Program-made: the position numbers and the translations under genes | Shown: piece by piece, positions 1 to 64,000 of the stretch | Layout of the letters: each line of letters starts with the position of its first letter | Numbering within the stretch: position 1 is the stretch's first letter | Notes under the pieces: generated by a model | What the model was told of the DNA's origin: nothing | Seen by the model: only the letters and a program-made list of their open reading frames with translations | The model's database searches: none | Virus record (IMG/VR): IMGVR_UViG_3300022868_000009 | Location: 62,001 to 126,000 of that record | Direction: 5' to 3' (one strand) | DNA: 64,000 bases

Positions 1-183
1 ATTTATAATCTTATTTTCTAAAATAACTTTACCATTTTTGTTTATGATATCAGGTATCAAGCCTCTACCATCTCTATGTACAATTATTAAATCATGTGAA
101 ATATCCACATCCAATTCACTATACGTTTTATATAAAACCGTTTCGAATGAATCACCTACTAACATTATTATTGCTATTTTCAT
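1..183 (-). CDS. Partial ORF (MKIAIIMLVGD...), probable glycosyltransferase-like gene of the glycan island, runs off window edge
   Basis: ATG at 183 overlaps stop of upstream gene; frame open to position 1. Confidence 0.5.
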   Translation of the reverse strand, partial: MKIAIIMLVGDSFETVLYKTYSELDVDISHDLIIVHRDGRGLIPDIINKNGKVILENKIIN

Positions 184-1532
184 CTTTTTAAAAAAACATT
201 TAAATCTTCTGGTGTGCCTAATCCCCACATTTTTTCAATATTAAATATTTTTATTTTTTTATTTTCTTTTATATATTCATTATAGACGGGTGCAACATAA
301 AACTCTCCATTTACTCTTATATCTTTTTGTATCATTTGTTCAGCATATTTCACATAATCTGAACCTTTAGACCAATAATATATTCCAACTGTTGCAATAT
401 CTGATATTGGTTTCTTTTCGGCAACCTCTATAACATTCTCATTTTCGTCCAATTTAGCAAAACTCCACTTTGGATGAGTTGATTTAAACGTCAACATACC
501 ACCATCAGCCTTAGTTTCTACCATCTTATAATAAAAATCGATTGGATTCCATTCTACAAATTGATCAGAATTAGCAATCAATAATGGTTTATCATTATTA
601 ATAAATTCTTTTGCCAATAATGTTGTGCAAGCAGCACCTTCAGTAAGACTATCAACTTGAACTATATTACATTTTGGTGTAATCAAATTCAATAAATATG
701 TTAAATTATATTTTTCATAATGTTCTTTCTGAACTACATAAGTATAATTAGCATCAAAACCTAGATTATCTACAACTACCTGAATCATTGGTTTTCCATT
801 AACTTCTATTAATGGTTTTGGAAATGTGTAACCTGCCTGTTGGAATCTACTTCCTGCACCAGCCATTGGTATTAAGACATTCAAATCTTTCATTTCAATT
901 TTTTCTTCTTCTTTATTCATATTTATTTTATTATTCAATTTTTCTAATGTTAAATCTTGTGGATTTTTAACAATTAGTAAATTTGCACCACTATTTCTAG
1001 CTGATTCAATGCCTCTTGGACTATCTTCCACAATAAGTGTCTCTCTAGGATTAATTCCTGCATGAGCCATACACCTCAAATATATTTCAGCATTTGGCTT
1101 TGGAATATTAACATCTTCGTTAGATAAATAATAATCAACATATTCTATTAAACCAGTTTTATATAACAACAATTTAACTGTTTCTCTTATTGCATTCGAT
1201 GCACAATATATTTTATAATCTTTTTCTTTTAAAGTTTTTAATAAATTTACTAATCTTTCATCTCTTTTAATATTACTACGAATTAATTCAAAAGTTAATT
1301 TTTGTTTTTCATCATAGATTTCTTTATGTAATTCTGATGGTAAACCTTTTTCATCTGTAAGCATTTTCAATTTTCTACCAGTCGGCAAACCATCATATCT
1401 ATTATAATGTTCATCTAATGTGATAATATATTTTTCTTGACTTATTTTTTTAATTGCATCGTTTAATGAGTCATAATGTAAATCTTTAGTTTCAACTAAT
1501 ACACCATCTAAATCAAATATTATCAATTTCAT
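180..1532 (-). CDS. HAD-family phosphatase fused to sugar-phosphate nucleotidyltransferase-like domain
   Basis: N-terminal FDLDGVL, KP and EDS HAD motifs; C-terminal LIPMAGAGSRF...PKPLI and NGEFYVAP NTP-transferase motifs. Confidence 0.85.
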   Translation of the reverse strand: MKLIIFDLDGVLVETKDLHYDSLNDAIKKISQEKYIITLDEHYNRYDGLPTGRKLKMLTDEKGLPSELHKEIYDEKQKLTFELIRSNIKRDERLVNLLKTLKEKDYKIYCASNAIRETVKLLLYKTGLIEYVDYYLSNEDVNIPKPNAEIYLRCMAHAGINPRETLIVEDSPRGIESARNSGANLLIVKNPQDLTLEKLNNKINMNKEEEKIEMKDLNVLIPMAGAGSRFQQAGYTFPKPLIEVNGKPMIQVVVDNLGFDANYTYVVQKEHYEKYNLTYLLNLITPKCNIVQVDSLTEGAACTTLLAKEFINNDKPLLIANSDQFVEWNPIDFYYKMVETKADGGMLTFKSTHPKWSFAKLDENENVIEVAEKKPISDIATVGIYYWSKGSDYVKYAEQMIQKDIRVNGEFYVAPVYNEYIKENKKIKIFNIEKMWGLGTPEDLNVFLKR

Positions 1533-2268
1533 TCCATTTTATATTATTTTTTTTAAAAAAATCAAATAATTTTTCTTCACCATTTAAATTTTCTATTTGA
1601 TCCAATGATATAGTATTTAATATTAAATTTTCTTTTTCACTCGAAAAAGTAAAAATCTTATCCTTTTGTTTTAATAATTTAACTGTCGAAAATTTATTCA
1701 TACTAAATTCATTATTTTTTTTAACTCTATAAGACCATTCTACATCTTCACCTTCACCCCAACAAAGATTATCGTTTAATAGATATTTAAACATCATTTC
1801 TTTTTTAGCAACCCAATAAGATCCAGAAAAATACATCAATTTACTTAAATGTTCCATCTCATATGGTATTAACAAACCACTAACTAAATTTTCACAATCA
1901 TAAGACCATAATGTCCAATCCCTGTATCTAGAACCATCTAAATTTTGTATCTTATTCATACAAAATGAAAAATAATCACCGTATTCTAAAAAACCTTCAT
2001 ACCAATTATCACACAATACTATATAATCGTGCATATATACTATATTTTCATATTTAGCATTTTCTGTGATTATGTTCTTTTTCCTTGTGATCCACATTTT
2101 TTTTATTGTTTCATCAAAAGTTATAACTTTCGTATTAGTTCTATTTATATTAGAATCACCCACAATAATTATTTCATATTCAGGTATATTTTGCTTTTCG
2201 ATACTATCAACAATAATATTGAGATTTTTATCATTTCCACCTGTTATTATACCAAAAGTAAATTTCAT
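1513..2268 (-). CDS. GT-A fold glycosyltransferase (GT2-like), paralogue of 4382-5155
   Basis: MKFTFGIIT...YEIIIVG...MHDYI...GEDVEWS; start placed at 2268 by TAATG overlap with upstream gene. Confidence 0.75.
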   Translation of the reverse strand: MKFTFGIITGGNDKNLNIIVDSIEKQNIPEYEIIIVGDSNINRTNTKVITFDETIKKMWITRKKNIITENAKYENIVYMHDYIVLCDNWYEGFLEYGDYFSFCMNKIQNLDGSRYRDWTLWSYDCENLVSGLLIPYEMEHLSKLMYFSGSYWVAKKEMMFKYLLNDNLCWGEGEDVEWSYRVKKNNEFSMNKFSTVKLLKQKDKIFTFSSEKENLILNTISLDQIENLNGEEKLFDFFKKNNIKWNEIDNI

Positions 2269-2866
2269 TACATTAATTCCCAATTTTCCCATACAAATTC
2301 ATAATTATATGTCAAGTCATGTGTCAAATTCAATTTTCTTTGAATTTCTTCCCTTTTATATTCTGCATCATCTATGAAATCGTGAAATTGAATTTGAATG
2401 TTTTTTATTTTTTTATCTGATTTTTCTCCAACAAGTTAGTTAACAAATCATATTCACCGCCTTCAATGTTAATTTTCATTAAATCAATATAATTGATATT
2501 ATTTTCAATCAAAAATTCAGAAATATCTCTTAATTCTATTTCTTGACTCTTATCTTTCACATCAAAAACTCCTGATGAATCACCATCTAAAGATATCAAT
2601 GTTTGTTTATTTTTATCACAAAAACCAAAATTGTATATTTTAAAATTATCATTTTTGTTAAATTTTTCAATTATTAAATTATAAAAACTATCAACTGGCT
2701 CAAAAATATACATTTTTGAACCATATTTATTATATATTTGTTCTGACCATGAACCATGATAACCACCAATATCAAAAACAATAGAATTTTTATTCAATTC
2801 ATAATCTAATCTTTTAGTATTTTCACAACCGTCTCTTACCCATCTATGATATTCATTTATATTCAT
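2268..2866 (-). pseudogene. FkbM-family methyltransferase interrupted by a frameshift in an A7 run
   Basis: VFDIGGYHG, FEPV, MKINIEGGEY in ORF 2405-2866; expected C-terminus IKNIQIQFHDF...YEFVWENWELM* continues in the shifted frame to 2268. Confidence 0.75.
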
Positions 2867-2875
2867 ATTGCAAAG

Positions 2876-3679
2876 TTAATTTTTTATATATTTAATTTCT
2901 ATTTCTTGGTGACATGAAATATTTTCAAAACCATCTATATTTTCTAAACTTATTCTATGACCATTTAAAAAATTGTTATTTAATTTTTCTTGATTTTCAT
3001 TTCCATGGAAATTAGGATTGTTTGTTTGTACCTTGTTACATGGATTATTAATGATAATTGATTCATTATAACATACAATCTTAGATTTGTTTATAGAATT
3101 TACATTTCCAGCCAATACTAATTCCAATGAATTTGGGTTTTTATAATCTTTAAATAATAATGGTAAAATATCAACAGTATTAAATATATGACCATCTAAT
3201 GACATCGGATAACCATAATCACCTATTTCACCAACCCATTTAAAAATTGAACTATTACCAACTTTTTCAAAAATCGGCAATTTATCATATATTGTTCGAT
3301 TGGAATAACAACTTTTAAGCTTTATATGTAATCTCAAACTTCTACAAATAATATAGGAATCCTTGTTAAAAATTTTTTCTTGATCATCATAAAAATCAAT
3401 TTTATTCTTAAATACATCATCATCAACAAAAAATACAGAATATAAATTCTCAGTACTGATTATACTAATCAAATCGGATTTAAAAGAAGTTTCTCTAATA
3501 AAATTTATATTTTTAAAATCCGATATTAATATATCATATCCTTTCTTAAAATCTGAACTTGAAAATGTATATAAAACATTAATTTTATAATCTTGACAGT
3601 TTATAACATATTTATTAAAGCTCCTTAAAAACAATTCTAATTGTAAAGCTCTATCTTTACTAAAAACTACAATATTCAT
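2876..3679 (-). CDS. Putative glycosyltransferase (GT-A)
   Basis: IVVFSKDRALQL...FFVDDDVF (DxD)...GYPMSLDGHIF. Confidence 0.65.
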   Translation of the reverse strand: MNIVVFSKDRALQLELFLRSFNKYVINCQDYKINVLYTFSSSDFKKGYDILISDFKNINFIRETSFKSDLISIISTENLYSVFFVDDDVFKNKIDFYDDQEKIFNKDSYIICRSLRLHIKLKSCYSNRTIYDKLPIFEKVGNSSIFKWVGEIGDYGYPMSLDGHIFNTVDILPLLFKDYKNPNSLELVLAGNVNSINKSKIVCYNESIIINNPCNKVQTNNPNFHGNENQEKLNNNFLNGHRISLENIDGFENISCHQEIEIKYIKN

Positions 3680-4377
3680 TTTTTAAACATCATTTTTAAT
3701 GATAAGATATTATCTTTATCGTTATAAAATAATTCTTTTGGTGTTTTAGATTTTATCAAATCATTATATGATATTTTTGTTTCTGGGTTACCACCATAAC
3801 TAAAATCTTGATAAACTAACGGTTCTTTCAAAGCATAAACATTCAAAAAAGGCAACACTTTAACAATAGTATTATCCCACACATAATCAATATAATATGC
3901 CTCCATTACACATCTCTGCAATGTTGTTGCGCCTTTGACACTACAAACTATTACACCATGAGTACTTAACATATTATAAATTCTAAATATATCATTATTA
4001 ACATCATCATAAATTAATCCTTTCCTACCACTACAAAAATTATCATTTGGTTCAACACCATAAGGACTTAAACCAATATATAATATATCTATATCATCAG
4101 GTATTTCTATATTTTCTGGAATATTTCTATTTAATGATATATCATCTTCTAACATTACATATGATTGGAATTGTTTATTTCTATTTTGATTATGTATACC
4201 AGCATCTATCATCCTAGAATAACCAATTGATCCGGATTGTTGTTTTGGAATATCTAAAATTGGGTTAACTTCCGTTAGATCATAATCTTTCAAGATATCC
4301 ATTATATGATTTTTTCTAAGATCATTTCTACCTGTCGTTAGATAATAATATTTTATTGTTTTTAAATTTAAATTCAT
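3676..4377 (-). CDS. GT25-like glycosyltransferase
   Basis: VMLEDDI, DILYIG, MLSTHG motifs; start moved to MNLNLK. Confidence 0.6.
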   Translation of the reverse strand: MNLNLKTIKYYYLTTGRNDLRKNHIMDILKDYDLTEVNPILDIPKQQSGSIGYSRMIDAGIHNQNRNKQFQSYVMLEDDISLNRNIPENIEIPDDIDILYIGLSPYGVEPNDNFCSGRKGLIYDDVNNDIFRIYNMLSTHGVIVCSVKGATTLQRCVMEAYYIDYVWDNTIVKVLPFLNVYALKEPLVYQDFSYGGNPETKISYNDLIKSKTPKELFYNDKDNILSLKMMFKK

Positions 4378-4381
4378 ATTT

Positions 4382-5155
4382 TCAATTTTTTTTATTCCTT
4401 TGAATATGATTATATATTCCATGTGAATATAACAATTTTGTATATGTTGCATCATTGTTATAACCTGTAATATTATTGTTTAATATTTCAATATCTTCTT
4501 TTTCACACTCTACCATTACAGGCATCATTTTTAATGACTTAACCATTGATTTTTCATTAATACTAAATTTATACTTATTCCTAACTCTTAATGACCATTC
4601 AACATCTTCTCCTTGTCCCCACATCAAATCTTCGTTCAATTTGTTCTCCAACATCACACTTTTTTTAGCTACCCAATAATAACCTGGAATATACATCATT
4701 TTGTTTAAATTTTCTACATCATATGGTATCACTAATCTGTTACTTTTCAAAAAATTATTAACATCATCAGACCATAAACACCAATCTTTAACCCTACTGA
4801 TGTCATCAACATTAACAATTTTATTCATACATATGAAAAAATCATCACCATATTCTAAAAAACATTTATACCAATTATCCAACAAACAAATATAATCGTG
4901 CATATAAACTATATTTTCATATTTAGCGTTTTCAGTTATCAAATTCTTTTTCCTTGTAATCCACATATTTTTTATGGTTTCATCAAATTTTATATGTTTT
5001 ACATTTTCGCCTTCGATGTGTTTACCACCGACTACTATTATTTCATATTCAGGTATATTTTGATCTTTAATAGACTTTATTATTAAATCCAAAAAATCAA
5101 AATCGGTATTTTTAAAATTTTTCTCTGAAGTTATTATACCAAAAGTGAATTTCAT
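4382..5155 (-). CDS. GT2-like glycosyltransferase, paralogue of 1513-2268
   Basis: MKFTFGIIT, WITRKKN, YMHDYI, GQGEDVEWS shared with 1513-2268. Confidence 0.75.
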   Translation of the reverse strand: MKFTFGIITSEKNFKNTDFDFLDLIIKSIKDQNIPEYEIIVVGGKHIEGENVKHIKFDETIKNMWITRKKNLITENAKYENIVYMHDYICLLDNWYKCFLEYGDDFFICMNKIVNVDDISRVKDWCLWSDDVNNFLKSNRLVIPYDVENLNKMMYIPGYYWVAKKSVMLENKLNEDLMWGQGEDVEWSLRVRNKYKFSINEKSMVKSLKMMPVMVECEKEDIEILNNNITGYNNDATYTKLLYSHGIYNHIQRNKKN

Positions 5156-5754
5156 AATTTTTCAATTATTTTTGCCCAATCTGAATTGTTGCATATTAAA
5201 TGTTCATACCTATCTAAATTAATATGTTTAGGGTTAACAAACCAATCTTCAAATGAATTATTTGAATGTTTGACATTAGCACAAACCAAAAAATATCCTA
5301 ACTCTTCGAAGAGAGTTCTTGTATATTTTTGTAATTTATTACCAATTCTATAAACATCATGCTCAAATGTCATACATTTGAATTCATATTTATGAAAAGG
5401 AAATTCTTTAAGAACATCAAAAGTATCATCATCAACATCAAATGATATATAATCTATAACATCTGGACATAAATTATACTCTAAAAATTCTTCTAATGTA
5501 TATTTTTTGTTGTCTATTTTAATATCTGTCAAATCTATTGAGTATGACTTACTTTTTCTTATTTTTTTGCATTCATTTATTGAATCTTCATCAATATCTA
5601 TTAACAAACCATCCCATCCTTCTGATTCCAGTAAATATGTATTATTATATGAAATAGGTTCTCTACAACCTAAATCTAAAAAATATCCATTTTTAGTGTC
5701 ACATATATATTTTGCAAAAATATCTTGACCTACTTGAGAGTTACTTTTTTCCAT
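5152..5754 (-). CDS. FkbM/Methyltransf_21-like SAM methyltransferase
   Basis: SQVGQD, GYFLDLG, NNTYLLE..GWDGLLID, IDYISFDVD, FEDWFV. Confidence 0.75.
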   Translation of the reverse strand: MEKSNSQVGQDIFAKYICDTKNGYFLDLGCREPISYNNTYLLESEGWDGLLIDIDEDSINECKKIRKSKSYSIDLTDIKIDNKKYTLEEFLEYNLCPDVIDYISFDVDDDTFDVLKEFPFHKYEFKCMTFEHDVYRIGNKLQKYTRTLFEELGYFLVCANVKHSNNSFEDWFVNPKHINLDRYEHLICNNSDWAKIIEKL

Positions 5755-5765
5755 AATTATTTTAT

Positions 5766-6542
5766 TTATTTAAACGCATAATAATTTATTCCAGGCGTTA
5801 TCCTGATTTTCTCTGTAAGAATATTACTTTCTTTAACTATATTATCAATATTAGTAGATTCAATCATAAACGGTATGTGATTACCACATTGATGATATGA
5901 TATCAATACATTTTCTTTATCAAATAAAGATTTAGATTTACAGAAATCATGATAATAAACATCAGATTCACTGATAGCCCAATTACTTACAAAACTATCA
6001 AATACATCATAATCAACATATTCTAGATTTTCTAATGATACTAAATTAATCTTTTTACAAACATCTTCTTTAGATTTAATTATTTGAACATTATCATATC
6101 CAAACAATTCACCTAGGAAATAGTATTGTAACTCTACTAATTCTGGTAAATCAATTATGGTATAATTCTCAACATCTTTTAATTTCATAATTATAGCCGC
6201 CATATTTCCATATCCACCACCCCATTCTAAAATTGAAGAACCTAACAATTTATCAGTCGTTTTTTTATATCTATATAAATGATATAAATGATGTATTATA
6301 TTACCATTTAACTCTAAATCATCAATTTTAAAAATTTCTGGATTACCAATTTTATTTATACTTTGCAATTTTTCAATTTCTTCTAAATCAAATAATTCTT
6401 TAATACAAGAAAATTGTGTTGAGTTAATTTCATCATTTCTAAAAAACATCGTTTGATTAATTACATTATTTTTTAAAAAATTTGTTTTATCGCTCATACT
6501 TATACTTTTTGAAAAATTGACCCATTCTTTTTTAACTTTCAT
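5766..6542 (-). CDS. Putative sugar O-methyltransferase
   Basis: ILEWGGGYGNMA, YTIIDLPE, SNWAISE. Confidence 0.7.
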   Translation of the reverse strand: MKVKKEWVNFSKSISMSDKTNFLKNNVINQTMFFRNDEINSTQFSCIKELFDLEEIEKLQSINKIGNPEIFKIDDLELNGNIIHHLYHLYRYKKTTDKLLGSSILEWGGGYGNMAAIIMKLKDVENYTIIDLPELVELQYYFLGELFGYDNVQIIKSKEDVCKKINLVSLENLEYVDYDVFDSFVSNWAISESDVYYHDFCKSKSLFDKENVLISYHQCGNHIPFMIESTNIDNIVKESNILTEKIRITPGINYYAFK

Positions 6543-7359
6543 CTTTAATCTTTTTTAATATTTTTATATATTTTTCAGCTGAGATCTCTAATGTATGATT
6601 CTCTAAAATATATTTTCTAGGTTCATGTTCTTTTGATAAAAATTTATCAAATGTTTTATCTTCTATATTATCCACAATCAATCCACATCTATCATCAAAC
6701 CATGGTACAGATGTTGCAGGAAATCTATTATTCCAGACTTTTTGATCTAAAACATAAATTGGAATATCCATTGATAACATCTCCATGTAAGCGATTCCTT
6801 GACTTTCAGTATTATCAATTAATATACAATATTTTGACTTATTACACAGATCAATTAAATGTTTTTCTGTATAAGAACCATATCTAATTACATTATATGT
6901 TAAATTTTTAGAATTTAAAAAACTTGTAACAACATCTAAATCCACGTTTTGTCTATTCTTAAAATATACTAGACAATCATATTGGATATCTTTTTTTGGT
7001 TTGAATAATTCTGTGTCAATACCTGCAGACCAAATATAAATATTGATATCTTTTGTTAAAGCAAAACTCTTATATTTATCATAAACCCATTGTGATGGTA
7101 CAACATAATGATTATATTTTTTCCAAAATCCCGGTTGATCCGAAGGCACAACCATTATATTAGGACCCATTAATGTATTAGAAGGATGATCACCTGGCCA
7201 GAATGAACCATTATAATCTCCATAACCATTTTCAACAACTTCGCAACCGTTTAATTTTAAACCTTTTAAAGTATTATTATACACTTTTCCAGGTCCTCTA
7301 TTAATCCATTCCTTAGAAGCTGGTCCAAATAATCCTATTTTCATATCTTTATATTCCAT
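6532..7359 (-). CDS. GT-B (GT4-like) glycosyltransferase
   Basis: VVPSQWV, GIDTELFKP, ESQGIAYMEMLSMDIP. Confidence 0.75.
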   Translation of the reverse strand: MEYKDMKIGLFGPASKEWINRGPGKVYNNTLKGLKLNGCEVVENGYGDYNGSFWPGDHPSNTLMGPNIMVVPSDQPGFWKKYNHYVVPSQWVYDKYKSFALTKDINIYIWSAGIDTELFKPKKDIQYDCLVYFKNRQNVDLDVVTSFLNSKNLTYNVIRYGSYTEKHLIDLCNKSKYCILIDNTESQGIAYMEMLSMDIPIYVLDQKVWNNRFPATSVPWFDDRCGLIVDNIEDKTFDKFLSKEHEPRKYILENHTLEISAEKYIKILKKIKDES

Positions 7360-8164
7360 TCCAACCTAATCCTAATGTTATACTTGTCTGTACATTTGAA
7401 AACCATTTATGTGGATAAATAACTATTTTATCCAAATTATCTGATAAATAAGCAGCCCACCAAGCAAATGAACTATTTGGTATTATAAAATGTTTACAAT
7501 TTCTCATCAATTCTAAATATTCACTAAATCTATCACCTTTATAAGAATGGTCTACTATAGTTGAATTTTCAAAAATTAAATTTTCTTTACACCACTCTAT
7601 ATCATCACTAAAAATATAATAATGAGTATTGTCAACTCTAGACTCAATCACACTTTTTGCTTTTAACACATAATCTACATCCATAACACCATGAAAATTA
7701 GTATTCAAATAATCAGTTCTCCTAATATTAATCATGACAGAATTTCTAGATTTTATCTCGTCTAGTAATTCTTTAGATCTTTCAGAAATATCATTTTTTA
7801 ATGTAAATTCTTTTTTAATAACATCCTCAATTTCTTCAAAATATTTAAAACATTGCCAATAACCTTCCAAATAAATATTAGTGTCTTTGCTAATATATTT
7901 GAATTTGTTTGATTTAATATAATTAAATAAAGAATTTGGTTCATTTATTTCTATATAGCCATCAATTTCATTTATAAATGATTCTTCAATATTAAATAAA
8001 TTTAAATCATAATCTCTATAAATAAAACCTGGATTCATATCCCTTCTTTTTAAGAAAGATAAATCCATTTTCAAATCTCTATCACTTAATAATGATATTT
8101 TCTTAGCAAAAGCATATTGGAACATCTGATTACCCATTCCGCCCATTAATTTTGTTATTACCAT
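7349..8164 (-). CDS. Alpha-1,2-fucosyltransferase-like (GT11)
   Basis: GGMGNQMFQYA, EGYWQ, IRRTDY, FSDDIEWC, NSSFAWWAAYL. Confidence 0.9.
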   Translation of the reverse strand: MVITKLMGGMGNQMFQYAFAKKISLLSDRDLKMDLSFLKRRDMNPGFIYRDYDLNLFNIEESFINEIDGYIEINEPNSLFNYIKSNKFKYISKDTNIYLEGYWQCFKYFEEIEDVIKKEFTLKNDISERSKELLDEIKSRNSVMINIRRTDYLNTNFHGVMDVDYVLKAKSVIESRVDNTHYYIFSDDIEWCKENLIFENSTIVDHSYKGDRFSEYLELMRNCKHFIIPNSSFAWWAAYLSDNLDKIVIYPHKWFSNVQTSITLGLGWNGI

Positions 8165-8165
8165 A

Positions 8166-9299
8166 TTATTTATTATTTTCAAATTCTACCATTTGTTTAA
8201 TTGTTTCATCTAAACTAATAGTTATATCCCAATTTGGATAATCTTTTTTAAATTTTGATAAATCAGAAATATACCAAATATGATCTCCAACTCTATTTTC
8301 ATCTGAAATTGTATAATTTTTCCAATCTGTGCCTGCAATCTCATTTATTTTATCTATTGCTTCTAAGACTGAAATATCATTTCCTCTTCCTCCACCTGCA
8401 TTATATACTTCTCCACATTTTGGGTTTTGGTGAAACTCCCAAAACATATTAAGTAAATCTAATGAATGTATATTATCTCTTACTTGTTTTCCTTTATAAC
8501 CAAATATAGTATATGGTTTATCATGTACTATACATTTAACTAAATATGAAAGAAAACCATGTAATTCTGTTCCTGCGTGATTAGGACCAGTTAAACAACC
8601 ACCTCTGAATATACCTATTGGCATATCAAAGTATTTACCATATTCTTGACACATAACATCCGCAGCAAGTTTAGAAGCACCAAACACAGAATGCAAAGAA
8701 TCATCTATCGGAAAATTTTCATCAATTGAATATAAAGTTCCATTCACTCTATTTTTAGCTTCAAATCTTTTTTCATCTTCATCAATTAAAAATGGTACAT
8801 ACATTGGATCTTTTTCTAAATCATAATCCCTACCTTTTGTTAAATTCTTATATTCAGAATAATAATAATTTGGTCTATCACCATAAACTTTATTTGTTGA
8901 TGTATAAATAAATGTAGATTTATCGCAATATTTCCTTGTTAGTTCTAACATATTTAATGTTCCATTAGCATTAATTGTAAAATCCGTTATTGGTTCTTTT
9001 GCAGCCCAATCATGAGATGGTTGCGCAGCAGCATGAATTATTATTTTTACATCTTGTGAATATTTAATGAATATTTTTTCTAATTCAACAAAATCTCTGA
9101 TATCACAATCATAAGAAATATAATTTTTTAATGTATTTTTAAGATGTTCGTTAGATTCTTTTGTTGATGCTTCTTCACCAAAAAAATACGATCTCATATC
9201 ATTATCTATTCCTACAACTTTGTAACCTTTTTCATGAAAAAAATTACATGATTGAGAACCGATCAATCCTGCAGACCCAGTTATAATTGCTACGTCCAT
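8166..9299 (-). CDS. NAD-dependent NDP-sugar epimerase (CDP-paratose 2-epimerase-like)
   Basis: ITGSAGLIG, HAAAQPSHD, STNKVYG, GASK, GKQVRDNIH. Confidence 0.9.
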   Translation of the reverse strand: MDVAIITGSAGLIGSQSCNFFHEKGYKVVGIDNDMRSYFFGEEASTKESNEHLKNTLKNYISYDCDIRDFVELEKIFIKYSQDVKIIIHAAAQPSHDWAAKEPITDFTINANGTLNMLELTRKYCDKSTFIYTSTNKVYGDRPNYYYSEYKNLTKGRDYDLEKDPMYVPFLIDEDEKRFEAKNRVNGTLYSIDENFPIDDSLHSVFGASKLAADVMCQEYGKYFDMPIGIFRGGCLTGPNHAGTELHGFLSYLVKCIVHDKPYTIFGYKGKQVRDNIHSLDLLNMFWEFHQNPKCGEVYNAGGGRGNDISVLEAIDKINEIAGTDWKNYTISDENRVGDHIWYISDLSKFKKDYPNWDITISLDETIKQMVEFENNK

Positions 9300-9316
9300 T
9301 TAATTTTTAATTGTTT

Positions 9317-9922
9317 TTATAAGTTATAAACATATAATGCTTCATTAACACATTCTACTTTATAACCAAGTTCATATAATCTTATATAAAAATCCCAATC
9401 TTCATTAGCCTTCATATTATCTTTAAATTTAATATTTCTTGCAATATCTAATTTAAACATAACAGTTGGATGATTTATACAATTTGATACTTTTAAACTT
9501 TCTAATGTTAAAGATTCAACCATAGTCTTTTTATTGCATCCGAGACCAATGATTTGTTGATTTCTCATATCATACATTTCTGTTGCAAGAAATTTACAAT
9601 CCTCATTTTCATTAAAATATTTGACTTGCTTCTCTATCTTACTTGGCAACATATAATCATCTGCATCACACCAACAACACAATTCTGTATTAGATAATTC
9701 TAATAGTCTATTTCTAGAATAACCTCTACCTTTATTACCATCATTTTCATTGTAAATTATTCTAACATCATCATATTCATCTACAATTTGTTTAGAATTA
9801 TCAGTAGAACCATCATTTAACAAAACAATATAAATCTCTTTATATGTTTGTTTCAATATACTATCAATACATTTTTTAATTGTACTTTCAGCATTATAAA
9901 AAGGAATTAAAATACTAACCAT
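9317..9922 (-). CDS. GT2 glycosyltransferase
   Basis: VSILIPFYN, NDGSTD, DADD, EDWDF. Confidence 0.9.
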   Translation of the reverse strand: MVSILIPFYNAESTIKKCIDSILKQTYKEIYIVLLNDGSTDNSKQIVDEYDDVRIIYNENDGNKGRGYSRNRLLELSNTELCCWCDADDYMLPSKIEKQVKYFNENEDCKFLATEMYDMRNQQIIGLGCNKKTMVESLTLESLKVSNCINHPTVMFKLDIARNIKFKDNMKANEDWDFYIRLYELGYKVECVNEALYVYNL

Positions 9923-9924
9923 AA

Positions 9925-10578
9925 TTAAATTTTTCTTTCGAAGATAGAAAAACCAAATCTATAATCCTGATTATCATATACAGCCTCATACTCATTTGAT
10001 TCTATTATTTCTTTTCTAATTTTCTCACATTTTAAGGATTTTGTGTCATCTAATGCCACAATTTTTACTCTATCTTTTAATTTTATCCATTCTGGATATG
10101 TTGAATACTCACCACCATCCAAAATTAAAAAATCAATTGATTCTGGTAACTCATCAAGAATGTTTTTAGCTTTTTTCAAAAAATCGAGATCTTTATAATA
10201 CCAAAGCTGACTATGTAAAGCACTTATACCATGTTGATCTTGGCCTTTTTTCATTGTATCAGTAACTAAATTGTGATCAAACCAAAAAACATCATTTACA
10301 TCAATTACTCTGCCATTTAACAATTTAACATATTTTATAAGGTTTTTTTCAGTTAAATTTTCTTTTGCTTCTTCATACATATCAGGATACAATTCAATTG
10401 ACACAAAGTTTTTTTCAACACCAGAATCTATAATTGATTTTATGACACAGGTGGTTGAACCAAATCCATTCCAAGTACCAAATTCCACTATGTTATTAAC
10501 ATCTTCTCTTTTCACAACATCATAAATCAAATCACCAGACGTTGATCCAATGTTTATTTGTCCTACTTTATATTTCAT
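9925..10578 (-). CDS. Class I SAM-dependent methyltransferase
   Basis: IVEFGTWNGFGST, IDFLILDGGE. Confidence 0.7.
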   Translation of the reverse strand: MKYKVGQINIGSTSGDLIYDVVKREDVNNIVEFGTWNGFGSTTCVIKSIIDSGVEKNFVSIELYPDMYEEAKENLTEKNLIKYVKLLNGRVIDVNDVFWFDHNLVTDTMKKGQDQHGISALHSQLWYYKDLDFLKKAKNILDELPESIDFLILDGGEYSTYPEWIKLKDRVKIVALDDTKSLKCEKIRKEIIESNEYEAVYDNQDYRFGFSIFERKI

Positions 10579-10619
10579 TTCATTTCATTTATTTTATTTC
10601 CCATTTAGAATGAGAATAT

Positions 10620-11111
10620 TTAATTTTTTTGTCCAACAATCATAAAAGAATTGTTTAAATCCTTTTCTGAATTAAATATATTGTTATATCCATTGTTTAA
10701 CATATAGTCTTTAACAATTTCAGGTGTTAAAACATGAATATGTTTAGTATTATTCCAAGGTCTCCAATATTCTTGTGAATAATGTGGTAAATATAGAAAT
10801 AAAATACCACCATCAACTAATCTTTCTGTCCAATAATCCAGAGCAGTTACCCAATTTTTCAAATGTTCTAAACAATGACTTGAATATATATAATCAACAT
10901 TTCCATCAGGTAAATTATAAGCATCATAATCATCATCAAAATTTATATCTATAGGCACAGAATTTGGAAAAGACCATTCTTTTTTCATACAACCTATATC
11001 ATAACCACAACCTTCACAAAAGTGTTTTGCAAATGGTATTGCGAATTGTGACGCATTACCCATACTTTGAAAGTGTGGATATGTTTTATTGTTATACTCT
11101 ATAAGTTTCAT
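10620..11111 (-). CDS. Class I SAM-dependent methyltransferase (Methyltransf_11-like)
   Basis: GYDIGC, DYIYSSHCLEH, GGILFLYLP. Confidence 0.8.
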   Translation of the reverse strand: MKLIEYNNKTYPHFQSMGNASQFAIPFAKHFCEGCGYDIGCMKKEWSFPNSVPIDINFDDDYDAYNLPDGNVDYIYSSHCLEHLKNWVTALDYWTERLVDGGILFLYLPHYSQEYWRPWNNTKHIHVLTPEIVKDYMLNNGYNNIFNSEKDLNNSFMIVGQKN

Positions 11112-11446
11112 ATTATCATACTTCTATGTTGTTCATCAGGCTTACCCATATAATCAAAGGCTTCACCAACAAATTGTTTTCCTTCTCTTTTAGAAGGAAA
11201 AGGTTTTTTATCAATATTATAATTATGAAATTCATCATGAACCATAACATTATCTTTTATTATACCGTAGATTTTTTGTTTTAAAAAATTTTGATCTACT
11301 TGCCAAAAATCACCCATATCATAAATCTTTTCATTTTTAGAATAGATAATGCCTAATTTATCTAAACCTAAGATAAAGTTATCCAAGACTTTTTTCGGAC
11401 CATCCATTTTATTGGTGTCAAATCTACTCGAAAAAATATTTATCAT
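11108..11446 (-). CDS. Chimeric ORF: GT4-like N-terminus fused to a copy of the C-terminus of 13507-14163
   Basis: Last ~70 aa nearly identical to C-terminus of 13507-14163; N-terminus GPKKVLDNFILGL resembles GPGKVYNNTLKGL of 6532-7359. Confidence 0.6.
   Translation of the reverse strand: MINIFSSRFDTNKMDGPKKVLDNFILGLDKLGIIYSKNEKIYDMGDFWQVDQNFLKQKIYGIIKDNVMVHDEFHNYNIDKKPFPSKREGKQFVGEAFDYMGKPDEQHRSMII
11122..11323. repeat. ~200 bp direct repeat, copy 1 (copy 2 at 13521-13722)
   Basis: Visible near-identity from ttctatgttg to cacccatatcata in both copies. Confidence 0.85.
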
Positions 11447-12438
11447 AATTTATATTTGTTTAATTCTGATTCATAATCAATTGTAAACTTTTTACAATAA
11501 TTTAAATGTTTAATTTTATCAGGTCTTTGAAGTATTTGTTCTTTATATTCCAAATATCTTAAAGATAAATCATGTTCCAATTTTGGAATATAAATGCCAT
11601 CTTCCACTATTCTATTTTCTAAAACATCAAACATAAATTCCTTTTTTAGTTTAGTATTATATACACTATTAAAATTATCAATTAGATCAAATCTAAAATC
11701 CAATTTAGATGAACCAGGTGGTATAAAATCAATATGACAATGGACGTTGTTCGTTATCTCTATTTTCCAACCTTTGTCTTGATATCCTTTACCTATTTTC
11801 ATAATATGATTTAAACATTCTACTCTACTATTACATACTATGTCAACGTCATTGAATCCCATATAATTTGGAAAATCGTCCCATTTTTTAATTACACAAT
11901 AAGTTGGCATATCAGATAATATCTGTCTAACATCTACTTTATTTGAGAATTTCTTAAAAAAATCTAAATTAGGCAATTTTAAATAATCAAGTGTATAATC
12001 TACTTGTGATTCATAATCTGAACCGTGTATCACGTGTTCGTGTGATATACCTATATCTAATGGTTCTACCTTTTTATTAATGTCTGAAAATGGTGGATTG
12101 AACTTATTTCTTATAATTGTTTTTAAATCTTTAACTTTTTGACATTGAATATGTCTAAATGCGCCACCGCCAAAATATTTTTCATCTGGTTCAAGATTTT
12201 CCGTTAACAATAAAATCACTTTTTTTGGAGATGATAGTAAGTACCTACTCTTAGAAATTAGATGTTCCCATGGAACAGTATCACATTTATATATTCCTTT
12301 TATAAATTCCTCAATATCATCAAATATGATTTCTTTTATATAAATAGTTTTAAAATTATCTTCATCGTCTATAATTTTAATTATTTCATCAGTGTGATAT
12401 ACACCATTGCCCCAAATCAGAAAGTAATCGTATCTCAT
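11443..12438 (-). CDS. Hypothetical protein with C-terminal nucleotidyltransferase-like motif
   Basis: 331 aa ORF in operon; NDVDIVC...FRFDL motif. Confidence 0.5.
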   Translation of the reverse strand: MRYDYFLIWGNGVYHTDEIIKIIDDEDNFKTIYIKEIIFDDIEEFIKGIYKCDTVPWEHLISKSRYLLSSPKKVILLLTENLEPDEKYFGGGAFRHIQCQKVKDLKTIIRNKFNPPFSDINKKVEPLDIGISHEHVIHGSDYESQVDYTLDYLKLPNLDFFKKFSNKVDVRQILSDMPTYCVIKKWDDFPNYMGFNDVDIVCNSRVECLNHIMKIGKGYQDKGWKIEITNNVHCHIDFIPPGSSKLDFRFDLIDNFNSVYNTKLKKEFMFDVLENRIVEDGIYIPKLEHDLSLRYLEYKEQILQRPDKIKHLNYCKKFTIDYESELNKYKL

Positions 12439-13175
12439 ATTCTTATCATTTCATTTCTATATAAATCTTTAGTATTTATATTAGCAATATTACCAAACCA
12501 TTTTTCAGGTGCTATTACAATTTTATCTTCATTTGTGTTCAACCAACTTGACCACCAAGAAAATGATGAATTTGCTGTTATGTTATTTTCACATAAACTC
12601 ATTAAAAACATATCCTCAACATCTAGTTGACCCTCAATAAAAATTATATTTTCATATTTAATATTTTCCTTACACCAATCAATATCATCTGAAAAAATAT
12701 ATATTTTTTTAATGTTCTTTTTACTTCTAATATATTTCAGACCTTCATCATAATATTCCAATGATTGAACTGGATGATAGTCCATTTTACCTAAATAATC
12801 AGTTCTTCTAATGTGAAAAGAAACACTATCTTCAAAAGAATATGATTTTTTAAATTTTTCTAAAATATCCTTTTTAGGTGTAAACAATTCTCTTATGATT
12901 GATTCATATTCATTAAAATATTTATCTGATTGATAATAACCTACCAAATCTATATTTTTGTGATTTAATTCAGAATAGTGAAATCTAGGTTCATTAAAAG
13001 GCGTAGTGTTAACAGGTTTGCCCATGTTAAATTGACCTTCAAAATATTTATCATATTTCCAGTCTGGAATCACATAATCTTCATTCATTTTTCGTGAATG
13101 TGCAATGGTAGCAGCAATTTGGAACATCTGGTTTCCAAGTCTGCCATATTCACCTAATTTACTATAACTAATCAT
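12435..13175 (-). CDS. Second GT11 alpha-1,2-fucosyltransferase-like protein
   Basis: GRLGNQMFQ, GYYQS, HIRRTDY, FSDDIDWC, NSSFSWW. Confidence 0.9.
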   Translation of the reverse strand: MISYSKLGEYGRLGNQMFQIAATIAHSRKMNEDYVIPDWKYDKYFEGQFNMGKPVNTTPFNEPRFHYSELNHKNIDLVGYYQSDKYFNEYESIIRELFTPKKDILEKFKKSYSFEDSVSFHIRRTDYLGKMDYHPVQSLEYYDEGLKYIRSKKNIKKIYIFSDDIDWCKENIKYENIIFIEGQLDVEDMFLMSLCENNITANSSFSWWSSWLNTNEDKIVIAPEKWFGNIANINTKDLYRNEMIRI

Positions 13176-13510
13176 CTTATAAAAACGTCTATTTCTTTTT
13201 CTTCTTTGTGTAATAATATACAAGATCTATGAAAACCGTCTATTATTACATAAATATCATCTTTTTCAACACACTCAATATATTTATATTTGTTTCCTTT
13301 ACTTAAATAATCGAATTCTTTCATTAATTTTTCGAACTTTTCGACTGAATGATCAGGTTGTTTTGCAATTTTAAGATATTCGATGTAAGGTTCTATATTA
13401 CCTAGTAAAAATTGATAATGTGGAGACTCTTCTAATTTTATCAATTTCACAGTAGGATAGAAAGTTATTAAATTTACCCGTATATCATCTATATTAATTT
13501 TTTTAATCAT
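13172..13510 (-). CDS. ParB/Srx-like small protein
   Basis: YVIIDGFHR motif. Confidence 0.55.
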   Translation of the reverse strand: MIKKINIDDIRVNLITFYPTVKLIKLEESPHYQFLLGNIEPYIEYLKIAKQPDHSVEKFEKLMKEFDYLSKGNKYKYIECVEKDDIYVIIDGFHRSCILLHKEEKEIDVFIR

Positions 13511-14163
13511 TTAATCATATTTCTATGTTGTTTATTAGGTTCACCCATATAATCAAAGGCTTCACCAACAAATTGTTTACCTTCCCTTTTAGATGGAAAA
13601 GGTTTTTTATTGATATTATAATTATGAAATTCATCATGAACCATAACATCATCCTTTATAATATTATAGATTTTTTGTTTTAAAAAATTTTGATCTACTT
13701 GCCAAAAGTCACCCATATCATACTCCTCAATCATTTTTTTCATATCCTTCAATATATCACCTCTAACTCCCCACATACCACCTAATATTTCAGCACCATG
13801 CCAAGGATGGTCTCTCATAATATGAAAAGATTTATCACTTTCTAACCATTCATCAACAGCCAATTTTTCCCTCATATTTAATCTGCTATCCGTATCTCTA
13901 CTAATCATAACATCAACATCTGGTTCAGATGCAGGATAAAATCTCCAAAACATTCCTCTCCAGTCTCCTTCCTCATCCATCATTATAATTTCATTATTTT
14001 CTATTTCTTGTATCTTCTTAATAGTTGTTTTAGATGTTGACTGACCACAATAATATCTAGCAACCCAACCTGGATATATTTCACTCAATAATTCAGCATT
14101 TTTAATCGCACCAATATTATACTTCGGATCTTTACCCCATAAACAAAAACTTATTACTTTCAT
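13507..14163 (-). CDS. Putative glycosyltransferase
   Basis: ISFCLWG, MFWRF, SRDTDSR, MRDHPWH, GGMWG, DQNFL. Confidence 0.65.
   Translation of the reverse strand: MKVISFCLWGKDPKYNIGAIKNAELLSEIYPGWVARYYCGQSTSKTTIKKIQEIENNEIIMMDEEGDWRGMFWRFYPASEPDVDVMISRDTDSRLNMREKLAVDEWLESDKSFHIMRDHPWHGAEILGGMWGVRGDILKDMKKMIEEYDMGDFWQVDQNFLKQKIYNIIKDDVMVHDEFHNYNINKKPFPSKREGKQFVGEAFDYMGEPNKQHRNMIK
13521..13722. repeat. ~200 bp direct repeat, copy 2
   Basis: Matches 11122-11323. Confidence 0.85.
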
Positions 14164-14733
14164 TTATTCTATATCTTCTTTTTTAAAAGCGTGAGATGAC
14201 CAACCAGCCATACCAACTTTTTTAGTTACTGAAAAACCTTTTTCTTCCAAAAAATGATAAATATCGACATTATTTAAATGTAAATTTTCAAAATATATGT
14301 TCTTTATATTATATTTTTCAAAATCAATACTCTTAATAATTAAATCATCAGTGCCTTCGGCGTCAATATATAAAATATCAATATCTAGTAACTTATATTT
14401 ATCGAACAACAGATTAATCGTTAAACATTCCACGTCAAGTCTAACTATACCATCTTTACCATAACCATGTTTTAGAATATGGTTCATTTTTAAAGATGCT
14501 ACCTCATAAAGGGGTCCATCATTTTCATGATAAAAAAATGTCATCTTGTCTCTTAGTGTTGGAAAAATCACAACATTTTCTAAATGTTTATTATTAACCC
14601 AATCATAACATTCTAAAATTTTATCATTGTGTACCATTAATGGCTCAACCAAAACCAAAATATTTGGTTGATCAGTAATTATTTTAGTTAAATCATCATT
14701 TGCTTGACAAACACCTATTTGCACAATATTCAT
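14164..14733 (-). CDS. FkbM-like methyltransferase
   Basis: IVQIG, LVEP, IDILYIDAEGTD, IYFE. Confidence 0.75.
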   Translation of the reverse strand: MNIVQIGVCQANDDLTKIITDQPNILVLVEPLMVHNDKILECYDWVNNKHLENVVIFPTLRDKMTFFYHENDGPLYEVASLKMNHILKHGYGKDGIVRLDVECLTINLLFDKYKLLDIDILYIDAEGTDDLIIKSIDFEKYNIKNIYFENLHLNNVDIYHFLEEKGFSVTKKVGMAGWSSHAFKKEDIE

Positions 14734-15426
14734 TTAATTAATATCTTCTTTTTTAATACCAAATCTATTACTTAATCTTAATTCAAAAAACTTAGCATCT
14801 ATAGGATAATATTTGTGATTTGAAACATACAACTCATCCATTTTCCCTCTGTGTTCTGGAATATCTGGATGTTCATGTTTAATTATAACTTCATCAATAA
14901 AAGTTTGTCTTTTAAATCTACTTGCAACTCTTGTAAACTCATCATCAGAATAAAAGCTCTTATAACCTGGATGATAAATATATCCAAATCTATCGTAATA
15001 TTTCTTACCTAATATACATAAGGTATTAAGATCTCTTCTGTTTCCATCAAAAAACCATAAAACACCATCGGTGTCAGGATAATATTTCTTCATATTATCT
15101 CTGATTTTTGTATCATAACCTTGCATTTTTGGCATCATATCATCGGAAGCTAATAAAACAATATCCCAATCATCTTCAAAATCGTTCATATCAGCATTTA
15201 TAGCTTCTATTTTAGTCTTTGAAAAACCAATAAATATATCGACATTTTCGCATATTCCCTCAATTCTATCTAAAACTTTATCATTATTCATAGTTTTATC
15301 ATCATCATCAATTGAAATAAGAAAATGTGTATTTTCTTTATCATCCAATAAATCGAGATATTTTTGAAATGAATCAAAAAATTTCTTAGGTCTATTTCTG
15401 GTTGGGAATTTAATTAATAATTTCAT
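14734..15426 (-). CDS. GT-A fold glycosyltransferase
   Basis: KFPTRNRP, LASDDM, DDEFT, IKHEHP. Confidence 0.65.
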   Translation of the reverse strand: MKLLIKFPTRNRPKKFFDSFQKYLDLLDDKENTHFLISIDDDDKTMNNDKVLDRIEGICENVDIFIGFSKTKIEAINADMNDFEDDWDIVLLASDDMMPKMQGYDTKIRDNMKKYYPDTDGVLWFFDGNRRDLNTLCILGKKYYDRFGYIYHPGYKSFYSDDEFTRVASRFKRQTFIDEVIIKHEHPDIPEHRGKMDELYVSNHKYYPIDAKFFELRLSNRFGIKKEDIN

Positions 15427-16135
15427 TTTTTATTTTTATTTTTATAAAATCTATAATAGACATAGGTGAAAAATGATCGTATGAATAACTTGCACCAAAA
15501 TCACTATCGCCAAATTTTGGATCATAATATAATTTTACACCGTTTGTTAGTCTTGTATCTATTTTTAATATAATCATATTATTTTTATCTAAATTAAATC
15601 TACTAATTAAATCATTCACATAAAACATCGAAGATTCTAAATTATCAAAAACATAGATTCTATCTGGATGTTTTTCTATTTTATTTAATGAATTTGGATA
15701 AACTCCATTTTTATTTATTTTATCCAAAAATTTCTTTTCTGTTACGTGAAATAAGTAAATAGGAATACCTTTTAATTCACTATCAAATTTTTTATTTAAT
15801 TCTATATTAATATATTTATAATCACCAAACCATTCATAATTATTTGGTAAATCTTTACCATTTTCACCAGTATCTAATTTCCAATATGAAGTATTATAAC
15901 CAGAAACATTTAAAATTGATTTAATATAATCAATTAAATCTTCAGTAACATTATTTCTCAGTATTTTTATTTTAAATGAAAAAGAATCAAAAGAAATTTC
16001 AAAATTTTCACGTTTTAAAATACCCGCCAAATCTTCATAATCCCAACTACTAATTAAACCTTCTTTAATAAGAGAATTATTAAATTCGTCAATCATATCT
16101 CTTTGAAAGATCTTTCTATAATTTAAAATTTTCAT
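15410..16135 (-). CDS. Hypothetical protein with C-terminal ADP-ribosyltransferase/Tpt1-like HxT domain
   Basis: YLFHVT...INKNGVYP...HPDRIY...YYDP. Confidence 0.5.
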   Translation of the reverse strand: MKILNYRKIFQRDMIDEFNNSLIKEGLISSWDYEDLAGILKRENFEISFDSFSFKIKILRNNVTEDLIDYIKSILNVSGYNTSYWKLDTGENGKDLPNNYEWFGDYKYINIELNKKFDSELKGIPIYLFHVTEKKFLDKINKNGVYPNSLNKIEKHPDRIYVFDNLESSMFYVNDLISRFNLDKNNMIILKIDTRLTNGVKLYYDPKFGDSDFGASYSYDHFSPMSIIDFIKIKIKNEIIN

Positions 16136-17051
16136 TTTTATTTTCAATTAATTTCTCAAAGATTTTTAAAGAAACTTTATTACCAATATCTTCATTATAT
16201 GATATATAACCACATAATCGTTCATATATTTCATTGTTTTTAACATCTTCAATAATATCATCTAAAATATCATTCACATATTCTATAAATTCTTGGCTTT
16301 TTTGTTTAAAAAAATTATTCCAATTACTATAATATTTAATTAAATCACCATCAAATTGATCACCAATAGATTCACTGAATTCTTTAGTAAATTCTAAAAT
16401 ATCTGGTTTTTTAATAAATTCTAAATAATCAAAATTTTGTAATTTTGTTAAAGCTTCATATACAAATGACTTTTTAAATATTTCAAATAATTTATCTTTA
16501 TCTATAATATTAATATATCTATACATTTCATATAACATATTATGTCTAGTAATTAACTCATGTTCTAATGATAAATATACCAACTCGACAAATTCAGGGC
16601 ATTTATTTTTAAATTTAGAAATTGTCATAGATTTTACAAATTCTTGAATTTCAACATCACCAGAAACTGTATATATATCATATATATGTCTAATTTCATG
16701 TGATATAATAGACATTAAATAATCTATATCTATTTTATCATCAACAATTTTTACAGGTATAATAACTGGTTTTTCAGGTTCAGTTAATATATCATATATA
16801 TTTATATTGGAATAATATGGTTCTTTATTTCCTTTTTGGTAATTAATAACAATATCTATATTAAAGGAATCTATTTGATAATTATTATTAAAAAAATTGT
16901 CACCGTTATTAATTATATCTTTTCTTATTAATGAATATATTTTTTTAAGTAAAACTGGAAAGCTTTTATCTTTAAAATCTTCAAATATTTGACTATTTTC
17001 ATCTATAAATTGGTTCCATTTTTTAATAGATTGTTTTTTATTCAATTTCAT
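16116..17051 (-). CDS. Hypothetical protein with HExxH metallopeptidase-like motif
   Basis: IISHEIRHIYD followed by a downstream Glu. Confidence 0.45.
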   Translation of the reverse strand: MKLNKKQSIKKWNQFIDENSQIFEDFKDKSFPVLLKKIYSLIRKDIINNGDNFFNNNYQIDSFNIDIVINYQKGNKEPYYSNINIYDILTEPEKPVIIPVKIVDDKIDIDYLMSIISHEIRHIYDIYTVSGDVEIQEFVKSMTISKFKNKCPEFVELVYLSLEHELITRHNMLYEMYRYINIIDKDKLFEIFKKSFVYEALTKLQNFDYLEFIKKPDILEFTKEFSESIGDQFDGDLIKYYSNWNNFFKQKSQEFIEYVNDILDDIIEDVKNNEIYERLCGYISYNEDIGNKVSLKIFEKLIENKNENFKL

Positions 17052-17722
17052 TTATAATTTTTAAAAAATCAGGATTTATATGATTATAAGAATAGAAACC
17101 ATCTGATCTAGGATCTTCATATAACTCCAAATTATTTATATTAATTTCATAAATAATATATTTATTAGATTCATCATTTAACTTATCATTTAATCTATTT
17201 TTAGATAAAATATTTTGAGCATCATTAATATCAATAGAAAAATACAATCGACCTGGTCCAATCACCTTTTTCGAAAAAAGAAGGACACAAACCTTTCTTT
17301 TTAATTTTTCCAACATTTTCAATATTTGTAACATGGTACAACTTATTTGGTGTATATTGTAATTTCTTATCAAACCTAGATTCAAAAAACAATTTAATTT
17401 TATCATTTTTATTAGATTCTACTTCATAAGACTTAAAATCCTTCCAAGGAAAGATTCTAGATATATTTTCGCGTTCCAATTCAAAATAACTCAAATAAAA
17501 CCCCAAAACATTATATACGTGGAATAAATATTCCAAATCATTTTCAGTCAATAAAACATCATATGATAATATAAAAGTATTGTTATTATAATCAAATTCA
17601 ACAATACACCAATAATTTAGTTTACTAGATTCTCTTTCTATGATATTTTTACATTTTGATAATTCGTGAGTTTTTATCAATCCTTCATTAATCATCAACA
17701 CACAATCCTTATACTTTAACAT
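17038..17722 (-). pseudogene. Paralogue of 15410-16135 (HxT ART/Tpt1-like), split by a frameshift at a T6 run
   Basis: LYHVT...KKGLCPS in ORF 17231-17722; GPGRLYFS...LYEDPRS in overlapping ORF 17038-17406; junction at 17274-17279. Confidence 0.65.
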
Positions 17723-17813
17723 TTTTTGTCGATTATTTTAAAAATACTTTTTCTTTTTTATATATAATAAAAAATCAACATCCAGTTTGGAAAATCTATT
17801 TAATGAAAATGAT

Positions 17814-18917
17814 ATGAGTAAAAAATTAACTATAGAAGATATAAGAAATAAAAGTGATAATATACACAAAACAAAATATATAATAAAAGACCAATCATTT
17901 GAAAATAATAAATCTAAAATTGAAATTAAATGCGTTGAATGTGGTTATATATTTTTTCAACAAATCAACAACCACATAAATAGAGGAGATGGTTGTCCCA
18001 AATGTTATGGTAAAAATAAAAAAACAATAAATGAAATAAGAGATCTTAGTAAAAAAATTCATGGAAATATTTATGAAATACCAGAACAAAAATATATAAA
18101 CATGAAATCTAAAATACAAATTTTATGTAAAAAATGTAATACTTATTTTTCTCAATCATCTAATAATCACATTTACCAAAAACAAGGTTGTGTATTATGT
18201 AATGGTAATAATAAATTATCTTTACAAGATATTGTAAAAAAAGATACACAAAACAACAAAGAAAAATTTGAAATACCTGAACAAGAAATAAAAAACACTA
18301 GTCAAAAAATTAAAATTTATTGTAATGATTGCAAATCATATTTTTACAGAAATATAAATTCACATATAAATAGAAAATCAAAATATTGTCCTAATTGTTC
18401 TCCTGTACAGAAATTGACATTAAAAAAAATAAGAGAAAAAAGTCTACTTTTACATAAAGGAAAATATATAATACCTGATCAAACATTTGTAAACAATACT
18501 TCATTCATAAAAATATATTGCAAAAAATGTAAACAAATATATAAACAAAAAATAATGGTTCACTTAGATAATAGAATTAAAGGATGTAATAATTGTAAAT
18601 GTTCTAAAGGTGAAATTACAATATCAAACATATTAAAAAACAATAAAATAGATTTCATAACACAAAAAAGATTTAAAAATTGTAGATATAAATTACCTTT
18701 ACCGTTTGATTTTTATTTAACAGAAAAAAATTTATGCATTGAATATGATGGTGAATTACATTATATTTCAAAAGATTATTTTGGTGGTGATGAAAAACTA
18801 AAAGAAACACAAAGAAATGATAAAATAAAAACAGAATATTGCGAAAAAAATAAAATAAAATTATTAAGAATTAAATATGATGAAAATATCATCGAAAAAT
18901 TAAAAGAGATAATGTGA
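17814..18917 (+). CDS. Free-standing homing endonuclease: CxxC repeats plus C-terminal DUF559/Vsr-like nuclease
   Basis: Repeated CxxC...H...GCPxC units; PFDFYL...CIEYDGELHY...DKIK...LLRIKY. Confidence 0.8.
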   Translation: MSKKLTIEDIRNKSDNIHKTKYIIKDQSFENNKSKIEIKCVECGYIFFQQINNHINRGDGCPKCYGKNKKTINEIRDLSKKIHGNIYEIPEQKYINMKSKIQILCKKCNTYFSQSSNNHIYQKQGCVLCNGNNKLSLQDIVKKDTQNNKEKFEIPEQEIKNTSQKIKIYCNDCKSYFYRNINSHINRKSKYCPNCSPVQKLTLKKIREKSLLLHKGKYIIPDQTFVNNTSFIKIYCKKCKQIYKQKIMVHLDNRIKGCNNCKCSKGEITISNILKNNKIDFITQKRFKNCRYKLPLPFDFYLTEKNLCIEYDGELHYISKDYFGGDEKLKETQRNDKIKTEYCEKNKIKLLRIKYDENIIEKLKEIM

Positions 18918-19600
18918 AAATACTAAAAAACTATAATTCATTTATTTTTGAACAATTAACGCCAACAAACACAGAAATGATTGAATTCACATCAAAAGAA
19001 ATTAAAGAACTATTTGTAGATACTGATATATTAGAAAGTATAATAACAAGTGAGAATAGTTTATTAAAATCAATTAATGCAGAAGAAGTTAATTTTTTCA
19101 AAACATTTAGTCTTGATGTAGATTCATTTGATAATCTAAACAGTATTGATGAATTATATGAAGATGAAGAATTCAATAAAAAATTGGTATCACTTAAATA
19201 TAAGAAAACAAATCTAGAAGAAACTGAAGAATCAGAAACATTTATAGATAAAACAGTTGATATAAAGTTTTTCTTAATACATAAAGAAGAACAATCTGAA
19301 TTAGAAAAACCAGAATATATTATTTACCAATCTAAAAAAAGAGGAGAATTTAAATGGGAAAATATCAAATGTTATAAAGTAAATGAAGACATGAGAAATT
19401 TTTACGACAAACTTACTTCTAAGACAGTTGAAATATCTAAAGGAGAGAAAAAATATATCTATAACACATCTAATGGAGGTGTTGATTGGGTATTACAAAA
19501 CGTGGATGATGAAGACAAAACCTTCAAAAGAGACATGGAAAATAATGATATAAAAGCTATTTTAGTAGATGAAGAAATATCAATTACAATAGTTGCATAA
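18914..19600 (+). CDS. Hypothetical phage protein
   Basis: 228 aa ORF with tag-like N-terminus MKILKNYNSFIFE. Confidence 0.6.
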   Translation: MKILKNYNSFIFEQLTPTNTEMIEFTSKEIKELFVDTDILESIITSENSLLKSINAEEVNFFKTFSLDVDSFDNLNSIDELYEDEEFNKKLVSLKYKKTNLEETEESETFIDKTVDIKFFLIHKEEQSELEKPEYIIYQSKKRGEFKWENIKCYKVNEDMRNFYDKLTSKTVEISKGEKKYIYNTSNGGVDWVLQNVDDEDKTFKRDMENNDIKAILVDEEISITIVA

Positions 19601-19615
19601 AAATGAAATTTAAAA

Positions 19616-19873
19616 ATGAAAATACTTAAATTTAAACAATTCGAAAGTAATACTAATTCAACAGATGATAAAGATTTCAATGAAAATATTACAGGTAATC
19701 TTGATCAAGATTTTAATTTAATCATTAATTATATAAATGATAATGATAATTATGAAAAATTTTTATCTTGTTTAACAACATATATAAAAAATCACCCAGG
19801 AATAACAACTGATAGCCGTTGGTTGGAAATTACCAATTTATGGTTTAATAAATATATTTTAAATAAAAAATAA
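19616..19873 (+). CDS. Hypothetical protein (MKILKFKQFES tag)
   Basis: ORF; first 32 nt identical to next gene. Confidence 0.6.
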   Translation: MKILKFKQFESNTNSTDDKDFNENITGNLDQDFNLIINYINDNDNYEKFLSCLTTYIKNHPGITTDSRWLEITNLWFNKYILNKK

Positions 19874-19881
19874 AACAAATT

Positions 19882-20280
19882 ATGAAAATACTTAAATTTA
19901 AACAATTCGAAAGCGAGACTTTCTATAATACTGACTCAACAGAATATGATACACAAGAAGAATACAAAGATGAAAAGAAAGTCCCAAATTATGATGATTA
20001 TATAAATAATAAAATAACTGAAAAAGATTTTCCTAATATTGACTCTACAGTAAAAGATATGCACCTTAACGATAAAATTACACTAAATGATTTATCAATA
20101 TTAGATAATTATATTAATAACACAAAAGATTATCTTGAAACAAATTTTGTTCTTTTTAGATTATATATTGAACATGATGAATTAACTATGGATTCAACTT
20201 TAAAAGAAACATGGCTAAAAATGGCTAAAAGATGGTACGAAAAATTAGATAAAAAATATTTTGGTATAAATTATCAATAA
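19882..20280 (+). CDS. Hypothetical protein (MKILKFKQFES tag)
   Basis: ORF; paralogous start with 19616. Confidence 0.6.
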   Translation: MKILKFKQFESETFYNTDSTEYDTQEEYKDEKKVPNYDDYINNKITEKDFPNIDSTVKDMHLNDKITLNDLSILDNYINNTKDYLETNFVLFRLYIEHDELTMDSTLKETWLKMAKRWYEKLDKKYFGINYQ

Positions 20281-20284
20281 CCAT

Positions 20285-20635
20285 ATGTACACAAATATAA
20301 ACGATTTTGAAGAACATAAACTTTTTCTTGAATACTCAAGGATTTTAGAAGAAATATTTAAAGATAGTCATTTTGAAATAGTACCTAATAAAGAAATTGA
20401 AGATGGTTATACTTTCTATGAAGTAAATATTCCTAGACTGATGCAATTTATAATCGAAGAAGATTCAGAAATAATAGACATCTATAAAGAATCTAAAAAA
20501 TCTGTAAAAGAAGCAAAAAACGGATGTCCACCTAAAACTATCAAGGAATACGAAGAAATAGATGATTTGATAAGCGTTTATTTTGAAAAAAATTATCCAT
20601 CAATGGTTAATGCTATTAAATTTGACCTAATGTAA
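20285..20635 (+). CDS. Hypothetical protein
   Basis: 116 aa ORF in operon. Confidence 0.55.
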   Translation: MYTNINDFEEHKLFLEYSRILEEIFKDSHFEIVPNKEIEDGYTFYEVNIPRLMQFIIEEDSEIIDIYKESKKSVKEAKNGCPPKTIKEYEEIDDLISVYFEKNYPSMVNAIKFDLM

Positions 20636-20636
20636 A

Positions 20637-21089
20637 TTAACCATTCAATTCTCTTTCAGTATCTCTTTCAATATCCCTATTTTTAATAGATTCTTTCTTT
20701 TGAAATAATTTTTTACCTTTAGCCAATGCAATTTCTACTTTAGCTAAACCTTTATCATTAATAAATAATCTTGTTGGTACAATTGTTAACCCTTTTTCAC
20801 TAACACCCTTTTTGAGTTTCTTCAATTGTTTCTTAGTTAATAACAATTTTCTATCACGTTTTGGTTCATGATTATTAATAGTACCCATTTCATATTCAGC
20901 AATATGAAGACTTTTTAAATACAATCCATCTTCTTTAAAAATGCAAAATGAATCTGTAAAAGAAACATTACCATTTCTAATAGATTTAATTTCAGTACCT
21001 AATAATATCATACCAGCTACATATGTATTTATCCACTCATATAAGTATGAGGCTTTTTTATATTTTATATTTATATCTTTATTTTGCAT
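20637..21089 (-). CDS. smpB: SsrA-binding protein SmpB
   Basis: AGMILLGTEIKSIR, NHEPKRDRKLLL, GLTIVP, KVEIALAKGKK, IKNRD. Confidence 0.95.
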   Translation of the reverse strand: MQNKDINIKYKKASYLYEWINTYVAGMILLGTEIKSIRNGNVSFTDSFCIFKEDGLYLKSLHIAEYEMGTINNHEPKRDRKLLLTKKQLKKLKKGVSEKGLTIVPTRLFINDKGLAKVEIALAKGKKLFQKKESIKNRDIERDTERELNG

Positions 21090-21142
21090 ATGAATTTATG
21101 AATTTAAATTTTAAATATATAGTTTTAAATCTTATCATAAAT

Positions 21143-21856
21143 ATGATCAAAAGTTTTAAAAATTATCTTCTTATAAAAGAGTCAAGTCAATATTCAAAAA
21201 TGATTGATTTCACTCTTGTAAAACTTGAATACAAAAAAGAAGAAATAATTAATACTTGTCTAGAAGCTATTGAAACAAAGCCATATTGTATTTGTATACT
21301 ACCAAAATACATAGATTTAGTTAAAAATTTAGTTGATGGTAAAGGAATTAAAATTGCAACTGTAATTGATTTTCCAGAAGGAAATGGAACATATACAGAA
21401 AAAATACGTCAAACAAAACAAGCAATTGATAAAGGGGTTGATGAATTAGAAATGGTAATTGATTATAATAAGATTCAAAAACTAGAAAACTTACCAGAAG
21501 AACAATATGATAAACTTTATGAAACAATAAAGAAACCTGTTAAAGAATTTGGTAATTTATGTATAAAAAATAATATAACTTCAAAAATTATAATTGAAAC
21601 AGGCATATTAACATTAGATCAAATTAAAATTGCTTTAAACATATTAATTGATTGTGATATTGATTATGTTATGACTTCAACTGGATTTGCTGAAACTGGG
21701 GCGGAAGAAAAAAAGGTTAAATTTATAAATGATATAATACCTCATAATTCTAAACTTAAAATTAAAGTGTCAGGTGGGATAAGAGAATCCAATGATATTA
21801 AAAAGTTCTACTCTAAAGGTGCAAGAAGATTTGGCACATCAGCTATAATTGGATAA
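21143..21856 (+). CDS. deoC: Deoxyribose-phosphate aldolase (paralogue 1)
   Basis: IDFTL, ATVIDFPEG, DELEMVID, KIIIETG, TSTGF, IKVSGGIR, RFGTS; note MTSTG where KTSTG is usual. Confidence 0.85.
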   Translation: MIKSFKNYLLIKESSQYSKMIDFTLVKLEYKKEEIINTCLEAIETKPYCICILPKYIDLVKNLVDGKGIKIATVIDFPEGNGTYTEKIRQTKQAIDKGVDELEMVIDYNKIQKLENLPEEQYDKLYETIKKPVKEFGNLCIKNNITSKIIIETGILTLDQIKIALNILIDCDIDYVMTSTGFAETGAEEKKVKFINDIIPHNSKLKIKVSGGIRESNDIKKFYSKGARRFGTSAIIG

Positions 21857-22020
21857 AATCCATATTTTAATATAAATATATAAAGAAAAGTATGATAATA
21901 TTGTGTTGGATGGAATAGTAGTATAGTCCCTATTACTTAGAATTTTGTCACATATAACATTCATACGATTTTGTTGGATTTTTACCAAAAAATATAGTAA
22001 AATCACAAGATTTCACAACA

Positions 22021-22049
22021 AAAAAGCCCCTTTTTTTAGGGGCTTTTTT
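22021..22049. terminator. Bidirectional intrinsic terminator
   Basis: AAAAAGCCCC-loop-GGGGCTTTTT between convergent genes. Confidence 0.85.
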
Positions 22050-22090
22050 ATTTCAAATATTCTATTGTTTTATTATTTTTTCACTTGTTA

Positions 22091-23020
22091 TTAAGTTATT
22101 ATATTCATCATAAACAAAATATATATTCCATTAGATAGGCTTCTTAAATCTAATTCTGAATCTCCATTTAAAACTAATTGTCCTGTTGAATTATAAAGAT
22201 TTGTTTTTACATTATTATCAGAAACTTTTACATAATCAGTTGTAGGGTTAGGATATACTGTTACATTTGATTCGATATTTTCAACTTCTATTTTTTCTGT
22301 AGTTAAATCATAAAGTGAAATAATTTCAGATTCATTAAGAACTTTATCATAGATTGTAATATCATCTAAAATACCATTAAGAAAGTTTGCATTACCAATT
22401 TTAAATATCTCGATATCATTGATTGTTGTACCAGTAAAAAGACCATCACTAGCACTAGTACTGTAAGATTCATGTAAAATTGTATTACCATCGAATAAAT
22501 ATAAATTATAAACATTATCAGAAGAAGAACAAGTAATAGAATAAAAGTACCATGAATCATTTTCTGAAAGTGTTATTTCACAGGATTTTCCTCCATATTG
22601 ATATCCATATGATTGAAGTCTTAACTTATTATGGTCGACAATCAATTCAATAAATTTGTAAGGACCAATACATCTCAATTTAAATACATTACCTTCAGTT
22701 GAATTGTCAATTTTAATCCATCCCGTTATACTAATAGAATCTAAATCCAAATTATTTAAGGTATATGGATCAATATCTATATCACCACCATTAAAAGAAT
22801 AAGCATCGTTATTTAACCCACTGTGTCCTACATCAGGTGTAATATTACCAAGTAAAATATCATCCATATCACCAACAAACCAATTTGATGTTTCATCCCA
22901 TACATATCCTTCTATGATATCGGTTTCGTAATTAAATTTCCATTCTGCAATGGGGTTAAGTTGTGAAATGCTTACCAAACAGAATATTGTCATTATCAAA
23001 GTTAAAAAGATTTTTTTCAT
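22091..23020 (-). CDS. Secreted LamG/concanavalin-like protein with T9SS C-terminal sorting domain (C-terminus frameshifted)
   Basis: Signal peptide; SITGWIK...GILDDITIYDKVLNESEI; VYPNPTTD...YNSTGQLV...LSNGIYIL; final KIIKQ* lies in another frame ending 22062. Confidence 0.75.
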   Translation of the reverse strand: MKKIFLTLIMTIFCLVSISQLNPIAEWKFNYETDIIEGYVWDETSNWFVGDMDDILLGNITPDVGHSGLNNDAYSFNGGDIDIDPYTLNNLDLDSISITGWIKIDNSTEGNVFKLRCIGPYKFIELIVDHNKLRLQSYGYQYGGKSCEITLSENDSWYFYSITCSSSDNVYNLYLFDGNTILHESYSTSASDGLFTGTTINDIEIFKIGNANFLNGILDDITIYDKVLNESEIISLYDLTTEKIEVENIESNVTVYPNPTTDYVKVSDNNVKTNLYNSTGQLVLNGDSELDLRSLSNGIYILFMMNIIT

Positions 23021-23149
23021 AATTTTAGTTTTTTGTAGTTAGTTAATATTTTATTTCTGATTCAGTTTAAATATACTACATTTTTTCAAGAATAAAAAAT
23101 TTAATGAAAAATATTAAACAACCCCCTCAACTATAATATATATTTTTAT

Positions 23150-23365
23150 ATGAATATAAAAAAGTTAGAACTTAGAAATTTTAAGTCTTTCGGTAACGCA
23201 ACTCAGGTTTTAGAATTTGATGATGATGGAAAACTTATTTTTCTCTCAGGAAAAAATGGATCGGGAAAGTGCGTTTCTCCTGATACTATATTAGAAATAG
23301 AAGTCGATGATGATATTAAACTTCAATTGATTGAATTTTTAGAAAAAAGAAATTTGCCGTTGTAG
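23150..23365 (+). CDS. gp46/SbcC ATPase N-extein (40 aa, to Walker A GKNGSGK) fused to 31-aa N-intein
   Basis: MNIKKLELRNFKSFGN...SGKNGSGK then CVSPDT (intein block A). Confidence 0.9.
   Translation: MNIKKLELRNFKSFGNATQVLEFDDDGKLIFLSGKNGSGKCVSPDTILEIEVDDDIKLQLIEFLEKRNLPL
23270..23362 (+). mobile_element. Split intein N-fragment (short, atypical)
   Basis: Cys1 start CVSPDTILEI directly after the Walker A lysine; ORF stops 31 aa later. Confidence 0.85.
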
Positions 23366-23385
23366 CCTAGTTAATATATAAAAAT

Positions 23386-24612
23386 ATGTTAACTAAAGAA
23401 AAATTAAACAATGACAATTTTTTCAAAAATTTTAAAGAATGTTATATCATACATCTTGTTGAAGAATATGGTGATCATTGTACAGACAAATTAAAAAATA
23501 AAATTAAACAAGATTTAAAAACCTGTTGCGAAAAAAATTCAATTAAAAGTCTACCCAATAGAAATAAAAACTACTGGTTAATTAGAGGATGGTCTATGGA
23601 AGAAACAACACTTAAAATAAACGATATTAATAATTTGAGAAAGAAAATTAAAATTACTATTTTAAATAAAGAATTTTGGATTGAAAAAGGTTTCACCGAA
23701 ATAGAATCTATCAAAAAAATCTCAAAAATTCAAAGTGAAAGATCCAAGAAAATGCATAAGAAAAGAAAAGAAAATCCAGAAAATTACAAACCAATACTAT
23801 CACCATTTACTGAAGAATTTTGGATTAAAAAGGGTATTACAAATAAAGAAGAAATTAATTTTAAAATAAAATCTCAAAGAAAACTTAATGTAGAATTTTG
23901 GTTAAATAGAGGACATAACACCAAAGAATCAATTAAATTAGTTAAAAATTATCAATCTGAAAATTCAAAAAAACGTCAAGATAAATGGAAAGATAAAAAA
24001 CATTTAGTTGATTATTTAAAACAATTTAACACAAATATAGAATTTTATTTAGATAAAGGTTTTTCTATAGAAAAAAGCCAAGAATTATTAAAAGAAAGAC
24101 AATCAACTTTCACTTTAGAAAAATGTATTATTAAACATGGATTTAAAAATGGTACTTTAATATTTAATAATAGACAAACAAAATGGAAAGAAAAAGTCTT
24201 TAATGAAAATACTTGTATTGCTAATGGTACGAGTATGATATCAGAAAAATATATACATTCTGTGATAAGCAAAATTAACAATGATAAAATTACAGATCTT
24301 TTCAAATATGGAAAAGACGAAAAATTTATTTATGATAATAAATTAAAAAAATGTTACAAATATGATTTAACTTATAAGAAAAAAATAGTGGAATTTCATG
24401 GTGATTTTTGGCATTGTAACCCAAAAATATATAATGAAAATGAAATACACAAAGTAATTAAATTAACAAGCAAAGAAATTTGGGCTAATGATAAAAGGAA
24501 AAAAGATTGTGCTGTTGAGAATAATTATGATATTTTTATAATTTGGGAAAGCGAATATTTACATGATCCTGTCAAAAGTATTGAAAATACAATAAAATTT
24601 TTAGAATTATGA
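23386..24612 (+). CDS. Free-standing Vsr-like homing endonuclease between the split-intein halves
   Basis: Repeated FWIxKG units; YKYDL...IVEFHGDFWHCNP...WANDKRK...IIWESE. Confidence 0.8.
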   Translation: MLTKEKLNNDNFFKNFKECYIIHLVEEYGDHCTDKLKNKIKQDLKTCCEKNSIKSLPNRNKNYWLIRGWSMEETTLKINDINNLRKKIKITILNKEFWIEKGFTEIESIKKISKIQSERSKKMHKKRKENPENYKPILSPFTEEFWIKKGITNKEEINFKIKSQRKLNVEFWLNRGHNTKESIKLVKNYQSENSKKRQDKWKDKKHLVDYLKQFNTNIEFYLDKGFSIEKSQELLKERQSTFTLEKCIIKHGFKNGTLIFNNRQTKWKEKVFNENTCIANGTSMISEKYIHSVISKINNDKITDLFKYGKDEKFIYDNKLKKCYKYDLTYKKKIVEFHGDFWHCNPKIYNENEIHKVIKLTSKEIWANDKRKKDCAVENNYDIFIIWESEYLHDPVKSIENTIKFLEL

Positions 24613-24971
24613 AAATTACAATAAAAGATTTATATGATTTTAACTTAGAAACTGACTTAATAAATAAAGGTAAATTTAAAGTTAAAACTAAGAATGGTTT
24701 TAAAAAAATTGATGCAATTGATATAACTGACATTAGTTCAAAAATTGTGATAAATACAAAAAGTGATAAAATTAAAACATCACCAGATCATCTTTTATCA
24801 AAATTTGACGATTGGATATTTGTCAAAAATTTAAAAATTGGTGATTATATTGATTGTATTAATGGTCCCGAACAAATTACCAATATTGAAATTGATGAAA
24901 TAGTAGAAGAATTATATGATATTCAAGTTGATGGAGAAGAATATTTTGCAAATAACTTTAGAACTCATAAT
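24609..24971 (+). mobile_element. Split intein C-fragment (long)
   Basis: Ends His-Asn at 24971 followed by Ser+1; splicing restores GKNGSGKSS. Confidence 0.85.
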
Positions 24972-26576
24972 TCATCTTTACGACAATGTATAGACTTTGC
25001 ACTATTCCATAAAGTTAGAGGTAAAACAAAAAAAGTTCTTTCAGTTAAGAAACTACCAAATAGACACAATAAAAGTCTTTATGTTGGATTATGGTTTGAT
25101 AATTATAAAGGTGATGAAATAGTTATTAAAAAATATCTAGAACCACAAAAATTCGAAATGACAATAAATGAAGAACCATTTGAGAAAAAATTCTCTAAAA
25201 TGACTGATCCTGAAAAAGAAAATCTACTAGGATTTAGTTATAACATATTTCAAAACTTCATATCAATGTCACTTAATAACTTCAAAAATTTTGTATCATT
25301 ATCTAAAGATGATAAAGAAACAGTCCTAAATAAATTATTTAATTTAGAAGAACTAAATTCACTACAAAATATAACAAAACAACTAAAAAAAGACTTACAA
25401 AAGAACAGATCTAGTGTTTATGAAGAATTGCAAGAGAAAAAGACAAGAATAGATGAATTAAATAATATTATATCAAAATTAAACTCTAATAATAGTATAA
25501 ATAAAGTAGAAAGAATCAAAGAGATTAATATCAAATTAGTTGAATATAAAAACAGAAGTGGTATATTAACCAATAAGAATATCGAAATTAGTAAAGAAAT
25601 TGAAGTTTATAATCAAAAATTAATGAAATTTGCTAGTAATAAAACACAAGGAGATAGAATGATTACAACAAACGAACTTAAAATTGAAAACATAGAAGAA
25701 AAATTAGATGCTTTCAATAAAGGAATATGTCCTATATGTGATAGTAATTTAAATACTAATAAACATAAATCAAAAATTGGTGAATTTAGTACAACTGTAA
25801 AAAAATTAAATGAAAAAAACGAAGAAGTTGAAGAACAATTAATAAAAGTAGTAACACTTGATACAAAATATAGAAATAAAAAGAGTACTTTGTATAATGA
25901 ATTAAGTAAGAATAAACAAGAACTTGATTTAATCAAAGAAAATTTTACTAAATTTAAATTAGAAAAATCTTCATTAAAACAACAAAACTTTGATTCTATT
26001 GATGAATTAAACAAAGAAAAAGAGCTACACAAAAAAAGAGTTAATTCATTATTACCTAATTTTAATAAATATAAAGATAAAGAACCAATTTATGATGAAC
26101 TAATTAATATATTTTCAGGTGATGTTATTAGAAATAATATTATTAAAAATATATTAAAATCAGTTAATTATTATCTTCAAGATTTTTTAACCAAATTAGA
26201 ATATCCATATGACGTTGAATTGGACATGAATTTCAATGCCATAATTAAAGAAAAAGAAAAAATCGACCCTGAAACATTATCTGGAGGAGAAGATAAAAAA
26301 ATTAATGTTGCTATTGCTTTATCATATTTGTGTTTAATACTTGATGTTAAACATAGTAATTTATTATTTTTAGATGAAATATTTGATTCAATTGACATTG
26401 AAAGTGTAGACTTATTATTGAACTTACTTAAAGAAATATCAGAAAAATATAAAATCAATATTATCATTGTTCACCATAATGATGTTAATTTACAACATTT
26501 TGATAGAATAATTAGAACTAAAAAAGATTTATTTAGTGATATTGAAGAAATTGATTTAGTAAATGAGAAGAATTAA
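24609..26576 (+). CDS. C-intein (121 aa) fused to gp46/SbcC C-extein (recombination endonuclease ATPase)
   Basis: TSPDH (block B), YDIQVD...THN then S (blocks F/G); coiled coil with CPIC hook, LSGGE signature, LFLDEIFD Walker B. Confidence 0.9.
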   Translation: MKITIKDLYDFNLETDLINKGKFKVKTKNGFKKIDAIDITDISSKIVINTKSDKIKTSPDHLLSKFDDWIFVKNLKIGDYIDCINGPEQITNIEIDEIVEELYDIQVDGEEYFANNFRTHNSSLRQCIDFALFHKVRGKTKKVLSVKKLPNRHNKSLYVGLWFDNYKGDEIVIKKYLEPQKFEMTINEEPFEKKFSKMTDPEKENLLGFSYNIFQNFISMSLNNFKNFVSLSKDDKETVLNKLFNLEELNSLQNITKQLKKDLQKNRSSVYEELQEKKTRIDELNNIISKLNSNNSINKVERIKEINIKLVEYKNRSGILTNKNIEISKEIEVYNQKLMKFASNKTQGDRMITTNELKIENIEEKLDAFNKGICPICDSNLNTNKHKSKIGEFSTTVKKLNEKNEEVEEQLIKVVTLDTKYRNKKSTLYNELSKNKQELDLIKENFTKFKLEKSSLKQQNFDSIDELNKEKELHKKRVNSLLPNFNKYKDKEPIYDELINIFSGDVIRNNIIKNILKSVNYYLQDFLTKLEYPYDVELDMNFNAIIKEKEKIDPETLSGGEDKKINVAIALSYLCLILDVKHSNLLFLDEIFDSIDIESVDLLLNLLKEISEKYKINIIIVHHNDVNLQHFDRIIRTKKDLFSDIEEIDLVNEKN

Positions 26577-27045
26577 TATTATAGTAGCAATTGGTCAGAA
26601 CAATGAAATTGGTTGTAATAATAAATTGCCTTGGAATATACCAGAAGATTTAAAAAGATTCAAAGAATTAACATTAAATCATCCTGTTATAATGGGAAGA
26701 AAAACCTTTGAAAGTATTGGCAAACCATTATCAAACAGATTAAATATTGTTATTAGTAATAATGATAATTTCTCAAGTAAAGGTATAATTAAAATGAATT
26801 CTCTTACTAATGCTTTAAAATATATACATCAAGAGGAAGTTTTTATAATTGGTGGTGCTCAAATATATGAACAATCTATATATTTAGCTGATAAACTATA
26901 TATAACAAGAATATTTGATACATTTGAAGCTGATACATATTTTCCAAAAATAGATTTAAAATACTGGAAACTAGAACAAATTGAAAGCAACACTAATAAA
27001 TCTACGTTATCTTACACATTTGAAAATTACATAAGAAAATATTAA
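26563..27045 (+). CDS. folA: Dihydrofolate reductase
   Basis: IG..NKLPWNIPEDLKRFK, VIMGRKTFESIGKPL..RLNIV, IIGGAQIY, ADTYFP. Confidence 0.95.
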   Translation: MRRINIIVAIGQNNEIGCNNKLPWNIPEDLKRFKELTLNHPVIMGRKTFESIGKPLSNRLNIVISNNDNFSSKGIIKMNSLTNALKYIHQEEVFIIGGAQIYEQSIYLADKLYITRIFDTFEADTYFPKIDLKYWKLEQIESNTNKSTLSYTFENYIRKY

Positions 27046-27072
27046 TATATATTATTACTAATATTATTATTT

Positions 27073-28122
27073 ATGAAAGAAATTGATGTTATAGATAAGT
27101 TTTACAGAAATTTACCAACCCCTACTTCTATGTGGAAGTATGTTAATGGTTCATTCATATTGATTAATTTCAATAATGAATTAGAATCTATAACCAACAA
27201 TAATATTGAAAATTATTTAGGTCAAGCATCTTATTCTATTTATGATGATGCTGAAATAACAGAACAAATGAATATTTGTTATAATACCAAAGAAGTTGTA
27301 AAAAAAGACTATATACTTGACGATAAAACAATAAGAACAACATATGTTTTTGTTGAGCCAGATTATTTAATTGTTCAATCAGAAGATATTACCAATCAAA
27401 AATCTTTAATAAAAAAATTCAAAAACTTAAATGAGGAATACATGGCTCAAAACGAAGAATTAAATCAATTTGCATATTTAGCTTCACATGATTTACAAGA
27501 ACCATTAAGAACAATTAGTGGTTTTATTTCACTTTTAAAAGTAAGTTATAAAAATGATTTAGATGAAAAATCTGAAAAATATATGGAATATATAGAAAGT
27601 GCTATTGATAGAATGCAGAATATGATTGATGATATTTTAAATTATTCTAAATTAAAGAATGGTATTGAAGATTTAGATGAAGTAAATTTAAAAGAATTAA
27701 TACATGAAATATATTTAGATTTGAAGAGTTTGGTTGATGATGGAGAATTAACATTAATAACAGAAAATTTACCAACCATTAGAGCTGATAAAAATTTAAT
27801 GTATAGTTTATTTCAAAATTTAATAACAAATGCTGTAAAATATAGAAGTGAAGAATTACCGATAATTGAAATAGATTGGGATGAGAATGAGAATTATTAT
27901 AAATTTACAGTTAAAGACAATGGAATAGGAATTGAAAAAGAATATAAAAATAAAATATTTGATGTTTTTTACAGATTGCATAGCAAATCAAAATATGAAG
28001 GTACGGGCATTGGTTTATCAATTTGTAAAAAGATCATAGAATTACATAAAGGTAAAATTTGGGTTGATTCAGTATTAGGTATAGGTAGTACGTTTAACTT
28101 TACTTTAAAAAAAACAAGATAA
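27073..28122 (+). CDS. Cytoplasmic sensor histidine kinase (Cph1-like transmitter, PAS-like N-terminus)
   Basis: FAYLASHDLQEPLR H-box; FQNLITNAVKY, VKDNGIGI, GTGIGL, GSTF. Confidence 0.92.
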   Translation: MKEIDVIDKFYRNLPTPTSMWKYVNGSFILINFNNELESITNNNIENYLGQASYSIYDDAEITEQMNICYNTKEVVKKDYILDDKTIRTTYVFVEPDYLIVQSEDITNQKSLIKKFKNLNEEYMAQNEELNQFAYLASHDLQEPLRTISGFISLLKVSYKNDLDEKSEKYMEYIESAIDRMQNMIDDILNYSKLKNGIEDLDEVNLKELIHEIYLDLKSLVDDGELTLITENLPTIRADKNLMYSLFQNLITNAVKYRSEELPIIEIDWDENENYYKFTVKDNGIGIEKEYKNKIFDVFYRLHSKSKYEGTGIGLSICKKIIELHKGKIWVDSVLGIGSTFNFTLKKTR

Positions 28123-28125
28123 AGT

Positions 28126-28494
28126 ATGAAAATACTAATGATTGAAGACAGTGAACCTGATAGAGTATTAATCAAAGAATCATTTGACAATTGCACTTAT
28201 TATACTATATTAGATTATGCAGAAGATGCAAGTGAAGCTTTAAATTATTTATCTAAAACAATACCAGATTTAATTTTATTGGATTTAAACCTTCCGAAGG
28301 TTTCTGGATTTGATTTATTAGAAAAATTGAAAAAAAACCCAAAATATAAAGAAATACCTGTAATAATATTAACTGCTTCGAATAATGTACAATATGTGAA
28401 AATGGCATATAAATTATATGCAAATTCTTATATTACAAAACCTATGGATGCAGAGAATTTCTTAAGATATTGGTTTGAGGTTGTAGAATTATAA
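28126..28494 (+). CDS. Single-domain response regulator (Rcp1-like)
   Basis: ILMIEDS, PDLILLDLNLPKVSG, IPVIILT, ANSYITKP. Confidence 0.9.
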   Translation: MKILMIEDSEPDRVLIKESFDNCTYYTILDYAEDASEALNYLSKTIPDLILLDLNLPKVSGFDLLEKLKKNPKYKEIPVIILTASNNVQYVKMAYKLYANSYITKPMDAENFLRYWFEVVEL

Positions 28495-28536
28495 TTTATA
28501 ATTTAATATATAATTGCATAAAATTAATTTATATTT

Positions 28537-29235
28537 ATGAATAAATTCATAGAATTCATTATTGAAAAATGGGAAATCTTTCCTTTATGGTTAAAGTGGG
28601 TACTTGGAATTCTAACAACATTAATAACATTCGGGTTAGTTATTAAATATACTTATCCTATAATTAAAGATATAAGAAATTCTAAAAAGAAATCAGAGTC
28701 TTTAGACAAAGGAATGTTATTGAATCATGATTTTTTTCTTGATTTAGATAAAATGTTGAATTATGATATTAAAAATATGAATTTTGGTAGTGAAGGTAAA
28801 AACTATATAGCAAAACTTTTACTTAAAACCAAAATTAATACTTTTATAAAAAAGACACAAAAATTCATTAAAAATACAAATTTTAAAATATCTGTAAATG
28901 ATTGTAAAAAATTAATTTTAAATAATATTTATGAATGCATCAGTGAGTATGAAATTAAATTTATGTCTCATGCTTACACAAATGAAGAAAAGGAAATATT
29001 TAATATTATTTTAAAAAAATTCAACGAAAACCATCTAAAAAACGAAGATCTTATAATAACATCTATCAACGATAGATTTGATTCTGATGTATATCAAAAC
29101 ATACACGCTAGATTATGTTATTCATTAGACATGATGGCTATTCCATTTGATTTTTTAATACAAGAAGTGGAATCTGTTTTCATCGAAATGAATGGTGATT
29201 TAGAAGGTAAAAAAATACATAATAGACTAATATGA
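28537..29235 (+). CDS. Membrane-anchored hypothetical protein
   Basis: Single N-terminal hydrophobic helix WVLGILTTLITFGLVI. Confidence 0.6.
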   Translation: MNKFIEFIIEKWEIFPLWLKWVLGILTTLITFGLVIKYTYPIIKDIRNSKKKSESLDKGMLLNHDFFLDLDKMLNYDIKNMNFGSEGKNYIAKLLLKTKINTFIKKTQKFIKNTNFKISVNDCKKLILNNIYECISEYEIKFMSHAYTNEEKEIFNIILKKFNENHLKNEDLIITSINDRFDSDVYQNIHARLCYSLDMMAIPFDFLIQEVESVFIEMNGDLEGKKIHNRLI

Positions 29236-29591
29236 AAAAAATTCTATTAATAGATGATCATAACTACATGTATGATTTAGTCGCAGGAATATTAAAAGAG
29301 TATAATATTTCTTATGTTGATAATGTTGATGATGCTTTATTAACACTTAATAATGAAACATTTGATTTAGTGATTGTAGATTTAATGATGCCTAAGAAAA
29401 GTGGTTTCAGTTTACTACCATTATTGAAAAATAAAAATATTCCTAATATCACATTAAGTAATGTTAAGAATAAGCGAATTAGTAGGGATATATTAAAAAT
29501 GACAGATGCTTACATTAATAAAGGGGAAATTGATCATCTCAAATCAACTGCAATTAAAATATTAAATGGTATTGAAATAGAAAAAGTCTAA
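29232..29591 (+). CDS. Single-domain response regulator
   Basis: ILLIDD, FDLVIVDLMMPKKSG, DAYINK. Confidence 0.85.
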   Translation: MKKILLIDDHNYMYDLVAGILKEYNISYVDNVDDALLTLNNETFDLVIVDLMMPKKSGFSLLPLLKNKNIPNITLSNVKNKRISRDILKMTDAYINKGEIDHLKSTAIKILNGIEIEKV

Positions 29592-29956
29592 GGATCAACT
29601 ATTTCTTCATTTTTAACAATTACTGGTTCTTCAACCGGTTTTTCAATCGGTATTTCGGGTTCTTTCTTATTTTCTGCCGTATTTTGTTTAGTTTCGTGAT
29701 ATTTATTTATTCCAAGTAAAGTTAATTGGTGAGTTAAAAGCGAACCAAAAACAATTATTATTTCACTTGACAATATATATTTACCAGTAGATAATATAGA
29801 TGTAATGGCTGTGTAAATTTCTATCCCTAAAAATACAAAACAAAATAAAGATATAAAGAAAGTTATAATATATGCAATTAATCTTGTAGAACTTTCTTTT
29901 CCACCCTTTGGTGAGTTAATTGATGATCTAATTAATGATAAAAATCTTTTAAACAT
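29588..29956 (-). CDS. Two-TM membrane protein, holin-like
   Basis: ESSTRL followed by two hydrophobic helices and a charged tail. Confidence 0.45.
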   Translation of the reverse strand: MFKRFLSLIRSSINSPKGGKESSTRLIAYIITFFISLFCFVFLGIEIYTAITSILSTGKYILSSEIIIVFGSLLTHQLTLLGINKYHETKQNTAENKKEPEIPIEKPVEEPVIVKNEEIVDP

Positions 29957-29968
29957 AATATCTTTTTT

Positions 29969-30550
29969 TTAACTATCATATACTTGTTGTGTATGTGAAT
30001 TCTTTGCACTATAAATATATTCGTGGTCATAAGTTGGATTTACTCCAAACCTTTTAAATGTTATATAAATATCTTCTAAACACTCCATATCAGCACCACC
30101 TACTAATGTAACATTTTTTCCAATTAATCTTCTTATTAATAATACAAGTTCATTATTAACAAAAAACCATTTATGATTATGTTTATCATTATAAATTATA
30201 TATGTATCTGTATCACCAATTTTAAATAATTTACCTGGTCCAAAATCTTTTTGTTGTTTAACAGTCTCTACGTGCTTTAAAAGTTCATCATCAAACCATT
30301 TATGTCCAAATCTTTTTGGAATATTTTCACTGTTTCCATTTTTATTTTTAAACGTATAAAGTGGTTTTAAAGGAACTTTATTAGTGTCATATATCTGATA
30401 AACTTGATTAAATTCTTTTGCATAATCTTGCAACTTTGATACAAATCCCTGTGGAATATGTTTTGAAAATTCCTGTTGAACATCAACAATCACTAAAATA
30501 TCATTATTTATAATTTGTGATTCTATTAAGTTACTAAACTTCTTTATCAT
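29969..30550 (-). CDS. Isochorismatase/cysteine hydrolase family protein (nicotinamidase-like fold)
   Basis: ILVIVDVQQEF, KWFF, VTLVGGADMECL (D/K/C triad pattern). Confidence 0.6.
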   Translation of the reverse strand: MIKKFSNLIESQIINNDILVIVDVQQEFSKHIPQGFVSKLQDYAKEFNQVYQIYDTNKVPLKPLYTFKNKNGNSENIPKRFGHKWFDDELLKHVETVKQQKDFGPGKLFKIGDTDTYIIYNDKHNHKWFFVNNELVLLIRRLIGKNVTLVGGADMECLEDIYITFKRFGVNPTYDHEYIYSAKNSHTQQVYDS

Positions 30551-30788
30551 CTAAAATGTCTTTAATTTCTTTTAAAACAACTTTATGATTTTCATCTAAT
30601 TTAGATTCATCTAATTTTTCGATTTCCTCTAACCATATCCAAACTAATTGTTCAGGAGTCAAATCTTCAAATTCAATATCGTAGTCTTCAACATGTTTAA
30701 TTGCAAGACCAATACTCTCATAAATAACATAATCAACATCATCATATGATTCTATAACAATTCCATATTTATTATGTTTTTCTTCCAT
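30534..30788 (-). CDS. Hypothetical protein
   Basis: Acidic ORF; start moved to MEEKHNK. Confidence 0.5.
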   Translation of the reverse strand: MEEKHNKYGIVIESYDDVDYVIYESIGLAIKHVEDYDIEFEDLTPEQLVWIWLEEIEKLDESKLDENHKVVLKEIKDILDDKEV

Positions 30789-30880
30789 ACAAATATATAT
30801 AAAATAAAAATTCTTATGAATTTTAGAAAATTTTGACTTTATTATATTTATATATAAATATAAATAAATATAAATATAAT

Positions 30881-31117
30881 ATGAAAAAACAAAAAACATT
30901 TACAATTGATATGGATATTTGGGAAAAATTTAATGAAATAAGCAAACAAAAATCTATCAATAAATCTTTATTAATAGAAAATCATTTAAGAGATATCATT
31001 TATTTAAACGAAAACCCAAAACATTTTATTATCGTTGGAGATGAAATAAAATTATTAAAATATTCATTAAATGAAAATGAAATTTATATATTAGACGCAA
31101 AACCAAATATAAAATAA
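30881..31117 (+). CDS. Ribbon-helix-helix DNA-binding protein upstream of endonuclease
   Basis: MKKQKTFTID...F...SKQKSINKSLLIE. Confidence 0.6.
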   Translation: MKKQKTFTIDMDIWEKFNEISKQKSINKSLLIENHLRDIIYLNENPKHFIIVGDEIKLLKYSLNENEIYILDAKPNIK

Positions 31118-32694
31118 TGATATTAACCAAATCAGTCAAAGTTAAAGTGCATTCATCTATGGTAAAATACTATCAGAGTAAAGGATATGAATGCAAATAT
31201 AAAGATATAATTGATATTAAAGTAAAAGATCTAAAACAAAAAAGTACAGTAATTGTCGAAGTTGAATGTGATATATGTGGTGAAAAGAAAAATATACCAT
31301 TGTTTAGATATAACAACAATTTTAATAATAAAAATATGTATGTTTGTTCAGCTTCTTGCGCACAAACAAAAATAAAATTAACTAAATTAGAAAATCATGG
31401 AGATGAAAATTTTTCAAATATTAAAAAACGAAAAGAAACATGCAAAGAAAGATACAACAACGAAAATTATAAGAATATTGAAAAAAAGAAAGAGACAAAT
31501 ATAGAAAGATATGGAGTTGAACACGTGATAATGAATGAAAATATAAAAAATAAAAGACTAGAAACATATAAAAAATTATATGGTGAAGAGCACCCAATGA
31601 AAAATAATGATATAATTCTAAAGAAAAAACAAACATCTAAAAATAAACATGGTGATAAAAATTATAACAACATACAAAAAACACTCAAAACAATTAAAAA
31701 TAAACAACTTCAAAATATTGAAAAATATAATATTAAAGCTATCAATTATCAAGATTTTCTTTTTGAAGTTGAATGTGATAAAGGACACAATTATAAAATA
31801 TCATTCGATTTATTATACAAAAGACATAAATATAATGTAGAAAAATGTACAATATGTAATCCTATTGGAATCAAATATTCAAATAGTGAGTATAATTTAT
31901 TACAATTCATTAAAGAAAATTATAATGGTGAAATAATAAAAAATTCAAGAAAAATAATAAAACCGTATGAATTAGACATATTTTTACCAAATTTAAATTT
32001 AGCATTTGAATATAATGGATTATGGTGGCACAATGAATTATATAAAGATAAAAATTATCACAAAACTAAAAGTGATTTATGTGATAAAAATAATATACAA
32101 TTAATACATATATGGGAAGATAACTGGATTTATAAACAAGATATAGTTAAATCTATGATATTAAATAAATTAGGTAAAACACTAAATAAAATATATGCAA
32201 GAAAATGTGAAATTAGAGAAATTAAAAATAATGATTTAATAAAACAATTTTTAAACAATAATCATATACAAGGTTTTGTTGGTTCGAGTGTAAAATTGGG
32301 TTTATATTACAATAATGAATTAACTTCTTTAATGACTTTTAAAAAAGATAATAATAATTTTGAATTAAACAGATTTTGTAATAAGTTAAATACTAATGTT
32401 ATTGGTGGTGCATCTAAATTATTTAAATACTTTACTAAAAATTATAACTTTTATGAAATAAAAACATTTGCAGATAGAACTTATTCAAATGGAAACTTAT
32501 ATTTTAAGATGAATTTTAAAATAGGTAAATTTATAAAACCAGATTATTATTATATTGTTAATGGTATTAGAAAACATAAATTTAATTTTAGAAAACAAAA
32601 AGATAACATAAAAACAGAACATGAAATTATGTTAGAAAAAAATATTTATAGAATATATGACGCAGGTAAATATAGATTTACCTACTCATTATAA
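31117..32694 (+). CDS. Free-standing putative homing endonuclease
   Basis: CDIC zinc motif, ERYGVE repeats, ELDIFLP..NLAFEYNGLWWH, IHIWED, conserved RIYDAG end. Confidence 0.8.
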   Translation: MILTKSVKVKVHSSMVKYYQSKGYECKYKDIIDIKVKDLKQKSTVIVEVECDICGEKKNIPLFRYNNNFNNKNMYVCSASCAQTKIKLTKLENHGDENFSNIKKRKETCKERYNNENYKNIEKKKETNIERYGVEHVIMNENIKNKRLETYKKLYGEEHPMKNNDIILKKKQTSKNKHGDKNYNNIQKTLKTIKNKQLQNIEKYNIKAINYQDFLFEVECDKGHNYKISFDLLYKRHKYNVEKCTICNPIGIKYSNSEYNLLQFIKENYNGEIIKNSRKIIKPYELDIFLPNLNLAFEYNGLWWHNELYKDKNYHKTKSDLCDKNNIQLIHIWEDNWIYKQDIVKSMILNKLGKTLNKIYARKCEIREIKNNDLIKQFLNNNHIQGFVGSSVKLGLYYNNELTSLMTFKKDNNNFELNRFCNKLNTNVIGGASKLFKYFTKNYNFYEIKTFADRTYSNGNLYFKMNFKIGKFIKPDYYYIVNGIRKHKFNFRKQKDNIKTEHEIMLEKNIYRIYDAGKYRFTYSL

Positions 32695-33478
32695 ACCAAC
32701 TAACTTGAGATTCACCTTTAATTTTCTCTTCAACCTTCGTTACCAATTCTTTCCCTTCAGAAATCATGTCGGCTGCGTTATATTGAAAATTACCTGGCAT
32801 TGGCATATTAAATCTACCAACTACTTCACCCTGTCTAACTTTTGACAAACCTATAACATAATCTTTAAACATATAAAGATCAAATAATTCTTCTTGTTGG
32901 ACTCTCAAATAAACTTCTAACATTAAATCAACTGGATATCCACCTTCATCAACATTCGTAAGAATCTTAAGTTGTTTATTAAAATGATTAAATGAGAACA
33001 TTAACGTAGGTTTATTCATTTTATTAAGTTCATCAGAAAAAGCTGAAATAACAGAACGATAAACACCTAAATCACCAACAGTTGTAACAAAAGATGTTAA
33101 AAATGGTTGGTTAGTCACACCAAGATTAATTGAAAGATGTGGTGCTTGAATTCCTAATCTAAATAAACTTGGATCATCTATTTTAACTATTCTAGTTATA
33201 TTTTCTACTTCTTCAGGTAAAATAAAATATTTATGTGCAGTGTAACAATCATGTGATAAACACTCATGAGGTAACCAGTAATAAGATTTTTGAACTGCAA
33301 ATTGATAATTTTTATAAAACCATTCTAATGCATGTTCTTTAATTATTCTTTTTATTTCTCTATCTGGTAAAATTTTAGGAAATAATCCAGAAATAGTTAA
33401 TTCTTGATTAACAATATCAACTAATTGCTCTAATGTTATTTGGCCATCATAATTTTGTCCACCTGCTGTATTATACAT
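32678..33478 (-). CDS. T4 gp13-like neck (head-tail adaptor) protein
   Basis: C-terminal FKDYVIGLSK...G...MPG..YNAADMISEGKE resembles gp13 pattern. Confidence 0.6.
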   Translation of the reverse strand: MYNTAGGQNYDGQITLEQLVDIVNQELTISGLFPKILPDREIKRIIKEHALEWFYKNYQFAVQKSYYWLPHECLSHDCYTAHKYFILPEEVENITRIVKIDDPSLFRLGIQAPHLSINLGVTNQPFLTSFVTTVGDLGVYRSVISAFSDELNKMNKPTLMFSFNHFNKQLKILTNVDEGGYPVDLMLEVYLRVQQEELFDLYMFKDYVIGLSKVRQGEVVGRFNMPMPGNFQYNAADMISEGKELVTKVEEKIKGESQVSWFIMSR

Positions 33479-33579
33479 ATTTACATATTTATTTTCTATT
33501 ATTATATATTAAAAAAAATTTTTCTTAATTCTGGTGTTTTTAAACCTAACCTTTTAATATATAAAGATAAATTAAATAT

Positions 33580-35226
33580 ATGTTATTAACAAAGAATATT
33601 AAAATTAAAATAAATAATAGGTATATAAAATATTATCAAAATCTTGGATATCAGGTAAAAGGCGGTCAAGAATGTGAAATAAAAATAGAAGATTTATCAA
33701 AAAAAAGCCACGCTTTTGTTGATGTTAAATGTGATATATGTCAAGAAGAAAAAACAATTAAATATTATAATTATACTGAAAATATACTAAATCAGGGTTT
33801 TTACACTTGTAAAAAATGTAAACATCATAAGACAAAAATCACAAATCTAGAGAAATATGGTGTAGAATGTACATTACAATCTGATGATGTTTTAGAAAAG
33901 ATAAAAAATAAAAACATAGAAAAATTTGGCACAGACCATTATTCAAAAACAAATGAATTTAAAGAAAAAATAAAAGAGACAAATCTAGAAAAATATGGTG
34001 TTGAAAGTAATATGCAATCAATCGAATTTAAGGAAAAATCTATATTATTTAATCTGAAAAGTTACGGTGTTGATCATTATTCAAAGACTAATGAATTTAA
34101 AGAAAAAGTAAAAAAAACAAATTTAGAAAAATATGGTGTTGATCATTATTCAAAAACTGATGAATTCAAGGAGAAGTTGTCTAAAAACCATTTTTTAAAA
34201 CTTAAAAAAGAAAACAACAATCTTAAAGAGATAAATGGTGATGAATATGTGATATATTGTGATAAATGTGATAAAGATTATACTATTCATAAATGGTTAT
34301 ATAAAAATAGAAAAAAGAAATATAAAACTAATACTTGTTTATATTGTAATCCTATAAATTCTTCTAAATCTGGAATGGAATTAAAATTATTAGAATTTAT
34401 AAAAGATAATTATAATGAAAAAATTGTTTATGGTAATAGAAAAATTATACCACCTAAAGAATTAGATATTTATTTACCAAATTTAAAATTGGCATTTGAG
34501 TTTAATGGTGTATATTGGCACAACGAATTAAACAAACATAACAAATATCATTTAGAAAAAACAGAAAAATGTCTAGAAAAAGGAATACAATTAATTCATG
34601 TTTTTGAAGATGATTGGATTTATAAACAAGATATAGTAAAATCTAGAATTTTGAATTTAATTGGAAAATCTAAAAAAATATTTGCTCGAAAATGTGAAAT
34701 TAAATTAGTCAATGATAATAAAGTTATTAGAAATTTTCTAGATGAAAATCATTTACAAGGGTTTGTAGGGAGCAAAATAAAATTGGGTTTGTATTATAAT
34801 GATGAATTAGTAAGTTTAATGACTTTTGGAAATTTGAGAAAACCTTTAAATCAGTCAAAAAAGGATGGGTCATTTGAATTATTAAGATTTTGTAATAAAT
34901 TGAGCATTTATGTTATTGGTGGTGCTTCAAAATTATTTAATTATTTCTTAAAAAACTATGAAATTTGTGAAATAATAAGTTATGCGGATAGAAGTTGGAG
35001 TAATGGAAATTTATATGAAAAACTTGGTTTTGAATTTATACATAAAACACAACCTAACTATTATTATATAATAGGCAATCTTAGAAAACATAGATTTAAT
35101 TTCAGGAAAGATAAATTAATTAAAGAAGGTTTTGATTCAAATAAAACCGAACATGAAATAATGTTAGAAAGGGAAATATATCGAATATATGATAGCGGTA
35201 GTTTAAAATATAGTTATTTAATATAA
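33580..35226 (+). CDS. Free-standing putative homing endonuclease (paralogue of 31117 and 38168)
   Basis: TNLEKYGV repeats; ELDIYLP..KLAFEFNGVYWH; RIYDSG. Confidence 0.8.
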   Translation: MLLTKNIKIKINNRYIKYYQNLGYQVKGGQECEIKIEDLSKKSHAFVDVKCDICQEEKTIKYYNYTENILNQGFYTCKKCKHHKTKITNLEKYGVECTLQSDDVLEKIKNKNIEKFGTDHYSKTNEFKEKIKETNLEKYGVESNMQSIEFKEKSILFNLKSYGVDHYSKTNEFKEKVKKTNLEKYGVDHYSKTDEFKEKLSKNHFLKLKKENNNLKEINGDEYVIYCDKCDKDYTIHKWLYKNRKKKYKTNTCLYCNPINSSKSGMELKLLEFIKDNYNEKIVYGNRKIIPPKELDIYLPNLKLAFEFNGVYWHNELNKHNKYHLEKTEKCLEKGIQLIHVFEDDWIYKQDIVKSRILNLIGKSKKIFARKCEIKLVNDNKVIRNFLDENHLQGFVGSKIKLGLYYNDELVSLMTFGNLRKPLNQSKKDGSFELLRFCNKLSIYVIGGASKLFNYFLKNYEICEIISYADRSWSNGNLYEKLGFEFIHKTQPNYYYIIGNLRKHRFNFRKDKLIKEGFDSNKTEHEIMLEREIYRIYDSGSLKYSYLI

Positions 35227-35820
35227 TCCCATTTTTTTTGCATTGTGAAGGTCTGGATTTTCTTTCCAAAACCATTCCCAATATTTTTCTAAATTATCAT
35301 AAGGTAATTGGTTATTTTCACAAAAAAACTCTTTTAATCCTTTTGGTAATTCAGGTAATTCAGTTAATTGGTTATTATAACAATTTAATACTTCTAACCC
35401 TTTTGGTAATTCAGGTAATTCAGTTAATTTGTTATTACCACAATATAAATATTTTAATCCTTTAGGTAATTCAGGTAATTTAGTTAATTGGTTATTATAA
35501 CAATATAAATATTTTAACCCTTTTGGTAATTTAGGTAATTCAGTTAATTGGTTATTATAACAATATAAATATTCTAACCCTTTTGGTAATTCAGGCAATT
35601 CAGTTAATTGGTTATAACGACAAAATAAATATTTTAATCCTTTTGGTAATTCAGGCAATTCAGTTAATTGGTTATAACAACAAAATAATTTTTCTAATCC
35701 TTCTGGTAATTCAGGTAATTCTGTTAAATTTAATCTAGCTAAATCTAATGTTTTGCCATCATCACTTAAATGGTCTTTAATTAATTGGTTTTCTGAATAT
35801 GTTTTTAAATATCTCATCAT
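35218..35820 (-). CDS. Leucine-rich-repeat protein (IpaH/YopM-type 20-aa LRR)
   Basis: Seven near-identical LTELPELPKGLxxLxCxNNQ units. Confidence 0.85.
   Translation of the reverse strand: MMRYLKTYSENQLIKDHLSDDGKTLDLARLNLTELPELPEGLEKLFCCYNQLTELPELPKGLKYLFCRYNQLTELPELPKGLEYLYCYNNQLTELPKLPKGLKYLYCYNNQLTKLPELPKGLKYLYCGNNKLTELPELPKGLEVLNCYNNQLTELPELPKGLKEFFCENNQLPYDNLEKYWEWFWKENPDLHNAKKMGLY
35311..35730. repeat. Tandem 60-bp repeat (~7 copies) encoding the LRR
   Basis: Consecutive 60-nt lines begin ttttggtaattcaggtaattcagttaatt. Confidence 0.9.
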
Positions 35821-35913
35821 AATTTATTATTTTACTTTTAATCGGTCAAAGATAAAATTATATATATTAAATAATGACTCTTCGTTCTTTACTTGACGAC
35901 CATTCAATAATAT

Positions 35914-36276
35914 TCAATCTTTATTTTTCTCCCAAACATACCTACTTTTCTTAGAATCATTTAAACCACTGAATTGTATTTCATCCCCAATTACTTCTAC
36001 ATCAAAAGTAACTAAATTAGTTTCTTTTTTTCTCTCTACAAATTTTTGCAATTCTTCATATTCAATCCCACTTTCTTCTAAGAATTTATCTATTTTTGTT
36101 TTTATTCTTGTAACTTTTGGGTCATCTTTATAATTTCTTAACCAAGTCATCATTTTATCTATTAAACCACCAAATTCACCAGAACCTTTTCTATATTCTC
36201 CAAATCTTTGAATTTCAGGTTCTTTTTCATCCAACATTTCTTCTGTTAAAAAATTTTTAAATTTTTTTAATTCCAT
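35914..36276 (-). CDS. Hypothetical protein
   Basis: ORF with tag-like start MELKKFKNFLTEE. Confidence 0.6.
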   Translation of the reverse strand: MELKKFKNFLTEEMLDEKEPEIQRFGEYRKGSGEFGGLIDKMMTWLRNYKDDPKVTRIKTKIDKFLEESGIEYEELQKFVERKKETNLVTFDVEVIGDEIQFSGLNDSKKSRYVWEKNKD

Positions 36277-37235
36277 TTTGCTTTTGGTAAATGTTTTTTA
36301 GCATAGTTTGACCATACTCTTAATAATTTTTCTCTATCTTTTTCTATGACCATATTTCTATCAACTAAACTATCTAAATTTTCACCAAACACATCATTTA
36401 AAGTTCTTTTAGACCATTTAGCTTTTTTATACATACCTCTAACTAAAGAAGGTATTTCATCTTTTAAAAGATAATATAAATAAAATCTTTCAGGGTCATC
36501 ATATATTTTCTGTCTCAATTCTAAACTCGTACCATGTACTTTACCTTTCAATCTATTAACACCATCTTGTGTTAAATGTTCAGATTCATGTCTAACAACA
36601 TCATGTAATTCAGATATCATATCTTGATATATTTTAGGTTCATCTTCTGGATTTATAATAATAGTAACATGTATTAAACCATCATTATAATAATCATCAA
36701 CATTAACTATTTCTTCATTAATACAATATGCATCAATTATAAAACCTTTACTTTTAAAAAATGTAACATCACTTTCATCAAAATTAACATCACCATTAAC
36801 ATTTCTTTTTATATCTAATAAAACAGAAACCTTTTTCATTGTACCCGTATAATCACCAAGTTTAAATTGATTAAAATCCTCTTCATCTTCACCATCATAA
36901 TCTTCTTTAGATTCTTTAATTTCTGATAATATATCATCAACTAAAATACCAACCATTTTATCATATTTACCTTCATTTAAAAAATTATTAAACCTATATA
37001 ATTTATTTTCATTATTTTTAGAATATAATGTTTTCAAAATATCTCCTAATCTTTCTTTTCCTTCCGCCATATCATCTGCAAAATCACAATCTTGATATTT
37101 ATCATTATAAAAATATTTTAAAATAAAAGGTCTAGCTTTATCCTCATATGGTTCAATAAAACCGTATAATTTTGGATTTTCAGTAACTCTCAATTCCAAT
37201 TTATCTTTACCTATATATCTTTCTTCAATATTCAT
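36267..37235 (-). CDS. Hypothetical protein with HExxH motif
   Basis: VVRHESEHLTQ...KDE. Confidence 0.5.
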   Translation of the reverse strand: MNIEERYIGKDKLELRVTENPKLYGFIEPYEDKARPFILKYFYNDKYQDCDFADDMAEGKERLGDILKTLYSKNNENKLYRFNNFLNEGKYDKMVGILVDDILSEIKESKEDYDGEDEEDFNQFKLGDYTGTMKKVSVLLDIKRNVNGDVNFDESDVTFFKSKGFIIDAYCINEEIVNVDDYYNDGLIHVTIIINPEDEPKIYQDMISELHDVVRHESEHLTQDGVNRLKGKVHGTSLELRQKIYDDPERFYLYYLLKDEIPSLVRGMYKKAKWSKRTLNDVFGENLDSLVDRNMVIEKDREKLLRVWSNYAKKHLPKAKWN

Positions 37236-37236
37236 A

Positions 37237-38139
37237 CTAAAACATTACTCTATCATCGGCTACATCACCAACACTATTCCATTCAATTTCATCAACAACT
37301 CTTTTGTAATCATACTCATTAATAGGAATTTCTATATTAGTATTTGCAAGTTGTATTTTATTTCTATATATATGTAATTGTTGACCGTTTATTTCAATTA
37401 CAATCATATCTTCATTTTTTGGCATCCATGTTCTTAATTTTGAATCCTTTATATTTGTTAAAGTATTAAGTAAATATTCTTCTTTATTATTCTTAAAATG
37501 TTTTTTATCTGAATATTTAAGAAATAATCCAACTAAATATGGAATACCTTCAACCATTAACCAACCACCAACTATTCCAATACCTGAAGCAATTAATCCA
37601 GTACTCATAGGATCAAGAAATTCTTTTACTAAATATTTTTTTTCTACATATTTAGTTAATTCTGGTGCAAAATCTTGAGATTCTTGTTTATAATTCAACC
37701 ATAATTTTACATATTTAGGTATATCTGTTTCCAATTTAGGACCTTTTTTATGCTCATTATCAAATAGAGTAATTATTTTGAATAAATTAGCTTGCCATTC
37801 ACCTTCTTCCTTCTTATATTGATATTCAGTATCAAATGCATCATTTTCAACATAATCCCCATAATGTCCTACTTGAAACTCATTTAAGAAGTAATCAAAT
37901 CTTAATAAACGGTTTTCATTTTTACTACCGTGATGTGATTCCATTTTATTTTTAAATATATTCATAGCTGTTCCATAAATTTTTTCATTTTTATCTTTAC
38001 CTTTATCAGATTTAGGACTTTTTGATGGTGTACCATATTGTTTCTCTGCTAATTTTTTAGCAGATTTCCATTCTCTCTCTGCAATTTCAACTGAAACATT
38101 ATATTTCTTTGCAAATGATTCTACGGCTCCTGTTGGCAT
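37237..38139 (-). CDS. Hypothetical protein, one internal TM segment
   Basis: 300 aa ORF; hydrophobic GLIASGIGIVGGWLMV. Confidence 0.55.
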   Translation of the reverse strand: MPTGAVESFAKKYNVSVEIAEREWKSAKKLAEKQYGTPSKSPKSDKGKDKNEKIYGTAMNIFKNKMESHHGSKNENRLLRFDYFLNEFQVGHYGDYVENDAFDTEYQYKKEEGEWQANLFKIITLFDNEHKKGPKLETDIPKYVKLWLNYKQESQDFAPELTKYVEKKYLVKEFLDPMSTGLIASGIGIVGGWLMVEGIPYLVGLFLKYSDKKHFKNNKEEYLLNTLTNIKDSKLRTWMPKNEDMIVIEINGQQLHIYRNKIQLANTNIEIPINEYDYKRVVDEIEWNSVGDVADDRVMF

Positions 38140-38167
38140 AATTATTCTATTTATTTAATCATATATA

Positions 38168-39979
38168 TTAATTCTTAAAAATGTATTTATAATTACCACT
38201 ATTATATATTCTATAAATACCTCTTTCTATCATTATTTGATGTTCACTTTTATCTAAATCAAAACCTTCTTTAACCAACACGTCTTTTCTATATCCAAAC
38301 CTATATTTTCTCACACCATCTACTACATAATAATAATTTGGTTTAGAAATATGAGATAATTCAAAACCTAAATTTTCATATAATTTGCCATTTGAATGTG
38401 ATCTATCTGCATAACTTATTATTTTTTTAAAAAAATAATTTTTAGTAAAATGTTTAAACAATTTTGAAGCACCACCAATAACATTAGTATTTAACTTATT
38501 ACAAAATCTTATAAGTTCAAATTCACCTTCTACACTAGAAGAATTTTGAGACTTTCTTTTTTTACCAAAAGTCATTAAAGAAACTAACTCATTTTCATAA
38601 TAAAGACCTAGTTTAATACTAGAACCAACAAAACCTTGTAAATGATTATCATCTAGAAATTTTCTTATCAATTTATTATCTTCAATAACTTTAATTTCAC
38701 ATTTTCTTGCATAAATTCTATTTGGTGTTTTACCTATTTTGTTTAATATTATGGATTTAACTATGTCTTGTTTATACAACCAATCATCTTCCCAAATATG
38801 TGTTAGCTGAACACCTTTTTTAAAACAATTATCTGTTTTATTTAAATGATAATTATTATCTTTATTTAATTCGTTATGCCAATACAAACCATTAAATTCA
38901 AAAGCTAATTTCAAATTTGGTAAATAAATATCTAATTCTAATGGTTTAATAACATCTCTATCTGATGTTTCAATGACACCAGTATAATTTTCTTCAATAA
39001 AACTTAATAATTGTATTTCTAATCCTGATGTGTGTTGATTAATTGGGTTGCAAATAGTACACAATTCAGTTTTACATTTAACTCTATTTGAAAACAAGGA
39101 TGAATTAATAATATAATCATGTCCTTTATCACATAATATTGTATATTCTTTATTATCAAAATCAATATTCAAAAAATTTAAATAACTATAATTACTTAAA
39201 AGATATTTTTTAGTTCTTTTTCTATTATTCTCTTTAATATTTTTTATAACTTTTTCTGTTTGAAAATAATTTTCAACACCATATCTTTCTAAGATTGTAG
39301 TTTTTCTTTTTTCTTTTAATTCATTAGAATATGATGGATTTTCAACACCATAATTTTCCATTAATGATTTTATTGATTTCTCTCTAATTTCTTCTGATTG
39401 TTGAGGATACTCTACACCATACTTTTCTAAATTTGTTTTTTTAATTTTATCTTTTATTTCTTCTGATTCAAACGGATTTTCAACACCATATTTTTCTAGA
39501 TTTGTTTTGGATATTTTATCACGTATCTCTTTATTAGATAGAGAAAATTCAACACCATACTTTTCTAGATTTGTTTGTTTTTGCTTTCTTTTTACACACT
39601 CATTTTGAGTAAAATGTTCGACACCATATTTTTCCAAACTTGTTTTTTTAACTCTATCAACATATTCCTCAGTCTGTGTATAATATTCACTGCCATATTT
39701 TTCAAATGTTGTCTTTTTAACTTTTTCTTGAGCACACTTAGAACTACAAGCATAAAACCCACCATTATTAATATTTTTAACATATTTTTGATACATTAAA
39801 TCCTTTTCATTATTACAAAAATCACATTTTACTTTTATTTTTACATGACTACCATCAGATAAATATTTAGGATGTATATTTAAAATATCTCCCAATTGTA
39901 CATCTTTCGAATATTCTTCTTTTAGTTTACTTAAATTTCTTTTTGTTACTTTAATTAATGTTTTTTCTGTTAAAATCAT
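38168..39979 (-). CDS. Free-standing putative homing endonuclease
   Basis: Many TNLEKYGVE repeats; ELDIYLP..KLAFEFNGLYWH; RIYNSG. Confidence 0.8.
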   Translation of the reverse strand: MILTEKTLIKVTKRNLSKLKEEYSKDVQLGDILNIHPKYLSDGSHVKIKVKCDFCNNEKDLMYQKYVKNINNGGFYACSSKCAQEKVKKTTFEKYGSEYYTQTEEYVDRVKKTSLEKYGVEHFTQNECVKRKQKQTNLEKYGVEFSLSNKEIRDKISKTNLEKYGVENPFESEEIKDKIKKTNLEKYGVEYPQQSEEIREKSIKSLMENYGVENPSYSNELKEKRKTTILERYGVENYFQTEKVIKNIKENNRKRTKKYLLSNYSYLNFLNIDFDNKEYTILCDKGHDYIINSSLFSNRVKCKTELCTICNPINQHTSGLEIQLLSFIEENYTGVIETSDRDVIKPLELDIYLPNLKLAFEFNGLYWHNELNKDNNYHLNKTDNCFKKGVQLTHIWEDDWLYKQDIVKSIILNKIGKTPNRIYARKCEIKVIEDNKLIRKFLDDNHLQGFVGSSIKLGLYYENELVSLMTFGKKRKSQNSSSVEGEFELIRFCNKLNTNVIGGASKLFKHFTKNYFFKKIISYADRSHSNGKLYENLGFELSHISKPNYYYVVDGVRKYRFGYRKDVLVKEGFDLDKSEHQIMIERGIYRIYNSGNYKYIFKN

Positions 39980-40073
39980 AGTTTGAACCTTATTTTTTGT
40001 TCGGCTACATAAACCTTTTCCTTATATATATTAAAATACATAATTGGTTTTTTAATATTAATATATAATTCAT

Positions 40074-41525
40074 ATGAAGAAATTTAGTGAAAAATACATT
40101 AATGATTGGAACATACTACAAAATGCAATTATTGGTTTTGAATTTGAATTTTATGCTGATAAATCATACTATAAATTATTAGAACATTTAAATAATGTTT
40201 TAAAACCAGTTAAAGTTAGTGGATTTAAAAGATACCATAGTTCTTTTACACCGACAGACAAACATTGGAAAATAGAACCGGATCTATCCCTAGGATATGA
40301 GGGATGTGAGATCATCACCGGACCATTACCATATGTGAATTCAAAAATATATCTATTAAAAATATTAAAAACAATAGAAACATACGGTAAAACAGATGAA
40401 AAATGCTCTATTCACATTAATATATCATTTGATAAAGATAAAACAGACAAAACAATAGAACATCTTAATCCGTTAAAACTCATATTAGAAATTGATGAAG
40501 ATTTTATTTATAAATGTTTTCCAGATAGAAAAAACAATTTTTATGCTAAATCAATAAAAAAATTAATACCTTTTAAAAATTATCATTTTGCAGACAGAGC
40601 AACAGAATTATTACAAAATAGTTTAGAATTACCAAATACTAAATATTACGGTGTAAACATTCAAAATGTTCAAGAAGGAAGACTAGAATTTAGATATATT
40701 GGTGGTCAAGATTATGAAAAGAAAACAGATGAAATATTACAATTAATGGATTATTTTATATTATTATCTTGGAAATGTACAAAAGCTGAATTAGAAGAAG
40801 AAGATAGAAATGCTCTAAAAAATTATCTATCAAAAAATATTAATCAATTTAAAAATTATTCTAAATATGAAAATTTTATAGCTGAATTTCCTTCAATTAC
40901 ATTACAAGTTGATAAAGATTCCGATTTTAATATGGTAAAAACACATTATGATAAAATCTATAACGAACTATATGATATAATCACAAATATTTATAATTTA
41001 AATGATTGTATTATTAATTATGATACAGAAGAACATAAAATTGAATTAGTTGAAGCTTCAGTAAAATCTATTTTTGATATTAAAAATATCAATATAATTA
41101 ATTGTGTTATTGATGGTGGTTCTTTCAATAATGTACATTTTGTAAATTGTGATATAAAGAATGCACATATTCATAATTCAACATTAACTCAAACTAATGC
41201 ATTTAATACTAAAATAGAAACATCAAGAATTGATTATATGAGTGAAGTTAAAAACTGTTACTTATTTAACTCATTCTTAGATGGTCATATGGATGGTGGT
41301 ATTTTTAGATCAGGTAAAATTGGAGAATATGGAAACATGGAAAAAAATGTTAAAATTATTACTGATATTAACAACTACTTTGGTGTGCAAAGAAATGATA
41401 TTAATTTTAAAGATAAAATGAGAATGGTGGGTTATGTAGGTAAAAAACACCAAGATAAGAAAAAATTCTTCAATAACAACCAATTTCCACACAATAATAA
41501 AGAAAGACATACTGATATGTTTTGA
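40074..41525 (+). CDS. Putative amidoligase-family enzyme
   Basis: IGFEFEF, IEPDLS, CEIITGP, CSIHINIS, KYYGVN, RLEFRYIGG. Confidence 0.7.
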   Translation: MKKFSEKYINDWNILQNAIIGFEFEFYADKSYYKLLEHLNNVLKPVKVSGFKRYHSSFTPTDKHWKIEPDLSLGYEGCEIITGPLPYVNSKIYLLKILKTIETYGKTDEKCSIHINISFDKDKTDKTIEHLNPLKLILEIDEDFIYKCFPDRKNNFYAKSIKKLIPFKNYHFADRATELLQNSLELPNTKYYGVNIQNVQEGRLEFRYIGGQDYEKKTDEILQLMDYFILLSWKCTKAELEEEDRNALKNYLSKNINQFKNYSKYENFIAEFPSITLQVDKDSDFNMVKTHYDKIYNELYDIITNIYNLNDCIINYDTEEHKIELVEASVKSIFDIKNINIINCVIDGGSFNNVHFVNCDIKNAHIHNSTLTQTNAFNTKIETSRIDYMSEVKNCYLFNSFLDGHMDGGIFRSGKIGEYGNMEKNVKIITDINNYFGVQRNDINFKDKMRMVGYVGKKHQDKKKFFNNNQFPHNNKERHTDMF

Positions 41526-41539
41526 AAAACATTATAATT

Positions 41540-41923
41540 ATGAAACATTTGAAAACATTTGAAGGGTTTTTTTCTGAGACTAAAAATAAGTTTAAAGAAC
41601 AATTGCAAGATTATAAAACATTATATACAAGTTTCTTTGAAAAGAAACATATGGAATTAACTAGACAACTTTATATAAAAACAAACCAATTACTTATTAA
41701 CAAACCATATTCTATTAATATGAAAATAGACAATAAAGATTATGTGTTACATGTTCATTTAGGTGATGTTTATATATCTACCGGAGATGAAATTAAACGG
41801 GAAGATAATCTTGAAATTCGAATGCCTAGTATAAAGAATAATAAACTATTAAAGAAAGTATTAAATTATCTAGATAATCTTAACCAAGATTTTATTGAAG
41901 GAAAGAAATTAGGCTTATTATAA
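41540..41923 (+). CDS. Hypothetical protein with MKHLKTFE start and KKLGLL end
   Basis: ORF; shared terminal motifs. Confidence 0.6.
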   Translation: MKHLKTFEGFFSETKNKFKEQLQDYKTLYTSFFEKKHMELTRQLYIKTNQLLINKPYSINMKIDNKDYVLHVHLGDVYISTGDEIKREDNLEIRMPSIKNNKLLKKVLNYLDNLNQDFIEGKKLGLL

Positions 41924-41937
41924 AATAAATATAAACT

Positions 41938-42321
41938 ATGAAACATTTAAAAACATATGAAAATTTCTTTGATTCTGAAAAAAGATTCATTTATTTCGAC
42001 ACACTTGATAGAGAATCAGATCAAGAAGTAATTAATCGTTTACAAGATTTAAATTATACAGTATTTTTTGATGCTAAAGAAGGTTCCGATCTAATGCTAC
42101 CAGAAGGATATAAAGTAACTTTATGTTTTAATGGTTATGAACATGGAGATGGAACACCAATTACTGGTAAAGCTTATTGGGTAGATGAAAATGACGAAGA
42201 ATTCAAAGAAAAAGAGTGTGTGGTAGTAAAATATGATCCAGAAGAAACTTGGGATCAATTAGAAACAATTATAAACAATATCAAACAATTACACACAAAT
42301 AAAGCATTATTATCAAATTAA
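41938..42321 (+). CDS. Hypothetical protein with MKHLKTYE start
   Basis: ORF. Confidence 0.6.
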   Translation: MKHLKTYENFFDSEKRFIYFDTLDRESDQEVINRLQDLNYTVFFDAKEGSDLMLPEGYKVTLCFNGYEHGDGTPITGKAYWVDENDEEFKEKECVVVKYDPEETWDQLETIINNIKQLHTNKALLSN

Positions 42322-42350
42322 AAAAGATCAGGTAGCGAATCTGATCTTTT
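42320..42350. terminator. Bidirectional intrinsic terminator
   Basis: AAAAAGATCAG-loop-CTGATCTTTT between convergent genes. Confidence 0.8.
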
Positions 42351-42386
42351 AAATGGTCGAAACCATAACAGTCCTAAAACCGTATA

Positions 42387-42935
42387 TTATTTAAATTTAT
42401 CTTCAATTATTTCATTTCTAAACTTTCTCCAAAAATCATATATTTTTGGTTTATCTTCATGTTTTTTAGGATCTAATTCATTCACAAATTCTTCAAAAGG
42501 AATAATAATATGATCTTTACCTATATAATGTAAATTGACTGTATCTAATTCTTTAATATCAGGATTAATTTTTAATTTGTATTTTCTTTTGACTTCCTTA
42601 TATTTTTTAATTTCACTTTCTAACTCTTTAATATCATCCTCTTTAGATATAATGTCAATATCTATATTTTTAATATCATTTTCTAATCTAGTTTTAACTT
42701 TAGGATCACCCCAACCTTTTGTATTCTTATCAATAATTTTAAAATCATTTTTTAATGTATTCATTATAGTATGATAATAACCATAAATTTTAAGTTTATC
42801 ATAAACATCCATATTATCAATTTCTCTATAACAGTTCTCAACCCACTCATGTTCACCCCAATCTTTACCTATGAGTTTAACATCATAATTTTTCATTTTT
42901 TCATTTAACTCTGAATATCTCTTAATTTTGATCAT
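42387..42935 (-). CDS. Hypothetical protein
   Basis: ORF with tag-like start MIKIKRYSELNE. Confidence 0.6.
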   Translation of the reverse strand: MIKIKRYSELNEKMKNYDVKLIGKDWGEHEWVENCYREIDNMDVYDKLKIYGYYHTIMNTLKNDFKIIDKNTKGWGDPKVKTRLENDIKNIDIDIISKEDDIKELESEIKKYKEVKRKYKLKINPDIKELDTVNLHYIGKDHIIIPFEEFVNELDPKKHEDKPKIYDFWRKFRNEIIEDKFK

Positions 42936-42974
42936 TATCGCGTATTTGTATTTTTATGCCAAATTTAATTTTCT

Positions 42975-43913
42975 CTATTTTGCATTTGCATTTTTTCCTT
43001 TATAACCCATTGGTATTCCACTACTATAATCACCATTCATAACTTTAATTGAAGTTAATAAAAGATTAAATTCTTCTTTATTTCTCACAATTTTAGTAAT
43101 TGATGGAACTAACCATGGACTAATATCTTTAATACTCCAACCATCATTTAACCAAATAAACATATTCATATTTGCATAAGCTGTTAATTCAGCTTCACCC
43201 CATGTACCCATTCCAGCACCAGCGTTAGTTGAAATTAAATTAGTATCACACTGCATAATTATTCTTCTATCAGGACTTGTCATTGTAGCATTTCCTGTTT
43301 TTTGCCAATAATTCCAAAGTTCATCTTCTTCAGAACCTGGTTCCATTTCATTAAATCCACCAGATTTCCAAGTATCTAAAGCTTTTTTGAAATCACCTTT
43401 AAATCTTACTAATTCATTTCTCATTGGATTAAGAACAAGTGGTTTTGGAAATTTAGATTTATCAATTTTACCAGTTTTACCAAGTTTTATAATATCTTCA
43501 CCAGTGACAACATGATCCATTCCGAAAAAGTTTTCAGTATCTTCTCTCCAGTGTTTAACTTCTGAATCTGGTTTTGTTTTATCAATACCACCACCTAAGT
43601 AAATACCTTCTACTGATTTAATATTTGAAAAATCAGTAGGGTCTACAATATTTAATATATCTACTTTTTTATCAATTTCTTTTTCATTCAAGTTAATCAA
43701 CCAATTCAAAGCCTTCTTATTTAACCATGTTTTAAATTTATCAAATAAATCTGTAAAAACATTTTCATTTAATTGTTCTGTAACAGGCAAAGATCTAAGA
43801 GTTTCTTTCAATTCTCTTCTAGCCATTAATGGCATACTAAGAATCTGATCCATATATTCATCATCTATACTCTCATTTAACTGATAAAAATTATCAAATC
43901 TTTTTATTTTCAT
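42975..43913 (-). CDS. Nucleoside 2-deoxyribosyltransferase/dNMP glycosidase-like protein (paralogue of 45441)
   Basis: IYLGGGID...WR...LNPMR...DRRIIMQCD...GMGTWGE. Confidence 0.55.
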   Translation of the reverse strand: MKIKRFDNFYQLNESIDDEYMDQILSMPLMARRELKETLRSLPVTEQLNENVFTDLFDKFKTWLNKKALNWLINLNEKEIDKKVDILNIVDPTDFSNIKSVEGIYLGGGIDKTKPDSEVKHWREDTENFFGMDHVVTGEDIIKLGKTGKIDKSKFPKPLVLNPMRNELVRFKGDFKKALDTWKSGGFNEMEPGSEEDELWNYWQKTGNATMTSPDRRIIMQCDTNLISTNAGAGMGTWGEAELTAYANMNMFIWLNDGWSIKDISPWLVPSITKIVRNKEEFNLLLTSIKVMNGDYSSGIPMGYKGKNANAK

Positions 43914-43928
43914 TATTTGTCTTTTTTC

Positions 43929-44732
43929 TTAATAACCTTCTCCAGTTGTTTCTAAACCATTTAATGTATCAACTGATTGCCATCCCATTCCAAATCTATC
44001 AACATACTGACCAAACGTTGTTATATCATTCATATCTCTTACTCCACCAGATGCTTTAATCTTCATATTTTTAGATAGTAAGTTGGGATTATCTTGAATA
44101 ACATCATGCATAATTTTAACTTTATTAATCTCTGCACCAACTGGCACTTTACCAGTGGATGTTTTAATAAAGTCTGCGCCAGCTTCTAAACAAGCCAAAG
44201 TTGCAACTATTGTTTGTTTTTCAGTCAATAAACCTGATTCAACAATAACTTTAAGTGTAATTGGTTCCCCATCTTTATTATCATTTTCATGACAAATATC
44301 AACCAATGATTCAATTTCTTCAACTAATATGTCAAATTTTTCCATTGGTAAATCACCATCATTATCAGTATCTACCCACTCTTTTTTAAGAAATTTATAA
44401 TTTATAACCATATCAACTTCATCAGCACCATCTTTAATTGTCTCTTTTGTTTCTGATTCTTTGTGTTCTAATGTATAAACTCCTTCTGGAAAAGAAATTA
44501 CAGTACATACTAAAACATCTGAATCAGCTAAAATTTCAGCTGCAATAGAAACATGTTTTGGCATAACACAAACAGATTTAACACCAAAATCTTGTGCTTT
44601 TTCACATAATTCAATAATATCTTCATCAGAAGCATCATTATCAAGTAATGTATAATCTATCATCGGATTATATTTATCCATGTTATTAACATTTTCATTA
44701 ATTGAGTTGATAAATTTTTTGTAGTTTTTCAT
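43929..44732 (-). CDS. deoC: Deoxyribose-phosphate aldolase (paralogue 2)
   Basis: IDYTLL, SVCVMP, CTVISFPEG, GADEVDMVIN, LKVIVESG, GADFIKTSTG, IKASGGVR. Confidence 0.93.
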   Translation of the reverse strand: MKNYKKFINSINENVNNMDKYNPMIDYTLLDNDASDEDIIELCEKAQDFGVKSVCVMPKHVSIAAEILADSDVLVCTVISFPEGVYTLEHKESETKETIKDGADEVDMVINYKFLKKEWVDTDNDGDLPMEKFDILVEEIESLVDICHENDNKDGEPITLKVIVESGLLTEKQTIVATLACLEAGADFIKTSTGKVPVGAEINKVKIMHDVIQDNPNLLSKNMKIKASGGVRDMNDITTFGQYVDRFGMGWQSVDTLNGLETTGEGY

Positions 44733-44747
44733 TATATATTTTATTTT

Positions 44748-45191
44748 TTATATTAATCCTATACTTTTTGCATTTTTGTTTGCATCTTCACCAAGTTCTT
44801 TATGCATTTCTATATCTTTAAGAAGATCATCATTTGATTTTGGTATTCTACTTTTTTTAACTTGATCAACACATATATTATATATCTTTTTAACTTTCTG
44901 TCTTGACACATTTAAATCTCTATTATTATATTTAAAAGATACGTCCCATGTTCTATTTTGCCATCTTTCATAATGCATAACAACTCTCATACCAAAGACA
45001 TTAAAATAATAAGTTCCATATCCTACAATTTCTTCTTCAGTATACGGTTCTTTATAATTAAAATCACAATGATCTATTTTAAAAGTACCACCGTTAAATT
45101 GTTTTTTAATTTCTTGATATATTTCATCAAGTATAACATCATCATTTACTAGTGGTTTACCAAAACCTTCATATGTCTTTAAATATCTCAT
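44748..45191 (-). CDS. Hypothetical protein with MRYLKTYE start and KSIGLI end
   Basis: ORF; shared terminal motifs. Confidence 0.6.
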   Translation of the reverse strand: MRYLKTYEGFGKPLVNDDVILDEIYQEIKKQFNGGTFKIDHCDFNYKEPYTEEEIVGYGTYYFNVFGMRVVMHYERWQNRTWDVSFKYNNRDLNVSRQKVKKIYNICVDQVKKSRIPKSNDDLLKDIEMHKELGEDANKNAKSIGLI

Positions 45192-45439
45192 ATATATGTT
45201 ATTATTGCACTTATTATATCTTTATTTATATATTTCTTAACTTCGTATTTTTTCCTATATTTTATTATATCCTTCATCAAATAATCAATTGCTGACTCAC
45301 ATCTAAAAAATATTTCAACATAATATCTATCATGCCAATATTTTAATTCATATAAATCATTAGTAAATCCAACATCATATAAATAATTCTCAATCTCCCA
45401 TTTTAATGAAGTAGAATCTATATATATCGTTGTTTCCAT
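45188..45439 (-). CDS. Hypothetical protein
   Basis: ORF in operon. Confidence 0.5.
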   Translation of the reverse strand: METTIYIDSTSLKWEIENYLYDVGFTNDLYELKYWHDRYYVEIFFRCESAIDYLMKDIIKYRKKYEVKKYINKDIISAIITYI

Positions 45440-45440
45440 A

Positions 45441-46358
45441 TTATTGATTTTGTTTCTTTATTGCATCCAACAATATTCTTAAATTTTCATCACCAACAAC
45501 CAATTTTGTGATAGAACCCATTAACCATGGAGATATATCTTGTACTCTTTTTTCTCCTTGATTAAATTCTTCAGATTGAATCCACATAAATGTATTTATT
45601 TGTCTCATTGGTGTCATTTGCAATTCACCTTGTGTTCCTGAACCAGCAACATTATCAAATTTAACTAAATTAGTATCACAAATATTTAATACTCTTAAAT
45701 CATATGCAACAACTTTTCTATTAAAAAAATCACCAAGTTTTTGAAAATCTTCTGATATAGTCATATCATCCATTTGACCTGTTTTCCACATTGTATAAAG
45801 TCTTTGATATTCTTCATCATCTCGAATAACTTCATTTCTTAAAGGATTTAAAATTAGAGGATTTTTATAATCAGATTCATTCAACTTACCAGTAATACTC
45901 AAATTAATTAAATCAGGACTGTAAATAATATGAGGATTTTCACCATTAACATCATAATGTCCTTCTGACGTTCCACCAAAATATTTTTCTACATATGATC
46001 TCCAATCATCTTTTCCAACAGGAGCTTTATCAATACCACCACCTAAATATAGTTTAGTAACTGGTTTAAAACAATCACTCAAATCTGATATATCTATCAT
46101 ATTAAGAACTTTTAATTTCTTTGTTAATTCTCTTTCATTTCTATTAATTAACCATTTCCATGCTCTTCTAGATAAATAATCATTAAATTGATTCCATAAT
46201 CCAGAAAATAGAGATTCATTAACAGATTCATCAACTGATTGTAATATTATATTTTTAAGTTCTTTGATTTTATTTATAGGTAATCCTGCACTTAGAATAT
46301 CATACATATATATCTCACCCTGATTAGATTCATTAATAAATTCACCATATTTTTTCAT
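45441..46358 (-). CDS. Nucleoside 2-deoxyribosyltransferase/dNMP glycosidase-like protein
   Basis: LYLGGGID...WR...LNPLR...DLRVLNICD...GSGTQGE. Confidence 0.55.
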   Translation of the reverse strand: MKKYGEFINESNQGEIYMYDILSAGLPINKIKELKNIILQSVDESVNESLFSGLWNQFNDYLSRRAWKWLINRNERELTKKLKVLNMIDISDLSDCFKPVTKLYLGGGIDKAPVGKDDWRSYVEKYFGGTSEGHYDVNGENPHIIYSPDLINLSITGKLNESDYKNPLILNPLRNEVIRDDEEYQRLYTMWKTGQMDDMTISEDFQKLGDFFNRKVVAYDLRVLNICDTNLVKFDNVAGSGTQGELQMTPMRQINTFMWIQSEEFNQGEKRVQDISPWLMGSITKLVVGDENLRILLDAIKKQNQ

Positions 46359-46415
46359 TCTAAGTTGATAATTTTATCTTATATATTAAATATATAAAAT
46401 AAAAAATTATCCTCA

Positions 46416-46961
46416 ATGATAACTAATTTTAAAAATTTCATAATTGAAAATAATTTACCAAAAGGTACATGGGTTAAAGCCACTGAAGATGAACTTGACG
46501 AATATAATGATGAAATTCTAGATATGATTAATAAAACATACAATTACTTAGGAGGATATCCAGGAATTGATACACCAGATGATATTAACTTCAATAAAGC
46601 AGATGAATGGGAAATTATAGATTTAACTGGTGATGATGAACCAGATGCGGTCTCAGCTGATAAAATAAAACTACATGGTAAAAAATATACACTCGGAGCC
46701 AATGATGGTGAAAAACAATCAAAGATAGAATATATACAAATGATGATTGATAGGTTACATAAACCTGGCAATTATGTAGAATGTTCATATAAACTAGCCA
46801 ATTTCTTAATAAAAAATAATGCACCTATTGTAACAGACAAAAAAAATATAGAAAAAATATTAAGCAAAGAAGTAAAAATGGTGAATAATGGTTGGTATGA
46901 AAGAGAAATAAATGGAAAACGTAAACTTAATATATTATTAGGTAAACCTCTTGTAAAATAA
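46416..46961 (+). CDS. Hypothetical phage protein
   Basis: 181 aa ORF with tag-like start MITNFKNFIIE. Confidence 0.6.
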   Translation: MITNFKNFIIENNLPKGTWVKATEDELDEYNDEILDMINKTYNYLGGYPGIDTPDDINFNKADEWEIIDLTGDDEPDAVSADKIKLHGKKYTLGANDGEKQSKIEYIQMMIDRLHKPGNYVECSYKLANFLIKNNAPIVTDKKNIEKILSKEVKMVNNGWYEREINGKRKLNILLGKPLVK

Positions 46962-47031
46962 TTTGTTTTACTTGAAAATTTTTTGTACTTTTATTTATAA
47001 GAAAGTTTTAGATTTTAAAAATATTAAAGAA

Positions 47032-47559
47032 ATGGATTATTTGAAAACATATACAGAAAAACAAGAAGACAAACCAACCTATAAAATATATGTAGATTTA
47101 GATGGTGTGTTATGTGATTTTAATGGAAGATTTAAGAAAGATATAGATCAAATAGGACCAGAAAAATACATAAAAAAATATGGAGTAACTAAAATGTGGC
47201 AAGAAATCGAAAAACGTGGTATAGAACATTGGAGTAACATGGATTGGATGTCTGATGGTAAAAAATTATGGAAATTTATTACAGAAAATTTTAACGATAT
47301 AGAAATATTAACTGGTTCACCTTGGGGTAAAGCTGGTCAATATGCTCACAAAGGTAAAGATATTTGGTGTAAAAGAGAACTAGGTAATATTAAAGTCAAT
47401 CATAAATCAAGTAAACAAAAATATAAATTTGCTTCTGAAAATCACATATTAATTGATGATATGAAAAGAAATACTGATATGTGGAAAGATGCTGATGGTA
47501 TTGCAATAAATCATAAATCTACCAATAAAACAATTAAAATATTAAAAAAATATATTTAA
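47032..47559 (+). CDS. HAD-family 5'(3')-deoxyribonucleotidase-like protein
   Basis: IYVDLDGVLCDF, ILTGSP, K..W, ILIDD, W..ADGIAI. Confidence 0.8.
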   Translation: MDYLKTYTEKQEDKPTYKIYVDLDGVLCDFNGRFKKDIDQIGPEKYIKKYGVTKMWQEIEKRGIEHWSNMDWMSDGKKLWKFITENFNDIEILTGSPWGKAGQYAHKGKDIWCKRELGNIKVNHKSSKQKYKFASENHILIDDMKRNTDMWKDADGIAINHKSTNKTIKILKKYI

Positions 47560-47562
47560 TTG

Positions 47563-48759
47563 TTAAAACTTCTTCCATTTAATTTTATCCAAATAAAGTC
47601 GATCAAATTCATCTTTTGAAAAAAACTTATCTAACTTTAATTTCCCATATATATTTGGATTCTTGGCTTTTATTACTAATTCATTCAAATCTGTTATATC
47701 ATCAAATGTTTTCTTAGCTTTATATTTATCTGATTTCCCTTCAATTATTTTATCTATTAATTTATTCCATAAAAACACACCATATCCTCTATTCAACATT
47801 TTCAAAGCTTTAGAAACACCTTTAGAGTCTCTATCATAAAAGAATTTTAAATCTAACCCCTCATCTGCCTCTGTTAAGAAATTTAACAAATCATTATCAT
47901 TATTAGCTCCTACCAAACCTATAGAATTAGGATAGAATAGACTATCTAGAAAACCTTCAAATATAGTTACAGTATTTTCAAAATTAACATTTAATATGTT
48001 ATAAAAGTGAGATATTTTATTATAAGAAATAGCTTCAGATTCATCTAACATTTTACCTGGATTCATATAGTTATACAACTCTTCAAATTCAACAATTTTA
48101 TAAAATCTCTTATCAGCGTCTTTTTCTAAATTACGCAACTGAATACCTAACAATTTTTCATTATTTCTATTTAACAAAATCATCACAGGACTTTTAAATA
48201 CGACTTTACCATCTCTCATTTTACGGTATAGTCCTTGATAAATATGTTCGTGGTTGTGTATTTGTCTAGTATATTTCAAATATTGATATACGTGTGAATT
48301 AGTTTGTACGGGTTTAATATCTATTAACCAACTATTTTTACGATTATTCATATATTTAACCCATTCTTCAATATCAATAAGTTTATCTAATACTGTATAA
48401 TTATATTCGGTTCGATTATACTTTGTACATTGATCAATATGTTTATAAATTTTAATCTTTTCATCCATATCAATTTCTATATTAAATAATTCACATAACT
48501 TTACAAAAGACATTCTTTCGTCGCAGTTGAAACAAATATATCTTAGACTATCTAGGTATAAATTTCCTCTTTTCTTACTAGCAACTTTTTCGCTATCTCC
48601 ACAGATTGGACAAGCAAAATTAAGTCTACTGGGATTAGAATGATTTGGAAATCTCTTTATTTTTTGTTTTTGTGTTAATTTGTGTTCTTTGTCTAGAATG
48701 TCTTGTATTTTACTTTCAATACTTTCTAAATTAACACCAATATCTTTTTTTTCTGCCAT
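47563..48759 (-). CDS. T4 gp61-like DNA primase
   Basis: NFACPICGDS...KKRG...CFNC zinc finger; TOPRIM IFEGFLDSLF, FFYDRD, DLNE. Confidence 0.85.
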   Translation of the reverse strand: MAEKKDIGVNLESIESKIQDILDKEHKLTQKQKIKRFPNHSNPSRLNFACPICGDSEKVASKKRGNLYLDSLRYICFNCDERMSFVKLCELFNIEIDMDEKIKIYKHIDQCTKYNRTEYNYTVLDKLIDIEEWVKYMNNRKNSWLIDIKPVQTNSHVYQYLKYTRQIHNHEHIYQGLYRKMRDGKVVFKSPVMILLNRNNEKLLGIQLRNLEKDADKRFYKIVEFEELYNYMNPGKMLDESEAISYNKISHFYNILNVNFENTVTIFEGFLDSLFYPNSIGLVGANNDNDLLNFLTEADEGLDLKFFYDRDSKGVSKALKMLNRGYGVFLWNKLIDKIIEGKSDKYKAKKTFDDITDLNELVIKAKNPNIYGKLKLDKFFSKDEFDRLYLDKIKWKKF

Positions 48760-48944
48760 AATAAATTTTAAAATTAAACTTTTTAGATCATTATATTTAT
48801 AATGTATAAATAATGAAGTTTAAAAAATTAATATTATGTTAAAAAGTCTAATCTATGGTGCTGCTATCGTGTCAACAATTGTAACCATACTAATAATCAA
48901 TAAAGTAGAGTCAAATTCATATAAAAAAGGTCTTGAAGATAAAA

Positions 48945-49187
48945 ATGAAAAAAGATGATATAAAAATAAAAATATCAGAACTTAATAAAATATTTGAAAA
49001 TGCTCAGAAAGAAATAGAATATATTAAAAGTATATGTATTCACGAAGATTATAAAATATCATTACATAACTTTGGACAATTTGAAATTGTACAAAGAGTT
49101 TGTATATATTGTGGCAAATCACTCGGTGATCCAAATGATAAAGAATTAGATAATTGGAAAAAATATAATTTGGCACAAAATTTGTAA
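48945..49187 (+). CDS. Small hypothetical protein with CxH...CxxC
   Basis: ICIHED...VCIYCGK. Confidence 0.5.
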   Translation: MKKDDIKIKISELNKIFENAQKEIEYIKSICIHEDYKISLHNFGQFEIVQRVCIYCGKSLGDPNDKELDNWKKYNLAQNL

Positions 49188-49205
49188 TATTAACTGTAAA
49201 AAGTT

Positions 49206-49535
49206 ATGAAATTCTTTTACCTAATATTACTATTTTTACTATCCCTCACAATTTCCGCACAAAAAATTTACAAAGTTGATTATAAATATGATGCAGATAT
49301 AAAAGTATATGTTGCTGATTATAAATATGATGCAGATTTGATTGTTTATATCGTAGATTATAAATATGATGCAAATAAAGATGGTTTATGGTATTTCGTA
49401 AATTATAAATATGATGCAGATAAGACAATTTATTTTGTAGATTATAAATACGATGCAAATTTAATAATTTACTTCTGTGATTATAAGTATGATGTAGGTT
49501 GGAAAAATAAATCTAAAATACATTTATTAAGATAA
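49206..49535 (+). CDS. Secreted repeat protein (DUF6150-like)
   Basis: Signal peptide then six VDYKYDAD-type repeats. Confidence 0.65.
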   Translation: MKFFYLILLFLLSLTISAQKIYKVDYKYDADIKVYVADYKYDADLIVYIVDYKYDANKDGLWYFVNYKYDADKTIYFVDYKYDANLIIYFCDYKYDVGWKNKSKIHLLR

Positions 49536-49547
49536 ATATATAATTTA

Positions 49548-49751
49548 ATGAAATGGGATAAATTTATTGATGATACTTTCCAACTTAAAGAATGGGATTA
49601 TATAGATCCTAAAATAATAAATTACATTAAAGATAATTTTTTGACACTTAATAAAGATAATGTTAAAAAGTTACATCTTCCCAAAAAATTAACACACCAT
49701 ATTTCAATTAGATTAGAATATTTAGAAGAATTTTCTAATATTAGACCTTAA
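49548..49751 (+). CDS. Hypothetical protein
   Basis: Short ORF after AATATATA motif. Confidence 0.4.
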   Translation: MKWDKFIDDTFQLKEWDYIDPKIINYIKDNFLTLNKDNVKKLHLPKKLTHHISIRLEYLEEFSNIRP

Positions 49752-50119
49752 TTAATATTCTCAAAGAATTCTTTAACAGGTAATAATATATAACGTGTGC
49801 GCGCGCATGCGTATATAAAAAAATTTTTCAAAAGATTAAAATTTTTAAAAATTTTATTTCATTAATATTATCTTTAACGGTAATACTTATTTTCCTAAGA
49901 ATAAAGAATTTTCAACTTATTGAATTTTTTAGTATAATTAGTATAATCTTTTAATTTTAGAAAAAAGTGACTTTTTAAGTCAAATATATAATTTTCACAC
50001 TTTTATAAATTTTTAAAATTTTTAAACTTTTTAAAATTTTGAAAGTACAAGAAAATAGATTACGAAAAAATAATATTTTTTTAAAGATTTTTCGAAATCA
50101 AAACGTTCTTTAAAATATT

Positions 50120-51050
50120 GTAAAATATAGTCTGTGCTTGGGCAGACGTTCATCTTCGGATGGAGCAGATAAAACATCGTAAGGTGTCGAAAGAGAGGAA
50201 GGTCACTTATTCTCGCCAATAGTCTTCGGATTATGGTCAATCTAAGCAAGTCTCATTTTTGTCTTGACCAACAAGACAGCCTCAATAGAAAGGGGATAAG
50301 ATGAAACAACGTGAGTAACGATCTTTGGTAAGAATAAGATGGCTCAATTGCCCGCAAGGGGAACAAAAGTTATCAAATATAGAATGGGGACATTCCAATA
50401 TCGTTTAATCCACTCATTAAGTGTTCGTTGATAGATAAGAGATAGAATAGTAGTTCGAATGTGGAAAGTTAGAGCATTATTCAGTTTCAAAGGTGTTGAA
50501 AGATGTCTTAACAAACGGCACAGTAAGTCCTCCGGGCTGAAACGCATACGAAGGGTCGTATTTTGTAAGGTGAAACTTATGAATCGGTGGACAGGCACTT
50601 TGTGGTGATATCATTTTTTATTAGCTCACAATGGTAGAGCAGTAGTATTCTAACTAAAGGTAGATGGTTCAATTCCATCATAAAAAAAGCAAAGTCCCTG
50701 TCCGTCTGTTAAGTAAAGGTGCTTAAAACTTTACACTTCGGTGAATAAAGTGGATTCAAAGCTCGCAAGGTAGAGAATCTTTGATACAGTAGCCTCAACT
50801 TTTAACCCTAGCAGGTTATTAACGCCACGATAGTGGTGAGTGTACGCAAAATATCGAGTAACTTAATAGTACTAGTGATGTAACCACATAAAAAGTTACA
50901 GTACAGCTGGTGTACATAGTTGCCTTTCGAGGGATTATGTGGACAATTCAGGAACGAAGAATAGCAACTCTTTGATAATCTGAAGAAAGCAAAACATATA
51001 ATAAACTGTGTGTTTTACCAGTATGACAGTTTTTAGTCTCAAAATTGTTT
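50120..51050 (+). ncRNA. Large ornate ncRNA, GOLLD-like (boundaries approximate)
   Basis: No credible ORF; GC-richer than flanks; UUCG/GCAA hairpins at 50151-50162, 50219-50234, 50351-50360, 50734-50743, 50923-50932; embedded tRNA-like element; terminal stem with AGUCUC loop at 51026-51048; next to tRNA genes. Confidence 0.6.
50615..50687 (+). pseudogene. tRNA-like element inside the large ncRNA (all-AU acceptor stem, 6-nt anticodon loop)
   Basis: TTTTTAT/ATAAAAA acceptor, GCTC/GAGC D-stem, GATGG-TTCAATT-CCATC T-arm. Confidence 0.75.
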
Positions 51051-51450
51051 CTCTATCAAGATAAAAACCTTGACGTGGTGATAGAGCTTTAAACTAATAT
51101 TTATCAAATGTGAAAAAAGTAGTAGAAATTAAAAGACGCAACACGCAGCCCGTTCTCTGCGCTACTTCACAAAAATGTGAACGATAAAAATCTTCACATT
51201 TAAATACACCAAGAATAACACCATCACTGTAGCCCTAAAGGAGTGATGTTGTCGCATAAAAACGATTAGTGTTAGTGTGTGTTTGAGAAGACGACGGGGG
51301 ATTTCACAAAAGTAACATGAATCAAGTAGTGTGAAATAAGAAATTCCTCCAAGTTTTCTCGGAAAATTTTTTTATGCAAGAAATAATTTGTATATTGTCA
51401 AAAATAGAGAATAAATATTTAATATATAAAAAATAGTAAAAACAGAAACA

Positions 51451-51537
51451 ATGAATAATACTTTTAAACATAATAGTTCATCTTTTCATAAGTGGTTTAG
51501 CCGCTTCGGATCGGGAATGTTATGCCTTAAAAGTTAA
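51451..51537 (+). CDS. Putative attenuator leader peptide 1 (MNNTFKHNSSSFHKWFSRFGSGMLCLKS)
   Basis: 28-codon ORF ~30 nt after TAATATATA motif; overlaps antiterminator strand; F/H/W codons match downstream tRNAs. Confidence 0.7.
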   Translation: MNNTFKHNSSSFHKWFSRFGSGMLCLKS

Positions 51538-51566
51538 GATTAAAAAATATTAATCAACAAAGGGAC

Positions 51567-51604
51567 AAACTCGATTCTAACAAGATTCGGGTTTTTTGTT
51601 TTTT
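51567..51604 (+). terminator. Intrinsic terminator upstream of tRNA-His/Trp/Phe (attenuator)
   Basis: AAACTCGATTCT-AACA-AGATTCGGGTTT then T-tract. Confidence 0.8.
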
Positions 51605-51626
51605 ATAAACGTTCTTAAAAATATAT

Positions 51627-51702
51627 GGTGGTTATAGTGTTAGTGGTAGCACGGCAGGTTGTGGTTCTGTTAGGATGGATTCAAATTCCATTAATCACCC
51701 CA
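51627..51702 (+). tRNA. tRNA-His(GTG), encoded G-1 and CCA
   Basis: Cloverleaf; GCAGG-TTGTGGT-TCTGT anticodon arm. Confidence 0.92.
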
Positions 51703-51712
51703 AATTTAACAC

Positions 51713-51783
51713 AGGTCTATAGTGTAACGGTAGCATAAGTGATTCCAAACCACTTGGTCCGGGTTCAAATCCTGGTAGGCCTG
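51713..51783 (+). tRNA. tRNA-Trp(CCA)
   Basis: AGGTCTA/TAGGCCT acceptor; TTCCAAA loop; CCGGG-TTCAAAT-CCTGG. Confidence 0.92.
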
Positions 51784-51852
51784 CGAGAAGTTTAAATATG
51801 GTTAAATGAAGGATGGTTAAAAGGTAGAAAAATGAAATATTAATACAAATTT

Positions 51853-51925
51853 GGAACCGTGGTGTAGGTGGTCTGCACGATACTCTGAAGAAGTATAGGT
51901 ACCCGTTCAACTCGGGTCGGTTCCA
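51853..51925 (+). tRNA. tRNA-Phe(GAA)
   Basis: GGAACCG/CGGTTCC acceptor; ATACT-CTGAAGA-AGTAT. Confidence 0.9.
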
Positions 51926-52002
51926 CTTTAAACTTTTAAATTTTAATATATATTAATGTGAAGAAAGAACCAGTTTTAATGAAAAATAATAAAAATTAAC
52001 AA

Positions 52003-52749
52003 ATGAAAAAATATACACAATTTAGTAAATCTTTAGAAAAAATCAATCAAAATATGGAATTATTTGAAAAAGCTATCGATCAAAATCAAAAAGAAAAAAT
52101 AGATAGATATATTAATGCAAACAATTACAAAAAAGTTCTATCAGAACTAAAACAAATTATTTTTAATTTAAAAAAAGAAATTAAAAATTCCAATTTTGAT
52201 GATTTCATTTATAAACAGAACAATAAAGATATAGAAATAATATATAATCCGACTATTCGTGGTATTTTAACCTATTTAGATGGTAAAAGAGTAGAATTTG
52301 AATATGGAAAAGAAGAGAATCAACAAAAAATCTTAAACACTATCTATATTGATGGTGAAAGAGACCCATTTTTAGATATAACTATTCAACCACCATTTAA
52401 TCAGATACATATTAATAATGGTTTGCCAGTTTTTATGAAAGGTCTAGGATTAGGTAAAAAAGTTTACAAAAAACTAATTAAAGATTTTGGTTATCTTTCT
52501 TCTTTTAAAGGAATAAAACCTTCTATTGAAAGTGATTTGGTTTGGGATACTTTAGCTGATGATAGAGAATTGTTCACTTTTGTGAATGATAACAATATCA
52601 TTTGTTTTTGGAATGAAGTAGATTATGATATTATAATTATTAAATTGAAAGAATTTTACAAAATAAAAGGACAAAAAATCTTTGATAACGATTTTAAAAA
52701 GTTATATAACTTAACTGATGAAAAAATAGAACAAATAATTAATATATAA
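52003..52749 (+). CDS. Hypothetical protein, possible GNAT-like motif
   Basis: MKGLGLGKKVY resembles acetyl-CoA-binding motif A. Confidence 0.5.
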   Translation: MKKYTQFSKSLEKINQNMELFEKAIDQNQKEKIDRYINANNYKKVLSELKQIIFNLKKEIKNSNFDDFIYKQNNKDIEIIYNPTIRGILTYLDGKRVEFEYGKEENQQKILNTIYIDGERDPFLDITIQPPFNQIHINNGLPVFMKGLGLGKKVYKKLIKDFGYLSSFKGIKPSIESDLVWDTLADDRELFTFVNDNNIICFWNEVDYDIIIIKLKEFYKIKGQKIFDNDFKKLYNLTDEKIEQIINI

Positions 52750-52767
52750 AGAAAATCAATTTTAAAC

Positions 52768-53016
52768 ATGAAAATTAAAAGATATAATGAATCATTAATT
52801 GATAATGATAATAACACTAGAGAAGATTTCAATGAAGAAATTGATGATCTAATATCAGAATTAAAGATAAGATATAATAATTTTAATAATTTAATTGATT
52901 CATACAAAATAATAGAAAAAAGTAAAACAGAAGAATGGGAAAAAGTTAGAAATGAACTAAGAGGCGCATTTGATGGTTTTAAAAATGAATTAATACAAAA
53001 AATTAAAAAATTTTAA
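52768..53016 (+). CDS. Hypothetical protein (MKIKRYNES tag)
   Basis: ORF after TAATATATA motif. Confidence 0.55.
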   Translation: MKIKRYNESLIDNDNNTREDFNEEIDDLISELKIRYNNFNNLIDSYKIIEKSKTEEWEKVRNELRGAFDGFKNELIQKIKKF

Positions 53017-53019
53017 ATA

Positions 53020-53094
53020 ATGATTATAATTAACATAAATAGTAAATCGAAAAAGAATAGTCGTCTGAAAACGGCTCGGAATTGTATTACCTAA
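53020..53094 (+). CDS. Putative attenuator leader peptide 2 (MIIININSKSKKNSRLKTARNCIT)
   Basis: 24-codon ORF; AGT AAA TCG AAA AAG AAT AGT cluster matches downstream Lys/Ser tRNAs; contains 1:2 hairpin and antiterminator strand. Confidence 0.7.
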   Translation: MIIININSKSKKNSRLKTARNCIT

Positions 53095-53116
53095 ATTTTT
53101 AGGTACAAAGAATTAC

Positions 53117-53146
53117 AAACCGAGTCTGAAAAGATTCGGTTTTTTT
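53117..53146 (+). terminator. Intrinsic terminator 2 nt before tRNA-Lys (attenuator)
   Basis: AAACCGAGTCT-GAAA-AGATTCGGTTT plus T-tract. Confidence 0.85.
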
Positions 53147-53148
53147 AT

Positions 53149-53226
53149 TGGCCATTAGCTCAGTAGGTTTAGAGCATCTGCCTTTTAAGCAGAGAGTCCA
53201 GGGTTCGATCCCCTGATGGCCAACCA
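53149..53226 (+). tRNA. tRNA-Lys(TTT) with encoded CCA
   Basis: TGGCCAT/ATGGCCA; TCTGC-CTTTTAA-GCAGA; CAGGG-TTCGATC-CCCTG. Confidence 0.95.
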
Positions 53227-53228
53227 AT

Positions 53229-53301
53229 GGATCTGTAGCTCAGTTGGTAGAGCTTCTGCCTTTTAAGCAGAAAGTCCAGGGTTCGAGTCCGACTAGGTCC
53301 A
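53229..53301 (+). tRNA. tRNA-Lys(TTT), second copy with mispaired T-stem
   Basis: GGATCTG/TAGGTCC; same anticodon arm; T-stem CAGGG/CCGAC pairs only 2 bp. Confidence 0.7.
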
Positions 53302-53305
53302 CTAA

Positions 53306-53420
53306 GGCTTATAACAAATAGGTTGTATTTATAGAGCATTTGTCGGGTTACCGCATGTCACTAAAATGTATATTTTAAGAGTTACTAGAGATATATGAGG
53401 TTCGAATCCTTAATAAGCCA
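53306..53420 (+). ncRNA. tRNA-like RNA (acceptor stem and T-arm intact, enlarged non-canonical centre)
   Basis: GGCTTAT/ATAAGCC-A; TGAGG-TTCGAAT-CCTTA; 115 nt. Confidence 0.65.
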
Positions 53421-53424
53421 CTAT

Positions 53425-53508
53425 GGAAAGCGTCCGGTTGGACGAGGGGCTACTCTTGAAAAGTAGTAATGGGTTACACCATTAGGGGTTCGAATCCCTT
53501 GCTTTCCG
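53425..53508 (+). tRNA. tRNA-Ser(TGA)
   Basis: CTACT-CTTGAAA-AGTAG; long variable arm; G discriminator. Confidence 0.93.
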
Positions 53509-53512
53509 CTAT

Positions 53513-53600
53513 GGAAGAGTACCCAAGTTGGTGAAGGGGCTGGTTTGCTAAACCAGTAGGTCTGAAATACGGCGCGTGGGTTCGAGCCCCACTTCTTCCG
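53513..53600 (+). tRNA. tRNA-Ser(GCT)
   Basis: CTGGT-TTGCTAA-ACCAG; long variable arm; G discriminator. Confidence 0.93.
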
Positions 53601-53648
53601 CAATTAGGTTTGAAACTCAGTTGGTGACCTACTAAGAAAGATATTTCA

Positions 53649-53831
53649 TTAAACTTCTTGCCAATGGTTAACACCATTTTTATCAGTTTGTATTTCCCAC
53701 ATATTACCATCATTACCTTTCATTCTAGTTCCTTCATCATGCCATGTTGCACTATCTGTAGGTCCTTTTCTACTTTCTGAATGTCTAACTGAAGCAGCAC
53801 TTGCTTCTTTAAAAGTTTTTAAATGTTTCAT
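53649..53831 (-). CDS. Small tagged protein (MKHLKTFKE) with KGNDGNMW motif
   Basis: 60 aa ORF in tagged-gene array. Confidence 0.6.
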   Translation of the reverse strand: MKHLKTFKEASAASVRHSESRKGPTDSATWHDEGTRMKGNDGNMWEIQTDKNGVNHWQEV

Positions 53832-53832
53832 A

Positions 53833-54081
53833 TTATTTAGTCATATATTTTATACCATGTTTTCGTAGTTTTTTAACTACTTTGTCATAGTTCACTTCAT
53901 TTTCATATCCGTATAATATATCCGGGATGAGATCGTCAAGGTGTTCTTCAACCTCTGAAAGAAGTTTAGCACCAGAATAATCATGTCTCATGTCATAATA
54001 TACGTCATCTAAAAATTCTTCAAGTTCTATTTTCATATCACTTAATTTAAGTGATTCATTAAAAGTTTTTAAATGTCTCAT
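53833..54081 (-). CDS. Small tagged protein (MRHLKTFNES)
   Basis: ORF. Confidence 0.6.
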   Translation of the reverse strand: MRHLKTFNESLKLSDMKIELEEFLDDVYYDMRHDYSGAKLLSEVEEHLDDLIPDILYGYENEVNYDKVVKKLRKHGIKYMTK

Positions 54082-54102
54082 TATTTATTTATTTATTTAT
54101 TT

Positions 54103-54468
54103 TTATAGTAATCCTAATTTATTTGATTGTAGATATTCATCTATTGTAACTCCAATATTTTTTATATACCAATCTTCTATTGTAATTGGTTTATAAAATG
54201 CATTATTATTTACATTAACATCAAAATCCAATATTCCAGAATTTGTCTTATATATATATAAAGATACAATTTCACATTTACTTTCTACTTGATCTCCCCA
54301 AGCACAAGAAACTTCATCTTCTATAATTTCGGTTAATTGTTCATATATTGGTAATTCATAATATTTTTCTATTTGTTTAATGGTAACTTCTAAATTATCA
54401 TTATTCTTAATATCAGTTATTGTAATATTAAAATGTTTATTTTCTAAATATGTCTTTAGGTATTTCAC
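54103..54468 (-). CDS. Tagged protein (MKYLKTYLE start, NKLGLL end)
   Basis: GTG-start ORF; shared terminal motifs. Confidence 0.6.
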   Translation of the reverse strand: MKYLKTYLENKHFNITITDIKNNDNLEVTIKQIEKYYELPIYEQLTEIIEDEVSCAWGDQVESKCEIVSLYIYKTNSGILDFDVNVNNNAFYKPITIEDWYIKNIGVTIDEYLQSNKLGLL

Positions 54469-54535
54469 ATATTTGTATATTAAAAATAAGGATTAAAAAT
54501 ATTTTGTATAAAATATAGAACCAGGTTTATTAAAA

Positions 54536-55021
54536 TCACTGTTTTTTCCACCATAGAGTTTGCCAATCAGGATAAACAAAACCTTCTGAATCTGGTTTGA
54601 TTTGCGTATAACTTTCATATCCTTCCATTAAATCTATCGACTCTTTATATTCTTCTCTTTCCGAATTATCCAACATCAAATAACCACCCTTCTTTAATTT
54701 AGGAAGAGCTTCCTTTACACAGTTAACCCTATCTCTTCCATCTACTAAAATAAAGTCGAAATGTTCATCTGGGAAAATAGAAACATATACACTATAATCC
54801 CTGTTATGTTGATGAAGGGTAACATTTCCGGGAAGGGATTCAGATACTTTTTTAATCCATTCACTGTCATGTTCTATACTAATCAAATGACTCACTCGAT
54901 CAGCTAACCATTTAGTAGAAGCACCTGCACCAAACTCCAAGCAATGCATATCCTTTGTCAAATAAGACTCAAGGAACTCAATTTCACCTTCGGTTATCCA
55001 AATTATTTTTCTATCAATCAT
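54536..55021 (-). CDS. Class I SAM-dependent methyltransferase
   Basis: LEFGAGAST, SIEHD, FDFILVDGRDR, GGYLMLDNS. Confidence 0.85.
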   Translation of the reverse strand: MIDRKIIWITEGEIEFLESYLTKDMHCLEFGAGASTKWLADRVSHLISIEHDSEWIKKVSESLPGNVTLHQHNRDYSVYVSIFPDEHFDFILVDGRDRVNCVKEALPKLKKGGYLMLDNSEREEYKESIDLMEGYESYTQIKPDSEGFVYPDWQTLWWKKQ

Positions 55022-55086
55022 AATTTTTATCTATATATATTAAAGAAATTATTTTATTTTCTTAAAAATTTTTGTATATTATAACA

Positions 55087-55317
55087 AATTAATCTAATCG
55101 ACTATACGCTGATTTTATAAAAAATTAGAGGAAAGTCGGGACAATTTTGCTTAAGGCAGGAGACTTTGGTCGTTCGTACTGCCGAGGTTGCAACTCAAAC
55201 AGATCTAGGAGGTGAGCAATTCTATAATGATCGGGTTAGAGGCACTCTTCGGAGAAGTGTAAACACTTAGATAAATGTATAGATAAAACAAAATCCCGCT
55301 TATGGACTAGGTTAATT
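55087..55317 (+). ncRNA. rnpB: Minimal RNase P RNA (~230 nt)
   Basis: GAGGAAAGTCGGGAC...AACAAAATCCCGCTTAT P4 signature; P1 55087-55099/55305-55317; P2 CTATAC/GTATAG; P3 hairpin. Confidence 0.85.
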
Positions 55318-55340
55318 TTAACTTTTAAATTATTTAAATT

Positions 55341-55625
55341 ATGCAAGATAAATGTAAAATATGTGGTCGTAATGAAACAACATCATTTCATCATTTAATA
55401 CCAGTAACATTACATACTAAAAAGTGGTTCAAAAAAAATTACGAAAAAGACTATATGAAATCACACGGTATAGACTTATGCAAACAATGTCATAAGGCTA
55501 TACATAAATTTTGGGATGAAAAAACTTTGGGCAAAAAATTTAATACATTAAAAAGTTTATTAGAAAATCAAAAAATTAAAAAACACATTGAATGGGTTAT
55601 AAAACTAAAACATAATAAAAAATGA
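55341..55625 (+). CDS. Small HNH-like protein
   Basis: CKICGR...FHHLIP...LCKQCHKAIH. Confidence 0.7.
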   Translation: MQDKCKICGRNETTSFHHLIPVTLHTKKWFKKNYEKDYMKSHGIDLCKQCHKAIHKFWDEKTLGKKFNTLKSLLENQKIKKHIEWVIKLKHNKK

Positions 55626-55903
55626 CAAAAGACAAAACTAAAGACGAATCTAAAAACGAATCTAAAGAAAAAGAAGAAAATTTATACTCAATTATTGTAT
55701 ATAATGACGAAGTTAATACATTTGAACATGTTATTGGTTGTCTTATTAAATACTGTAAACATGAATTAACACAAGCAGAACAATGTACCATGATTATACA
55801 CAATAATGGTAAATGTGATGTTAAAAAAGGCACATTTAAAGAATTAGAAACTCCTTATTATGCTTTACTTGATTCTGGGTTATCTGCTGAAATTGAAAAT
55901 TAA
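55622..55903 (+). CDS. clpS: ClpS N-degron adaptor (Bacteroidota type)
   Basis: IIVYNDEVNTFEHVI..L...C.H...QAEQC..IIH.NGKCDVK.G. Confidence 0.88.
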   Translation: MTKDKTKDESKNESKEKEENLYSIIVYNDEVNTFEHVIGCLIKYCKHELTQAEQCTMIIHNNGKCDVKKGTFKELETPYYALLDSGLSAEIEN

Positions 55904-55985
55904 ATATATGTCTAATAACATATCCTAATTTTTGACTTATTAGAAAATTTCTCGTATATTATTATAAATACTAAAACTTCAAATC

Positions 55986-57293
55986 ATGAGAAATATACAA
56001 AAATTATCAGAAAAAGAATTAATAGTACATTTAAAATCTATCTATAATAAACAGATAGATATTTATGATAAATTTGAAAAAACAGGTGAAATTGAACCAA
56101 TTATTACCGATTTTGATGATCAAGATGCATATAAATATTTTATGCAATATGCAATCTTTAAAACTCACCCAAACGCAATAGTAAAATTTAAATTTTTTAA
56201 CCGTGGAAAACATAAATTTCCAGTCGGTTCAGATTATCATATTAAAAAACAAATAGAATCTATGAAAAATCTTAGATTCACTCCTGAAATAGAAAGATCA
56301 TTTAGAAAAAAATTTTCAAATATGAAAGGTGAATCTTATTTTGATGAATCTTTTTATGGTTTTTTAAGAAGTTATAGATACGATCCATCTGAAGTTAAAG
56401 TAACTCAAACAGGAGAAGATATCGAAATAGAAATAACTGGTTCTTGGTTAAAAACAATTTATTGGGAAACACAAATAATGCCGATTTTAACAGAAACTTG
56501 GTATATGTTAACTGATCAATATAAAAATATTCATAATTTTGATCATCTATATGATACACACAGAGACAAATATCGAAGTTTTATAACAGCCGAATCTAAT
56601 ATTGCAGAATTTGGTTTAAGAAGAAGATATTCAAAACTAATACAAGAATTTATCAATATACATTTTATGTGGGAATCACCAGCTAGATATATTGGTACGT
56701 CTAATTGTATGTTCGCTAGAAAATTTAATGTTAAAGCCATTGGAACACAAGCTCATGAATGGATAATGTTTCATGCCGCAAAATATGGACCAGAACTAGC
56801 AAATAAGATATCTTTAGAAAATTGGGTTAAAGTTTACAGAGGAGAATTAGGTATTGCGTTATCTGATACTTATGGTACAGACAATTTCTTAAAATCATTT
56901 GATACTTTACATAGTAAATTATTTGATGGTGTTAGATGGGATTCTGGTGATTTTAAATTATTTACTGATAAAATAATTGGACACTATAAATCATATGGAA
57001 TTAATCCTAAATCCAAAACAATTGTCTATTCTGATGGTATAAATTCATTTTTAAAAATACGAGATATTATAAGATATGCAAGTGATAAAATTAAATGCAC
57101 GTTAGGAATTGGTACTTATTTAACAAATGATATTGGTGTACCAACTATGAATATTGTTATTAAAATGACAGAAGCTAAACCTGAAAAAATGGATTGGAGA
57201 TATTGTATAAAGACATCTGATTCATCTGGTAAATATACTTATACTGACAAAAAAACATTAAACAGATACTTAGAAGATTTGAATATAAATTAA
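55986..57293 (+). CDS. pncB: Nicotinate phosphoribosyltransferase
   Basis: DAYKYFMQ, EFGLRRR, GTSN, GTQAHEW, ALSDTYG, GVRWDSGD, YSDG, GIGTYLTND, NIVIKM. Confidence 0.92.
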   Translation: MRNIQKLSEKELIVHLKSIYNKQIDIYDKFEKTGEIEPIITDFDDQDAYKYFMQYAIFKTHPNAIVKFKFFNRGKHKFPVGSDYHIKKQIESMKNLRFTPEIERSFRKKFSNMKGESYFDESFYGFLRSYRYDPSEVKVTQTGEDIEIEITGSWLKTIYWETQIMPILTETWYMLTDQYKNIHNFDHLYDTHRDKYRSFITAESNIAEFGLRRRYSKLIQEFINIHFMWESPARYIGTSNCMFARKFNVKAIGTQAHEWIMFHAAKYGPELANKISLENWVKVYRGELGIALSDTYGTDNFLKSFDTLHSKLFDGVRWDSGDFKLFTDKIIGHYKSYGINPKSKTIVYSDGINSFLKIRDIIRYASDKIKCTLGIGTYLTNDIGVPTMNIVIKMTEAKPEKMDWRYCIKTSDSSGKYTYTDKKTLNRYLEDLNIN

Positions 57294-57338
57294 ACTAGAT
57301 AAGAATATAATAATAAAAATAAAAAATAATATAATATT

Positions 57339-57584
57339 ATGGTAAAAAAACAATACATGGGTAAAACAGTGAAAGAACATTTCGGTTATAAAATAAAACA
57401 CATGATTCAATTCAGAATGTCAAGAGGACCCAAAGGAAAAGAAATATCTCATCAAGAACCTAGCGGATATTTTGGTGTATATGCAGGCAAAAATCTATTG
57501 TGTGGAAATAAAGAATTCAAAAAAGTAAAAGATGCAGAACAATTTTTATTCAATTATATTAAAAATAAGAAATATGAAATTTAA
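57339..57584 (+). CDS. Hypothetical protein
   Basis: 81 aa basic ORF in operon. Confidence 0.55.
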   Translation: MVKKQYMGKTVKEHFGYKIKHMIQFRMSRGPKGKEISHQEPSGYFGVYAGKNLLCGNKEFKKVKDAEQFLFNYIKNKKYEI

Positions 57585-58131
57585 CAACAGACCAAATAAA
57601 TCAATAAAAAATGATGGTACAACACATTGGATTTCAAGAAGTTGTGCTGTTGTTTCCTATGTATCAGCAAAAATCGGGAGTGATTTTTATATTTTAGTAG
57701 GACAAAGAGGACAAGGCACACCAGACTGTAAAGGTTTGTGGAATTTACCTTGTGGTTATCTAGATTGGAATGAAAGTGGTAGAGAAGCTTTCTTTAGAGA
57801 AATGTGGGAAGAAACTGGTATAAATTGCGAAAAACTTCTAAAAAATTACAAAATTTTTATAAATACAGAAGAACCTTGGTATATTGATACTAATCCAGAC
57901 TCACATCTTCAAAATATTTCATTACATTATTCAATTGTATTTGATGCAACTAATTCTATATTACCAGAATTCAGTACAGAAAATAGTGAACCTGATGAAG
58001 TTGAAAATTTAATGTGGATTAAGATTAAAGACGCTCATAAACTGCATTTTGGTTTTGATCATAAAAAAAGGGTAAAAGTCTTCAACGAAAAATTTATAAT
58101 ACCATTAGAAAATTCTCTTAAAATATCTTAA
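57574..58131 (+). CDS. Nudix hydrolase (ADP-ribose pyrophosphatase-like)
   Basis: WNLPCGYLDWNESGREAFFREMWEETG Nudix box; FGFDH. Confidence 0.88.
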   Translation: MKFNNRPNKSIKNDGTTHWISRSCAVVSYVSAKIGSDFYILVGQRGQGTPDCKGLWNLPCGYLDWNESGREAFFREMWEETGINCEKLLKNYKIFINTEEPWYIDTNPDSHLQNISLHYSIVFDATNSILPEFSTENSEPDEVENLMWIKIKDAHKLHFGFDHKKRVKVFNEKFIIPLENSLKIS

Positions 58132-58219
58132 TAATTGACATATGTTATATAACATACCAAAAAATATTACAATTATAAAAATTTTTCGTATATTTAATTA
58201 AACAATAAAAAATATAATT

Positions 58220-59083
58220 ATGAAAAATATAATAAATTACGACAAAGTACTTGAAAATTCAAGATTTTTACTAAAAGAAAAAATTACAAGAACTAAACTT
58301 AAATCATTAGTATTGGGTATTAGTGGTGGAGTTGATTCAGCAATTGTTGCAGCAATTGCTAAACCTATATGTGATGAATTAAATATTCCTTTAATAGGAA
58401 GATATATTCATATAGAAAGTAATAAGAAAGAAGAAAAAGAAAGAGCTGAAGATATTGGAAAAGCGTTTTGCACTGATTTCCAATCAATTGATCTTACAGA
58501 ATACTTTGATACATTAAAAAATCTAGATGAAATGGATAATGAAGGTTCTCCTTATTCTGAATATGATTATCAATCAAAATTAATTAGACTTGGTAATATA
58601 AAAGCTAGAACAAGAATGATTTATCTTTATAATTTAGCTTCAAAAAATGGTGGTTTAGTATTAGGTACAGACAATTTAACTGAATATTATTTGGGATTTT
58701 GGACTTTGCACGGTGATGTTGGTGATTTTGGTTTAATTCAAAATCTTTGGAAGTCTGAAGTACATGAATTAACATTACATTTAGCTAAAAGTTTAAATGA
58801 AAAAGGTAAAGTGTTAGTTGATTGTGCAATGGCAAATGCTACTGATGGTCTTGGAATAAGTGAGACTGATCTAGAACAAATTATGCCAGATTGGAAAGAA
58901 AGACATAATACAACTGCAAGTGGTTATTCAGAAATTGATAAAAAATTACAATCTTATTTAAAAGATATTAGTAAAGGAGAAAACATTTCAAAATATAATA
59001 ATGATCCAGTAATTGAAAGACATAGATCATCTTTCTTCAAAAGAATAAACCCAGAAAGTATAGATAGAGAAGAATTAATTTAA
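58220..59083 (+). CDS. nadE: NH3-dependent NAD+ synthetase
   Basis: LGISGGVDSA, GNIKARTRM, GTDNLTE..LGFWTLHGD, KSEV, TDGL. Confidence 0.92.
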   Translation: MKNIINYDKVLENSRFLLKEKITRTKLKSLVLGISGGVDSAIVAAIAKPICDELNIPLIGRYIHIESNKKEEKERAEDIGKAFCTDFQSIDLTEYFDTLKNLDEMDNEGSPYSEYDYQSKLIRLGNIKARTRMIYLYNLASKNGGLVLGTDNLTEYYLGFWTLHGDVGDFGLIQNLWKSEVHELTLHLAKSLNEKGKVLVDCAMANATDGLGISETDLEQIMPDWKERHNTTASGYSEIDKKLQSYLKDISKGENISKYNNDPVIERHRSSFFKRINPESIDREELI

Positions 59084-59129
59084 ACTTTTAATTATTTTCG
59101 AAATATAATTTAAAAATTAATGGATAATT

Positions 59130-59369
59130 ATGCCAAAAAGTAGAAATAAAAAAAATCAAAAGAAAAGATCTCAAGCAAGAACACAAAGAATTAAAAATCA
59201 ACAAGTAAAAGCCAAAAAAGAACTAATAGAATTATTCCAAAAAGCCCAAGAAGAATCTTTACAAGAAAAAGCTAAACAAACTGAAGCAGACGCAAACGTA
59301 GTTGTAGAAGATTTAGATATAGGTGATAACTTAGAACTTGAAATTGATGAAGAAGAAATAAAAGAATAA
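59130..59369 (+). CDS. Hypothetical protein (basic N-terminus, acidic C-terminus)
   Basis: MPKSRNKK... ORF followed by terminator. Confidence 0.6.
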   Translation: MPKSRNKKNQKKRSQARTQRIKNQQVKAKKELIELFQKAQEESLQEKAKQTEADANVVVEDLDIGDNLELEIDEEEIKE

Positions 59370-59374
59370 AAAAG

Positions 59375-59400
59375 AAAAACCACTCAATGAGTGGTTTTTT
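59375..59400. terminator. Bidirectional intrinsic terminator
   Basis: AAAAACCACTC-AAT-GAGTGGTTTTT. Confidence 0.85.
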
Positions 59401-59402
59401 AC

Positions 59403-59891
59403 TTATGTTGTTGCGACATAAACTATTAAAGTTTCCGAACTAACTCCATTCCAAGCCTCAATCCAAATTTCATAATCTGAAGCTGAACTTAGATGTTTAT
59501 TAATTTGTATAACCATATTTAAGTCATTTAATGATCTTATTCTTTGCCTACTCCAAGGCATAACCTTATTTTGAGATGAATCCAATACTGTTATAAAATA
59601 CTTTGCAACACCATCAACTAAATCAAATTTTAAGATAATTTCACTATTTGTAACAGAACTTGATGAAATTGTTACTGCAGAAGGTGCTAAAAAATATAAT
59701 TCTTTATTCTCCCATATTTTATCAAATTGAAAATCATTATCAGCAAATTGATATACTGTATCACCACTTTCAATTATTTGTCTTCTTATTAACCATTTTC
59801 CTTCAGTAGTTAGTACACCTGGATTAGCATAGCCATAATATGTTTCTGTTGCTCCTGTATTCATTCGAAGCCAATTTGTTAAATCAATCAT
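59403..59891 (-). CDS. Putative virion structural protein with FN3-like C-terminus
   Basis: Beta-rich; YYGYANPG...WLIRR; YEIWIEAWNG. Confidence 0.45.
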   Translation of the reverse strand: MIDLTNWLRMNTGATETYYGYANPGVLTTEGKWLIRRQIIESGDTVYQFADNDFQFDKIWENKELYFLAPSAVTISSSSVTNSEIILKFDLVDGVAKYFITVLDSSQNKVMPWSRQRIRSLNDLNMVIQINKHLSSASDYEIWIEAWNGVSSETLIVYVATT

Positions 59892-59931
59892 TAGTTAGTT
59901 AATTATTTTTTGTTGATTATCTCTTTATATA

Positions 59932-61317
59932 TTAAACTTTTTCTTTATCTATTTCAAAATCTTCCCATCCTTCTTCACCATCTTCCCATGACCAATCTTT
60001 TTTACCACCTTTTTTACCAAAAACAGTTTTCTTCTTTTTCTTTTTCTTATCTTCACCACCCTCATCATCAAATTCATCAAATACATCTGGATATAATCTA
60101 CCATCAGCATCAACTTCATATTTCAAATCAAAATAATCTTTAAAGTTTTTAACATCAGACTTTTGAATAGCATATTCTCTATTTAATTCTAATTGTTTTT
60201 CTAAATATAAATTTATATCTTTAACCAAACTATTAAATAATATAAGAGTTTGTTGATTAAAAACACCAATTGGTTTTTTCTTTTTCTTGCTAAATGAACT
60301 AAGAATACACTTAAATACATATTCAATTTTATCATTAGATTTAACAAAATCTTTAGTAAGTTTATTTGGTATAAGTTCCAAATTAATTTTAAATTTATCT
60401 TCTTTAAAAAATGATGGAATACCAAAATTCCATTTTTCAATATCTTTCTTAATATCTTTAATATAATCATTAAATATTTTACACACAATCTCAATATATA
60501 ATTCATCCATTGTTAAAGAATGTAATTTATAATTCTTTAATGCAATTTGTTGAAAATATTCTAAAAATGATAATAATATCAAACTATATGTATCTATATA
60601 TTCTGTGTTATTATTAGATGATAATCTATGATATAAAGGATTTAATAATTCAAATGAATAATCTGTATTATTATCTATTTTAAATATTATTTTCTCTAAA
60701 TTATCATTAAATACTTCATCATTCATCAAAAATGAATTCTTTAACTGAGGATTTAGTATTTGATAAAAGAAATAAGCAAAATTCTTTTCTCCAAAAACAT
60801 ATTCTAAGTCTTTATCACTTGTATTTAAATACAAATCAATTATTTCTAACTGTTTTTCACTTAATTTACCTTTATATAAAACTGGTAAATAATCTACATT
60901 AAATAATTCGCCATATTCTTTTAATTCATCATAATTATAAAAATATTTTGAACCTTTTACAATACAAGTTAATATTAAACCACCTTTAGGTACAATATTA
61001 TACTCTATATTTGCAGGTTGATTATCTGGGAAATATTCAAAACAAAACCACCAATTTTTATTTAATAAATCAGTTACATAATCTGGTAATTGATGAATAT
61101 ATTTATATGCTTGATTATAAAATTTTTGTGTCGCCAAATCAATAAAATTAAGAGGTTGGCTTCTAAGTGATTTAGGTTTTATAATGAATTTATCACCAGT
61201 CCACTTTATAAAAATTTGAGAACCTTGTATATCTTCATATACAATAAGTTCTTTATCTTTTACAAGATCTATAAATTCTTGAGAATTTTCTACGTTAAGT
61301 TTTTTAATCATTGTCAT
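59932..61317 (-). CDS. Conserved-looking phage protein with RNA-ligase-like fold, catalytic Lys apparently absent
   Basis: VYEDIQGS in place of EKxDGS; FCFEY; PVLYKG; EKIIFK. Confidence 0.45.
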   Translation of the reverse strand: MTMIKKLNVENSQEFIDLVKDKELIVYEDIQGSQIFIKWTGDKFIIKPKSLRSQPLNFIDLATQKFYNQAYKYIHQLPDYVTDLLNKNWWFCFEYFPDNQPANIEYNIVPKGGLILTCIVKGSKYFYNYDELKEYGELFNVDYLPVLYKGKLSEKQLEIIDLYLNTSDKDLEYVFGEKNFAYFFYQILNPQLKNSFLMNDEVFNDNLEKIIFKIDNNTDYSFELLNPLYHRLSSNNNTEYIDTYSLILLSFLEYFQQIALKNYKLHSLTMDELYIEIVCKIFNDYIKDIKKDIEKWNFGIPSFFKEDKFKINLELIPNKLTKDFVKSNDKIEYVFKCILSSFSKKKKKPIGVFNQQTLILFNSLVKDINLYLEKQLELNREYAIQKSDVKNFKDYFDLKYEVDADGRLYPDVFDEFDDEGGEDKKKKKKKTVFGKKGGKKDWSWEDGEEGWEDFEIDKEKV

Positions 61318-61424
61318 ATTTATTTCTATTTTGTTTTTTAGAAATCTTTAACATATATATTAAAATTTTAAATCTTATTATAGACTTCTTATAAAAAATA
61401 TATAATAGAAAATAATTATTAAAC

Positions 61425-61847
61425 ATGGGAAAAATGGGAAAATTTATCCAAGCCTTAGCAAATAATGGTTTTGTGGATTATGAAAACTACATATTAGTTG
61501 GTTCTTTTGAAAATGGTAAAATACACATTAAAAACATTAAAACTGAAGAAGAATATATAATTGATGTAAAAGCTATTGAAAAACCAGAACCTATTAATAT
61601 CTTATCAGAAACTGAAAAAAATATAACTGAAGAAATAATAACTGAAGAAGTAACTGGTGATCCTTTAAACTTATTATCTGAAGAAGAAGTAGGCGACCCT
61701 TTTAATTTACTAACAGAAAATAAGGAAATTATAAAACCCCGTGGTTGGGCATTAAGAAAAGAATATGTTGATTTACAAGGCAATGTTTTTCATAAAGGTG
61801 TTGAACAACCAAATTTAAAAGGAACTTTACGTCCTAGCAACATTTAG
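61425..61847 (+). CDS. Hypothetical phage protein
   Basis: 140 aa ORF; short internal EEVxGDPxNLL duplication. Confidence 0.55.
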   Translation: MGKMGKFIQALANNGFVDYENYILVGSFENGKIHIKNIKTEEEYIIDVKAIEKPEPINILSETEKNITEEIITEEVTGDPLNLLSEEEVGDPFNLLTENKEIIKPRGWALRKEYVDLQGNVFHKGVEQPNLKGTLRPSNI

Positions 61848-62400
61848 GACATCCTTGTCCTCTTAAATGAGCATCAGGTCTTTGTAAAAATACTCCATGA
61901 TTAGGACATTTTATTTTTACTTTTGTTTTATTATTAAAATATTTAACTTCACTATAATTATACTTATTATTATGAATTTTATTTGATCTTATTATAAATT
62001 CTTCCGTAGTTAATTTATATCTACCACCACATTTAGAACAACCATGTCCACTTAGATGATTTGAAGGTGTTTGCCAAAATTCACCATGTTTAAGACATAT
62101 TATTCTCACTTTAGTTTTACTATTTACATAATTAACAAAACTATAATCATATTTATCATCATGAACTATATTTGATTTATTAATAAATGATTCTGTATCA
62201 TCTTTCATATTATTAGTTGCACAAACAGGACAACCTTGTCCTTCTAAATGTTTAGAAGGACTTTGCCAAAATTCACCATGTTCAAAACATATTATTCTCA
62301 CTTTAGTTTTACTATTTACATAATTAACAAAACTATAATCATATTTATCATCATGAACTATATTTGATTTATTAATAAATTCAATTAATTTAATTTTCAT
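61834..62400 (-). CDS. DUF723-like zinc-binding repeat protein (endonuclease-associated DNA-binding repeats, no nuclease domain)
   Basis: Three FIxxSNxxH..KYxYS...C..HG.F.Q...HL.G.GCxxC repeats; first two near-identical in DNA. Confidence 0.7.
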   Translation of the reverse strand: MKIKLIEFINKSNIVHDDKYDYSFVNYVNSKTKVRIICFEHGEFWQSPSKHLEGQGCPVCATNNMKDDTESFINKSNIVHDDKYDYSFVNYVNSKTKVRIICLKHGEFWQTPSNHLSGHGCSKCGGRYKLTTEEFIIRSNKIHNNKYNYSEVKYFNNKTKVKIKCPNHGVFLQRPDAHLRGQGCPKCC

Positions 62401-62506
62401 AATCTTATATATCTATTGTATAGTGTCCTCCTAAACCAGTGAAGTATTGTATAATCAACACTTTTTCAATTTTTATTATTAATATATAAAAAGAAAACAT
62501 AAAATT

Positions 62507-63739
62507 ATGAAACAACAAAAAAATGTAAAAGGTATAATGTCATCAAACAGCTTGACTAATTATCCATACTATAGAATAGATGGTGGGTCAATGAGTGGTG
62601 AAACATATCTTTTAACATATACACACGCAACAGGTTCTACAATAGGTAGTACTGCTATTGTATCTTATCCAACAGGGGTAACTTCAAGTGCAACTGTAGT
62701 AAATGATGGTGATACTGCAACAGTTACTACTGATACTTACTTATTAGTGAAATTAGTGCCTGGTCAAACAGCTACGATCAACGGATATGTAGTTGCAAAT
62801 ATTGGTGGTGACTTCTATTTTAATGGAACAAAATATGATATCGGAGACACATTTGATTATGATGGATTAACATTCACATTCATTGGATTTGGTAGCTTCT
62901 TATTAGGAGTTGTTGATACAGATTCTTCAGCAGTAACTAGCTTTACAATGGTACCTTCATCAGCTGCAACACATACAGTAGGTGACTCTATAACATTAGT
63001 AATGTATGACCAAAATAGTGTTGATATAACAGGATTAATTGCACTTTCAGGTGATACAACAACATCAACTTATACTGATTCTTGGACACCAACAACAGGT
63101 GAACTAGTATTATCCAATGTAACTGGTAATACTGTATCTATTTATTTCTATTATATAACAGATGCTACTATCAATGATAAATACGTGATCAATTTTATTG
63201 ATCCTGTAGTATCAAGTATGACACTTGTACCAACAAGTGGATCTTATGAATCAGGTACAACTGAAACACTAGTATTTACAAATCAATCTGGTATTGATAT
63301 AACTACAAATGTTTCTCTATCAAGTGATACATATTCTTCTGCATATGTAACTGACTTCTCAGCTTCAACAGGAGCTATTTATTTCGGAGACAAGTTCGGT
63401 ATTGATGTACCATTAACATTCTATTACAATGGTGATGATTCATTAACTAGCACATTCACAGCAGGTATATCTGGATTAACAAGTATTACAGTTACTCCGA
63501 CTGGTGGAACTTCACATGTAACTGGAACAACGACAGTATTAGCATTCACCGACCAAAACGGTAACGCAGTAGATTCATTAGATATTACTTTATCTGGTGA
63601 TACATCAGCATATGGTGTTTACGTACCTTCAACTAGTACAATTAGATACGATAAAGAAGGTGTGATGATAGACTTTGTATTCTACCACAACTCTGATGAT
63701 ACAATAACTAGTACATACACAGTAGATATCTTTTTTTAA
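62507..63739 (+). CDS. Thr/Ser-rich virion structural protein with three Ig-like repeats
   Basis: Low Lys, beta-rich; repeated VTS.T.VP.S......G....L.F.DQ.G.DIT units. Confidence 0.6.
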   Translation: MKQQKNVKGIMSSNSLTNYPYYRIDGGSMSGETYLLTYTHATGSTIGSTAIVSYPTGVTSSATVVNDGDTATVTTDTYLLVKLVPGQTATINGYVVANIGGDFYFNGTKYDIGDTFDYDGLTFTFIGFGSFLLGVVDTDSSAVTSFTMVPSSAATHTVGDSITLVMYDQNSVDITGLIALSGDTTTSTYTDSWTPTTGELVLSNVTGNTVSIYFYYITDATINDKYVINFIDPVVSSMTLVPTSGSYESGTTETLVFTNQSGIDITTNVSLSSDTYSSAYVTDFSASTGAIYFGDKFGIDVPLTFYYNGDDSLTSTFTAGISGLTSITVTPTGGTSHVTGTTTVLAFTDQNGNAVDSLDITLSGDTSAYGVYVPSTSTIRYDKEGVMIDFVFYHNSDDTITSTYTVDIFF

Positions 63740-63796
63740 TACGGCTTCGCCTCCCTCAGTTATAACTAACAGTTAATCACATTCTTTAATATTTTA

Positions 63797-63826
63797 GAAA
63801 ATCCCATCAATTTGATGGGATTTTTT
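63797..63826 (+). terminator. Intrinsic terminator
   Basis: AAAATCCCATC-AATTT-GATGGGATTTTTT. Confidence 0.8.
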
Positions 63827-63839
63827 AATATATACAATT

Positions 63840-64000
63840 ATGATAACAAAATTTAAAATATACGAAAAAGTGAATTTAAAAGATATTGAAGTCAAAATCA
63901 CGAATATTAATCAAAAACTAATAGATATTCTCATATCAGATTTATCATTAGTTGTGAAGAAAAAAAAGAAAAAATCAATTAGACCAGAATCTATTACAGG
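63840..64000 (+). CDS. Partial ORF (MITKFKIYE...), runs off window
   Basis: ATG after TAATATATA motif; tag-like start. Confidence 0.5.
   Translation, partial: MITKFKIYEKVNLKDIEVKITNINQKLIDILISDLSLVVKKKKKKSIRPESIT

Follow-up and report, generated by a model that had tools for sequence, protein, structure and literature searches.

Capsid-targeting-like N-terminal tags on unrelated proteins of a T4-related megaphage of Bacteroidota

Background

In phage T4, the internal proteins IPI, IPII, IPIII and Alt carry a capsid targeting sequence (CTS), a 10-19-residue N-terminal peptide found on otherwise unrelated proteins, which is removed by the prohead protease gp21 after Glu. T4 IPII and IPIII both start MKTYQEFIAE↓A (here and below, an arrow marks the known or presumed cleavage site at the end of the tag). 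Targeting depends on residues 4 and 7 (Tyr4 and Phe7 in IPIII), processing depends on residues 8 and 10, and Asp at position 10 blocks processing (PMC9026906). The T4 gp23 site is FGSFLTE↓A, and the scaffold protein gp22 holds many [IL]AE motifs. In the giant phages phiKZ, 201phi2-1 and SPN3US, many internal head and ejection proteins are likewise processed after Glu at short motifs by a gp21-like protease; paralogues can share identical N-terminal peptides, and propeptides can hold several cleavage sites (PMC5694885, PMC9026906). Those propeptides are mostly longer than 100 residues, use S/A-x-E motifs and have no single portable consensus. A more distant parallel is provided by encapsulins, in which short terminal peptides dock diverse cargo enzymes onto the inside of an HK97-fold shell, although these peptides are not known to be removed by a maturation protease.

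We examined a 64,000-nucleotide stretch (the window; positions 62,001 to 126,000 of IMG/VR record IMGVR_UViG_3300022868_000009) for which a preliminary description, made from sequence alone, had reported about twenty unrelated ORFs between 15410 and 54468 sharing a capsid-targeting-like N-terminal tag, and had inferred a large injected cargo set including enzymes. The window is part of a 344.6-kb fragment (CheckV estimate 48% complete) of a Mahaphage-type megaphage. A search of the literature found no paper linking megaphages to capsid-targeting sequences.

Occurrence and specificity of the tags

The shared N-termini are present in the sequence as had been described, including two internal copies and a stretch of 32 identical nucleotides at 19616 and 19882. 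A tight tag, M[KR][HY]LKT[YF]x(0-1)E (class A), starts about 40 of the 493 ORFs of the record but matches only 1-2 of 91,000 internal positions. A PSSM of this tag scored at least 10 bits at 34-40 ORF starts and at only 1-8 of 90,980 internal positions, counted with and without the Met column. A second, looser tag, [FYW]xx[FYW][ILV]xE within the first ~12 residues (class B), starts about 22 more ORFs; it begins within the first 10 residues 21 times against 48 internal hits, which is about 8-fold enrichment per position. Once the tags were removed, the 61 tagged proteins fell into 57 BLAST clusters, indicating that their bodies are unrelated. In the range 15410-54468 we counted 8 class A ORFs, 5 strict class B ORFs and about 8-10 looser ones among 53 ORFs, whereas the adjacent, equally AT-rich glycosyltransferase island (window 1-15400, 20 ORFs) has none. 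Several of the looser examples of the preliminary description (MKILKFKQFES, MKIKRYNES and the DeoC at 21149) fit only a relaxed pattern and cannot be judged individually.

A C-terminal motif, ...E[ASG]xK[LM]GLL-COOH, which the preliminary description had missed, was found on 61 ORFs and is carried by about half of the class A proteins. Its pattern of a small residue, a hydrophobic residue, Gly and a hydrophobic residue is loosely reminiscent of encapsulin cargo-loading peptides.

Tagged proteins within the window

Eight ORFs of the range carry class A tags. The ORF at 35218-35817 (-) starts MRYLKTYSE↓N and encodes a leucine-rich-repeat protein (LRR_4, E=7e-28) that ends ...AKKMGLY; in its AF2 model residues 1-6 have pLDDT<50 while the whole-model mean is 92.9, and paralogues in related contigs keep both ends. 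Two 127-aa proteins of unknown family are encoded at 41540-41923 (+), with tag MKHLKTFE↓GFFSE, C-terminus ...EGKKLGLL and no Pfam or PHROG hit, and at 41938-42321 (+), with tag MKHLKTYE↓NFFDSE. A 147-aa protein at 44748-45191 (-) starts MRYLKTYE↓G and has a C-terminal variant, ...AKSIGLI. At 47032-47559 (+) the tag MDYLKTYTE↓K is placed about 15 residues in front of a 5'(3')-deoxyribonucleotidase domain (HAD, NT5C-like; NT5C, E=1.8e-4, below the Pfam cut-off; phrog_2643, E=4.9e-21). The remaining three are a 60-aa ORF at 53649-53831 (-) with MKHLKTFKE↓A, an 82-aa ORF at 53833-54081 (-) with MRHLKTFNE↓S, and a 121-aa ORF at 54103-54468 (-) with MKYLKTYLE↓N, a GTG start and C-terminus ...QSNKLGLL.

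Among the class B tags, MKKYGEFINE↓S at 45441-46358 (-) is identical to MKTYQEFIAE of T4 IPII/IPIII at 7 of 10 positions, including residues 4, 7, 8 and 10. It sits on a 305-aa protein with a predicted flavodoxin-like, weakly nucleoside-deoxyribosyltransferase-like fold, and a second conserved xNE↓S lies at about residue 48. The tag is kept in 21 homologues at 37-45% identity, with E10 and E48 conserved in at least 90%, and residues 1-11 have pLDDT<50 in the AF2 model. A paralogue at 42975-43913 (-), which aligns with it at 38% identity, has the loose class B tag MKIKRFDNFYQLNE↓S. Further class B tags are MITNFKNFIIE↓N on a 181-aa protein of unknown family at 46416-46961 (+), MELKKFKNFLTE↓E on a 120-aa protein at 35914-36276 (-), and MNKFIEFIIE↓K on a 232-aa protein at 28537-29235 (+), where the residues that follow look hydrophobic. 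At 16116-17051 (-) the motif lies at residues 12-18 (MKLNKKQSIKKWNQFIDE↓N) of a 311-aa protein without a Pfam hit. A class B-like tag, MIKKFSNLIE↓S, starts a 193-aa protein at 29969-30550 (-), also without a Pfam hit, whose homologue in a 249-kb relative carries a class A tag (MRYLKTFES) instead; the alignment (E=1e-22) starts just after both tags, indicating that homologous proteins can carry either tag class.

The looser tags include MKNYKKFINSINE↓N at 43929-44732 (-), about 20 residues in front of a DeoC aldolase domain (E=1.8e-16; the domain starts at residue 31, profile position 13), and a weak tag, MIKSFKNYLLIKE↓S, in front of a second DeoC domain (E=6.7e-8) at 21149-21856 (+), for which the start codon is inferred. 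Two adjacent ORFs at 19616-20280 (+) (19616-19873 and 19882-20280) both start MKILKFKQFE↓S; their first 32 nucleotides are identical and the rest is unrelated. Loose tags were also seen on a 182-aa protein at 42387-42935 (-) (MIKIKRYSELNE↓K), an 82-aa ORF at 52768-53016 (+) (MKIKRYNE↓S) and a 228-aa ORF with a GTG start at 18914-19600 (+) (MKILKNYNSFIFE↓Q). The internal copies lie at 36267-38139 (-) in two adjacent, otherwise unrelated proteins (36267-37235, with RFNNFLNE, and 37237-38139, with RFDYFLNE), which share only a 22-residue stretch, ...NEN[KR]L[YL]RF[ND]xFLNE↓, at the same distance from the start (residues about 67-88). It is possible that these are long propeptides; they, and the second xNE site at about residue 48 of the 45441-46358 protein, resemble the multi-site arrangement in the phiKZ-like phages.

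Of the enzyme identities in the preliminary description, the two DeoC proteins, the LRR protein and the 5'-deoxyribonucleotidase were confirmed, while the NDT-like assignment rests on weak fold matches only and the proposed cysteine hydrolase has no family hit.

Properties of the tag peptide

Selection acts on the peptide, since synonymous codons in the tag are at least as varied as genome-wide (for example AAG 7/21 against 13% expected, and Leu codons with p=0.9). The tag ends in Glu and almost never in Asp. For class B the N-terminal E:D ratio is 22:3 here and 32:3 in the 735-kb Mahaphage LR756501, against about 1:1 internally (Fisher p=0.011 and 7.7e-6), and for class A 30 of 34 tags have Glu at position 8 or 9 and none has Asp only. 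The motif hydrophobic-N-E-[NSAG] is 6.5-fold enriched at residues 4-16, while the Asp version is depleted. In sequence pattern, class B in the T4 register has Y/F at position 4 and F/Y at position 7, and class A has Leu/Ile at 4 and Tyr/Phe at 7. At the presumed cleavage site class B reads [ILV]-x-E, whereas class A reads [YF]-x-E or T-[YF]-E, so that its P3 is aromatic rather than the Leu or Ile of T4; the corresponding sites in the capsid protein and scaffold of this clade read [MLIV]-N-E-N and Y-[ILV]-A-E. The tags are add-ons in front of complete domains, as the DeoC, NT5C, NUDIX, RNase H and PolyA_pol domains start 18-97 residues in, and low AF2 confidence (pLDDT<50) predicts the modelled tags to be floppy.

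Head genes and distribution in related phages

The phage has gp23-type capsid (Gp23, 85.5 bits), gp20-type portal and gp21-type protease genes, the last fused to a scaffold. The 811-aa protease-scaffold aligned to T4 gp21 with an hhalign probability of 91.6% (E=8.2e-7 over 140 columns), matching the invariant GEFDHP and VSSR, the catalytic His and Ser motifs, to T4's GELNHP and VSSR, although the Pfam peptidase S77 hit is below the gathering score (21.9-23.5 against 27 bits). The scaffold part holds 7-15 heptad-like Y[SA]EY[ILV]AE repeats, essentially the core of the T4 tag, which are conserved in the 59 non-identical full-length homologues among 80 related loci; a profile search of PDB sequences found only a designed coiled coil for the repeat region. 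The capsid-protein N-terminus, ...WMAEYAEMHQ[MLI]NEN..., is nearly invariant in 49 relatives at a position analogous to the T4 gp23 cleavage site, and the scaffold has an invariant VNEN. These are the same xNE↓N as the tag ends.

LR756501 has 32 class B tags in 400 kb (13.5-fold enriched), and the 249-kb relative, which has the same protease-scaffold, has about 14. The class A DNA pattern hit 64 IMG/VR loci, while in 596 Gb of prokaryote genomes it hit only 34 loci, which are one ferredoxin-like family, mis-binned phage contigs or chance. The Flavobacteriia phage pT24, which has a gp23-type capsid protein, shows no tag enrichment, so the tag does not come with every gp23-type head. A promoter-like motif of unknown timing, AATATATA[AG], which precedes the capsid and protease genes, precedes 44% of tagged against 21% of untagged genes (odds ratio 3.0, p=1.8e-4).

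Alternative explanations

The preliminary description had named AT-rich translation-start bias as a reading that would overturn its own. In this view the tag would be a preferred 5' coding sequence, possibly for nearly leaderless mRNAs, with no role as a peptide. All the tag codons are AT-rich, Lys is 3.4-fold enriched at position 2 in all ORFs, and many tagged and tag-like genes have AATATATA only 12-15 nt before the ATG. We reject this explanation as very unlikely, since synonymous sites vary while substitutions are conservative at the amino-acid level (K/R, H/Y, Y/F), and since selectivity for Glu over Asp cannot come from AT content, GAA and GAT being equally AT-rich. The tags are also absent from the glycosyltransferase island and from pT24 at 29% GC, are not a general feature of AT-rich bacterial genomes, and persist in relatives at 32-36% GC, and many tagged genes are translationally coupled (TAATG) and so are not leaderless. 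It also seems unlikely that the tags are merely cassette boundaries, that is, short conserved 5' ends which, together with the conserved 3' end of the upstream gene, act as recombination joints that shuffle small genes, with the peptide carried along without a function of its own. The identical 32 nucleotides at 19616 and 19882, the clustering of tagged genes in arrays and the many junctions at which ...KLGLL-stop overlaps ATG-MKYLKTY are consistent with this, and conserved CTS-coding ends flank the variable T-even internal-protein loci in a similar way. However, most tag copies differ at synonymous sites, leaving little uninterrupted identity for homologous recombination, and the tags are kept in protein families that have diverged to about 40% identity and across genomes of different GC content. 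Recombination does not explain the strict Glu or the match to the scaffold repeats and capsid-protein site, although it may well occur in addition, as a consequence of the conserved ends.

A somewhat less improbable, but still doubtful, alternative is that the peptide is functional but is read by something other than the prohead, such as an oligomerisation or docking helix for a cytoplasmic complex, or a regulated-turnover signal linked to the phage's own ClpS and SmpB genes, in which case the C-terminal ...KLGLL would be an ssrA-like degron. The phage encodes ClpS (window 55622-55903, E=5.7e-18) and SmpB (20637-21089, E=2.9e-50) next to the tagged clusters, several tagged proteins are metabolic or nucleic-acid enzymes that act in the cytoplasm, and the hydrophobic C-terminal ...GLL resembles C-terminal degrons. 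On the other hand, ClpS reads a free N-terminal Leu, Phe, Tyr or Trp and not Met-Lys, and no ClpP or S41 tail-specific protease was found in the 344 kb analysed. Nor does this reading explain the likeness of the tag to T4 CTS residues 4, 7, 8 and 10, to the scaffold repeat and to the capsid-protein maturation site, or its restriction to phages with this protease-scaffold.

Interpretation and conclusions

We consider it more likely than not that the shared N-termini are removable head-addressing peptides of the T4 CTS type, greatly expanded in a megaphage. In this model a short amphipathic N-terminal helix, with hydrophobic residues at positions 4 and 7, would let the protein co-assemble with the prohead core, which in this clade is the C-terminal scaffold part of the protease protein. 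After the shell closes, the gp21-type serine protease would cut after the Glu that ends the tag (...[YFIL]-N/x-E↓[N/S/A/G]), as well as cutting the scaffold and the capsid-protein propeptide, and the freed proteins would stay in the head with the DNA and probably enter the cell with it. Our analysis demonstrates the motif, its N-terminal specificity, its peptide-level selection, Glu specificity and modularity, the resemblance of the scaffold repeats to the tag, and the presence and conservation of T4-type head machinery with matching motifs, but binding to the core, sufficiency of the tag for packaging, cleavage and ejection are inferred from sequence alone, without virion data for this uncultured phage. 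The capsid-targeting interpretation of the preliminary description is partly supported and is the best explanation; every indirect test that we could apply fits it. Some features sit less easily with it: class A has Tyr or Phe rather than T4's Leu or Ile at P3; about 12% of ORFs would be head cargo, far more than in any studied phage; some tagged enzymes (RNase HI, a CCA-adding-type enzyme, DeoC) are not obvious cargo; and the model does not require the C-terminal motif.

Like the T4 CTS, the tags start MK, have hydrophobic or aromatic residues at positions 4 and 7, and end in hydrophobic-x-Glu followed by a small or polar residue, with an aromatic P3 in class A. Compared with T4, class B tags such as MKKYGEFINE↓S are near-copies of the known CTS, whereas what differs is the scale (about 60 tagged ORFs in half a genome against a handful), the dominant class A variant (MKYLKTYNE↓N), the joining of protease and scaffold in one polypeptide whose repeats look like the tag, the many enzymes among the putative cargo, and the C-terminal motif. 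Compared with phiKZ, 201phi2-1 and SPN3US, a short, sharply defined consensus is reused here on dozens of proteins. These findings suggest, although this is not yet proven, that the phage loads an unusually large protein cargo into its head. The putative cargo includes LRR proteins and nucleotide or nucleic-acid enzymes, namely DeoC, a 5'-nucleotidase, an NDT-like protein, NUDIX, RNase HI and a CCA/poly(A) nucleotidyltransferase, and it can be speculated that such a mix would suit pre-loaded host-takeover or counter-defence functions.

Genome context

The 344,634-bp IMG/VR virus record, of which the 64-kb window covers bases 62001-126000, is linear, has a GC content of 25%, and is estimated by CheckV to be 48% complete. 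IMG/VR also contains a near-identical 348-kb contig, IMGVR_UViG_3300023257_000007. It encodes a T4-type major capsid protein (Pfam Gp23, 85.5 bits), whose closest GenBank relatives are found in the 735-kb, 642-kb and 634-636-kb uncultured phages LR756501-4 and LR745206 (49-64% identity), followed by the Lak Prevotella megaphages. These large genomes form the 'Mahaphage' clade, which is predicted to infect Bacteroidetes (PMC7162821). A secreted lectin-like protein (Laminin_G_3) at 22091-23020 (-) in the window carries a type IX secretion C-terminal sorting domain (Por_Secre_tail), which fits a Bacteroidota host. All reading was done with translation table 11, under which coding density is 90%. 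A tRNA with anticodon CTA at 50614-50688 (+), labelled tRNA-Pyl by ARAGORN, would act as an amber suppressor and lies in a cluster of 8 tRNA genes, but TAG still ends 44 of 492 called ORFs, so recoding is not evident. A stretch of about 1.8 kb at 49750-51600 has raised GC (34% against 23-25%), with no convincing ORF and no Rfam family apart from one tRNA.

Other features of the window include an island of about 20 minus-strand genes at 1-15400 which, judged by eye from the ORF translations, look like glycosyltransferase, methyltransferase and sugar-nucleotide enzyme genes. At 23150-26576 (+) an SbcC/gp46-like ATPase appears to be split, as a 71-aa N-terminal P-loop piece ending ...GKNGSGKC VSPD... 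is followed by a 408-aa ORF and then a 655-aa ORF, which looks like an intein or homing-endonuclease insertion. Within 27073-29591 (+) the phage encodes a histidine kinase (HisKA and HATPase_c) and, immediately after it, a receiver-domain response regulator (28126-28494); judged from sequence alone, an ORF further downstream (29232-29591) also looks like a receiver domain. An apparent NAD salvage and synthesis cluster at 55986-59083 (+), read from the translations only, comprises a nicotinamide/nicotinate phosphoribosyltransferase-like ORF of 435 aa, a NUDIX-like ORF and a NadE-like ORF. A multicopy family of 525-603-aa proteins (DUF7487, with repeated EKYGVE motifs and a conserved C-terminal half) is scattered through the genome, at 31117-32694 (+), 33580-35226 (+) and 38168-39979 (-) in the window and at record positions 1788-3440, 8010-9752 and 130817-132418, including on both sides of the capsid and protease genes. 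These are probably mobile endonuclease-like genes.

Two classes of N-terminal tag

The preliminary description had claimed that about twenty unrelated ORFs within 15410-54468 of the window share a capsid-targeting-like N-terminal tag, and this observation was confirmed. Every start on which it rested was present at its coordinate, and the 32 identical nucleotides at 19616 and 19882 are exact. Two classes of tag were distinguished. A PSSM built from class A, M[KR][HY]LKT[YF]x(0-1)E, scored at least 10 bits at 34-40 of 493 ORF starts but at only 1-8 of 90,980 internal positions, counted with and without the Met column. Class B, [FYW]xx[FYW][ILV]xE, begins within the first ten residues 21 times, against 48 hits anywhere else, nine of which lie in one scaffold protein. 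Within 15410-54468 there are 8 class A ORFs, 5 strict class B ORFs and some 8-10 looser cases among 53 ORFs, whereas the neighbouring and equally AT-rich glycosyltransferase island (20 ORFs) has none. With the first 16 and last 10 residues removed, 61 tagged proteins fell into 57 BLAST clusters, so that the statement that unrelated ORFs share a tag is correct.

Constraint on the peptide rather than the nucleotide sequence

Within the tag, synonymous codons are used as in the rest of the genome or more evenly. Leu codons fit genome usage (p=0.9), AAG at position 5 is found in 7 of 21 cases against 13% expected, and TAC at position 3 in 4 of 14 against 10% expected. The replacements seen are K with R, H with Y and Y with F. 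The tag ends in Glu and almost never in Asp, although GAA and GAT are equally AT-rich. Class B-like N-terminal matches have an E:D ratio of 22:3 here and 32:3 in LR756501, against 36:25 and 29:33 internally (p=0.011 and 7.7e-6). Thirty of 34 class A tags have Glu at position 8 or 9 and none has Asp alone, while the other four have Glu a few residues later in an [LFI]xE context. The motif hydrophobic-N-E-[NSAG] is 6.5-fold enriched at residues 4-16 in both megaphages, while the Asp version is depleted. The class A DNA pattern occurs in 64 IMG/VR loci, nearly always at an ORF start, but in only 34 loci in 596 Gb of prokaryote genomes, and those are one orthologous ferredoxin-like family, a few mis-binned phage contigs of 21-23% GC, and chance hits. 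The AT-rich start-bias explanation, which had been named beforehand as the way in which the finding could be refuted, is therefore rejected.

The tag as a portable addition

Known domains begin well after the tag: at residue 31 in the DeoC protein at 43929-44732, at residue 30 in the DeoC protein at 21149-21856, at residue 19 in the NT5C-type deoxyribonucleotidase, at residue 22 in RNase HI, at residue 46 in the PolyA_pol (CCA-type nucleotidyltransferase) protein and at residue 97 in the NUDIX protein. Pfam searches gave nothing for most small tagged ORFs, and PHROGs gave no head-related annotation for any tagged protein. AlphaFold2 with family alignments gave pLDDT<50 for residues 1-11 of the 305-aa class B protein (45441-46358), and for residues 1-6 of the LRR protein (35218-35817), for which the whole-model mean was 92.9. 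A Foldseek search of the PDB with the 305-aa protein gave only weak nucleoside-deoxyribosyltransferase or flavodoxin-like matches (best E=0.014; NDT chains at probability up to 0.99, TM about 0.5), and the 'NDT-like' label of the preliminary description therefore stays tentative. The family of this protein (21 homologues, 37-45% identity) keeps the tag, with E10 conserved in at least 90% of members and a second xNE/S conserved at about residue 48 (here and below a slash marks the cleavage position, which is presumed in the megaphages). Homologues can carry either class: the protein at 29969-30550 starts MIKKFSNLIES, while its homologue in a 249-kb relative starts MRYLKTFES, and the alignment begins just after both tags (E=1e-22). 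Some LRR paralogues have MKYLKTY followed by an inserted ...MINE/I, which is class A joined to a canonical I-x-E site.

Resemblance to the head assembly proteins

The T4 internal proteins IPII and IPIII begin MKTYQEFIAE/A and IPI begins MKTFKEF..., as read from the T4 record. In T4, targeting depends mainly on residues 4 and 7, processing depends on residues 8 and 10, Asp at position 10 blocks processing, and gp21 cuts after [LI]-x-E (PMC9026906). The protein at 45441-46358 begins MKKYGEFINE/S, which has all four of those residues, and class A has Leu at position 4 and Tyr or Phe at position 7.

Next to the capsid gene, outside the window (record 5467-7902, minus strand), lies an 811-aa protein, a fusion of a gp21-type protease and a scaffold. 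Its first ~180 residues match T4 gp21 (hhalign against the T4 sequence, probability 91.6%, E=8e-7), with GEFDHP and VSSR aligned to the catalytic His and Ser motifs of T4, although the Pfam S77 hit on its own is below the cut-off, and a profile search of PDB sequences did not find T4 gp21. Residues 300-445 consist of tandem 14-residue repeats, NIxYSEYIAExLDK, of which the protein contains 11-12, and the repeat region also matches a designed coiled coil. IMG/VR holds 346 relatives of this fusion, and the 59 non-identical full-length ones among the 80 loci fetched have 7-15 Y[SA]EY[ILV]AE repeats. YSEYIAE is in essence the core of the T4 capsid-targeting sequence (CTS), YQEFIAE, and fits the class B pattern. 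The scaffold of T4 itself, gp22, is full of [IL]AE, and the gp23 maturation site is FGSFLTE/A. The capsid-protein N-terminus reads ...WMAEYAEMHQ[MLI]NEN... almost invariantly in 49 relatives and is followed by a variable Gly/Pro-rich linker, which places it analogously to the T4 gp23 site, and the scaffold has an invariant VNEN. The commonest tag endings, ...TYNE/N and ...F[IL]NE/[NSA], are thus the same tetrapeptide as the most conserved candidate cleavage sites of the capsid protein and the scaffold.

Distribution among related phages

In the first 400 kb of the 735-kb LR756501, the closest GenBank megaphage, no class A tags were found, but there were 32 class B tags (13.5-fold enriched), such as MIKTFDEFINES and MVKRYKQFINEG. 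Class A is therefore a lineage variant and not the ancestral form. In LR756501 a second short motif, DPYGEE[DN]W, recurs just after the tag or at the C-terminus of several tagged proteins (for example at 132880, 338419 and 86178), and is absent from the present genome. The 249-kb relative, with 36% GC and the same protease-scaffold and capsid motif, has about 14 tagged ORFs of both classes, and several other class A-bearing contigs have Gp23-type capsid proteins. A cultured relative with a virion proteome was sought, but Tenacibaculum phage pT24, which has a gp23-type capsid protein and a different scaffold, showed no tag enrichment and so cannot serve as a proxy.

Upstream sequences

A promoter-like AATATATA[AG], or (TT)AATATATA[AG], is the most enriched upstream word in the record (about 13-fold). 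It precedes the capsid gene, the protease gene and several very large ORFs, and it precedes 44% of tagged genes against 21% of untagged genes (odds ratio 3.0, p=1.8e-4). Two spacings are preferred, about 13 nt and about 28 nt; the word lies 25-33 nt upstream of the capsid gene (record 3566-5329) and of 45441-46358, and 12-15 nt upstream of many small genes, where the short spacing would give nearly leaderless mRNAs.

A C-terminal motif

A second motif, which the preliminary description did not record, was found at the other end of many proteins. Sixty-one of the 493 ORFs end in hydrophobic-hydrophobic-E-[ASG]-x-K-[LM]-G-L-[LMIFY]-COOH, and these fall into 47 BLAST clusters. The pattern K[LMI]G[LVI][LMYIF] is terminal 47 times and internal 12 times. 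About 20 of the 41 class A proteins carry the motif, including four in the window at 35218-35817 (-), 41540-41923 (+), 44748-45191 (-) and 54103-54468 (-), and large arrays of ~100-aa ORFs carry it at record 299-343 kb. The upstream stop often overlaps the ATG of the next tagged gene (TAATG). Since a Glu followed by a small residue sits eight residues from the end, it is possible that the motif is a C-terminal propeptide; T4 Alt and gp21 are processed at their C-termini (PMC9026906). Another class A-bearing lineage instead ends its proteins in ...K[YF]N[IL], and LR756501 (first 400 kb) has no such motif.

A dedicated reader for the C-terminal motif was sought, but no Peptidase_S41 and no ClpP were found in the 344 kb of the record. 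The phage does encode SmpB at 20637-21089 (-) (E=2.9e-50) and ClpS at 55622-55903 (+) (E=5.7e-18), although no tmRNA was found by ARAGORN anywhere in the window, or by Rfam in 49500-54000. It was also considered whether the N- and C-terminal motifs pack together into one fold, but the predicted LRR model shows a disordered N-terminal tag and a C-terminal helical cap that do not contact each other.

Interpretation

The best explanation of these results is a T4-type capsid-targeting propeptide system, expanded to about 60 proteins in the half-genome available, and the capsid-targeting interpretation of the preliminary description is to that extent partly supported. The analysis itself demonstrates the motif, its specificity, the constraint on the peptide and on its Glu, its modularity, and the matching motifs in a conserved gp21/gp22/gp23-type machinery, whereas docking to the scaffold core, cleavage after Glu, retention in the head and ejection are inferred. 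We consider this reading more likely than not, but no more than that. Points against it or left open are that class A has an aromatic residue at P3, the number of proposed cargo proteins is very large, some tagged enzymes are not obvious cargo, and the C-terminal motif is left unexplained. Among the alternatives, a functional N-terminal peptide read by something else is unlikely but the strongest of them, a role of the tags as recombination joints is less likely again, and translation initiation bias is very improbable.

The CTS principle has been known for T4, and propeptide-guided head proteins are known for phiKZ-like giants (PMC9026906, PMC5694885), but no paper connecting megaphages with capsid targeting was found in the literature searched. 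What appears to be new is the scale, the class A variant, the protease-scaffold fusion whose repeats resemble the tag core, and the possible second, C-terminal address. A bolder reading, which remains doubtful, is that megaphages of this clade use a two-ended addressing code, in which an N-terminal CTS-like tag mimics one scaffold repeat and a lineage-specific C-terminal tag (...E/[ASG]xK[LM]GLL here, ...KYNI in another lineage) marks the other end, both being bounded by Glu and clipped off by the prohead protease. Together they would load roughly 100 different proteins (about 20% of ORFs) into the head as an injected proteome, which would include nucleotide-degrading and RNA-repair enzymes pre-positioned against host defence signalling.

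The likeness to the scaffold repeat also suggests how a CTS could work, by joining the scaffold's own repeat packing, a point that has not been settled even for T4. In practice, a sharply defined tag of 9-10 residues with a matching protease could serve as a protein-packaging handle. If the tags do what their T4 counterpart does, their presence alone would allow the head cargo of uncultured megaphages to be read off the genome sequence, and would imply an injected proteome an order of magnitude more diverse than any so far described. This bears on the long-standing question of what phages with 0.3-0.7-Mb genomes do with their many unknown small genes, and how they survive the first minutes of infection.

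Follow-up and report, generated by a model that had tools for sequence, protein, structure and literature searches.

Fractured genes that combine split inteins with a free-standing endonuclease are already known, as the earlier note on the present DNA had stated (Dassa et al. 2009, PMC2677866), and the single terminase locus in that study shares the unusual split of the locus described here, with a 122-aa C-terminal intein fragment (IntC) that lacks only motif N1. Among the inteins that are atypically split in nature, VidaL and PolB16 OarG are broken at the S1 site, and AceL-TerL, GOS-TerL and the consensus Cat intein at the S2 site (PMC13014065, PMC10189870). Only four natural examples (AceL-TerL, GOS-TerL, VidaL and PolB16) are named in the literature searched. 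Such inteins are prized because their short N-terminal fragment (IntN) is accessible to peptide synthesis, for protein semisynthesis and labelling; the view in the earlier note that a short-N split is both rare and useful agrees with PMC10189870 and PMC13014065. Inteins that interrupt the P-loop of other ATPases have been described in DnaB (site b), MCM (site a) and RFC-S (site a) (Novikova et al., PMC4760082), and P-loop inteins occur in TerL too.

Judged from its sequence, the locus described here is a gene for gp46, an SbcC/Rad50-like repair ATPase, that is fractured inside its ATP-binding loop by a split intein, with an endonuclease gene in the gap. The arrangement itself, a fractured gene with an atypically split intein, is a known one, but the gp46/SbcC host is not among the eight host types of Dassa et al., whose SbcD-like gene is fractured by a Vsr-like ORF without an intein. 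The literature searched held no report of gp46, SbcC or Rad50 as an intein host, in keeping with the earlier note, which had not recognized the gp46 P-loop as a host site. The P-loop inteins of PMC4760082 are mostly contiguous and reside in cellular helicases and clamp loaders, whereas the gp46 intein is split and resides in a phage ATPase of the ABC type (Rad50/SMC-like). We consider it very probable that an intein separates Lys40 from the next Ser in the Walker A loop, that a free-standing gene for a Vsr-like homing endonuclease of the EDxHD family broke this intein in turn at the atypical site S1, and that trans-splicing restores gp46. This reading is based on anatomy, homology, folds, conservation, an allelic series and predicted docking, from which we infer trans-splicing as well as the activity and target of the endonuclease.

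The locus lies in a window of 64,000 nucleotides (positions 62,001 to 126,000 of IMG/VR record IMGVR_UViG_3300022868_000009) from a huge phage of salt-lake metagenomes. Three plus-strand ORFs stand at the coordinates and with the boundaries that the earlier note had given them. ORF1 (23150-23365, 71 aa) joins a 40-aa gp46/SbcC head ending in GKNGSGK to a 31-aa IntN, ORF2 (23386-24612, 408 aa) is the endonuclease gene in the gap, and ORF3 (24609-26576, 655 aa) begins with a 121-aa IntC followed by SS and the remaining gp46. The two halves are encoded as separate ORFs, each with its own start and stop codons. The TGA of ORF2 and the ATG of ORF3 overlap by 4 nt (ATGA), resembling the loci of Dassa et al. 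in that the 3′ end of the endonuclease gene overlaps the IntC start, although the overlaps reported there span 6-69 bp. A hairpin at the endonuclease start is a further likeness to those loci: the 3′ arm of a 12-bp RNA hairpin (23368..23395, plus strand; fold z-score -3.16) contains the ORF2 start codon, and equal stability was reached in 0 of 200 shuffles. This hairpin, which is not conserved in the relative L004 or at the TerL locus, could possibly damp translation of the endonuclease. A scan for sigma-70 promoters and terminators was uninformative in this DNA of 23% GC.

The source is a metagenome-assembled virus record, ~48% complete, and the arrangement might on that account be an assembly artefact or chimera of the contig. 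We give this next to no credence: both junctions recur without a single difference on contigs of other samples and studies (X4 over 23314-23685 and 24474-26222, X5 over 23150-23580), each of the three ORFs is found on 3-6 contigs, and the same trio occurs in diverged relatives, on contigs L004-L006 and L011.

The N-extein (23150..23269, plus strand), the first 40 aa of a gp46/SbcC-like ATPase up to the Walker A GKNGSGK, has matches to SMC_N (below the Pfam cut-off), AAA_23 and phrog_77 and lines up with the start of homologues that have no intein, P0002 among them. The C-extein (24972..26576, plus strand) runs from the +1 Ser (SSLRQ…) through a coiled coil and a CPxC zinc hook to the signature/Walker B region. 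Here phrog_77 ('SbcC-like') matches ORF3 residues 130-650 with an E value of 6.9e-38, the SbcC_Walker_B match is below the Pfam cut-off (E 0.0017, 19 bits vs 27), and the match to Rad50_zn_hook is weak. The zinc-hook residues C374, P375 and C377 of ORF3 are invariant in relatives, and T4-type gp46 is ~25% identical (tblastn). By these homologies, the N-extein of ORF1 and the C-extein of ORF3 are parts of one ABC-type gp46/SbcC/Rad50-like ATPase. A gene for the Mre11/gp47 partner is not adjacent; a weak partial match lies ~140 kb off (C1:225811-226107) in this record of ~48% completeness, and in the relative L007 a Metallophos gene stands immediately upstream.

The distance of the Mre11 partner would fit a decaying pseudogene, in which insertion of the endonuclease killed an intein-containing gp46 whose pieces are still uneroded, as would the truncated gap ORFs of some relatives and the ability of homing-endonuclease cassettes to inactivate genes. 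This is very improbable, since the arrangement recurs with intact ORFs and conserved motifs in at least 25 clusters, with ORF3-type proteins 27-45% identical overall to that of this locus, and the ATPase motifs and zinc hook are invariant. Moreover, the same genome has TerL and PolB, two genes indispensable to a tailed phage, fractured in like manner.

The intein itself is divided very unequally. IntN comprises residues 41-71 of ORF1 (CVSPDTILEIEVDDDIKLQLIEFLEKRNLPL, starting CVSPDT), which the earlier note had treated as a single piece and which can now be refined into two. About 15 residues (CVSPDTILEIEVDDD; 23270..23314, plus strand) form the core, with the catalytic Cys1 and the first HINT strands, and correspond to residues 1-16 of the intein in unsplit P0006; the remaining 16 (IKLQLIEFLEKRNLPL; 23315..23362, plus strand) form an extra helix at the split-site loop that is conserved in split relatives, absent from unsplit P0006, and has a counterpart in unsplit P0283. 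IntC (24609..24971, plus strand; ORF3 residues 1-121) contains every HINT motif but the first, with block B as SPDH within ...KTSPDHLL... and block F/G as LYDIQV…FANNFRTHN, ending ...RTHN. The split therefore has the atypical form claimed earlier, 31 aa against a 121-aa IntC that holds blocks B, F and G, and, in terms of the unsplit P0006 intein, it falls behind residue 16 and before block B.

Pfam searches with whole ORFs returned no intein or nuclease domain, both of which were found through the isolated IntC, profiles and folds. Comparison with intein HMMs, as proposed in the earlier note, upholds its reading of the two pieces as an intein: PF14890 is matched by 17 of 17 family members, the IntC of this locus, searched by itself, scores under the Pfam gathering threshold (E 2e-4), and the IntC profile matches the solved inteins CatC (3e-9), VidaL (1.4e-8), NrdJ-1 (4e-8) and gp41-1 (8e-8) in the PDB. 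The fold search used a model of unsplit P0006, aligned with 16 IntC rows, in place of the locus's own pieces as one chain; its best match is VidaL (E 4.8e-11, TM 0.83), and the best 50 matches are all HINT domains. Assignment of the pieces to the HINT family is supported in this way by profile and, through the unsplit relative, by predicted fold. Conservation points in the same direction. Cys41 of ORF1, directly after the Walker A GK, is invariant in the nine N-fragments compared, and P59, H61, D104, H120, N121 and S122 (the +1 Ser) of ORF3 are invariant in 18 sequences, even though the ORF3-type proteins of relatives are only 27-45% identical overall. Block B reads SPxH here, with a nearly invariant Ser (S58) in place of the usual Thr.

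The short IntN (31 aa, within the known range of 15-37 aa) and long IntC are features shared with the known atypically split inteins. By sequence the gp46 intein is closest to CatC and VidaL, and by structure the P0006 model is closest to VidaL. VidaL and PolB16 are likewise split directly after the first strands, and the gp46 intein, too, appears to be cysteine-dependent at position 1. It differs from the known examples, however, in host protein and insertion site, in its use of Cys1 with Ser+1, and in the extra 16-aa helix that IntN carries beyond its ~15-aa core, and it is known here from sequence and models. The locus gives access to 25 or more diverged natural variants that combine Cys1 with Ser+1. 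Unsplit relatives reveal the split position and the extra IntN helix may tune affinity, which makes the family a possible source of new protein-ligation tools.

In the proposed mechanism, ORF1 and ORF3 would be translated separately, the latter from the start codon that overlaps the endonuclease stop in ATGA, and the 31-aa IntN and 121-aa IntC would assemble into a HINT fold. Cys1 would form a thioester, the +1 Ser would attack it, and cyclisation of Asn121 would leave the exteins joined, giving an intact GKNGSGK-SS P-loop and active gp46. The association of IntN with IntC on which this sequence of steps depends is predicted by modelling of ORF1 with ORF3 (ipSAE 0.82 vs 0.01 for the best control), at a mark that 58 of 80 solved complexes attained, compared with 2 of 110 mismatched pairs, although the score may in part reflect memory of solved split inteins. 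Docking runs gave at least 67% contact agreement with a partner pLDDT of at least 60. In the predicted complex Cys41 lies beside ORF3 residues 119-122, the IntN core pairs as a strand with residues 2-8 and 23-26, and the IntN tail contacts residues 10-17.

Such a tight predicted association would also be of use if the halves no longer spliced and acted instead as a non-covalent docking module that holds two gp46 fragments together. The tail helix enlarges the predicted interface, and the fragmented NrdA of phage Aeh1 (PMC3045599) offers a precedent. We nevertheless regard docking in place of splicing as improbable, since docking alone would not demand the invariance of Cys1, H61, D104, H120, N121 and Ser+1 in diverged relatives. 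An unspliced domain of 152 aa would also stand between Lys and Ser in the Walker A loop, whose native form is shown by empty alleles to be continuous.

Protein trans-splicing must also be weighed against joining of the halves at the level of RNA or translation, by a group I intron with an endonuclease ORF or by read-through of a stop codon. Vsr-like endonucleases do occur in group I introns (PMC2677866, PMC3239194), ORF1 ends in TAG, and a suppressor-type tRNA with a CTA anticodon is encoded at 50614-50688. The likelihood of such joining seems minimal: no Rfam family is matched in 22900-25200, even at E <=1, and a HINT domain is encoded in complementary halves on the two flanks. The sequence from the ORF1 stop reads TAG CCT AGT TAA (23363..23374, plus strand), such that amber read-through would gain only three residues before the TAA two codons on, and ORF2 is in a different frame. 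With stop-codon usage that looks standard, amber read-through and an alternative genetic code were rejected.

The gap gene ORF2 is composed of an N-terminal region (23386..24231, plus strand; AlphaFold pLDDT 93, all helical) and a C-terminal nuclease domain (24232..24612, plus strand; …IVEFHGDFWHCNP…IWESEY…) assigned to the Vsr-like/EDxHD fold by fold comparison. Among 33 relatives, conservation of the candidate catalytic residues D327, E336, D340, H343 and D369 reaches 90% or more. The local motif EFHGDFWH resembles that of Vsr. In structural alignment (VIA-align) of residues 283-408, Vsr (1cw0) scores Z 11.2 and I-Bth0305I (3r3p) Z 10.3, the latter with rmsd 2.5 Å over 93 aa, and Foldseek gives a probability of 0.98, bearing out the Vsr-like character first suggested for this gene from its sequence. 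The full-length ORF2 profile had yielded only spurious matches to PDB sequences, from Lys/Glu-rich repeats, and the fold search settled the family. The N-terminal region matched no Pfam family; its 5-6 helical modules in tandem, whose [FY]W..KG.S.EE-type repeats can be seen in the family consensus, probably bind DNA, by analogy with the NUMOD/HTH region of I-Bth0305I (PMC3239194).

I-Bth0305I, the EDxHD prototype (PMC3239194, PDB 3r3p), resembles ORF2 as a Vsr-fold nuclease with conserved acidic and His residues after a helical N-terminal region, and its associated self-splicing element likewise lies in a phage gene for DNA repair. It lies inside a group I intron in recA, however, whereas ORF2 is free-standing within a split intein, has a longer N-terminal region and is only ~16% identical. 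No site of the I-Bth0305I type (TTxG-N6-CxAA) was present near the empty or unsplit target. Most likely ORF2 keeps the element mobile by cutting alleles that are without it, with the empty gp46 site and the unsplit intein as candidate targets. Two relatives (L007 and L010) have truncated endonucleases of 125-126 aa, and one has a different gap ORF, so the endonuclease may be decaying in some lineages; by the same token it could be inactive in this phage.

The P-loop site exists in several allelic states. The same IntC opens at least 25 protein clusters in public metagenomes, so that the locus is not unique. The fractured state is present at GK|S in at least 25 clusters, an unsplit mini-intein in P0006 and six cluster representatives, and a LAGLIDADG maxi-intein in P0156, while the site is empty in ~93 of 150 cluster representatives. 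Alleles empty exactly at the junction, G(S/T)GK|SS, are found in P0002, LR756502, LR756504 and one contig (depth 2) of the marine run X5, where the allele reads GKNGTGK|SSLRQ; the splice product expected from the earlier note, GKNGSGK-SS, has the same sequence as these empty alleles encode. On extein trees (a quick tree and FastTree) the states are scattered, with well-supported branches that force at least 12-17 changes, and the gp46 of this locus is sister to an empty allele. Intein identity exceeds extein identity in 164 of 170 diverged pairs, for which a fast-evolving coiled coil may in part account instead of transfer. Together, the scattered states and the identity pattern look like a signature of mobility.

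In a difference from the loci of Dassa et al., a single site is available here in empty, maxi-intein, mini-intein and fractured states, the last with full or truncated endonuclease, and the gene-breaking model of those authors is therefore directly testable. We tentatively raise the possibility, doubtful at present, that splitting at this site runs both ways, with the endonuclease breaking contiguous inteins and split ones later 'healing' when the endonuclease gene is deleted. Counted in its favour are the nesting of unsplit P0006 among split forms on the extein tree, its internal retention of the IntC start Met, the copy that unsplit P0283 retains of the tail helix of split forms, with a short linker behind it, and the single, scattered placement of the seven unsplit alleles. 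If healing does occur, the gene-breaking model would have in this site a time series provided by nature, and the extra helix of IntN would have been selected as an affinity clamp in split forms alone.

Two further genes of this genome, TerL and PolB, are fractured and accompanied by paralogous endonucleases; the genome encodes exactly three such paralogues, and every one of them fills the gap of a fractured gene. Trans-splicing would seem to be needed for three core enzymes of a single huge phage, namely gp46, TerL and PolB. TerL is broken at the analogous position, GK|C…HN|T, by a related intein (hhalign 95.9%). That the endonuclease cassette carries along the tail of IntN (…FLEK…) and the start of IntC (MK[IV]TIK) was considered and mostly rejected, because MK.IT.K is found in unsplit P0006 and a tail-like helix in unsplit P0283. 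Both motifs are common to the gp46 and TerL loci beyond chance, which fits the relatedness of the two inteins.

The gp46/SbcC locus is well supported as real, and as a known arrangement in a new host and at a new site, with splicing and nuclease activity as predicted functions. Read directly, the sequence places all three reading frames at the coordinates given by the earlier note and bears out the partition it proposed. ORF1 (23150-23365, 71 aa) carries the gp46 head in residues 1-40, which match the SMC_N and AAA_23 heads and PHROG 77 ('SbcC-like subunit') and end in GKNGSGK; it then runs on as CVSPDTILEIEVDDDIKLQLIEFLEKRNLPL, the 31-aa IntN. ORF2 (23386-24612, 408 aa) follows after a 20-nt spacer, and its TGA overlaps the ATG of ORF3 as ATGA. 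ORF3 (24609-26576, 655 aa) begins with the 121-aa IntC, which contains ...KTSPDHLL... and ends in ...LYDIQVDGEEYFANNFRTHN, and continues from residue 122 (SSLRQ...) with the remainder of gp46 (PHROG 77, E 6.9e-38). The ORF1 stop is TAG with a TAA two codons downstream, and read-through, even with the CTA-anticodon tRNA encoded in the window (50614-50688), would gain only three residues. The source is a single 344,634-bp IMG/VR virus record of 25% GC, about 48% complete as estimated by CheckV, from a phage found in several salt-lake and marine metagenomes. Both junctions are matched with zero differences by contigs from other samples, namely contigs of the independent run X4 (23314-23685 and 24474-26222) and a contig of the marine run X5 (23150-23580), and these independent contigs exclude an assembly artefact. 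The closest public phages by gp46 similarity are 634-735 kb 'uncultured phage' genomes (LR756501-4 and LR745206).

Several lines of evidence uphold the initial reading of the two halves as an intein. The window's IntC alone matches PF14890 at E 2e-4, below the Pfam threshold; about 20 homologues (650-663 aa) share their N-terminus with ORF3, and 17 of 17 family members match PF14890. A profile of the ORF3 homologues matches the solved inteins CatC (3e-9), an engineered consensus of atypically split TerL inteins, VidaL (1.4e-8), NrdJ-1 (4e-8) and gp41-1 (8e-8). Residues P59, H61, D104, H120, N121 and S122 are invariant in proteins only 27-45% identical to the window's overall, as is Cys41 in the N-fragments. 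The gp46 homologue P0006 (710 aa) contains a homologous, unsplit intein and reads ...GRNGSGK followed by CLSPDTTIEIIGYDDV-MKNITLKELYDF...; its AlphaFold model, computed with IntC rows as the alignment, has pLDDT 85-96 across the intein and finds the VidaL intein as best structural match (E 4.8e-11, TM 0.83, rmsd 2.1 Å), with HINT domains in 50 of the 50 top matches. Complex prediction with ORF1 and ORF3 residues 1-160 gave an ipSAE of 0.82 against 0.01 for the best control, a mark that 58 of 80 solved complexes but only two of 110 mismatched pairs attained, with the caveat that the model may recall solved split inteins. Prediction runs agreed in at least 67% of contacts with partner pLDDT of at least 60. 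The prediction, which supports association of IntN with IntC, pairs the ORF1 stretch 38-53 with residues 2-8 and 23-26 of ORF3, sets Cys41 beside ORF3 residues 119-122, and packs the ORF1 tail (residues 56-67) against ORF3 residues 10-17.

Aligned with unsplit P0006, the core of IntN spans roughly its 15 leading residues, and the start of IntC corresponds to Met57, an internal residue of P0006. The split lies at the 'S1' position, immediately behind the first strands, where VidaL and PolB16 are also split, and differs from the 'S2' position of the AceL/GOS TerL inteins (PMC13014065); natural atypical splits have an IntN of 15-37 aa (PMC13014065). The last 16 IntN residues (IKLQLIEFLEKRNLPL) are kept in split relatives and absent from P0006. 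Because a similar helix, followed by a linker, occupies the equivalent loop of P0283, another unsplit gp46-family protein, and this loop also carries variable insertions in other unsplit relatives, the tail is best read as intein-loop sequence that was not brought by the endonuclease.

Intein-less homologues define the insertion site: P0002 (69% identical) reads GLNGSGK-SSIRQ, LR756502 GNNGNGK-SSLLE and LR756504 GINGGGK-SSTLE. A contig of X5 joins 23259 to 24982 via 20 other letters and decodes as GKNGTGK-SSLRQCIDF; its flanks agree with those of the window at 90% or better, across 50 or more letters on the shorter side. On the basis of this one contig, at depth 2, the X5 allele is precisely intein-less, which suggests that both kinds of allele, empty and fractured, occur side by side in nature. 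Since these homologues and the X5 contig read continuous GK-SS, splicing would restore an ordinary Walker A loop, and the +1 Ser would be the Ser/Thr of Walker A in spliced gp46. In other ATPases the P-loop is a classic place for an intein (PMC4760082); the literature searched yielded no report of one in SbcC, gp46 or Rad50.

We infer a mechanism in which the ORF1 and ORF3 polypeptides would be made separately, IntN and IntC would assemble, and an N-S shift at Cys1, attack by Ser+1 and cyclisation of Asn121 would ligate the exteins into a 574-aa gp46 with its P-loop intact. The endonuclease would cut alleles without the element, and repair would copy the element in. A role of the intein halves as a non-covalent docking module only fits poorly with the invariance of the splicing residues, and would leave a 152-aa domain inside the P-loop. 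Joining of the halves by RNA splicing, which the earlier note had named as a refuting outcome, is disfavored by an RNA-family search of the locus that gave no match at E <=1.

The earlier note called the gap gene Vsr-like, and its predicted structure agrees. A Pfam search of ORF2 gave no match; its family is large, with 174 matches in metagenomes, a few of which carry the JGI label Vsr endonuclease, and a relative in Tenacibaculum phage PTm1 is likewise so labelled. The AlphaFold model (pLDDT 93) has an N-terminal region of helical tandem modules. In the fold comparison its C-terminal domain (283-408) scores Z 11.2 with Vsr of E. coli and Z 10.3 with the catalytic domain of I-Bth0305I (rmsd 2.5 Å, 93 of 97 residues), both well above unrelated rows. 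Conservation reaches 90% or more at D327, E336, D340, H343 and D369. ORF2 is thus probably a member of the 'Vsr-like' family found in half of the fractured genes of Dassa et al. (PMC2677866) and later named EDxHD (PMC3239194). A 12-bp hairpin (23368-23395; z -3.16) that encloses the ORF2 AUG is reminiscent of the hairpins described by Dassa et al. that sequester the start, and is not conserved in relatives.

The gp46 arrangement is that of the fractured genes described by Dassa et al. in 2009, although gp46/SbcC is not one of their eight host types. That study also reported a case free of any intein, in which a Vsr-like ORF breaks an SbcD-like gene, and one terminase intein whose 122-aa IntC has every motif except N1 (PMC2677866). 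Among the seven split loci examined, the window included, the gap ORF is a full endonuclease of 395-408 aa in the window, L004-L006 and L011, and a nuclease core of 125-126 aa in L007 and L010. In the diverged relative L012 (864-4399), where the IntN fragment is 99 aa, it is an unrelated 438-aa ORF with neither Vsr-like motifs nor a Pfam match, which may be an endonuclease replacement. Among the best 150 cluster representatives of the gp46 family (2,401 matches in total), about 93-103 have an empty site between GK and S, 25 plus two variants are fractured and begin with IntC, six hold a homologous unsplit mini-intein at the site, and one, the 955-aa metagenomic P0156, holds a LAGLIDADG maxi-intein. 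The latter is a classical intein of 381 aa at the GK|C site, with the LAGLIDADG endonuclease nested inside it; therefore two different mobility strategies are aimed at one site. In extein trees the allele states are mixed, the window pairing as sister with empty P0002 (support 100) and unsplit P0006 with a split form. A 133-row FastTree requires 21 state changes, at least 12-17 of them forced by well-supported branches, and in 164 of 170 diverged pairs the intein halves resemble each other more closely than the exteins do (59% vs 36%), a contrast inflated by the fast-evolving coiled coil. Taken together, these patterns indicate repeated gain and loss of the intein, as for a mobile element. The locus is of value for its new host and site, as a natural source of split inteins with a short N-piece, and for an allelic series that is unusually complete.

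Exactly three ORF2 paralogues occur in the genome, each inside a fractured gene (gp46, large terminase and PolB). The terminase gene, just outside the window (L001:10077-13952; phage record C1:134077-137952), is fractured in Walker A, with …SRQTGK preceding CNSF… and …NNILSHN preceding TVSA. Its intein has a short-N/long-C split, a long IntC beginning MKVTIK, the same ATGA overlap and a 328-aa ORF2 paralogue in the gap, an architecture that resembles the AceL/GOS TerL atypically split inteins. The inteins of gp46 and TerL are related but distinct (hhalign 95.9%, E 5e-9, 28% identity). The family-B DNA polymerase gene (L001:3581-6780; C1:127581-130780, minus strand) is fractured between YGDTD and S by a canonically split intein, with a long IntN, an IntC of ~49 aa and a 390-aa ORF2 paralogue in the gap; its middle piece begins at motif B, and the N-terminal part is not adjacent. 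Directly upstream of this piece lies a 533-aa ORF (L001:6817-8418, minus) with DUF7487 and an 'EFNGLYWHS' nuclease-like motif, which may be a second endonuclease breaking PolB. The possibility that the gp46 locus is a pseudogene fits poorly with conservation of its arrangement across at least 25 clusters, and with the like breaks in TerL and PolB.

Upstream of gp46 lies a DeoC-family aldolase gene (21023-21856), syntenic in the relatives' loci L002 and L010, and a dihydrofolate reductase gene (26563-27045) shares its first 14 nt with the 3′ end of gp46. The phage also encodes a histidine kinase (HisKA and HATPase_c) beside a stand-alone response-regulator receiver (27073-28494), and a protein with a LamG-like lectin domain and a type IX secretion C-terminal sorting domain (22091-23020, minus), which points to a Bacteroidota host. 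Eight tRNA genes cluster at 50614-53601, one with a CTA anticodon (amber-suppressor type; 'Pyl' by ARAGORN); the use of stop codons in long ORFs looks otherwise standard.

What the first reader, a model, noticed from the sequence alone, without database searches (positions are those of the whole stretch)
50120..51050. ~0.9 kb GOLLD-like ornate RNA
Seen in sequence: an ORF-free, GC-elevated island with many tetraloop hairpins and long-range helices on the + strand, directly upstream of tRNA genes. Established: GOLLD RNAs are large phage ncRNAs of unknown function associated with tRNA genes. The family assignment is my inference from size, context and the terminal AGUCUC-loop stem.
Basis: partly seen in the sequence, partly recalled or inferred. 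Interest (0 to 1): 0.6.

Follow-up and report, generated by a model that had tools for sequence, protein, structure and literature searches.

The report
Divergent GOLLD RNA in huge phage
The flagged island is a real but unusually divergent copy of GOLLD, a large phage RNA known to self-assemble into a hollow cage, and it carries a tRNA-shaped module in its inner linker; it is a new member of a known family whose function is still unknown.

Summary
Window 50120-51050 (+) is an ORF-poor island at 34-40% GC in a 25% GC genome. It folds better than shuffles only on the + strand and is enriched in tetraloop hairpins.

The Rfam GOLLD model aligns full length to 50548-51016 (93.9 bits, E about 1e-24). 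That is below the curated cut-off of 150; other viral GOLLDs score 161-287. Models I built from 28 viral GOLLD 5' domains hit 50151-50294 (E 9e-11) and 50438-50546 (E 9e-7), colinear with the Rfam match. The 143 nt between them are not recognised, a pattern that recurs in other GOLLDs.

ARAGORN calls it a CUA suppressor, but the best-paired register has a 6-nt loop, and the 344 kb record shows no TAG recoding. The structured island continues for about 0.5 kb to a strong terminator near 51600; whether that tail belongs to GOLLD is unknown.

The host is a huge phage related to the 634-735 kb Mahaphage genomes. No close relative of this copy exists in the collections searched, and no expression data could be obtained.

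Verdict: new, divergent member of a known family. Moderate interest.

The parts
50101..50118 (+). 18-nt motif AAACGTTCTTTAAAATAT, copy 1, ending just before the GOLLD 5' end. It may be a promoter or leader element, or one boundary of an inserted cassette.
   Evidence: Direct repeat with 51607-51624. These are the only two copies with 0-1 mismatch in the 344 kb record; a copy with 2 mismatches lies elsewhere on the - strand, away from RNA genes, and hits at 3 mismatches are at chance level. Phased A/T tracts lie upstream at 49988-50044.
50130..50147 (+). First hairpin of the RNA (GUCUGU-loop-GCAGAC), probably the P1 equivalent.
   Evidence: -8.4 kcal/mol, z -2.6. Model R1 aligns from 50151, leaving this hairpin in place of the model's first stem.
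50151..50294 (+). GOLLD 5' domain, first third.
   Evidence: Covariance model R1 (28 viral GOLLDs): 41.4 bits, E 8.6e-11, full model. It is the only significant hit in the 64 kb window on either strand.
50295..50437 (+). Divergent middle of the 5' domain (143 nt).
   Evidence: Model R2 finds nothing here, although it detects untrained main-type GOLLDs. L002, L061, L072 and L074 show the same gap of 119-183 nt. The segment shares a GCTCAA..GCC.GCAA.GG.AAC hairpin block with L002.
50438..50546 (+). GOLLD 5' domain, last third.
   Evidence: Model R3: 35.8 bits, E 8.9e-7, full model; the next best hit has E 0.74.
50548..50605 (+). Hairpin before the linker (first 62 positions of the Rfam model; P13 in the published numbering).
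   Evidence: Rfam alignment.
50615..50687 (+). tRNA-like module embedded in the linker (J13/15). It has a 7-bp all-A-U acceptor stem and good D and T arms. The anticodon arm is GUAGU/ACUAA with a 6-nt loop AUUCUA.
   Evidence: Rfam tRNA 45.4 bits. ARAGORN calls anticodon CTA, but with only 2 Watson-Crick pairs and 1 G-U pair in that stem. The free fold gives the 6-nt loop. The same position is occupied in 28 distinct viral GOLLDs.
50688..51016 (+). Conserved junction (AAAAGCAAAGUC) and GOLLD 3' domain.
   Evidence: Rfam RF02032 model positions about 131-416. The conserved single-stranded blocks are present: AAAGGUG, CGCAA, GAGUA, GUGGA.AA, GGAA, AUAAUC and AAAG.
51025..51049 (+).
   Evidence: -4.4 kcal/mol, z -1.3. 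It lies outside the Rfam model.
51051..51559 (+). Structured, non-coding 3' tail of unknown affiliation.
   Evidence: 51017-51420 has z -3.8 on + (0 of 100 shuffles) and -1.4 on -. There is no Rfam family, no tRNA remnant, no paralogue elsewhere in the record and no BLAST similarity to the other fetched loci. The longest + strand ORF is 28 aa.
51560..51604 (+). Intrinsic terminator: core hairpin 51570-51591 followed by U6GU6.
   Evidence: -14.1 kcal/mol, z -4.4, 0 of 200 shuffles. A similar hairpin with a U run lies before tRNA-Lys at 53115-53149.
51607..51624 (+). 18-nt motif, copy 2 (AAACGTTCTTAAAAATAT), ending 3 nt before tRNA-His.
51628..51926 (+). Context: tRNA-His(GTG), tRNA-Trp(CCA) and tRNA-Phe(GAA) on the same strand.

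Best explanation
Window about 50120-51016 (+) encodes a divergent member of the GOLLD family of large phage RNAs.

Shown here: it has the family's two-domain layout, with a tRNA-like module sitting in the linker between the two domains.
- 5' domain: 50130-50605. Its outer two thirds are recognisably homologous to other GOLLDs; its middle is diverged.
- 3' domain: 50688-51016, conserved.

Taken from published cryo-EM work on other GOLLDs, not tested here: such RNAs assemble without protein into closed 12- to 14-mer cages. The 5' domains form the caps, the 3' domains form the walls, and the linker points into the lumen. This copy would therefore hold about a dozen tethered tRNA-like modules inside a shell.

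Inferred from sequence: the RNA starts near 50120, downstream of phased A/T tracts and an 18-nt motif shared with the tRNA-His gene. It ends either near 51016-51050 or at the strong terminator at about 51600. It is made together with the phage's tRNA genes.

Inferred function: the tRNA-like module is the working part rather than a translating tRNA. It would act as a caged or displayed tRNA mimic in the phage's take-over or protection of the host tRNA pool. The reason is that its anticodon loop has 6 nt here, and in relatives the loop is either strictly kept or abruptly switched while the acceptor stem is usually imperfect.
For: Identity:
- RF02032 aligns full length at E 9.6e-25 and 3.9e-26.
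- Models R1 and R3 of the 5' domain hit at E 8.6e-11 and 8.9e-7. Each is the sole significant hit in the window, and both are colinear with and abut the Rfam match.
- About 80 of the model's roughly 98 base pairs are standard pairs in this copy, and the conserved unpaired blocks are kept.
- Folding is strand-specific and tetraloops are enriched.
- A GC island is maintained in a 25% GC genome.

Setting:
- The record is a 344.6 kb virus.
- Its terminase is 51.5% identical to that of the 735 kb phage.
- Two relatives of 634-642 kb carry GOLLDs.
- tRNA genes are adjacent.

Linker module:
- The same site is occupied in 28 distinct viral GOLLDs.
- An embedded tRNA in the lumen-facing linker is described in the literature.

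Selection on the loop:
- L046/L057 differ at 3 of 8 loop positions against 4 of 853 elsewhere (p 2e-5).
- L029/L030 differ at 2 of 7 against 24 of 854 (p 0.02).
- In L013/L016 and L012/L050 the loop is unchanged with 24-29% divergence elsewhere. In L022/L053 it is also unchanged, though that 40% figure is inflated by a truncated locus.
Against: - The score is below Rfam's curated cut-off (93.9 against 150), and 18 model pairs are non-standard.
- The middle of the 5' domain is not recognised.
- No close relative exists, so there is no covariation evidence for this copy itself.
- No expression data could be obtained.
- Cage formation and any function are extrapolated from other GOLLDs.
- The function of the family is unknown, so the 'tRNA mimic' role is my inference from loop evolution in relatives, not from this locus.
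- The closest phage relative (735 kb) has no detectable GOLLD.
Confidence: 0.85

Rival explanations
1. The GOLLD scaffold is a storage or precursor form of a working amber-suppressor tRNA (anticodon CUA). Its release would time a switch to TAG read-through in this huge phage, as in TAG-recoded relatives of the same clade.
For: - ARAGORN calls anticodon CTA.
- The element has a full 7-bp acceptor stem and good D and T arms.
- The record also holds a canonical CTA tRNA at genome position 140629-140701.
- Some Mahaphage-clade phages reassign TAG.
- An 'inhibited storage' idea for embedded tRNAs is in the literature.
- Only about 48% of the genome is in hand.
Against: - In the CUA register the anticodon stem has only 2 Watson-Crick pairs and 1 G-U pair out of 5.
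- Rfam's alignment and the free-energy fold both give a 4-bp-plus stem with a 6-nt loop AUUCUA. That loop is closest to the CUUCUAA loops of relatives minus one base.
- TAG ends 19 long frames, and only one TAG lies between two long open stretches. Reading TAG as sense barely raises coding density.
Confidence: 0.07
2. The island holds two separate RNAs. GOLLD proper ends at about 51016-51050. An independent structured RNA of unknown kind occupies about 51051-51560 and ends at the terminator.
For: - The Rfam model ends at 51016.
- In other viral loci the next tRNA follows GOLLD after roughly 90-260 nt, with no comparable tail.
- The tail folds far better than shuffles on + only.
- The tail has no similarity to any GOLLD part.
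Against: - No promoter-like site was found between 51016 and 51400.
- No terminator separates GOLLD from the tail. The hairpin at 51025-51049 is weak and lacks a U run.
- The pair of 18-nt repeats brackets GOLLD and the tail together as one 1506-bp unit.
- The tail has no homologue anywhere, so it cannot be shown to be a conserved RNA.
Confidence: 0.35
3. The locus is a decaying GOLLD remnant that no longer functions. Its low score reflects erosion in a very AT-rich genome.
For: - It has the lowest score of all GOLLDs examined (93.9 against 161-287 bits).
- 18 model pairs are non-standard.
- The tRNA-like module has a defective 6-nt anticodon loop.
- The closest phage relative lacks GOLLD.
Against: - GC is held 12-20 points above the genome background over the whole element.
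- All major helices and the conserved unpaired blocks are present over the full model.
- The 5' domain segments are still detected.
- The excess folding energy is strand-specific.
- The tRNA-like module keeps perfect acceptor, D and T stems.
Confidence: 0.08
4. The island is a self-splicing intron, ROOL or another known large structured RNA rather than GOLLD.
For: Only the generic features (size, GC island, many hairpins, phage and tRNA context) would fit.
Against: The permissive Rfam scan of 49700-51700 at E <= 10 lists GOLLD and tRNA as the only significant matches. No group I or II intron, ROOL, HEARO, raiA or RNase P model appears. No interrupted host gene flanks the island.
Confidence: 0.01

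Closest known systems
GOLLD RNA (Rfam RF02032), including the structurally solved env-38 (14-mer cage) and Streptococcus agalactiae (12-mer) members
   Same: - Full-length alignment to the conserved 3' domain and the preceding hairpin.
- Two-domain layout with a variable linker.
- About 0.9 kb in size.
- Encoded by a phage next to tRNA genes.
- Conserved unpaired sequence blocks are kept.
   Different: - The score is far below other members (93.9 against 161-287 bits).
- The middle of the 5' domain is unrecognisable.
- It is AT-rich (37% GC).
- A further structured tail of about 0.5 kb follows.
- Assembly into a cage was not tested.
GOLLDs with a tRNA or pseudo-tRNA in the linker J13/15 (mycobacterial tRNA-array GOLLDs; many IMG/VR phage GOLLDs found here)
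   Same: - A cloverleaf element lies at exactly the same place, about 30 nt before the AAAGGUG block.
- The D arm and T arm are similar to those of the other embedded elements.
- Best identity to an embedded element is 75%, to L004.
   Different: - The anticodon loop here has 6 nt. The other 27 distinct elements have 7 nt (21) or 8 nt (6).
- The acceptor stem here is a perfect 7 bp of A-U pairs. Most relatives have only 4-5 of 7 pairs.
GOLLDs of the 634 kb and 642 kb Mahaphage genomes (LR745206, LR756502)
   Same: - The phage clade is related: the terminases are 42-44% identical to this phage's.
- The local context is AT-rich with a GC island of about 1 kb.
- tRNA genes are adjacent.
   Different: - Those score 275-287 bits and have no embedded tRNA.
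- Their 5' regions match none of my three 5' domain models.
- The window's copy is therefore not simply their orthologue.
ROOL RNA (another phage-encoded cage-forming RNA found near tRNA islands)
   Same: - Large, ornate and phage-borne.
- Found in a tRNA-rich neighbourhood.
- Forms a cage.
   Different: It has an unrelated sequence and fold, and there is no match here even at E <= 10.

Membership tests
GOLLD RNA (RF02032) | Statistically significant, full-length match of sequence and structure to the conserved 3' domain model | tested here: met
   Model positions 1-416 of 416 align to 50548-51016 at 93.9 bits, E 9.6e-25 and 3.9e-26 over the whole record. The published census used E < 1e-5.
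GOLLD RNA (RF02032) | Reaches Rfam's curated gathering score (150 bits). This is an operational cut-off, not a biological feature. | tested here: not met
   93.9 bits, so the match is absent from the default scan. Other viral GOLLDs score 161-287 bits. I treat this as a measure of divergence, since the E-value and the independent 5' domain hits are decisive.
GOLLD RNA (RF02032) | A less conserved 5' domain upstream, homologous to that of other GOLLDs | tested here: met
   R1 hits at E 8.6e-11 (50151-50294) and R3 at E 8.9e-7 (50438-50546), colinear with the Rfam match. The middle third is not detected. The same is true of L002, L061, L072 and L074.
GOLLD RNA (RF02032) | Variable linker between the domains, optionally holding a tRNA | tested here: met
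   The tRNA-like element at 50615-50687 lies inside the model's linker. The same site is occupied in 28 distinct relatives. Literature.
GOLLD RNA (RF02032) | Encoded by a phage or prophage, near tRNA genes | tested here: met
   The source is a virus record with a huge-phage terminase. There are 8 tRNA calls within 3.5 kb.
GOLLD RNA (RF02032) | Base pairs supported by compensatory changes | tested here: inconclusive
   Only an identical twin contig exists, so this copy gives no covariation of its own. About 80 of roughly 98 model pairs are standard pairs in it.
GOLLD RNA (RF02032) | Protein-free assembly into a closed multimeric cage | not testable with these tools
   Known for env-38 and S. 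agalactiae GOLLD only.
GOLLD RNA (RF02032) | Expressed as a discrete RNA that rises during lytic growth | not tested
Decoding tRNA / amber suppressor tRNA(CUA) | Seven-nucleotide anticodon loop on a 5-bp stem, with U33 before the anticodon | tested here: not met
   The CUA register has 2 Watson-Crick pairs and 1 G-U pair out of 5. The best-paired register has a 6-nt loop AUUCUA.
Decoding tRNA / amber suppressor tRNA(CUA) | The genome shows in-frame TAG codons that need reading | tested here: not met
   TAG ends 19 long frames, and 1 TAG lies between long open stretches. There is no gain in coding density. Only about 48% of the genome is in hand.
Group I / group II introns, ROOL, other large Rfam RNAs | Match to the family covariance model | tested here: not met
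   None is listed at E <= 10 in 49700-51700.

The most novel reading that the evidence does not exclude
The tRNA-shaped module tethered in the lumen-facing linker may be the payload of GOLLD cages. Its anticodon loop is under lineage-specific selection: strictly kept in some lineages, and switched between otherwise 97-99% identical RNAs in others. The variants include 8-nt loops, stop-codon-matching loops and, here, a 6-nt loop. That pattern would fit a multivalent tRNA mimic that baits, blocks or titrates host factors that recognise anticodon loops, for example anticodon nucleases of anti-phage defence. It fits a tRNA used in translation less well. The window's copy, with a perfect acceptor stem but a loop that cannot decode, would be an extreme example.
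Probability: 0.12. Interest if true: 0.8.

Novelty: new member of a known kind. Interest (0 to 1): 0.4.

Why it matters
GOLLD is one of the largest and most elaborate bacterial or phage RNAs. It now has a known cage structure but still no known function.

- **Range of the family.** This copy is among the most divergent found: 37% GC, in a phage whose terminase is closest to the largest known phage genomes. It is missed by the default Rfam threshold, so censuses that use the curated cut-off undercount GOLLDs in AT-rich huge phages.
- **What cage assembly needs.** This copy keeps the core blocks while replacing much else. That makes it useful for defining what is essential for assembly.
- **A testable lead on function.** The comparison it prompted suggests that the embedded tRNA-like module's anticodon loop is under selection while its acceptor stem is often imperfect. 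That points to a concrete test of GOLLD function.

Tried and rejected

- The default Rfam scan found only tRNAs; the permissive scan was needed.
- blastn of the island against 50,697 phage records gave no match.
- Two neighbouring proteins used to find related loci returned only the identical twin contig.
- A junction-specific DNA pattern in viral and metagenome contigs returned only the window's own contig (Ga0222697_1000002), its twin (Ga0222658_1000003) and unrelated GOLLDs.
- The 735 kb, 636 kb and 462 kb relatives have no GOLLD. DNA hits there were only AT-rich low-complexity stretches.

**Weak or failed analyses**
- A sequence-only profile of the 5' domain gave just one weak hit (E 0.06). 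It was superseded by the covariance models.
- Model R2 of the middle 5' segment gave no hit.
- My first regex parse of the embedded tRNAs slipped register and was replaced.

**Ideas tested and set aside**
- TAG, TGA or TAA reassignment: no support.
- The tail as decayed tRNAs or a repeated element: ARAGORN at relaxed thresholds found none, and BLAST found only the terminator-like hairpin.
- Origin of the embedded element: 75% identity to another embedded element against 71% to the phage's own tRNA-Phe, which is not decisive.
- Simple 'hypervariability' of the anticodon loop: rejected in favour of conserved-or-switched.
- The 18-nt motif as a plain sigma-70 promoter: the consensus scan finds none there, and its spacing to tRNA-His is too short. 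It remains unexplained.

Full report
**1. What was claimed and what is there**

- GC is 0.34-0.40 across 50100-51300, against 0.14-0.25 around it. The window as a whole is 25% GC.
- No ORF exceeds 49 aa on + or 84 aa on -.
- The 5' half folds better than shuffles only on the + strand: z -2.5 against +0.6.
- GNRA/UNCG tetraloop hairpins with stems of at least 4 bp number 5 on +. Dinucleotide shuffles give 1.0 +/- 1.0 (0 of 500 reach 5), and the - strand has none.
- tRNA-His, Trp and Phe follow from 51628, and two Lys and two Ser tRNAs from 53149.

**2. Family assignment**

The default Rfam scan lists only tRNAs. The permissive scan gives a full-length GOLLD (RF02032) alignment at 50548-51016, with 93.9 bits and E 9.6e-25. 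Over the whole 344.6 kb record the E-value is 3.9e-26. No intron, ROOL or other large RNA appears even at E <= 10.

The score is below Rfam's gathering cut-off of 150. Ten other viral GOLLDs that I scored reach 161-223 bits. Two more reach 169, and two from huge phages reach 275-287. So this copy is a clear outlier in divergence. The published census of GOLLDs used E < 1e-5.

In the alignment, 18 of roughly 98 model pairs are non-standard. Six of those come from a local shift where the window has its own two hairpins. The conserved unpaired blocks are all present: AAAGGUG, CGCAA, GAGUA, GUGGA.AA, GGAA, AUAAUC and AAAG.

**3. The 5' domain**

Rfam's model covers only the last 5' hairpin, the linker and the 3' domain. 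To test 50120-50547, I collected 57 viral loci with a GOLLD core pattern. I aligned the 5' domains of 28 main-type members in three consecutive segments and built three covariance models. I then searched the whole window on both strands with filters off.
- **Segment A:** hits 50151-50294 (41.4 bits, E 8.6e-11; the next hit has E 3.6).
- **Segment C:** hits 50438-50546 (35.8 bits, E 8.9e-7; the next hit has E 0.74).
- **Segment B:** finds nothing in the region.

The two hits are colinear, and the second ends one base before the Rfam match begins.

Controls show that segment B's model does detect untrained main-type GOLLDs (64-100 bits). They also show that L002, L061, L072 and L074 have the same 'A and C but not B' pattern, with gaps of 119-183 nt against 143 nt here. 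The window's middle segment shares one hairpin block with L002. A variable 5' region is a known property of the family.

**4. The embedded tRNA-like module**

It lies in the linker of the GOLLD model. tRNAs or pseudo-tRNAs in this linker (J13/15) are described in the literature, and the linker faces the cage lumen.

ARAGORN labels the element tRNA(CTA). In that register the anticodon stem has only 2 Watson-Crick pairs and 1 G-U pair. Rfam's alignment, my anchored parse and the unconstrained fold all give stem GUAGU/ACUAA with a 6-nt loop AUUCUA.

The 344 kb record shows no TAG reassignment. TAG ends 19 long frames, only one TAG lies between two open stretches of at least 90 codons, and reading TAG as sense barely changes coding density. 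I therefore do not file the element as a suppressor tRNA. A canonical, GC-rich tRNA(CUA) does exist elsewhere in the record, at genome position 140629-140701, outside the window.

**5. What the relatives say about the module**

In 28 distinct viral GOLLDs the same site holds a homologous cloverleaf, with intact D, T and anticodon stems. The acceptor stem mostly has only 4-5 of 7 pairs.

The anticodon loop has 7 nt in 21 elements, 8 nt in 6, and 6 nt only here. The 7-nt loops include CUCUUAA, CUUCUAA, UGA and UAG types without the long arm that Ser and Leu tRNAs need, and UCA.

The loop is not simply hypervariable:
- L046/L057 differ at 3 of 8 loop positions against 4 of 853 elsewhere (p 2e-5).
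- L029/L030 differ at 2 of 7 against 24 of 854 (p 0.02).
- In L013/L016 and L012/L050 the loop is unchanged with 24-29% divergence elsewhere. In L022/L053 it is also unchanged, though that 40% figure is inflated by a truncated locus.

So the identity of the loop is under selection and switches episodically. I found no paper in the library that reports this. It is the basis for my inference that the module is the functional part of the RNA and acts as a tRNA mimic. That inference is weak and is marked as such.

**6. Extent and transcription signals**

The island continues beyond the family model. Region 51017-51420 folds with z -3.8 on + (0 of 100 shuffles) and -1.4 on -. It has no credible ORF, no Rfam match, no tRNA remnant and no paralogue.

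A strong intrinsic terminator lies at 51560-51604 (z -4.4).

An 18-nt motif occurs at 50101-50118, just before the RNA, and again at 51607-51624, 3 nt before tRNA-His. These are the only copies with 0-1 mismatch in the 344 kb record. Phased A/T tracts lie upstream at 49988-50044. The motif may be a shared promoter or leader, or the two boundaries of a 1506-bp cassette (GOLLD, tail and terminator) inserted ahead of the tRNA operon. I cannot decide between these.

**7. The phage**

The record is an IMG/VR virus contig of 344,634 bp. CheckV estimates it as 48% complete, and it has 35 tRNA calls.

Its large terminase is 51.5% identical, over 95% of its length, to that of the 735 kb uncultured phage. 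It is 38-44% identical to those of the 634-642 kb phages. These are the largest Mahaphage-clade genomes, predicted to infect Bacteroidetes.

Two of those genomes carry high-scoring GOLLDs without an embedded tRNA and with unrelated 5' regions. Three, including the closest relative, carry none. GOLLD is therefore patchy and heterogeneous in this clade.

**8. Limits**

Only an identical twin contig exists for this copy. The copy's unique parts therefore have no covariation support. Cage assembly and function are extrapolated from other family members.

**9. Verdict**

It is a new and unusually divergent member of a known family, with three particular features:
- a linker tRNA-like module that is probably not a decoding tRNA;
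- a diverged middle 5' segment;
- a structured 3' tail that may or may not belong to it.

Interest is moderate.

Noticed in passing
L002-L058 (viral GOLLD loci), linker about 100 to 30 nt before the AAAGGTG block: The tRNA-like element embedded in many phage GOLLDs has a conserved body, but its anticodon loop behaves in two ways. Some lineages keep it strictly. Others switch it between near-identical RNAs; the variants include 8-nt loops and stop-codon-matching loops. The acceptor stems are mostly imperfect.
   Followed up: partly
window 50101-50118 and 51607-51624: A direct repeat of 18 nt has only these two copies with 0-1 mismatch in the 344 kb record. It brackets GOLLD, the tail and the terminator as a 1506-bp unit ahead of tRNA-His. 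It may be a shared leader or promoter, or the boundaries of an insertion.
   Followed up: partly
window 51051-51559: A structured stretch of about 0.5 kb, + strand-specific and non-coding, has no known family, no homologue and no ORF.
   Followed up: partly
G000:C1:140629-140701 (outside the window): A canonical-looking, GC-rich tRNA with anticodon CUA sits in a genome part that shows no TAG reassignment. It may serve genes in the missing half of the genome.
   Followed up: partly
window 53306-53422: A possible uncalled, interrupted tRNA-like gene lies between tRNA-Lys and tRNA-Ser. It has acceptor GGCTTAT/ATAAGCC and a good T arm. ARAGORN fits it only as Tyr(GTA) with an odd 29-nt insert and a poor D arm.
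   Followed up: partly
window 53115-53149 and 51565-51600: Similar terminator-like hairpins with U runs sit immediately before both tRNA clusters, leaving almost no room for a separate promoter. The tRNAs may be made by read-through.
   Followed up: no
window 49793-49812: An alternating GC-rich palindrome (ACGTGTGCGCGCGCATGCGT) is isolated in a very AT-rich intergenic region upstream of the GOLLD promoter region.
   Followed up: no
G000:C1:300001-340000 (outside the window): Long-ORF coverage is very low (0.26-0.54) under the standard code, and reading TAG or TGA as sense rescues it only slightly. Five tRNA clusters lie there.
   Followed up: no
window 31117-32694, 33580-35226, 38168-39979: Three paralogous large proteins carry DUF7487. 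Elsewhere in the window are nicotinate phosphoribosyltransferase (55986-57293), a HAD-nucleotidyltransferase fusion (180-1532) and a sugar epimerase/dehydratase (8166-9299).
   Followed up: no
L082 (LR745206) and L083 (LR756502): The 634 kb and 642 kb Mahaphage genomes each carry a high-scoring GOLLD (275-287 bits) next to tRNAs. This is not mentioned in the paper that described those genomes.
   Followed up: partly
L054:9259-9705: One GOLLD-bearing viral contig also encodes a two-piece (alpha-type, permuted) tmRNA about 1.5 kb downstream of its GOLLD.
   Followed up: no
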